A stretch of DNA of 33,000 nt from Octopus sinensis (GCF_006345805.1 NW_021836291.1:93001-126000), one strand, 5' to 3'; counted from the stretch's first letter, positions 1 through 33,000 are shown. Program-made: numbers and translations. The notes: generated by a model from the letters alone, not told the origin.

Positions 1-1
1 A

Positions 2-299
2 GAACGAGAGATTATGCGGCAGGAATATAGGATGAAGGTTTATGGGCCTGATTAAGTGATCAAGTACAACATTCAGAGTAGTTCAGCGATCCCTGCAGAC
101 CCTGGGAGACTCGGCCGAGTAAAAATGACTCCAGCAGAAATTGAGCGAGAGAGAATAAGAAAAGAAAGTTTGGAGGCGTTTTGGATAATTAGACGAAATT
201 GTGGTTGGAAATATAAACATTAGTGAAATTCAATCTAAAACTGTTGAGACTATTCAACAGAGTTGCAAGAAAATTAAGGATTCCTGTTCTCTTCAGTAG
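2..299 (+). CDS. CPLX: Complexin, 3' part (gene starts upstream of window), with C-terminal CAAX box
   Basis: Removing introns 38-64 (27 nt) and 168-192 (25 nt) gives EREIMRQEYRMKYNIQ...GRLGRVKMTPAEIERE...KIKDSCSLQ*. This matches the invertebrate complexin central helix (ERE.MRQ..R.KY) and the K.TP.E motif, and ends in CSLQ. Confidence 0.8.
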
Positions 300-562
300 A
301 GTTGTGCTGCTCAATATTAATTATTGACTAATTAGACTAATTGAAATGATTTGTTTATTAGTCAGCCAATACATTTGTCCTGGTGGTCAGAATGAGTGAT
401 CTCAAGTGAAGGACACGTTGTGGGGGACTCTTGTCTCGATGAGAATTGAAATAAAGACAGGTTTGTGTTTTTTGTCATTTTTATTATCGAGTTGGAAACC
501 CAAATGACTGTGAATTTGCTTTTTATTGAGTTGTAATCATTTTTAAGAATATGTCGAAAGGG

Positions 563-1456
563 CAGGTCAACCGCAAAACTCAATATAAATGGGGCACCCT
601 CTGTATTTGGGGCACTTTAATTTCTAAAGTCCATTTTATAGCAGTTTATTCAATTTTCTACTAATAGAATACAAAATTAAGAAAAAAATTTTTGAAGCGT
701 TGGCAAACTCCATATCCGAAAGTTAAATATTCAAGATGTCTAGAGTTTGGAAGGGAACAGTATCTAGAATAAAAATAAAAACTAAACAAGGATTTGATTC
801 AAATCCTATTACTGATGTAGTCCTATAGAAAAACTATGAATCAGATCTATTATCGAAATTAGATCGTCTGGTTTTTGAACTTTTCAGGAATCTGGGGCAA
901 ATGGAATTTAAATTTCCGGATGTTTAATTACAAAAATTGACAGAAATATCACGACTCGGATAAATTTTAACAGCTTTAAAGGCTCTAATGAATGGCTAGA
1001 CCGTTTTGAAATCGTCATGAACTATCTTTTAGAGCAATTTCTGCTGAAAAGAATTCCTCGACAAAAATTCAATTAAAAAATTTTACGAAATCAAAACATT
1101 CAATCTGAACTTTTGGAGACTCATATTTTAGACGTAGTGCAAATAGAACTTGATGAAACCGAAAATCATTCACAATTATGAATATGATGAATATTTTAAA
1201 AAATTCATTATTCAATGTATGTCCGAAGCATATACTGAATATTATGTTTTTAAAATAATCGTCGCAAGAAATTGACGAAAAAATGTAATATTGGAAGGAA
1301 AATTAGCGATTGCTTTTTTAATTGATATATAAAATAGATTTTTTGATTTTTAAATGCTATTTTATTTAAAGAAATTAAAGAAAAAGTTGAAAAGGGTATA
1401 AATTATCATACCCTCTGTATTTGAAGCGAATTCCTATTGGGGCAAGGGTTCAACTG
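563..1456 (+). mobile_element. Degenerate pogo/Tigger-like DNA transposon remnant
   Basis: About 975-1010 reads FKGSNEWLDRF (CENP-B-type HTH motif F.AS.GWL.RF). The right end ...GGGTTCAACTG|TA at 1446-1458 resembles a Tigger terminus. CCCTCTGTATTTG occurs near 597 and 1411. The left end is uncertain. Confidence 0.55.
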
Positions 1457-1989
1457 TATTTGGGAAGTCGTATTATTAATTCAAATAATTCTGTTAAAAA
1501 TAAAATAAATTGGCTGTTTGCAACTTGGGTTTTCCTCATTTCAATTCCAAGCAATTCAATCTCTCAATTGGAATACGGACTTGAATCCCCTTGTCTGACA
1601 TGACTACATCATTCGAGTTTTCGGGGAGTAATGCAAGTAATTTATGTACAAGTCCTTTGAGAGTGACCCAGTCAACTCATCACCAAAGACATAATGGCTC
1701 GACTGCTTTCCTCGTGTCGTGATCATTCTAACTAATTACATTCCAAACCTCAAATTTCACGAAATCACGCCAAACGAAAGGACATGATCGAGATTGAGTA
1801 AACATTAGACAATTTACGGACTCGATTGACCAGTCAAGGTCGACTCGAATCCTTCAGGAGTTCTATCTCATACAAACTTGTTTTTCAACTTAGTCTACAT
1901 TTTCTTACTTGCCACAATTCGCTAAATTGAACTTGAAATTTTTTCAAACAAAAACTGTTTGTTTTATTAATTAAAAGAACATGAAAGAA

Positions 1990-2290
1990 CTGTTTGCTAA
2001 TTCAAATCAGTCGCCGAGCGGATGGAGAGGCAATTCCCACGCAATATATCGAACGCTGGCTGAACCAATCTCTGAGAGTAGTTTGAGCGCTTTGGATCCA
2101 CTTATCAAACTGGTCTCGAAAGCCAGAAAAATAAAGCAGCAGGTATCGGTCAACTGGGCATATTTTGCAGTTTTCCTAGATTCGGGAAGGGCAGATGCAG
2201 ATCCAGGACGGGAAGCAGAGTCGATCAGCGATGATGAAAAAAATTAGTCTACGCAGATAACATCCCAAACGAGGGCAGATAATCACCCAA
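1990..2290 (-). mobile_element. Decayed 3' end of an RLE-type (CRE/R2-like) non-LTR retrotransposon
   Basis: The minus strand reads LVWDVICVD*...SASRPGSASALPESRKTAKYAQLTDTCCFIFLAFETS...ALKLLSEIG and, frameshifted, ILRGNCLSI. This follows the WD.TC.D...K..KY..L...ET.G...QRGN pattern. Stops and frameshifts are present. Confidence 0.55.
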
Positions 2291-2659
2291 CACTACGCAG
2301 CTAGCATAATGAAAATTTCCAATTTGAACAATATCCAAGTCCGCTTGACCACCTAATTAAGAAAGATGGAAAGGGCTTCTTAGCCATTCAACAAAACCAA
2401 CTGTCAAAAGACCATCATATGTCAATTAGCAACCAGAAGCACATCACCCCGATTCAATTCCTTAGGAAAACTGTTCCCCCTCCGTTCCACACTTGCGTTG
2501 GGGCCAGATTCCAACCTCGGGAAAAGCTGAGAAAGATCTTCAGAATTGTTGGAATCACCTAATTAATTACCCTAATTAACTGTTGGTGATTCTTGGGTTA
2601 AATAAAAACAAAATCCAAAATACACATTTAATAGACAAATTTCCAAATCTTACGTTAAA

Positions 2660-3323
2660 ACAGCGGTTCTCAGCCTTTTTAAACTGAGGACAAGCTTTTC
2701 ACTCGAAAATTTTTTTAAAACTTTGTTCCCACAATACTTATTATGAATTGCTGCTTTCCTATCTTCTCATTCTGTTTCACGTATTCTCTCAGACATCGTT
2801 CTAAGAAACCTTCCCACACAGAAATTGTCTGAAGATTACTCGTAGGGAAGCTCGGTTTGGCTCGAAGCTATTTTGCATCTATCCAGCGTCGATGAGACGA
2901 AATCTCTTGTCAGTCAATATACGAATATCTGGTTTCTGTCTCTAATCAACACCAACTCGTTTGCCTCCGTGCAGGTCTCTGTCAAAGCAGTGGTGCTGGT
3001 TAAAGGTTCTCCTTTCCATCGAAATCTGGTGGACAAGGATTGTTTGAGCATCGTAATTTCTTTCTGTGTCGGGCTGAAGATCTGCCAGAAGTGAGACTGC
3101 AACGAGGGCAATGAAATTCCGAACAAGTAGCTTCAAATGGACATAATTAGTGATATAATTCATATAAATATTCTGACAACTCTCAACATCCAATGAAATA
3201 TCACTCACATTTGAGGACAGATTGGAGAATATTCGACCAGTCTGGAGAAGACTAGTGGACATGTTATCACCAGTCAGAATACTGAAGCTGACAAGTTAGC
3301 TAAGTCACATGTATTCTCAGCAT
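2660..3323 (-). CDS. Possible uncharacterised multi-exon gene
   Basis: Open stretches (KLLSHFWQIFSPTQKEITMLKQ...; VWEGFLERCLREYVKQNEK) can be joined by plausible 21-28 nt GT-AG introns. I could not build a complete model or recognise a family. Confidence 0.25.
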
Positions 3324-3601
3324 TATAAATAAAGGCAACAACAAAGAGACCCTCCACCTGTCATTATAATCGGCCCGTTTGTAAAGTAAACCACAATTTT
3401 AGAGATTAAACACAATTTTGAGTCGACAGACATTTCCTGACGTCCATCTAATTAACGAACTATTAGTTTGTTATCTAAAACTGTACTTTCAGCTGTTTTA
3501 GCCTAAACAATAGTCATCCCCTACAGTAGAAATGTGACCTCACACAACGACGAAAACAGACTAATAACAAGGAAGTAAAATGAAAGAATAAATAATTAAA
3601 A

Positions 3602-4821
3602 TCAGACAAGACCAGCCTTCTGGAGATATGACTGAGTGATGATATTAACAACGTCGTGGAAGACCACCACCATATTATTAGTGTCAGTAGCACACACATA
3701 GTGAATATACACTTGCTCTGAACGGGTATTCACACTGTCCAAATATTTGTTTTTAATGAACTCGCGCACAACTTCCGGGTTGTCGTCCGCCCCTGCCAGT
3801 TCACCAACCTCACTACCCTCAAATTCAGGAAAAATGGCCCTGATGGACTGCCTTTTCACTTTCTCCACAAAAATATCGTATTTGTTGAGAAACAGAATCA
3901 TTGACGTCTTTTTGAAATATTCGTTGTTGAAAATAGACTTGAACAGGTGGAGACTCTCCTCCATTCGGTTCTACACATGACCAGTCCTCACCCACCACAG
4001 AACTGTCCTCCATCAAAGTCAGGTCGTACTCCGCTATGGACGCCACAAACAGAACTGCCGACACGTCCTCAAAACAGTGAATCCATTTCTTCCTCTCCGA
4101 CCTCTGTCCTCCCACGTCCAGCACCCTGCCAGTCACCCAACTCCCTCACTGAAAGGAAATGTTGTTAAACACAAATTTAATGTCCGTCAGTCCTGTGGTC
4201 TTCACCCGAGTCCTCAAAACGTGCTCGACTGTCGGAATGTAGTCCTCCTTGCAGATTTGATCCAAATTGTTGAAATAACTGGGAATTGGGGAAAGGAGGG
4301 ACTACTATTCGGCTGAGTCGTTCAATTGGAACTCATTTGAGCGGGAAACACAAATCCGGACTCCCTGGTCATTCCAGAGGAGGGAGACGAGGGGGCCAAC
4401 CACAGCAAAGTCGGGGTTGTTTTGATCGAGGACGGAGGTGAGGAAGTCTTTGGCCACGGAGGAGTTTTGGGGGTCACAAAATTGGATTTGGAGTTCGGAC
4501 ATGGCTCGGAGGACTGCGACCATGCTTTGGATTATGTTGGAGTGGACTATTTTCTTGTGGGTGAGACATTCTGACTGTGAATAGCCTTCCAAATGGATAA
4601 GTCTATAATTATTCAGGAACTAATTAATATTCAACCTGATTTGCTTAAGAATTGTGCTTTTTCCAGATTCTCCAGGACCTAGTGGATGACTGGAGGGGGA
4701 TACCGAGAAGGAGCATTTTGAATAATTTGGTCTCCTCTTTATTTATGTTTTTTAGGTTTTTCTCAGCTTCCTTTCTTCTTTTTAGTGCGATTCGTACATC
4801 AGCACTGTGCACACAACCCAT
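3602..4821 (-). CDS. Heterotrimeric G protein alpha subunit, divergent Gi/o-like (353 aa, 7 exons)
   Basis: Introns at 4679-4703, 4603-4635, 4279-4305, 4126-4149, 3971-3995 and 3793-3816 (25, 33, 27, 24, 25, 24 nt) leave 1062 nt in frame. Motifs: MGC start, [45 protein letters not shown], ending QKAGLV*. Confidence 0.95.
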
Positions 4822-5211
4822 CAGGATGCTTTAAATTGGCGCTACAATATTTTATTAAATATTTTAATTTATTAAATATGCAACTAATTAATTTAATTCA
4901 TATTTATTATTCATCAGAATACTTTTAGAAGAATTGTGTCTCATATTTTATTTGAGACTACCAAAGTAGCCTTTATCGAATTTCCTATCATTTTTCACAG
5001 ATAAATGAGTCAGTCAATAGAAAGAGTATAGCAGAGGATGGGTCGCAGTGAGGTCTGTTTAGTATCTGATAGGTCAATAAGAGTAGATTATGCCAACACA
5101 AGAACCCTCTCATATACCCTTAATAGTCCTTTAAAAGCCAATTCCCCACTCAGTTTATAAAAGTCCATCGAAAACACAAAAAAGCCAAAAATTAAATAAG
5201 GAACAAGTCAG

Positions 5212-6253
5212 TTAAGAACGATCGTGATTTGCTTTGGGTGATGCATTATCCCGCCTATTCTTCTGTTCCACATTAATGCGGTGTCCTTCCAGTGCATGAC
5301 TCTACACATAACTCACCCCCTCACCCTCTGCGACAACACCCTTCCCACCACTTCCTCATTATCAAACGTCACAAAACCAAATTGCTAAACATAGACACAC
5401 CCCTCACCCTCGACGCCGGTCGTTGCTTACTCCTCGACACCCTCACGTCCGTCACATTCCCAAAGTCTGCCTAATCCACTAACAATCTACTAGAAAAGTA
5501 GTCCTTCAAGTCCCCCTCCTTCACGTTCTCAGGCAGGTTCCCCACAAATAACTGCCGCCGGTCTTCCTCCGCTGATCTCCGACGGTCGGCTGAACTACGG
5601 CGGCCTCCCCCAAATCCCTTCTGTCGCTGATCCTGACTTGAATCATTCTCAGGCCTCTATAAAAGAGCGGGAAATACTGGGAAGAGCGGGAAAACGCCGT
5701 CACGTGTTTTGGGAGGATTCCTTGGACAGGTGAACTCAGTCCAGGGGGATTGCTGTCGGGTCCCCACGCCTTCTTTTCCGGTGGACGAGCCACCCTTCTG
5801 GGAGGTTCTGCCTGGGGGGTGTCCACCACAGAGGGGACTGAGTCGGTAGATGAAAGGAAAGTGGCTGCTTTGATCTTATACCGACTGTTGAGGACAAAAT
5901 TGTGGACAAAGGTCGGGAGGTTGTTCCCTTTGGAGTCCACCCCCTGTCCATAGACTGATATATTTATCATTGCGTCCATTGGGAGGGCAGAATACTCGAT
6001 TATGTGGAATTTTAGTCCGGAATATTCGCGGGTTAATAAATATTTTAGAATGTTCTGGAAGGATTAGAATTTTCTATACATCACATCCTGCGGTGTAGAA
6101 ATCTGCGTCTGCGTCGAACTGCTGAGAGTCAGATTGATAGAAACTAGAAGTCTGCACTGAGTTGGGATACCTAGACAGCTTGGACTGATCCTTTCCTAAA
6201 AATCCGTAATATAAACGGATAAATTTGAAAGCGTCTTGTCGCAGGTCACACAT
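5212..6253 (-). CDS. G3BP: G3BP/Rasputin-like protein (NTF2 + RRM), about 290 aa, no RGG tail
   Basis: Six introns (6144-6170, 6055-6079, 5657-5703, 5467-5490, 5385-5407, 5302-5324) leave 873 nt. The N-terminus is NTF2-like (FIRLYYGFL...LSSFY...TFVHNFVL). The RRM reads QLFVGNLP...FSNFGNV...QFGFVTF...RINVEQK. Confidence 0.85.
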
Positions 6254-6511
6254 TAAACAGATAACGTGGTGTTTGCTATTTATTATATAAATTGAATTAA
6301 AAAAAATTAAGAGATATATACTAATTAAAATAAATTAATTCCGTTTTTATTATATCCTATTGACTTTAGATTGAATTTGTGACTTTTTAAAATTTTAACT
6401 TTACCAATATAATCCTATTTCTATAACATAACTAACATTTTTATATATATTAACAATATTTATATTAACAATAAAATTATAATAAATATTTAATAAAAAA
6501 GTGACACTCGT
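6254..6511. promoter_or_regulatory. Probable bidirectional promoter between head-to-head G3BP and SRP19
   Basis: 258-bp, extremely AT-rich spacer between two divergent start codons. Function is inferred from position only. Confidence 0.45.
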
Positions 6512-6990
6512 ATGTTCGAAAGAGGGTATGTGGTGCATATATAGTAGTAGATGGGTAGTAGTATATCCCTCATATATCAATAAAAACAGGACTGTCCAGC
6601 AAGGCAGGCGAGTCTCTAAGGAAACAGTAGTCCTTTTGCTTATTGTAGGCAGTGGATAACCCTACTGCGGCTGAGCTACACAACGTCCTGGTTTCATTGA
6701 ACGTTCCTTCCCAGTTTGAGGTACTTTGGATTTGTTTTTTTAGCCAAACAAAATATATCCCAGAGAATTGGATATTTACGATAAGTTTTCTCGGGGACGA
6801 GTGAAGGTTCAGATCAGTGATTTGAATGGAAATCCTCTCAACCAGGAGATCCCGTCGAGTGAGTGTAGTTTGTTATTTCTTAGAGCTTTCTTTGTTGCAT
6901 TTTTTGTGTCGCCACGTCACTCCTTTCAGGGAACGAATACAGTCTGCAAATTTAAAAGAAAAGTCTAAAAAAAATAAAAAACGATATTAA
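6512..6990 (+). CDS. SRP19: Signal recognition particle 19 kDa protein (127 aa, 5 exons)
   Basis: Introns of 25, 22, 23 and 25 nt give MFERGWVVVYPSYINKNRTVQQGRRVSKETAVDNPT...NKIYPRE...RGRVKVQI...KKNKKRY*, carrying the diagnostic YP.Y, GRR, AV.NPT and GRV.VQ motifs. Confidence 0.95.
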
Positions 6991-7517
6991 TTATTTAATA
7001 AATATTTTTTGATAGAAAATGATTAGGAAAAATGAATTTTATTGCACTCCAAATTCTAATAAGAGTGCATCTCTGAGAATTATAAATTAAATAAATCTAT
7101 TTTAGCTATTAGTTGATGATGTTATTCCGAATAAATGACGAGTATGATCCATTTAAGCCTACTCGACATAACTATAGTAATTAATGACCGATTTGTTTGA
7201 TTTTTTAAACAGTTTCTTATGATTAAAATAAATATTTAAGACGTGGTTTTGGCCGATAAGTAGAATTTTAGTTTTTTCTATATTTAAGAGGATGGTTTAA
7301 ATTTTAGTTACGATTTATGAGTATAGATTTAAACTGGTAGAAATATTTTTAACTATTATTTATTTTTTTTACCGGAAAATCTGTCCATCGTTGGCTTTCT
7401 CATTTTAACGTCTCATATTTGTGTGGAAATTTAAATAAAAAATGAATTTCAAGTGAAATAAATGTAAAATTGATCGATCTGTTCAAATATTTTTTTTTGA
7501 GAAACCATTTCCTAGTA

Positions 7518-8136
7518 CAGTGAAACCTCTCGAATCCGCTGCTTCTCGAATCCGCCGCTTCTCGAATCCGCTTGTTTTAATCAAAAATTTGAAATTTCCT
7601 ATGAATGATTCTTGAATCCGCTTGTTTCTCGAATCCGCTCCTCAAGTATTATGAAAAATAATTTTTTTATCTAATTGTAAGTTAAATTAATTAACATTTT
7701 AAAATTCTCATTACACGTTAAATTGTTTCTAGCATTTAGCTATCATCCCCTTTAATATAATTACGACAATTTTTATTGATTGTATAAAATTTTCAATTTA
7801 CTATTTTCTTCACGGAGACAGTGGATCAGTAAATCATGATGAAAAATCTATTACTGATTTTAATGAAACAATGAGTTTAAAAATTGAACAATATGGATTG
7901 GACAATGTTTATAATGCAGATGAAACTGGTGTTTTTTACAAGGCGATTCCTTCCAAAGTGTGTGCACCAAATCACGGCCTGGAATAAAGTTGTCGAAGGA
8001 TCGATTTGCGTTATACCAAATATTATTTAAATTGCCTCTAAAATATTATTTAAATTGCCTCTCTAATCCGCCGATTTCTCGAATCCGCCGATTTTTTGGT
8101 CGGTCCCAAAATCGGCGGATTCGAGAGGTTTTACTG
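7518..8136 (+). mobile_element. Non-autonomous pogo/Tigger deletion derivative with intact TIRs (619 bp)
   Basis: 22-bp TIRs CAGTGAAACCTCTCGAATCCGC (7518-7539) and GCGGATTCGAGAGGTTTTACTG (8115-8136) differ at 1 position and are flanked by TA on both sides. An internal fragment reads HGDSGSV...VYNADETGVFYKAIP (pogo DDD domain). Confidence 0.9.
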
Positions 8137-8646
8137 TATCTTGATTTGACCATTTAAAATATTCTTTTATCAGGTTTAAATGAAGAATGTATTTGATCAA
8201 TGTTTGTTTATACAACAAACTGAGTGATGAAATTTCGATTTCCTCATCACCAATGTCATTAGTCAATTATAATTATTCGTGTTTAGCTTAGATTCTAAAA
8301 ATAAAACTCTATTTTACGGTTTTTCACAATCTGGGGAGTATTCTATTTCTCAAAAAACTCGAATTATTGGTGCCTATGATACAGAGGTGTCTAAATAACT
8401 GAATTCGTTTTATTCTACGTCGTCTCATTCCTTTCCTGAGTGATAACTCGCATTTTATGTGTTAAAAGCTGTTTGGTTCCCCGAATTTTGATTCGTGGAC
8501 ATAAAATACTCCAAAGAATATTCTTTAGAGGACTCAGAATTGACTCCTTTGAAATCAGTCTAATCATCCCGGAAGTAGCTGACTCAATAAAATTCATTTC
8601 CTCAAACGTTTCTCAGTTTTATGAATAAAATGGTCAAAACCACGCA

Positions 8647-10660
8647 ATGAAAATGTTTGACAGAATGTATGAAATATCCTCCCATATTTCTAGACTCAGA
8701 AAATCCTGGGAATTAGATGGCCAGCATTTCAGATCGCAGGGAAGTGTCACTAATCGTCCAACAGTGAAGGTATATTCCAATCATTCAGTTTAGAAAACTT
8801 TGAGGCGCTTCAGTGTTTATAGAAAAAATGTTTCATCCACCGGGACATACCAAGTAGTCCCCACTTTGCCCACCTTAGGGGACCTCCGTGTATTACAGGA
8901 CGATTAGAATCATGGAAAACTCGCGGAAAATACTCGATAAAGAACTAAAAGATGTATTTGCACGTTTTAGATTGGTGATAGTTAAAAAACGTTTCAAATG
9001 TGAATTTATGTAATTTTATTGGGGCAATAATCACGGGTGACACTTACACTCTTCTTTTTGAGTTTTGTCCAAAAGGAAAACTGCAGAACCTCATTCTTGA
9101 CGAAGAATTTAATCTCGATTGGGTCCTTAAGAAATGTTTTATATTTGACATCATCGAGGTGGGACATCCCTGGATCACTTTAGGGGTTGAAATATCTCCA
9201 CGACAGTCCAATTGGATACCACGGTAATCTGAAAAGTTCGAATTGTTTAATTGATTCTCGCTACACGGTCAAACTGATGGATTTTTCTCCAAAAGTATCA
9301 CAAAGTAATACTCAACGATCATGCTACAACTACGACTCATTCGAATGTAAGTTGTAACGTGAACAGAGCATTAGCAGGATTAACGAGTCCCCCAGAACTG
9401 CTAAAATTCAACAAAAGAGCGTCTTTGGACATGAAAAAATGTGATATCTACAGCTTTGGGATCATCTGTCAAGAAGTGATATGTCGAACAACACCTTTTC
9501 ATTACAAAGAACTAAAACTAAACCCACTGGGTACACAATGTGGCTAATAAACTCAGAAATAATCGACAATGTGACCACGCAAGACATGAGACCGGATCTT
9601 TTACAATTTTGGGATTCGAATTGTCCCCAAATTTTCAAAAAGTTCATCAATCACATGTGGGGGACCAATCCGGCCAGTCGACCTCCAATAAATTTCATTT
9701 CCGAGGAATTTATGTTATTTAATAAAATGACCTATTTTAGAATTATGATCGGGAAATGCGAAGTTGGATCAGTCGTTGACACCCTCATGACACGACTGTC
9801 CACCTACGCCTCCCAGTTGGAAGAAATGGTAGAAGAACGGACCCGGGACCTCAAAATTGAGAAGGCCAGATCAGACGAACTCCTGGCTCTCTCAGAAGAC
9901 CTTCTCTACCAAATGCTTCCCCCGTAAGACTATTTTAGACACCCGCGAATAGACAAGTCGCACAAGACCTCAGATGTGGAAAATCAGTGAAGGCTCAAAA
10001 ATTCGACTCGGTCACAATCTATTTCAGCGACATTGTGGGATTCACGTCGATCTGCTCAAGTTTGGAATCCATTCAAATAGTTGAACTCTTAAATGAACTT
10101 TACTCACAAATGGACACAATTATTGCTGATTACAATGTTTATAAGGTCACTCTATTTGATCACTGACAGGTCGAGACCATCGGGGACGCCTACATGCTGG
10201 TCTCCGGTCTCATGCTCAACTCAGACCACGCCAAGGAAATCGCCCTCACGGCACTCCACCTCCTAAAATCCGTGACATCCGTCGCGGTCCCAACCACCGG
10301 GGCACCCCTCAATATTCGAATTGGAGTCCATTCTGGTTGTTTTGTTGTTTTATTTAGGCCCCATTTGTGCCGGCGTTGTGGGAATCAAAATGCCGCGGTA
10401 CTGTTTATTTGGGGACACAGTCAACATGGCATCGCGGATGGAATCCACCGGGAAACGTATTTTGTTGTGAAATGTTCTTTTTAGCTCAAATGATTCACAT
10501 TAGTCAGAAAACGAAGGAATTGTTGGACCCTTTGGGGACTTTTGAGATTGTTTCACGTGGAATTATCGACATTAAAGTATTCCATTTGTGTGGGCAAATG
10601 TAGGGGAAGGAAAGTGCAGAGACATTTTGGCTTCAGGGAAATAAAGAGAAAAATAATTAA
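8647..10660 (+). CDS. Receptor-type guanylyl cyclase (kinase-homology domain, signalling helix, catalytic domain); 5' end unresolved
   Basis: After splicing about 13 micro-introns: [103 protein letters not shown]. The GTP-specifying Glu and Cys are present. The start coordinate is the first in-frame ATG I could connect. Confidence 0.9.
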
Positions 10661-10725
10661 TTTTTAATTAATATCTAATTTCGAATTTATTTGTTTTAGA
10701 TTGTTATTTTATTTTACCTAATATT

Positions 10726-11715
<990 letters not shown>

Positions 11716-11772
11716 TGGCGACTATTGGTTTATTAATTCTACTTAAATATTAACTAAAGTGAAGTATATCAA

Positions 11773-12861
11773 TTAAGTGGGTATATTACACTGAATACAG
11801 TCAATAGCACGGCCTACACGTTCTTTAATGAAGTGAGGACATTTCCAGACTGAAGGGGACATGACCAATAACTGTTCGAGGACCCCCCCACACCCAACCT
11901 CGGTCAACATTTGCTTAATATGACACCAAAGAGAGGCGTCCAGTTTAAGCAAGACCAACATAAATCTCTGCAACACTCTGAATGACCTGGAAGGGAACAA
12001 CAACACAGCCATTTGGACAGCCCCCTCACTCCCAGTGGACAGTGCAGCACTCACCACCTCCAAACAAGCCGAGGACACAACCTTGGGAGGCAGCATTGTC
12101 AAAAAATAAGTGGAGACTACCCCCAACATGGCCTTCACGACCTGCCCGTCCAAATTGGTGGGTTTCATCAACATTTGTATCTCCAAATCGAGGACATGAC
12201 TCAACTGAGAGTGAGTGCAGTCCACTCCACCAATCAGTCCGTACCCCCACTTGATGTCCTCGATGGGATCCACATAGAATATATTGTCCACTAGGTCATG
12301 TCCGTCGACCTCCTCCTCCACTCGATCCAGTCCTTCATTGAGGACATCTCTAAGACTGCCAATGACTGATTTCCTCACTATTCCAAACACACATCCTCGT
12401 AGACGTGCTCGATCTGCCGGGGAGTCAGAATGACCGAATTGGGGACAAGACTTGCCACATTCTGAGAGGGGTCTGCTGTCCCCAATCTGACTTAACCACC
12501 AAGGGGGACCTGTACAAGTCGGATCCTCCGTTGAACTTGTCCAACGAGGTTTTTATGGAGACGATGATTCCGCACTGACGGAAGCACTCCAATAACTTGA
12601 CTAGTTTAGACCTGGGATGAGCATATGGCACAACCGAGGCACTCGGTGTCTGTAGAAACGGGATTCGTTGAGCATGTAGTCTCGGAGGCAGTCCACTGCC
12701 TGCTCACCCCGAAAGCATTTTTCGTATCTTTTGATAAAACAGCGGTGGGCTTTGATTTCCAGGTTTTTGTGGAGTCCGCATATTAGGTCGAGCCACTGTG
12801 GATTATATGGGTGTCTCACCATTTCGGTTACTCTGTACATGTTCGAGTTGGGTATTTCCAT
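11773..12861 (-). CDS. Compact DEPDC1/DEPDC7-like protein (DEP domain + degenerate RhoGAP-like region)
   Basis: MYRVTEM|WLDL...AHRCFIKRYEKCFRGEQAVDCL matches the DEPDC1-type DEP domain. AVQMAVLLFPSRSFRVLQRFM resembles the LLLP...R..LQ.L motif. Introns are 21-24 nt. Confidence 0.75.
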
Positions 12862-13012
12862 TTACTGTTTATAAAAACCCACAACAACAATAAATATTTA
12901 ATCCCGCCGCTATTTTATTATGTTTGAATAAATAAAATTATTTTTCTCTATATATTTGTATTTCTCTTATTTAAAATATATTTAAATAATAAATTAATTA
13001 GTCAATGTGGAT

Positions 13013-13762
13013 ATGAGATTAAACAAATTATTGACTGGCATACGTGTTGGATACTCTCCTCTCCGACGAAAGTCTCCCCTTCAAGTGGCAATTCAAAAAA
13101 TATTTATAAAAAATGGATACCGCAGTGAGTCAGTGGACCAATTCTTATCAGCAACCCCCCCAAATATATCCCCTCATTTACATAAACTGGAAATACTGCT
13201 CAGTCTTAACGTGCCTATCCACCACATTATCAACTCGGCCGACTTAGCCCACCTCGACATTGGCAAATTCGTGTGCCTATTCCAGTCCCTCAGGAGAATT
13301 GGACTCCTCTCCCACCAGTCAGCCGCCTGTGTTTTCCACTCCTCCCAAGTTGTGACATGGCATAGTCTCACCCCACTACAAATTATTTCCAAATTTAATT
13401 GTTTATTGTCCTACTTTCCTGCCAAAATGGCAAGGAGGGCAATGGCTGCCCATTTTTGTGAAATAATGGAGCTCAGTGAGGACTGCCTGAGTAGGAAAGT
13501 GGAGTATTTGCTGGACATGGGGTACTCCGATCGGGATATCCTCAGTTCGGGGTCCTTGGGGTACCATTTAGACTTCATTCAGCTGCGGTTGTCATTACTG
13601 CACAAATGTGGAGTCCATTCCATCCCCCGCCCTAACCAGCCTAATTTCCGGGACAACAAATCACTCAAGTCAGTCCTCAGTGCCTCTTCCACCCAGTTGG
13701 CTCAAATGGCGGGGATATCTCTGGAGGAGTTGTGTGTGTTTACTGATTATTATTATGACTGA
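13013..13762 (+). CDS. MTERF4: Mitochondrial transcription termination factor family, MTERF4-like
   Basis: About 250-aa ORF. The C-terminus KVEYLLDMG...LGYHLDFIQLRLSLLHKCG...P...SLKSVLSAS...LAQMAGISLEELCVF follows the MTERF4 C-terminal pattern. Confidence 0.7.
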   Translation: MRLNKLLTGIRVGYSPLRRKSPLQVAIQKIFIKNGYRSESVDQFLSATPPNISPHLHKLEILLSLNVPIHHIINSADLAHLDIGKFVCLFQSLRRIGLLSHQSAACVFHSSQVVTWHSLTPLQIISKFNCLLSYFPAKMARRAMAAHFCEIMELSEDCLSRKVEYLLDMGYSDRDILSSGSLGYHLDFIQLRLSLLHKCGVHSIPRPNQPNFRDNKSLKSVLSASSTQLAQMAGISLEELCVFTDYYYD

Positions 13763-13787
13763 TTTAAATATTATTGCCTAGCAGTGT

Positions 13788-14150
13788 ATGAAAAGTGTTC
13801 CTTCTGTGTTGTCGGATACGAGTTTAAACTACTTGGCCAAGAAGATAGAAGGGGCTGGTCTGACCTTGGGGATGTACCTCAATATCCCTACCACGACCAT
13901 AGTCAATATGAAGATCGACAATGATCTCCGTGGAGGGTCAGATGGGGATCTCACTGCTCGCCTTATTCTGTACTGGAAGAGAGCTAAAGAGAATGCAAAG
14001 AATGGAGATAAGTTGCTCATGTTAGAGAGGGCGTTGAAGGATAGTGGAAGGGCTGATATTAGTGAGATCTTTACTAATTGCTATCAAAACAATGTGGAAA
14101 TTGTCCCCGAGTCATTTGCTAACCTCAAGTCTAGGACTCCTCCTGAGTGA
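13788..14150 (+). CDS. Stand-alone death-domain protein (or terminal exon of an MTERF4 read-through)
   Basis: LSDTSLNYLAKKI...LGMYLNI...IVNMKID...LILYWKR...LERALKDSGRADISEIF shows the six-helix death-domain spacing (W; AL...R.DI). It begins 25 nt after the MTERF4 stop. Confidence 0.75.
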   Translation: MKSVPSVLSDTSLNYLAKKIEGAGLTLGMYLNIPTTTIVNMKIDNDLRGGSDGDLTARLILYWKRAKENAKNGDKLLMLERALKDSGRADISEIFTNCYQNNVEIVPESFANLKSRTPPE

Positions 14151-14382
14151 ATTTACTCACACTAACATTATTCTCATTCATTAACAATTTATATTTTTTG
14201 TTGAATAGTAGGTGAACTAATCGGGGTCATTAAATTGGTCATAGAGATGTGACAACAAGAACAAGTACTGCACTTTAATGAATTGATTGGGAAATTAAGT
14301 TAATTGCGCATAATGATTAAATTATGTTAAAAAGTATATTTTAAAATTCATAAACTGTTAGTAAAAATTCATTCCAGAATAT

Positions 14383-15500
<1,118 letters not shown>

Positions 15501-15890
15501 TCAAAGTGTACTTGATAAAAACTGCTAAATTCTTTTATTAGTGCAAAAATAGGTTTATCAGGAAATATTTATGAGGCAATGCCAATAGTATACAGCAGTG
15601 TGAGCTGTGGGACTGCAAACACACCGAATAGTAGGAAGGTTTATTATTTAACGTAAGCAGAATTATTTATAGATGCGATCAATAATGAATCGATTGCATT
15701 CGTTTAAGGACAACCCGATTGGACAGCGTTCTGTTATCCAATATTTATGTTGAGGTGATTAGAAATTACATTTTTTGATATTTTTACATATTATATTCGA
15801 ATAATTGTAACAGGTGTACTACGTGGGATGATTCATCGCTTATTTGTTCTCCATTCAAATATGATTGACCTATCCAAATACACTAATGAT

Positions 15891-15898
15891 TGACGTCA
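15891..15898. promoter_or_regulatory. Perfect cAMP-response-element palindrome TGACGTCA upstream of PKA-C
   Basis: Exact 8-mer in the divergent PKA/MRPL53 spacer. One chance hit per window is not unlikely. Confidence 0.25.
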
Positions 15899-16304
15899 TA
15901 AGTTGACATTTAATTTTCATTTCCGGCACGTTTTTCCTCCATTTTAGAGCCGGTCGGTCTCTGCCGGAGTGACGGAAAGCGTCTCAACTACCTTTTCTTG
16001 CTGACCCTTCGGATTTTGACTATGCTTTTAGTTACTTACCTAGTTAACATTTAATTTTGTTTTCTTGTTAGATGAATTTATTTTATGAAAAAAAAATTTA
16101 CAAATATAGTTCAATTGAAAATTGTAATGTTACTGGCTACTTCTGGACTACATTAGTACCTGGGATTGAGGTTATTAGATTATTTTTTGAATAAAAAAAT
16201 AAGTTTAAATGTGGATTAATTAAAAAATAAATTGTTTAATAATATTAAAAATAATAGATTATTGAAACAGGTGTGATGTGGTGATTAAGACTGACTAGAT
16301 TAAA

Positions 16305-16809
16305 ATGTCACGTTATGGACCAATTCAGAAAGTAAGCAACTTCATTGTGGACCTCAGGTCTGTGGAGAAAATCTACAATGTTGAATTGGCCGAAATGTGT
16401 CGAAAACTTAATCTCAGAGGCGTCAAATCTATCAATTATACCTACGACCCATTCAGCCTAGGAAATTCATCTTTACGGTATTTTATGCCCATTTATTGGT
16501 TAGTGACTTTATCTTTCAGCTGTCTTCCCGCCGAGTACTTATGACGAATCCCACGTGCACTCAGCGTGTCTTTGTGGTCAATACGAGAGCCCCTCCGGTG
16601 ACCCACATCGAATTTAGTAAGAATATTTTATTATTTAATTTAAATAAATATAAATTAGAATTATAGATAATTATCATAAATATAATATCCTAACTGAGCA
16701 TTTGGACACTAAGGAATTGGTCGGAGAGTTCCTCGCCGCTTGCTCCCTCCACGTCCCCAAAGAGACTCAAGTCCAGCAAGTATTCACAAGACTTCAAAGA
16801 AAAAAATGA
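16305..16809 (+). CDS. MRPL53: Mitochondrial ribosomal protein L53
   Basis: After removing a 26-nt and a 50-nt (16617-16666) intron: KLNLRGVKSINYTYDPF...RDFIFQLSSRRVLMTNPTC...EHLDTKELV, matching the L.GVK.I...DPF...R.F...LS...V..TNP.C pattern. Confidence 0.85.
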
Positions 16810-16873
16810 TTTGACATATTTTTAAATATCACTTGTTTCTAACTAAATGGAGATGATTAGTGGGCAATGTTTA

Positions 16874-17897
16874 TTATAATAAGTTATATGTTTGGACAGG
16901 CTGAGGACATGTATTCTGAGAGGAAGTCCATTCGTTTGTGGAGGACATTCCCCCATTCTATTGAGTGGTAGTGTCGGGAGACCATTAGATTTGAGTTTTG
17001 AAATATCGGGCTTGTAAAAATCAAGTAACTCTGCCCAACTCTGAGTTATTTTAGAAAAACGTACTTTAGTTCAATACACGGACACTGATTAGACTTTTTT
17101 GTAGTCCAAATGTCAGCGTTGTATTTACTTTCGCCCCGATTTGGCCGGAAGAGATGTGTGACCTCAGTTGTTAGTTTTACCCAGGACATGTTAACTTGGA
17201 TTGTCCTCACTTTGACTGTCCCTTTGAACACTACTCTAGTCTTACTAATAGTCTACCGAACACGCTATCACAAAGTTCTTTCATTTTGATTATTTTGTTC
17301 ATCTCGCATTGCTTTTGGCAGGTCTCCGGCACTACAAGTTGAGAACGGGGTCAAAATACTTTTTTGTGTTTGTTTTTTATATGAGTAAAGTCTTCCGATA
17401 AAGTTTAAAGTTTCGTTGACTTGTATTAAAATCTGTTTGAGTCCATTTTTGTTTTGTTTGCATGAGTGTTTGCAATTCTGTTGAAAGTTTAACTCATTTG
17501 TGTATTTTTTGTCGAAAAAAACTCCTTGAAAGTTAACCAAATAATTTTTTTTGGTTTCAAACTGACAGGAATTGTTGTTTTGGTTGGTTATCACTGAAAT
17601 AGAAAGTTTGATTTCCAAAATGCATTTGCAAAAAACAACATTCATTTTTGAATCTTTAAAACATTTGTTTCGAAAAATTATCAACTTATTTTTTTCAGTT
17701 GAAATAGAGTACGGACATTTAATTAATTTGTCAAAATATAAAATTTTTTTTGATTCGTGAAATAAAGATTTGAAGAAAAATACGGAACATTGGAAAGACA
17801 ATTCTGATTGTTCAAATAAAGATATCTCACAAAAATTTTCTTTTTTCAAACAGGTCCCATAAAAAATTGTAAGCAAGCCAACAATCACAATGGACAT
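16874..17897 (-). CDS. Putative secreted protein with an unrecognised N-terminal region and a C-terminal NTR/C345C (netrin) module
   Basis: Hydrophobic N-terminus MSIVIVGLLTIFYGTC. After 28-, 26- and 24-nt introns the C-terminus reads TCQKQC...MKELCDSVFVFKG...WVKLTTEVTHLF...IWT...CPCIELKVGQSYLIF...SIEW...C, the NTR cysteine and hydrophobic pattern. Confidence 0.65.
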
Positions 17898-18577
17898 TAC
17901 ATATATGAATTAGTGGCTAATTTATAAAGTTTAAATACGGCGATCAATTAATAGATTGTTTTGAATAATTCAAGACAATATCAATTATTACGCCCACTTC
18001 AAGCTTCACTTGTATGACTTTTAGTTTATAAAAAACAATTGCAATCACTTGAATTTATTAGTGCCTAAGTGTTTGCTAAGACAACTATAGAAATGATCCA
18101 TTTGGGCTTATTTGTCTGAAATGGAATACAATAGTCCATTTATTGTCGGATATTCTTTAGATATAAAACCAAACCAGTTCATAATTTGTGTTTTAATTCG
18201 TTTTTGGCAATTCATAGACTGGTTGATTATTCGTTGACTATTTGAGATAAATTAGCCTCTGTGATTAATAAAATACTATGAAAAAATTAATTTCTTATAT
18301 CAAGAAGATTTTTGTATCAACCAGCTTAAAACATGGAAAAATCCTGAACAAAGTAAAACTAAAACAGTTTTAGTGACCTTTTTGAGTCTCAATCGATAAA
18401 ATATGACATTTTGTCATATAAAAAGATTATCATCAATAAGTTTTTAGGTCTGATTATATTTACAAATTAGTATTCATTTATGTATATCTATTTACATTTT
18501 TTAATGTCTAAAAAATAAACCAGGGTAGACAAAACCAAATATATATAAGAAGAGATAGCATTATTTATTGGAATTCC

Positions 18578-19817
18578 ATGGAAACAGATCAAAAGGTAAA
18601 ATATAACTGAAAATACTAATTTTGTAGCACATTGTCAACGTGAAAATGTTGTTTCTCAAAATCGGGGAAATTAATACCATCAGGGAACAGTTCACTGCAG
18701 ATGTGCTCATCGAAACCAGTTGGAGTGAGCCTAAACTTTCTGTCGACGACATTAATGTATTGGTCGCAGAAATGTCGTAGAGTGAATTTGATTTGAGCAA
18801 ACAGTGGGATCCTGCCATCCACATCGAGAACATCTTGGTGGAGCAAAAGGACTCGGGGTGGATAGCAGCCACTTGTGTTGTCGACAATATAGTGTATATA
18901 ATCAAGAAACGAAGAGTTCGGGGCATATTTATGGAGAAACTGGAATTAGAAAACTTTCCATTCGACGTCCAAGTAACATTGAGGGTCTGAAAAGTATTAG
19001 GACCTGACAGTCAAGTTGATCAGCCACCACGACGCGAACCAACTTGAATTTCGAACCAAAGAAATGGAGAATGGAGTAAACATCAATTCCTTTGTGGATA
19101 AGCAAGTTTGAGCGCACTCAAAACAACTCAGAAATGGAAACTTTATAAGCATTTTGAGGTCGAAATAAGAAACGATGACACAAACATTTTATCAAAGTCA
19201 AAACACCCTTCCATTTCCTACATGTGCCAAGTAGAGAGGAGATCCGGGTTTTTTTATTGGAACGTATTTTTAATAATGGTTGCCATTCTAAAGTAACGAA
19301 ACCAGTGGGGGATTGCCACTTTGTCGTTTACCACGTTTGCTGTGAACAATCTCAGCACCCACAAACGACTCCAGCTGACCTTCACTCTCATTTTAACGAC
19401 TGTAGCCTTTAAATTTGTGGTCAATCAAAGTCTGCCAAAAATATCCTACCTGACATATGCCGTTCGATCACATTTATGGACTGTAGGACAAATATATACT
19501 TTTTTCATTATCTCTTTTGGGAATTATATGCACGTGGCACAGTATAGTCCCGTCTCTCGTGGTCTCCGCTGGATTTACAAAAGAACATTACGTAATCGTC
19601 GGTCTTTTGATGGTATATATATTCTACCATATATACTTTGTTCTTGTTATTTATATAAGGGTATTATTTAATATTTGACGAATTAAGGCATTCTATAAAC
19701 GAAGGATTGTTCAGAAAAAAGAACAAAGGGTCGATTTAATTTGTTATTTTATAGTTTGAAGAGAAATTAATCTGGATTGAAAACAGCTCGAAGAAAACAA
19801 GTATATATATTTCTTGA
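18578..19817 (+). CDS. Cys-less (Pro-loop) pentameric ligand-gated ion channel subunit, 341 aa
   Basis: Eight introns (32, 24, 28, 26, 27, 25, 27, 25 nt) leave 1026 nt. Motifs: LFLKIGEINT..EQFTADV...W.EP, WDP.IHIEN, LELENFPFDVQ (no Cys pair), four TM helices, LPKISYLT in the M2-M3 loop and a short M3-M4 loop. Confidence 0.9.
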
Positions 19818-20074
19818 CTCATAAAACTCACAATTGTCTTTTTTTAATCAATCTAACTTAAATGGCCTCACTAGTCTGTTGAATATATCTAGTGTCTGAG
19901 AATCTTTTGAAAGAACTGATCAAACTAATAGATATAGTCAAAGGCTTTTTCACTAGCATTTAGTCTGGTATAATTTGTTTAGTATGGTATAATTTGTTAA
20001 CTAAGTGCCTCTTTAAGACAAAGAATAATTTATTTTATGCAATCAAATATCAAAAATAATGAATTTAAAAATTT

Positions 20075-23000
20075 CTATAAATTTAAATATTGCTCCAATT
20101 TATCAATTTTTTCAAGAATGTTTACCCCACATGCTTCAGAAAAAAAACTACAAAGTTCATTGGAGCTTCCGTCGCCCTCTTGAATAAAAGCTTCAAGAAA
20201 CAGATGGAAATTGAATTTAAACGAATCATTTCCAGAAGACAATTTACTCATGATTCTCGATACTATTCTCTGAATTATCGACAACAAAGAGTCCTCGTTA
20301 TGTGCACCAGTAATAAAATCAAGAACAGTCTGCACCAAATTTGCAAACCCTGTCTAAAATGACTTATTCTTAAAACTTGATTTAAAGAGGGAAGTTGAGA
20401 AATGTCGACGGATTGGGCACCCTGTAGAAATGAATGAAACCAGTTGTATGGTGTAAAAAGAACATTCGAGTTTTCTTCCTCGTTTATTGGGCATATGACT
20501 GTGTATATAAATTAAACGAGTTTTACGGTTCGAATCTATTGTCTGGCATAGAAACAAGACAAGAAAAAGCTGTTTTCCATTTCCGGAATAAAAAACGTTC
20601 ATAATTAAAGCAAAATCTTTAAATGAAATGTAATTTTCATTGCTCATCAACTAAAATTAAGTATACGAGTAAAAATATATCACAAATACAATAAAAAGGT
20701 GATCTGGCAGTCTTCCGAGGTTTGAGAAGGGGGACAATCCTCTGAACAACTCGACAAATTGTTTATGGCCAATACGATAATAATTTTCAGGTTCTTTTAA
20801 TTCCGAAATCAATTCTTGTCTAACCATTCCAGGTTGTACTTGAATGAAATAAAACTGTCATTAAAATGCCACAAATAAACCTTAAAAACATGAAAAAGAC
20901 TCACAATTTTTGCAGAACTGAATATTGTGATTTTCTCGACAGCCTGGCAGATCCTCTCGATAACATTTTCATGTTGTTTCTGATTATAATCTCAAATATA
21001 GTGAATACGAGGAGAAGCTTTAGCCGACACTTGACTCTTAGTTTGTTGACCTCTTTATCAGTCAGTTCAGAAAACGAATTTCTCGCCATTGAAATTAGAC
21101 TTTTGAATGACTATGCACAATTAGTTAAAAAACTGACATTATTTTTGAGGGAAATCGATCTTATATAATTATTCAAAATGCACAAAGCTTCTGGAAAAGT
21201 GGTCACTTTTACTAAATCTGCCGAACAATGTTTAAAAATGGCCAAGGAGAGTCTGAAAAGTACCTAAACACGTGTGAATACGACTATACAATTGAGCCTT
21301 CGACTAATACACGGTCAATCACCTGAGCTGCACACTCAAAGTGCATGGCGTGAGAGAACAAAGTCAAAAACCAAGAAACGGTGATTCCCGACAAAGTTTC
21401 CTCAACGGAATTAAGGAAAGGGGACAAATTTGGAATGTATTTTTCCAACAGCAGTTTTAAAACGTCTAAATATATATTTTCACCAACCACAGTCAGTTCG
21501 AACTCCCATGACATTGTTGGAGTAGTAATTGGCCAGATACTGTTCGGCGATCTGAGTGAGCACCCAAAAAGCCAGTTCTTCGTTACAATGCAACAACAAA
21601 ATGCATGAAATCATATTCATAGCTTGGCAGTATCCAATTTCTTTATTTCGCCACGCATAGGCCATCAGAACCCTTCTTAGAGCCTCTTGTCCTCGTGGGG
21701 TCCGGAAGACTGGGTGTTCTGGGAGTGATCGGTGAAGGTCTTTGGCTATATCGTCTTTTATGGACACAGAAATGGTCTCAGACTGGTCTACAGCATGATG
21801 GTAGTATCCAGGGTTTATATCGCACTGTCAATAAGTAGCAGGGACTACCAAATAACGGGCACCGGAATATACTCCCCAGAGCAATTCACGGACAGATCCG
21901 GGAATCCCGTCATCCAGAAGTTTGAGGGTTCTATTAGTTCGGTACATGCAGGGATCACTGAAAGATGTTGTTTTTATGATAACCTTCTGATTCCAAGAAG
22001 ATGGATCTTCCAATTCCATTCAAGGTAAGAATCCAAAATGGCATTGTCTTGAGACCCCAACGAAGGTTCCGTTTCTTCTGTAAATTTAAAAATGTACTCA
22101 ATTGGCAATTTGTGTCCAAATTTTGAATTAAATTTTTAGAATTTTCTAACAATTCACCAATTTTTGCCCAACAAAAAGTGTTCTCTCCTATTGCAGTAAA
22201 ATCAAAATGTTTCTAGGAGTGAATCACAGCTCTCTACATCAATGTCGATATTCAAAGTCAGATTTCCTTGATAGTTCAGAAAATATGTGATCAGACTCAT
22301 AGGTATGACTATTGACACCAAACCACTTTCCTTTTTATATAAACTAATTTATTTTCACTTTGCTATCAAAGGCGATATATTTCTGACCGACGTAGATAAG
22401 TCCGTCAATGTAATCCTCCAAGAACGGGACAAACATTAAACAGGTCGTCCAACTGATCGGCATTTCTGAGAATGGAAACATGAATCGTCGTCTTGTTCAT
22501 AAAACTCGACAATACAACCTGAAAGAATCCTTTACTTTGCAAGCAATTCCATCACTGCCCGAATAAAGACAAGAATGGAGACTAATGTGAGTTTAGAGGA
22601 CCCAAACTTTAGGAATTCCGTATCTTCCAGCACACTAAAATCTCCAGGCAAGTTCATTCTAATAATAATAACAAAAACAAACTGGTTTATAACACGACAA
22701 CACAACTGTTCCACAGCTTCCTCGAAATTTGCCATTGACTTATATGAGAAAAATGTGTACTAAAAATTAACCTCCCTCAGTACCTCACGGTCCTGAAACG
22801 TCCGCAAAACTAGTCCTGAAGACAGTACGGGATAATTTACAGTTTTTATTTGCTGTCGGGTTATTAAAGATACAAATACTTTTACATGATGCCACTTTAT
22901 GGTCACTTGTCGTCTAGCTCCGATTGTGGTCTGAAAATGGAGTTGACTGGGAGACAAATCAGTGATCCCAGTCAACAAGAAAGATCCAGACCAGCACATG

Positions 23001-23501
23001 CCACCAAATTCTCTCACTGGAGAAGGGCGGCAAACGGATGAAGGTAAATAAGACATGATTTTGTCATCTTGGGCAATATTACACGTTGGTTGTAATTGTA
23101 TTTTCAGATCAGACTCCATGAATAAATTAAGGAAGCTATTCAAAGTGCTGAGAGTTGATTCGTCAGTCGGTTCCGAGTCTCCGTTGCCTAAATAATGTGA
23201 AACCAATAGAAAGACTGAATGTTAACGTTGGGATGACTGTGGTTTCCAAAAAACTCCATTTTTTCCGCATTTGTTCGAAGGAGCCGATCGCAATGACTTG
23301 AAGTACATTATAACATTATACCATACACTTTAGGGGAACTCTCGAGGGCCAATACGATCCGGTATTTCCTTTTTATGATAAAATTTGTCGAATGTTGAAA
23401 TTCAAAAAACTGTGTTTTCCTGTCATAATTCCTATAATTAATTATTTATGAAACAACCAGTTTTTATCAGCGCGGGGTGCTTCGACCAGTCGAACCCACA
23501 T
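20075..23501 (-). CDS. TBC1D9: TBC1D9/TBC1D8-like Rab GAP (GRAM region, TBC domain, EF-hand-like C-terminus)
   Basis: The start MWVRLVEAPRADKNW is followed by YRIVL...VIAIGS...KWSFLE, which matches the family N-terminus. IAKDLHRSLPEHP (Arg finger) and IGYCQAMN (Gln finger) are present. The C-terminus reads FNFHLFLEAF. Internal exons were not all traced. Confidence 0.85.
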
Positions 23502-23947
23502 TCGTTCGTTATTAATATTTCGGCTCTTTTATGATCGGTCAAAACCGCATCAAAAATTGGTCACGTACCTCAAAAATGAATTAAATTTAATCATTTTTGA
23601 TCTAATTATCATAATTAACATATTATCATTTTCTTCGTACATTGAGACACTTTTCAAACCGAAATGAATAGCCGAAGACCTACCAACTCGCTTAAGTCCT
23701 ATTTGGAAAATTATGACAAATTCTCCAAAGTTCAAAATTATCAATTTTTCGTCTATCCGTTTTTTTTCAAGCCAGTTGAATATACAAATAAAATCTGACC
23801 ACAAATATGTTTAGTGACGTCGCAATAAGACTCGTAAAACTCAATAATCGCACAAAATGTTACACAAATTTTGTTTTAATAAAAAATATTTTAAAATTGA
23901 TTTGGGCTAAAGGACATAAACATTAATAAATTAGCATGTCATTTTTA

Positions 23948-25559
23948 TTAATGAGCAAGCGAGTCAATCAAGCATTTTAAATATTTTTCTAAATAAATTG
24001 ACAATAAATACTTGATTTTTGTCTGAATTTTAGAAAAGAACACCTGGTCGTCGGGGAATATCCAAAAATTGTTAGATTTCTCACAGACCTGTAAATAAAA
24101 TATATTATAAACTGACCTGCTTTTGTACAGTCAAATTTAATTTTAAATGTCTGGTTTCAAGTTTTATGTTTAAATAAATTTGAGTTTGATCGATCACGTT
24201 CAAATTCATCAAGGAATTTATAAAAATATTAATTTTCCGAATTGGTGGCGCATGGACATGTTCAGAGTCATCCCAAAACCATTTCAACTTTTTTTTCTCG
24301 TGGTGAAATGCCTGATAACCTCCAGATTCATTAATCAACAGTCTGAAGGAACATGACTAAACTGACTTTATGGCCAAGTCTGGGTCATTGACCACTAACC
24401 CAGCCGTAGAATTGTACACGGAAACTAAGCTGTTTTCGAGGTCGTCTTGAAAGATTTGAACAATCACAGTTTTGCCACATTCAAACGAAATTACAGCTTT
24501 CCGTCCAGATTTATAGCTTTTTATTTTTAGTACAAAATACAATATTGAGAAATCCTGGACTGAAAACGATTCGATCATTTTCTGCCCAGTTTTATAATAT
24601 TCGACGTCGTATTTAATGGTTTTCTTAAATAAAAAATATTTTTACTCTCTCTGACTTGAGACCAACATCTCTCACGTTTTGGCCAACTTTACTCAGATTG
24701 AAACTAATTTTTTCCACTGCCTCAATTTTTTGGAAATTACCTGGTTCGATAGTGATGGAAGACAGAGACTTTTTTTCGATATTTTGGACTGGAATTTTTG
24801 TCGGTTCTTGGACTTGGTGATGAAATTTATAAAGTTTTTCTGATAATTCAAGCAACAAAAAATCTCTTCTTGAGACCTTGTCATTATTTCCATCAACGAA
24901 GGGGTCACTGGCAGTTTTTGGTTGCAGTAACTGCAAAATATTGCGTCTGGGAAAATTTATGAGGCAATACCGTTCCTGAACGTTTCAAACATTTTTTTAA
25001 GTTCTTCAATTTTGACATTGATCTAAATTAGGTAAAAGACACTCTTACGTTATTTTTTTGAAGGAAGTTCAATTTTTTGGCTAAATTTGAGCTACGATAA
25101 TCCAACCCTCATTCTCCCTGGCCAACTGAATTTTTAAATTGTCCTCCAATCGAGTGTAGTAACCATCTTCGTCAGATATCTAAAATACACAAATATTTAC
25201 ATACAAAGCTATCTTCTTTGTAGATAGACACCCCATATGTGTCGTCTAGTCGGAATCCAGTGGGGATGGGCAGGTGCTTGTGATATCCAAAGATTTCTCC
25301 TTCGATAAAAATCGCCTGTGGATTAGCATAAGCCAATGAAAACGTCTTTGGGGACTTTTTTGGCACTTTCTGGGGATTTTAAATCGGTATTTTTATCAGA
25401 ATTGTTTATTTTGATTTCTTCCTCCTCCGTTTGAGTGCTCGTAGAAATCACATTTTTATTTTTGCAAAAACTTTTTTCCACGTAAAATAATTCTTTTTCT
25501 GAAATGGAATTATTTTGTTCATTCGTTTCATTAGCTTGGTCAGTAGACAACATTTCCAT
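23948..25559 (-). CDS. ERICH6: ERICH6/FAM194-like protein
   Basis: Acidic N-terminus with STQTE, then CSYC...FCCLNY, YKSGRKAV...IVQIFQDD, INESGG...KWFWDDSEHVHAPPI and a terminal KIQTKIKYLL helix, consistent with the FAM194 layout. The match is from memory. Confidence 0.65.
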
Positions 25560-25634
25560 GCCAATTAATTATTTGTTGATTCAAACAAAGCTATTAGTGA
25601 TAAAAAACTAGCAATATAAACAAAAAACAGAGTA

Positions 25635-27911
25635 TTAATGTTGGGCGACTGCAATACAACTTCCCAGGAGAACGGGGATCCTCTTCCCTCGTCCCCACCC
25701 CAGTCCACATCGTTTCCTTCTGAGGGGAAACATGACATTTTTTAGTTGCATCAACACCCAACATTTCTGAACCCACCTCCAACATGAATAGACCTTGTCT
25801 GAGACGATCGAAACCTCCATCAAAGGCCCACTCAGACACACTGGTCCTTGGTCCCTCACATTCTCCATCATCTGCTTCCACTCAAGAAAACCAAGTCCCA
25901 GTAACCCTCGAACCTCCTCATCAACCACGACCACCTCCAAACTGCCACTCTCATCCTCCACAGTCATACTAAGCTAGAGACACACCACAAACCACAACTC
26001 AACAATAAACTGAGTAGGGAAAGGACACCCCTTTTCTCCGTAAAATTTACTTGCCCCCCTTCCACAGCACAAACATTTGACGGACATGGTGAGTAAATTA
26101 AGCACAGACAATCTCACTTTCACATCCCACTGACAATCACTCTCTTTGGATATGTTTTTGAGCTTTGTTCGACAAGTGACAAATCGTTTTTCGTGATTTA
26201 ACACAGGAAGCGACACTAACTCAAAATATGACATTTGGTCAAAGTGAACTCCACCCAAATCAACTGACAGATTTCTAAAAATGCCGACTGACCCCTCCGG
26301 CAAGTCAACATCAGGGGTTAAGACGTCCACAATTTTTTCAAAAAAAGAGTTATCCAAAGAACATAAAATAACTTGCAGCGAATTTGGCTAAATGCCTCGA
26401 TAAATACAACCAATTGACGGACACGACTTATCACAGCAACGAAGCATTCGAGTCGACTACAATCCTCACTTTACACCAATCAAAACCGTGGAGATTTGCA
26501 AAAATCAACGTCTTTAATGTCCACCGTCATGTTTTCTCCGTTATTCCGTGAATAAAATATTCTGGAAATTTCCATCAAAGTGTCGTTGAATGCTATCAAT
26601 CTGACAGTCAAAAAGTAAAAAAAACCTTGGATTTTGAGGTCCACAAACACAGGGACAATGCCAAACCAACTCATATATTCCACCCACATAGAGAAACGGA
26701 AAACATCGACAGGCAGAACCAGAAAAAATCAAGCCAAGACGATTTCTGAAATCACAAAAATCACGTAAACGACAATTTTGACAAAGGTCATATTGGCGAG
26801 AAATAAGTTTCGTTTTTGCAGTAAAGAATATCCCCCTCCTTGCCTGGTGAGGGGACTGAGTTGTCTTACTACAAAGGACAGTCTGACTCGACACTCATAT
26901 CGTCCCACGAATTTGTCCAAAAATGTCAACTTGGACAAAATAAGCGCACAAGTCAAAGAAAAAGCAATTTTTTGTACATTTTTGTAGTCTGCCTTCATAG
27001 AAAGTACACCAAAGTCAACTACAGCCACCAATGACCCCACATCACACGACTGGAATCGAGGACACGTTCGATAGCAACCAAGAACAGCTAAACTGACACT
27101 CCAAACATACAAAACAAGCATTTAGGAGTACAGGAGTGCAAATCAGTGCCAATCTGCCCTATTTGACACTCCACCGAGCCAGTCTGGTCAGTCATATTGA
27201 CCTTCCCTTCAGCAGAGGTGGTCAGACACCCCACAAGCACCACATTCTATCAAAACAAGGTCATTCCCAACCTCCGAAGCAATGATGGTAGATATATCGA
27301 CAATATCAGGCATACAACACCCAATTTGTCCCACCATCTGATTACTAACACAAATACCAGCGAATTCTGCCCACACGGACACAGGGGAGAACTCTTTCTG
27401 GGATCAACTCTCACATTGTCGACCATCCGATTATAAAGTGGGGACTTTAAGAACACTTTTTCTAAGGAAAGGACGTCCTTTGTATAAAAAGACATTCTTA
27501 CGATGCTTGGGGCAAATTTATGGGAGAGTCTGCTGTTTAGGTAGAGGTATAAAATCAGCTTTCTCAGTTCTGGCTCCTGGGCGGAGAGGGGAAAGGGATG
27601 GCTGGAGGCGGGAAATATATCAGCACTGAGAGGACTTATTTTGGTGTGAGAACACAGGAAGTAGACCCACGTGTCTAACTATTTTATTTGATGTGATTTA
27701 GTTACTGGTTTTATATGAGCTTTGTGGAAATGTTCAAGTTCGATGTATCCCTTTAGGAGAGGGAGTCCCAGGCCTGTGAAGAGCCTAGTGAAGGTATAGG
27801 ATGGCTAGCAGAACCATTCCTCGTTGAAACGGTGTATCCCCCACTCTGGAGATAGGCAATAGAGAATATGACCCTACTTGGTAAACGCGGGAATTGAACT
27901 TGAATTCTCAT
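25635..27911 (-). CDS. CTC1: CST complex subunit CTC1, shortened
   Basis: The order of motifs follows CTC1: LYLYL...HKFAPS, VVLVGCLTTSAEGKVNMTDQTGSVEC, AIER, LIFSGSACRCFPFLYVGGIYEL, C..C zinc ribbon, VEDESGSLEV...LLGL...EW. The start codon is inferred. Confidence 0.75.
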
Positions 27912-28290
27912 TCTAGGACATACAAGAGAATAAATTTAACATTTTTGATAAAACAATATTTTAATTTATATTTCAACAATTATTAATTAACTAAATTTAA
28001 ATAACCAAAATATTTATTTTCTTTAAAAACTAACGCTCCTTACACTTTGTTTATTTGACGATAACACATATGCCAAATAAATTAAACTCCTTGTTGCTCT
28101 TTTTTGCAATATTAATTTAATAATAAATAAATTAAGATTAAAAAATATTTCTTGATGGCAAACCTAATAATTAAATTCATAACACTTCGTTTTTGCTGCA
28201 TTTAGCCATTTAATGTTGTCATATATGGTTCTGGTTGAGTAAAAATATTGGCGAATAAATATTTTATATTAACAATATATCAATATATTT

Positions 28291-29687
28291 TCACTCCATA
28301 ATTAATTTTGCCATCCTATTCTTCAAAGCACCGCGTAAAAGACTCCTAAGAAAGACAGTTTTGTCAATGTCGCATTTTTCTTCAAAAATCCTGTATTTCA
28401 CGCTCACAAGAATTCGATAAATCTCGAAATCATCAACAGAAAATTACTTTTTTGAAGTTTTGTATCATCAAAGTCGTGATTTCACAGAGATCCTTCGTAT
28501 TTTGAATGTCCTGCAGATCCAGGCTCTGACAGGAATGTAGATCAAAGAGTAATGGCGCAAATACAACTCCCAGTGCTTTCCCTGTCATTTTATTCGTCTA
28601 TTTATATATATAAATTATACTTTCGAATAACCAGACACATGCCATAAATGTCCAAGTACAAATAATAGCAAAGAACGGGAAAATATTTCAAATTTAGCCA
28701 CCTTTGTTGTAATGTGGAGCACAATTGTGTCTGTACTCCTCATAGTCCTGTAGACCTTGAGAACCTCCCCAGATATCCCTAAGATATCCATCAAATAGGC
28801 CAATACCACTCAGTCCCATGTGGGTGGAGAAACTGCGAAGAATAAATTTGAAGAGACATGCCACCAAGACGGGGTCATTCCACAGTAAAGGGTCAAAACT
28901 CCACTCTAAGGGATCCTAAAATGTGGAGAGAAGGACAACTTTGTTGAACATGGCTGTCATTTTGAGGACATTCTGATGACATGTGGATAGTCTATAGATC
29001 CCCTCCACATGGATTGCGTATTTGTCCACATAGGAGGTGAGGAGGTAGAGAATGAAGGGAATGTGCTTAGAGTGAATTAATGGGGCTTACTGGCTGTTTT
29101 GGGGTCTCCATAAAATCATTTTTGTCGAATATAAACTCGTTAGTTTTGACTGTTTTTGTATTTTTAAATATTTTTGAAATTGGTTCGACTATTTTAGTCA
29201 AAATAAAAAAATACAAAAAGACGGAGATTTAAAACAAAACAGATTGTTGACTATTTTCCTAACGTTTTCATACTTTCTCAGACTCCTACACCGTTAATGC
29301 CAATTTCACTTTGTTTTCTGACTTTCATTCACCTTTTTCTCACTTTGTTGATCAAAATGACGTGTTCCATTGGAGGGGAGACCTAATGATTTAAGTACTG
29401 TTCGATTGTATATATTGACATTGATTAGTATTAAATGTCATTCATTACATATGTTAATTACTTGTATGCTGTAGCACTCGATTATTAAGGTAGGACTTGT
29501 GAGGGACTTTTGAGTCGTAGTCAACCAGAATGCACTTGCTGAGGTGTTTTGCACACGAGACTCGAGGAAGTACTTTGAAGGCAGTCCTGTTATCCTCAGG
29601 AGTTGTTCCGAGTAGGGGTTTCTTGTGGACGTAGGTTGTTGTTGGTTTGAGGGTACATTTAGTGGGCATTTGGTCAGACAAATCCAT
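28291..29687 (-). CDS. RhoGAP-domain protein with a low-complexity N-terminus
   Basis: The spliced product has HIPFILYLL...VEGIYRLS (Arg finger), LVACLFKFILR and LLLFVLGHLWHV...NKMTGKALGVVFAPLL. Introns are 21-31 nt plus one of 79 nt (29383-29461). Confidence 0.85.
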
Positions 29688-30122
29688 ACTAGTGTGTTAA
29701 TTAGACCGATATGGCGATAAGTGCACACGAACTTTTATAGTCAAAATAAGCGGCGTTTGCTGCGTATTTCCTAATTTGAATATATTTTTTGACTATTTAT
29801 TTGTGACAATCACTGCTTCTACACTGAAGCGGTTCAACTCTCTAAAATCCCATATGGCCGATTAGGTAAAATAAGGACAAAAAGAGAGTCTTTCCCATCA
29901 TTCACATTATTAAGGGGCACAGTTAGTGCTATTTTAAGGCCACAGACTGAATAAGCCGCATTCTTTAATAATTCTTTTATTAATTATTTAAATGATGATT
30001 CGCGCATTTGCATGGACTCAACCAATATTTCGCCGTTGGGTCAAGGAGATATTTATCCATCATTTAAATAAAGATGTTTAAATTATATGCCGTTCGAGTA
30101 CTACCTTTTCACTTAATGTGAT

Positions 30123-30998
30123 ATATATTTTGATTTATTTTTAAATCTTATATTTAAAAAAAGAAAGATAATAACAAAACAGGACCTCACATCGAATAAA
30201 GGAAAATATATTATCATTTTTCATTAAGTATTTCAATAATAATTGTCATAAACTTAAATAATATATTTACAGAATATCTATTCATTAGCCGCTCAATATG
30301 CATAAGTATACAATTATAGAATGATATCATATGTCCTGAATCAAGGGTGAAATTCTGACAGATGTCATGAACTATGACACCTGTCATCAAAAAGTTGAGG
30401 GTGCAACTTACTGAAATCCATCCTTGTAGACCAAGACGTTCCGAAAGTTAGAAAGTTCCAACTAAAAAAGACAGCTGAAAATTTCATTTTAATTGACGGA
30501 AAACTATCTGCGAAATACTAATCAATTTTACATTTTCTTAACAAGCACGGAATAAAATTGCTCAATAAATCTACAAAAACCAAGCATTGTTAACACTGGA
30601 TCCACATTTTAGAAAGAAATTTTTTGTACCACTAAACAGTATGACAATTCAGGTCATGAAGGAGATTTTGCATTCGCTGACTTTATTTACTGAATTTTAT
30701 TGATCTCGAAAAATAAAATGGTGTTATTTTATAGGTTTAAGAATGAAAACGCCATTTTTGAGTGGTTAGTGCATGTAATAGACGTCTGTTTAAAATATAC
30801 GTTTATAAGAAATCTATAAAATAAAAGTAGAATAGAGAATGAAAACAAATTAAAGAATTCTCATGTGATAAAAGTTTGTGAAGAGTTTTGTATTCCTCAA
30901 ATACATAGAAGACCACCCAATTTATTTTATAATTTGATATTTTGATTTATTTTAACTGTAAGTCTGTGTTTTGAATCTTATATTTAAAAAAGAAAGAT
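30123..30998. repeat. Degenerate dispersed direct repeat, two copies about 820 bp apart
   Basis: ATATTTTGATTTATTTTTAA...AATCTTATATTTAAAAAA(A)GAAAGAT at 30123-30169 and 30937-30998 (the second copy has an insertion). TCTATTCATTA follows each copy, at 30277 and 31039. Confidence 0.45.
30440..30700 (+). mobile_element. Possible decayed Gypsy/Ginger-type integrase N-terminal fragment
   Basis: Reads KKTAENFILIDGKL and DNSGHEG, reminiscent of the region before the H2C2 zinc finger. It is heavily interrupted. Confidence 0.25.
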
Positions 30999-31099
30999 CT
31001 TCTGATCATTAGCAGTTTTAAACCTAAACTACCTTAGTCTATTCATTAATTATTTGTCATATTTAAAAAAATCAAGTATTCGGTCGACGGATATCAAGG

Positions 31100-31200
31100 A
31101 CAAAACACGATTCAAGAGAGTCATCTTGGAACGTCTGTCGATCGCTGTGATCCGGGGAATGACTTTACTATTCGCAAGGCTGGCCGAACGTCTCGTGAGG
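31100..31200 (+). mobile_element. Second RLE-type non-LTR 3' fragment
   Basis: ERLSIAVIRGM resembles the QRLS.A.QRGN terminal motif also seen near 2040. Confidence 0.35.
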
Positions 31201-31345
31201 GCTAACTATTTTATATATAATTCTCTCGATTTTTATTTTCGATTAGATAGAAGATTCATATTCAGAAAATATATTGGTCTATTCTTTTCTTTATTTAAAA
31301 ATTTTTGAACATCCATACCTTTACAATAAAAACTATCACATAAGG

Positions 31346-32175
31346 CAGGGGTGACCAACCTTTTTGACCGGCGAGCCACTTTTCATATTGCGATTTTTTA
31401 GCGATCGACTTATATATTTTAATAACAAAATTTTTATTTTTATAATTAAAAGTTAATGGGATTTTTGGCATTGTAATTCTCTTGCGATTATTCCGAATTC
31501 TGGCTCATATGAGCTTAGTGCTATTCTTATGCAATCCGCAAGATGGTTATCGGTTAAACGGGTCCTGTATTGAGATTTGATCATTTTCATGCATGAAAAT
31601 GATGTTTCTCATAAATATGTGCTTTAAAAGCATGAAAGAATTCTCTGATACGAATCAATCAATATTGGATATTTTTCTGGAGAAATAAATCTCCACATGT
31701 CGACATTAAAATATGATTTTAAGGTGAGATCATTTTTTTAGATTTATAATTTCTATTTTAATATGTCTTGGTTCAACGTCAAAAATCTTTTTAAATTCTT
31801 GATGTCTTTCTCCATGAGCGGGAAAACTAAGAAACTGCATAATATTGTAATTTTCTTGAAATCGCTAAATCGGTGTTTAAACTCATTCATTATATTTTCT
31901 AGTACCATTGCAAATTCATCAAGAAAAAAAGTTTATCGTACACCTTTTGATGTTGATCCACGTTTAGTAGGTGGTTTTATTGATATGATCAATAATTCGA
32001 TTAATAAAGATTTGTATGATAATCTTCCTTTGTCAAGATTTTGGTGCGAAATGTGTTATTTTTATCCTTCCGTAAGCACAAATGCATTAAATTTGTTGCT
32101 TATTTTTCCGACAACCTATTTATGCGAACATTGCTTTGTGAATATTGAAGATGACATCAGAGTATGTTTGTCAAT
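31346..32175 (+). mobile_element. hAT (Buster/Charlie) element remnant: left TIR plus dimerisation-domain fragment
   Basis: The terminus CAGGGGTGACCAACCTTTTT at 31346 is preceded by ACATAAGG, which fits the Buster NNNTANNN target consensus. The coding fragment reads FWCEMCYFYPSV...LLIFPTTYLCE...EDDIRVCLS. No right TIR was found. Confidence 0.75.
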
Positions 32176-32219
32176 AATTGGGCATAAAAAGATCACTTTA
32201 TTTAATTCAACATTATCTA

Positions 32220-32400
32220 ACAACCCATTTGACGAACTGCTAGATTTTATAGTGACCTATTTTCTCCAACTCGCTATGGTTATAGGGGATATACGTGCTT
32301 CTCCTCTCATTTTCTTTAGAGGTGACTGGAATGCAAAAGTGGGAACACGTCATAAGGATGAAAATTTTATCGGAGCTTCTATCAGAGGAACAAAATATAG
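32220..32400 (+). mobile_element. LINE apurinic-endonuclease (RTE-like) fragment
   Basis: GDWNAKVG (canonical GDFNAKVG), preceded in another frame by FYSDL. Confidence 0.5.
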
Positions 32401-32479
32401 ATTTAAAAAGAAGTTTTTCGGATAAATTTTAAGCAATAAATTTTTATAAAAACATAAATTACACAGAATCATATAATAT

Positions 32480-32600
32480 TTGACTCTTTCAGTTTAAAAA
32501 TTTCGGTCTTTGGCCAAAATTTTATGAAGAACTGAAAACGAGCGCTCCACTGAACATGCAGTGGCCTGACACCGGAGTAGTTGAAACTTTTCCGAAGGCA
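32480..32600 (-). mobile_element. Second hAT transposase C-terminal fragment
   Basis: The minus strand reads CQATACSVERSFSVLHKILAKDRNF*TERVK, the hAT dimerisation motif (S...ERSFS). Confidence 0.6.
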
Positions 32601-33000
32601 AAAAAATTGCGTAAATCTGTGTTTTTGAACAAATCATTATTTATGGCATTTAACACAAATATCGCATAAATTACAGTATAATGGTCCACTCGGACAATTG
32701 AAAATTCAGTGGGAAATTCTTGGCGACTGATTTTTTCGACTTAACATCACAACAATGTAAAAATAGTTAGCGTTGCTTAAAATTTGATATTTATATTTTT
32801 TTAATTTTTAGCCAAGAATTAAAAATGACACAAAAATGGACAAAGTTGACCTAAAATGAAAAATTGACAAGGGTGATCTAAAAAATAAAAAAATAAGTTT
32901 TTTTTTAAAATAAAAATTGTATTTTTAATATTTATATGAAACCTAATAATAAACCTGAATTCGCAAGCATTAGCTTTACAAAAATACTGTGGGAAATAGT

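Follow-up and report, generated by a model that had tools for sequence, protein, structure and literature searches.

The window, that is, the whole stretch of 33,000 nucleotides analysed here, looks like gene-dense, dicyemid-like DNA, and it raises the question of why G and C should trade places inside its genes. The earlier note had described, from hand counts on the + strand, genes that are C-rich on their left and G-rich on their right. All eight hand counts were reproduced exactly, with binomial p-values for the segments of 2.5e-6 to 0.03. Our skew analysis was confined to this one window and to 14 genes, for which we built splice-aware models of our own; these are imperfect, with Pfam support for 10 of the 14 (in one of them, the DEP-domain gene, only below the curated cut-off), and only 4 lie on the + strand.

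A skew switch inside genes

On the + strand, the C-rich left part and G-rich right part were present in 8-9 of the 14 modelled genes. Read along the sense strand of these responders, a label given post hoc once the data had been inspected, C exceeds G over the initial ~0.4-0.6 kb, after which G exceeds C and T exceeds A. Five or six of the 14 genes, including the housekeeping gene SRP19, show no such pattern. When G/C labels were permuted in 150-bp bins with the GC landscape held fixed, the mean z^2 was 1.00 (permutation maximum, 1.42), compared with 2.30 in the window, and bins with |z|>3 numbered 11 against 0.5 expected. At the gene level, an a-priori half split of silent sites gave the predicted direction in 11 of 14 genes (Wilcoxon p=0.003), and within-gene permutation of silent sites in the 14 genes gave a combined p=2e-12. 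The effect grows with GC3 (rho 0.59, p=0.03). In eight genes, the overall sense skew amounts to -0.2 to -0.3 in the 5' domain and to +0.14 to +0.42 in the 3' 450 nt. These results confirmed that the G/C skew switch inside genes is real. The genes and their fitted switches are as follows:

3602..4821, - strand: G-alpha gene (Gi/o-type), Pfam G-alpha 1.2e-100 over 294 aa, spanning the switch; sense G-rich 3' domain 3602-4228 and C-rich 5' domain 4229-4821; step fit at 4221-4235, + strand skew -0.26 then +0.21; C-rich bias extending to ~5093 in the upstream spacer, with the reset at 5093
5212..6253, - strand: G3BP-like gene with C-terminal RRM (RRM_1 8e-15); switch 5665, step fit of + strand skew -0.42 then +0.17
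6486..6968, + strand: SRP19 (SRP19 6.9e-17); non-responder, no flip, G-rich over its full length, silent delta -0.14
8882..10644, + strand: receptor-type guanylate cyclase with kinase-homology and catalytic domains (Guanylate_cyc 6.8e-34); switch 10318, 326 nt before the stop, step fit -0.08 then +0.28, reset 10756
10908..11700, - strand: CFAP119/CLAMP (Pfam CLAMP 8.9e-32); switch 11213, step fit -0.44 then +0.24; silent delta 0.80, p=0.0002
11773..12861, - strand: DEP-domain gene (DEPDC1 in the earlier note), weak DEP match of 5e-4, below the curated cut-off, 259-codon open frame; switch 12399, step fit -0.23 then +0.09; silent delta 0.28, p=0.015
13013..14150, + strand: unnamed two-exon ORF, its open frames 254 and 122 codons long; switch 13429 by step fit, cumulative minimum at ~13693, step fit -0.32 then +0.13; silent delta 0.39, p=0.004
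14383..15560 (5' end approximate), - strand: cAMP-dependent protein kinase (PKA) catalytic subunit-like gene (Pkinase 1.4e-42); weak switch 14991, step fit -0.17 then +0.07; silent delta 0.25, p=0.06
18628..19678, + strand: Cys-loop ligand-gated channel (Neur_chan_LBD 9.5e-8); non-responder with a slightly inverse trend, silent delta -0.13
20075..23271, - strand: TBC/RabGAP gene (TBC1D9 in the earlier note; RabGAP-TBC 3.2e-39); largely neutral apart from a weak C-then-G unit in its 5' ~1.2 kb; switch 23019, step fit -0.06 then +0.19 with a small likelihood gain; silent delta 0.08, not significant
23948..25565, - strand: FAM194/ERICH6-like gene (FAM194 1.4e-19); AT-rich non-responder, silent delta 0.11, not significant
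25635..27911, - strand: long unnamed ORF, here ORF25635, with open frames chained via 11 short introns; switch 27429, 482 nt from the ATG, step fit -0.26 then +0.27, reset 27805
28291..29228, - strand: RhoGAP gene (RhoGAP 1.9e-11); switch 28820, step fit -0.22 then +0.27; silent delta 0.46, p=0.0008
29454-29687: possible exon or ORF upstream of the RhoGAP gene, sense C-rich too

Pfam searches returned no match for the two unnamed ORFs, leaving the names proposed earlier for them (MTERF4 with a death domain for 13013..14150, CTC1 for ORF25635) without Pfam support. The step fits agree with the trend previously seen by eye in CFAP119, the DEP-domain gene, the PKA-like gene, the cyclase and the RhoGAP gene, with the PKA-like gene weak and the cyclase conforming only in its GC-rich last ~1 kb, and the genes said to fit poorly (SRP19, the channel, TBC1D9 and ERICH6) are the same as our non-responders. 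The ORF at 13013..14150 is the one + strand gene with the full pattern. The pattern is independent of gene orientation as described, but this has no evidential value for a DNA-level process, because an antisymmetric sense pattern looks identical on the + strand either way.

Silent sites and introns

From the 5' to the 3' part of genes, the GC skew moves from -0.33 to +0.29 at third codon positions and from -0.08 to +0.48 in introns, compared with 0.04 to 0.33 at first and -0.18 to 0.01 at second codon positions. The third-position AT skew is +0.02 in the 5' part versus -0.26 in the 3' part, so that the mirror image is incomplete. The flip was retained when four-fold codon families were stratified, both in all 14 genes (OR 1.55, p=0.0012) and in the responders (OR 2.3, p=4e-6), and two-fold families moved likewise, the share of C among pyrimidine-ending codons falling from 0.50 to 0.40 and that of G among purine-ending codons rising from 0.40 to 0.53. 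With the shift largest at third positions and in introns and kept within synonymous families, amino-acid content is therefore not its cause, as had been claimed; since silent codon positions and introns carry the flip, the force acts on DNA or RNA rather than on proteins. Compared with the non-responder genes, the 5' part has more C (+0.12) and less T (-0.07) at third positions, and the 3' part has more G (+0.15) and less A (-0.11) there; these base changes resemble AT-to-GC transitions.

The G-alpha gene illustrates this within a single conserved protein. At residues conserved with the Gi/o proteins of other animals, the C3:G3 ratio is 21:6 against 19:26 (p=0.004), and a polarised test of amino-acid replacements in the same protein detected no directional G/C shift (p=0.66). 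The introns quoted for this gene exist, four being validated by a Pfam G-alpha alignment that continues uninterrupted across them and the fifth (4679-4703) having been read by eye; G/C counts in the intron cores flip from G-rich (9/2, 10/2 and 11/2) to C-rich (1/12). Similar counts were obtained in the G3BP-like gene (10/0, 11/2 and 8/1 in 3' introns, 5/10 and 1/5 in 5' introns) and in the RhoGAP gene (1/7 and 1/7 in the 5' part, 5/3, 5/3 and 4/2 in the 3' part), and the conserved catalytic domain of the cyclase displays a visible flip in codon choice.

Shape and position of the switch

In the comparison of step and sigmoid fits, the switch proved to be a step and sharper than a transition spread over ~440 bp; the likelihood gain of the step over a 440-bp sigmoid was 23.9, versus 10.8 +/- 3.9 in simulations, with the AT component only partly mirrored at third positions. 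The C-to-G up-jumps lie in GC-rich DNA (mean GC 0.427) and the G-to-C resets in AT-rich DNA (mean GC 0.348). Neighbouring genes are only 70-400 bp apart, and the spacers between them are the most AT-rich DNA of the window. As the earlier note had stated, the skew resets there: at six junctions, the fitted resets fall in AT-rich spacers or within ~120 bp of gene ends, even where spacers span only 70-150 bp, and at tail-to-tail and tandem junctions alike. The resulting skew units are ~1-2.3 kb long. Support for the periodicity that the earlier note put at 1-2.5 kb is weak, with an autocorrelation of 0.17-0.18 at lags of 1.2-1.35 kb.

In 8 of 10 genes, the switch lies 408-593 nt from the 5' end, a distance unrelated to gene length (rho 0.03), while its distance to the 3' end grows with gene length (rho 0.66, p=0.04, n=10). 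The cyclase is the one exception to this 5' anchoring, with a switch 1.4 kb from its modelled 5' end. The anchoring rests on two long minus-strand genes, the weak TBC gene and ORF25635, whose switches are ~0.25-0.5 kb from the 5' end; in ORF25635, the sense G-rich domain then continues for 1.8 kb and reaches the stop. A switch that stays near the 5' end while only the 3' distance scales has a polarity that points to the transcription unit, and it weakens the earlier proposal of a strand-symmetric process acting on gene-sized DNA units. No shared motif was found at the switch points and no gene-scale inverted repeat in the window, and the spacers within it contain no shared tandem or inverted repeat and no telomeric or junction repeat.

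Known systems and possible causes

Several known asymmetries resemble this pattern in part. As here, mammalian transcription-associated strand asymmetry produces a sense keto (G+T) excess at neutral sites that is limited to the transcribed region, and our 3' domains have the same sign; in the window, the asymmetry is present at neutral sites (third positions, introns and four-fold families) and is confined to the transcription unit, with resets within ~120 bp of gene ends at six junctions. However, sense G>C and T>A do not extend along the whole gene but are found in the 3' domains only (+0.29 GC, -0.26 AT, against -0.33 GC in the 5' part). Moreover, the amplitude is about ten-fold larger here (skew 0.3-0.5), the initial ~0.5 kb is opposite in sign and not merely neutral, and the change is a step seen in only some genes. 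In human genes, the ratio of non-template A-to-G over T-to-C is 1.5-1.7 in gene bodies but drops to ~1.1 where CpG islands are transcribed, and there the asymmetry is weaker or absent (PMC2817419); a distinct promoter-proximal regime is therefore already known. Plants and fungi have a sense C>G skew at the gene 5' end, as found here in 8 genes, in the form of a peak ~100-200 bp wide that is centred on the transcription start site and reported as not significant in animals (PMC555766). Unlike our genes, theirs have no strong G-rich domain after it (PMC555766), and in place of a narrow peak we found, measuring from predicted gene 5' ends, a domain that runs 408-593 nt into coding sequence, includes introns and ends in a step.

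At replication origins, in bacteria and in human skew domains and CpG islands (PMC2817419), one strand likewise turns abruptly from C- to G-rich within a GC-rich island; the accompanying turn from A- to T-rich is reproduced here only in part. They delimit units of tens of kb to Mb, compared with ~1 kb here, and the domains of the window are not unrelated to gene borders: their ~1-2.3 kb units reset at gene ends, with the switch in coding sequence at a near-fixed distance from the start. For spirotrich ciliate nanochromosomes, published work (PMC7858049 and studies cited there) describes gene-scale asymmetry with coding-strand G>C toward the 3' end, as in our genes, on separate telomere-capped molecules whose skew is subtelomeric and non-coding; in contrast, the window is a contiguous multi-gene segment with skew through coding sequence, and its spacers carry, as far as sequence can tell, no telomeric, tandem or inverted repeats that would mark the ends or junctions of gene-sized molecules. 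Finally, third-position C versus G preference in grass genes depends on how far the codon lies from the ATG and on GC3 class, as it does here, but with an amplitude of ~0.05-0.1 and, in the sections of that study considered (PMC2895627), no reported intron-matched step, as opposed to an abrupt sign flip of 0.3.

Composition in each responding gene falls into two parts that follow the transcription unit. The sense strand is C-rich over ~0.4-0.6 kb beginning near the start codon, turns G- and T-rich within ~200 bp or less and remains so up to the 3' end, with a reset at the AT-rich spacer. As the cause of this we tentatively favour, with a probability of roughly 0.4, a strand-asymmetric AT-to-GC transition bias that is anchored to the transcription unit and whose target strand flips past a promoter-proximal zone. 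Both the mutational, as opposed to selective, nature of the force and its coupling to transcription are inferences. Such a pressure, acting at the nucleotide level, would target sense-strand T in the promoter-proximal zone (A to G on the template strand) and sense-strand A in the elongation zone, where the pattern would correspond to the classical mammalian non-template-strand A-to-G asymmetry, ~ten times stronger here. The switch may mark the change from early to productive elongation, and the strength would vary among genes, presumably with germline expression, dragging GC3 and even amino-acid content along. We know of no established mechanism for a sign reversal within a transcription unit, and the cyclase, the five or six genes that lack the pattern and the absent directional G/C shift among G-alpha replacements also speak against this reading. 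Most genes of the window would have been shaped by a DNA- or RNA-level force in a manner that has no description for animals.

Selection on nucleic-acid behaviour instead of mutation appears unlikely, although it comes next in our ranking. A G-poor, C/A-rich 5' part would keep nascent RNA unstructured and disfavour promoter-near RNA:DNA hybrids, and a G-rich 3' part would favour hybrids or pausing and hence efficient termination between tight genes. Exons and introns are affected alike across the pre-mRNA, 5' domains fold more weakly than 3' domains (mean MFE -74.7 versus -97.8 kcal/mol per 350 nt), the spacers are very short, and the putative terminator signature of sense G>C at the 3' ends of closely spaced genes occurs in 8 genes; in 2013, Ginno and colleagues reportedly tied G-rich skew at the 3' ends of tightly packed human genes to R-loops and termination. 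Yet the G-rich part is not limited to a termination zone but takes up at least half of each gene body, and 1.8 kb in ORF25635, several equally tightly spaced genes lack the pattern, and the sense G>C of R-loop-prone animal promoters was not found just past the start, where the 5' domains have the opposite sign; moreover, sequence gives no means to tell selection from mutation. Replication origins, too, are marked by a sudden local rise in G+T skew, and we regard as slightly less probable still that each active gene holds an origin-like point from which replication, or local re-replication or amplification, proceeds outward, with a G+T-rich leading strand and forks meeting in spacers, as in the gene-sized replicons suggested earlier. 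The abruptness of the switch, its sign, shared with bacterial and human origin jumps (C to G, in part A to T), its position at local GC maxima, the 1.8 kb over which skew holds from switch to gene end in ORF25635, and the adjoining C/G pair in the TBC gene and the cyclase, in place of one arm per gene end, are all consistent with this, as are the somatic genome rearrangement and selective amplification reported in dicyemids (PMC6543705). Against it, ~1.2 kb units imply an origin density far above that known from any chromosome, inheritance is limited to events in the germline, the resets match gene ends, to which the termination of replication should be indifferent, the switch points share no motif, and the third-position AT skew is not fully mirrored (+0.02 vs -0.26). 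The suggestion of circles lost ground as well, as the published Dicyema circular contigs (~700 bp) hold only mitochondrial or non-coding sequence and no nuclear genes, and the window has no junction or telomere repeats.

Recombination or break repair from spacers is somewhat more doubtful again. Because the resected 3' strand differs on each side of a break, single-stranded DNA damage, or GC-biased heteroduplex repair that corrects G:T mismatches and spares A:C ones, could enrich C inward from each end; the sign so derived would fit (C+A-rich right of the break, G+T-rich left), GC enrichment and skew would be explained together, and no promoter would be needed at tail-to-tail spacers, where 3' G-richness also occurs. 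This reading predicts that long genes are neutral in the middle and, like the previously suggested resection or deamination and convergent transcription from spacers, that the bias fades gradually toward the centre, whereas a step was observed, with strong bias adjoining the switch in ORF25635 and the TBC gene and asymmetric arms. Furthermore, GC should peak beside the break but the spacers are the most AT-rich DNA, and with C at 40% of bases, a level to which plain C-to-T deamination cannot lift it, C-to-T loss cannot be the origin. Selection for 5'-3' pairing within one RNA, as a giant hairpin or end to end, is largely refuted and now very improbable: 5' parts do pair better with 3' parts (mean -28 kcal/mol) than with each other (-10) or than 3' parts do among themselves (-14), but energies are equal within a gene (-28.5) and between genes (-28.4), the rank of the same-gene pair among 8 varies from 1st to 8th, gene-scale inverted repeats are absent from the window, and long genes have very unequal arms. 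We give the least credence of all to an ordinary origin in protein composition or codon adaptation, or to errors in the gene models or chance. Amino-acid content does shift in 3' halves (W x2.9, E x1.6, V and G higher) and the gene models are imperfect, but silent sites and introns shift most, the shift is kept within codon families, the model-free all-site skew statistics lie far outside permutation, and Pfam domains continue uninterrupted over the switch points.

Gene models and extent of the skew flip

The analysis rests on one 33-kb window and 14 gene models of our own making, obtained with a self-written splice-aware dynamic program that used GT..AG introns of 17-60 nt, GC-adjusted codon scores and a trained intron model. 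This gene finder fuses adjacent tandem genes unless it is applied region by region; units cut by GC content alone were rejected, neighbouring genes being fused in them. Identity and strand are supported by Pfam in 10 genes.

Genes supported by Pfam (strand; Pfam E-value)
G-alpha, Gi/o-type, 3602-4821; -; 1e-100
SRP19; +; 6.9e-17
Guanylate cyclase, 8882-10644; +; 6.8e-34
Protein kinase A-like (PKA); -; 1.4e-42
Cys-loop channel; +; 9.5e-8
TBC/RabGAP, 20075-23271; -; 3.2e-39
RRM protein, called G3BP in the earlier note; -; 8e-15
CLAMP/CFAP119; -; 8.9e-32
FAM194/ERICH6; -; 1.4e-19
RhoGAP; -; 1.9e-11

The DEP gene showed a weak Pfam match, under the curated cut-off. Two further genes, 13013-14150 and 25635-27911, had been named MTERF4 with a death domain and CTC1, respectively, names that found no Pfam match even at E<=1; the product of 13013-14150 also had no match in a protein search. 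Both are clearly coding, as judged from their long open frames and short-intron chains, and their strand was assigned from the same features. Further candidates were also noted.

Further candidate genes (coordinates; strand; description)
16323-16809; +; possible small gene without the skew pattern, with a below-cutoff weak match to mitochondrial ribosomal protein L53 (E=0.0023)
16884-17909; -; long AT-rich ORF of 313 aa with introns, no Pfam match, no skew pattern
31742-32425; +; long AT-rich ORF of 227 codons, no Pfam match, no skew pattern

The latter two may be lineage-specific genes or decayed mobile-element ORFs. Region 1-3600 yielded no gene model backed by homology; further C-to-G skew flips occur there near 1950 and 2950.

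The skew flip, in which the C-rich 5' part of a gene's sense strand gives way to a G-rich 3' part, proved to be real. All eight hand counts on which it had been proposed were reproduced exactly, with binomial p values from 2.5e-6 to 0.03 each. When G/C labels were permuted over the fixed GC landscape with no gene model, the mean squared z of 150-bp bins was 1.00 (maximum 1.42) as opposed to an observed value of 2.30, and 11 bins exceeded |z|>3 where 0.5 were expected. The up-jumps from C to G have a GC-rich setting (GC 0.427), the down-jumps from G to C an AT-rich one (0.348). At the gene level, silent sites (third positions and introns) were compared between halves set a priori: the 3' half was more G-rich in 11/14 genes (Wilcoxon p=0.003), the combined within-gene permutation p over the 14 genes was 2e-12, and the size of the flip rose with GC3 (rho 0.59, p=0.03). 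Eight genes are clear responders (G-alpha, RRM protein, CFAP119, DEP, 13013-14150, PKA, 25635-27911 and RhoGAP, with PKA the weakest), a status given post hoc on data already viewed, so that the tests on the unselected 14 genes are the unbiased ones. The response is confined to the last ~1 kb in the cyclase and is weak in TBC. There is none in SRP19, the channel, ERICH6 or the AT-rich ORF 16884-17909, in agreement with the genes that the earlier note had listed as fitting poorly. Its statement that the pattern is independent of gene orientation carries no weight as evidence of mechanism: a plus-strand order of C on the left and G on the right is its own reverse complement, and a gene on either strand is therefore C-rich in 5' and G-rich in 3' as a mathematical consequence. 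Only four modelled genes lie on the plus strand, one showing the full pattern and the cyclase showing it late.

Silent sites and the shape of the switch

The flip is seen at third codon positions and in introns, and within codon families, confirming that amino-acid content is not its cause.

Skew, (G-C)/(G+C), in the 8 responders (first 450 nt; last 450 nt)
Third codon positions; -0.33; +0.29
Introns; -0.08; +0.48
First codon positions; 0.04; 0.33
Second codon positions; -0.18; 0.01

Stratified by four-fold family, the half-versus-half odds ratio for C- versus G-ending codons was 2.3 in responders (p=4e-6), 1.55 in all 14 unselected genes (p=0.0012) and 0.88, not significant, in the other six. 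Intron cores shifted from 97/77 to 79/153 C/G (p=1.4e-5). In G-alpha, third positions of residues conserved in 60 animal Gi/o proteins had C21:G6 before the switch, the point of change from C to G, and C19:G26 after it (p=0.004). Four introns inside this model are backed by an unbroken Pfam alignment; as had been proposed, they follow the skew, with G/C counts of 9/2, 10/2 and 11/2 in the 3' part versus 1/12 in the 5' part, and 130 nt separate the last G-rich from the first C-rich intron. Across the window, introns of responding genes match the domain around them in G/C content. Protein composition shifts too, 3' halves having 2.9 times as much W, 1.6 times as much E, and more V and G. A polarised test of replacements in G-alpha alone, made against the 60 animal Gi/o proteins, was negative, as G/C at first and second positions did not change directionally (-0.13 vs -0.01, p=0.66). 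That the flip is an artefact or a product of protein composition is barely credible.

Relative to third positions of non-responders (A.29, C.22, G.18, T.31), C is raised (+.12) and T lowered (-.07) in 5' parts, and G is raised (+.15) and A lowered (-.11) in 3' parts. Two-fold pyrimidine-ending codons move toward C in 5' halves only, and two-fold purine-ending codons toward G in 3' halves only. These changes are most simply described as an AT-to-GC transition pressure on sense-strand T early and on sense-strand A late, which explains why skew and GC enrichment occur jointly. Loss of C by deamination cannot be chiefly responsible, since C makes up as much as 40% of all bases where the bias is strongest.

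The switch is abrupt. All responders are fitted better by a step than by a linear gradient, and a sigmoid with free width shrinks to 0-12 bp. For nine genes taken together, the step exceeded a sigmoid of 100-bp scale (10-90% width ~440 bp) by 23.9 log-likelihood units; in 30 simulations from that sigmoid, the gain was 10.8 +/- 3.9 and at most 23.2. The switch therefore spans roughly 200 bp or less. No shared motif was seen at switch points. In 8/10 genes, 408-593 nt separate the switch from the 5' end of the coding region. This distance is unrelated to gene length (rho 0.03), unlike the distance to the stop, which grows with it (rho 0.66, p=0.04). Long genes are the informative ones here: the switch is 482 nt from the ATG in the 2.3-kb gene 25635-27911, and a weak switch is found at 252 nt in the 3.2-kb TBC gene. 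The cyclase, with its switch 326 nt from the stop, is a counter-case; anchoring at the 5' end is favoured but not established. Resets, the returns from G to C, fall at AT-rich spacers as had been claimed, within the spacer or no more than ~120 bp from it. They occur at tandem, head-to-head and tail-to-tail junctions alike, including spacers of only 70-150 bp.

Some details of gene arrangement were also observed. Four to five consecutive minus-strand genes occupy 20075-29687, and tandem minus-strand pairs lie ~70-105 bp apart (the ERICH6-like gene after 25635-27911, at 25565-25635; CFAP119 after DEP, at 11666-11773). Such closely packed genes may have polycistronic or overlapping transcription. 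An AT-rich 24-mer, ACAATATTTTATTAAATATTTTAA, is present at 4844-4867 and 27953-27976 in copies that are 83% identical, 23-42 bp upstream of the ATG of the minus-strand genes G-alpha and 25635-27911; it could be a core-promoter element or a chance likeness in AT-rich DNA.

Candidate mechanisms

We think that the flip is tied to the gene's own transcription unit, given the dominance of silent sites, the coincidence with gene boundaries, the independence from neighbour orientation and the roughly constant 5' arm. Our leading reading, to which we give a probability of about 40%, is a strand-asymmetric transition bias that is anchored to transcription and changes its target strand between the zones of early and productive elongation. 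We infer that this bias arises by mutation, depends on expression and is connected with the elongation transition. In the 3' domain, the sign is that of the classical asymmetry associated with transcription (non-template A>G), in a far stronger form; the 5' domain behaves as though it were the template strand that is vulnerable. In human gene bodies, the non-template A>G/T>C ratio is 1.5-1.7, vs ~1.1 in the transcribed part of CpG islands (PMC2817419); a separate promoter-proximal regime thus has precedent, but a reversal has none.

Among the alternatives, selection on the polarity of RNA:DNA hybrids or RNA structure is doubtful. An intragenic point resembling a replication origin would fit the abrupt up-jump in a GC-rich setting, yet neither the ~1.2-kb spacing nor the resets locked to gene ends agree with it, and the mirror expected in third-position AT skew is incomplete (+0.02 vs -0.26); this makes it unlikely. 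We hold it equally improbable that active dicyemid genes have a fixed internal point ~0.5 kb past the start, where the strand exposed to transition mutagenesis and the protected strand exchange places. The cause would then be a process physically starting at that point and running both ways, either replication initiated inside the gene (with germline replicons or amplification units on the scale of genes) or an internal start of divergent transcription, and gene bodies would be bidirectional DNA units rather than simple one-way transcription units.

Asymmetry spreading from the spacers, driven by breaks or recombination, is quite unlikely. The earlier note had offered resection with deamination, and convergent transcription from spacers; both predict a bias that fades toward mid-gene, and the step, the enrichment in C and the strong bias beside the switch, found in long genes, weigh against both. 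As to its model of circles or gene-sized molecules, the window contains no telomeric repeats and no shared spacer repeat; a Dicyema sp. assembly does hold thousands of ~700 bp circular contigs, but the conserved domains in them are mitochondrial only (PMC6543705). Selection for pairing between RNA ends is highly improbable. When 350 nt from each side of the switch were co-folded, the interaction energy was -28.5 kcal/mol within genes and -28.4 +/- 13.9 kcal/mol across genes, and the window has no gene-scale inverted repeats; the complementarity of 5' and 3' parts is only compositional.

Source of the DNA and comparison with known systems

The window is eukaryotic and gene-dense, with 36.6% GC and ~89 predicted spliceosomal introns, mostly of 22-30 nt (mode 24-26); no tRNA genes or Rfam family matches were found in it. 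The published Dicyema japonicum genome has 36.7% GC and very short introns (PMC6736024), and a 2026 survey found animal introns <30 bp only in D. japonicum and myxobolid myxozoans (PMC13644364). The cilium-associated proteins encoded here, CLAMP/CFAP119 and FAM194/ERICH6, would fit a ciliated dicyemid better than a myxozoan. A search with the G-alpha protein returned only relatives of <=51% identity, with no dicyemid entry among them, and two ORFs of the window, looked up by exact sequence, gave no record. Taken together, the window is consistent with a dicyemid.

In plants and fungi, an excess of C over G peaks over ~100-200 bp at start sites and is reported as not significant in animals (PMC555766); in grass genes, third-position C/G skews are only 0.05-0.1 (PMC2895627). 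In ciliate nanochromosomes, which are physically separate molecules, the coding strand is skewed in the 3' subtelomeric part (PMC7858049). Abrupt up-jumps also occur at replication origins and human CpG islands, but at much larger scales. No compared system joins a ~0.5-kb C-rich start, an abrupt sign reversal inside the CDS, a remainder rich in G/T and resets at every gene end, and we found the flip mentioned neither in the two dicyemid genome papers nor in the 2026 paper on ultra-short introns.

If present genome-wide, this would be the strongest and sharpest within-gene strand asymmetry known to us in an animal, and the first to reverse sign at a roughly fixed distance from the gene start. 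It would allow a transition within the transcription unit to be read from the sequence, whether from early to productive elongation, at a boundary of repair or hybrid formation, or at an initiation point, and would reveal a neutral-site force able to reshape codon use and amino-acid content along proteins. This is relevant to gene prediction, codon models and the phylogenetic placement of dicyemids, since a compositional drive of this kind may account for part of their long branches. The effects of dicyemid chromatin and DNA rearrangements on genes also become testable with existing assemblies and RNA-seq.

Lastly, a small DNA transposon remnant, AT-rich and without a skew domain, was identified at 7516-8138. 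Its internal ORF (7739-7987, +) has no Pfam match. The element is bounded by 29-nt terminal inverted repeats at 7516-7544 and 8110-8138, which are 90% complementary, and carries subterminal 16-17-nt repeats starting TCTCGAATCCGC.
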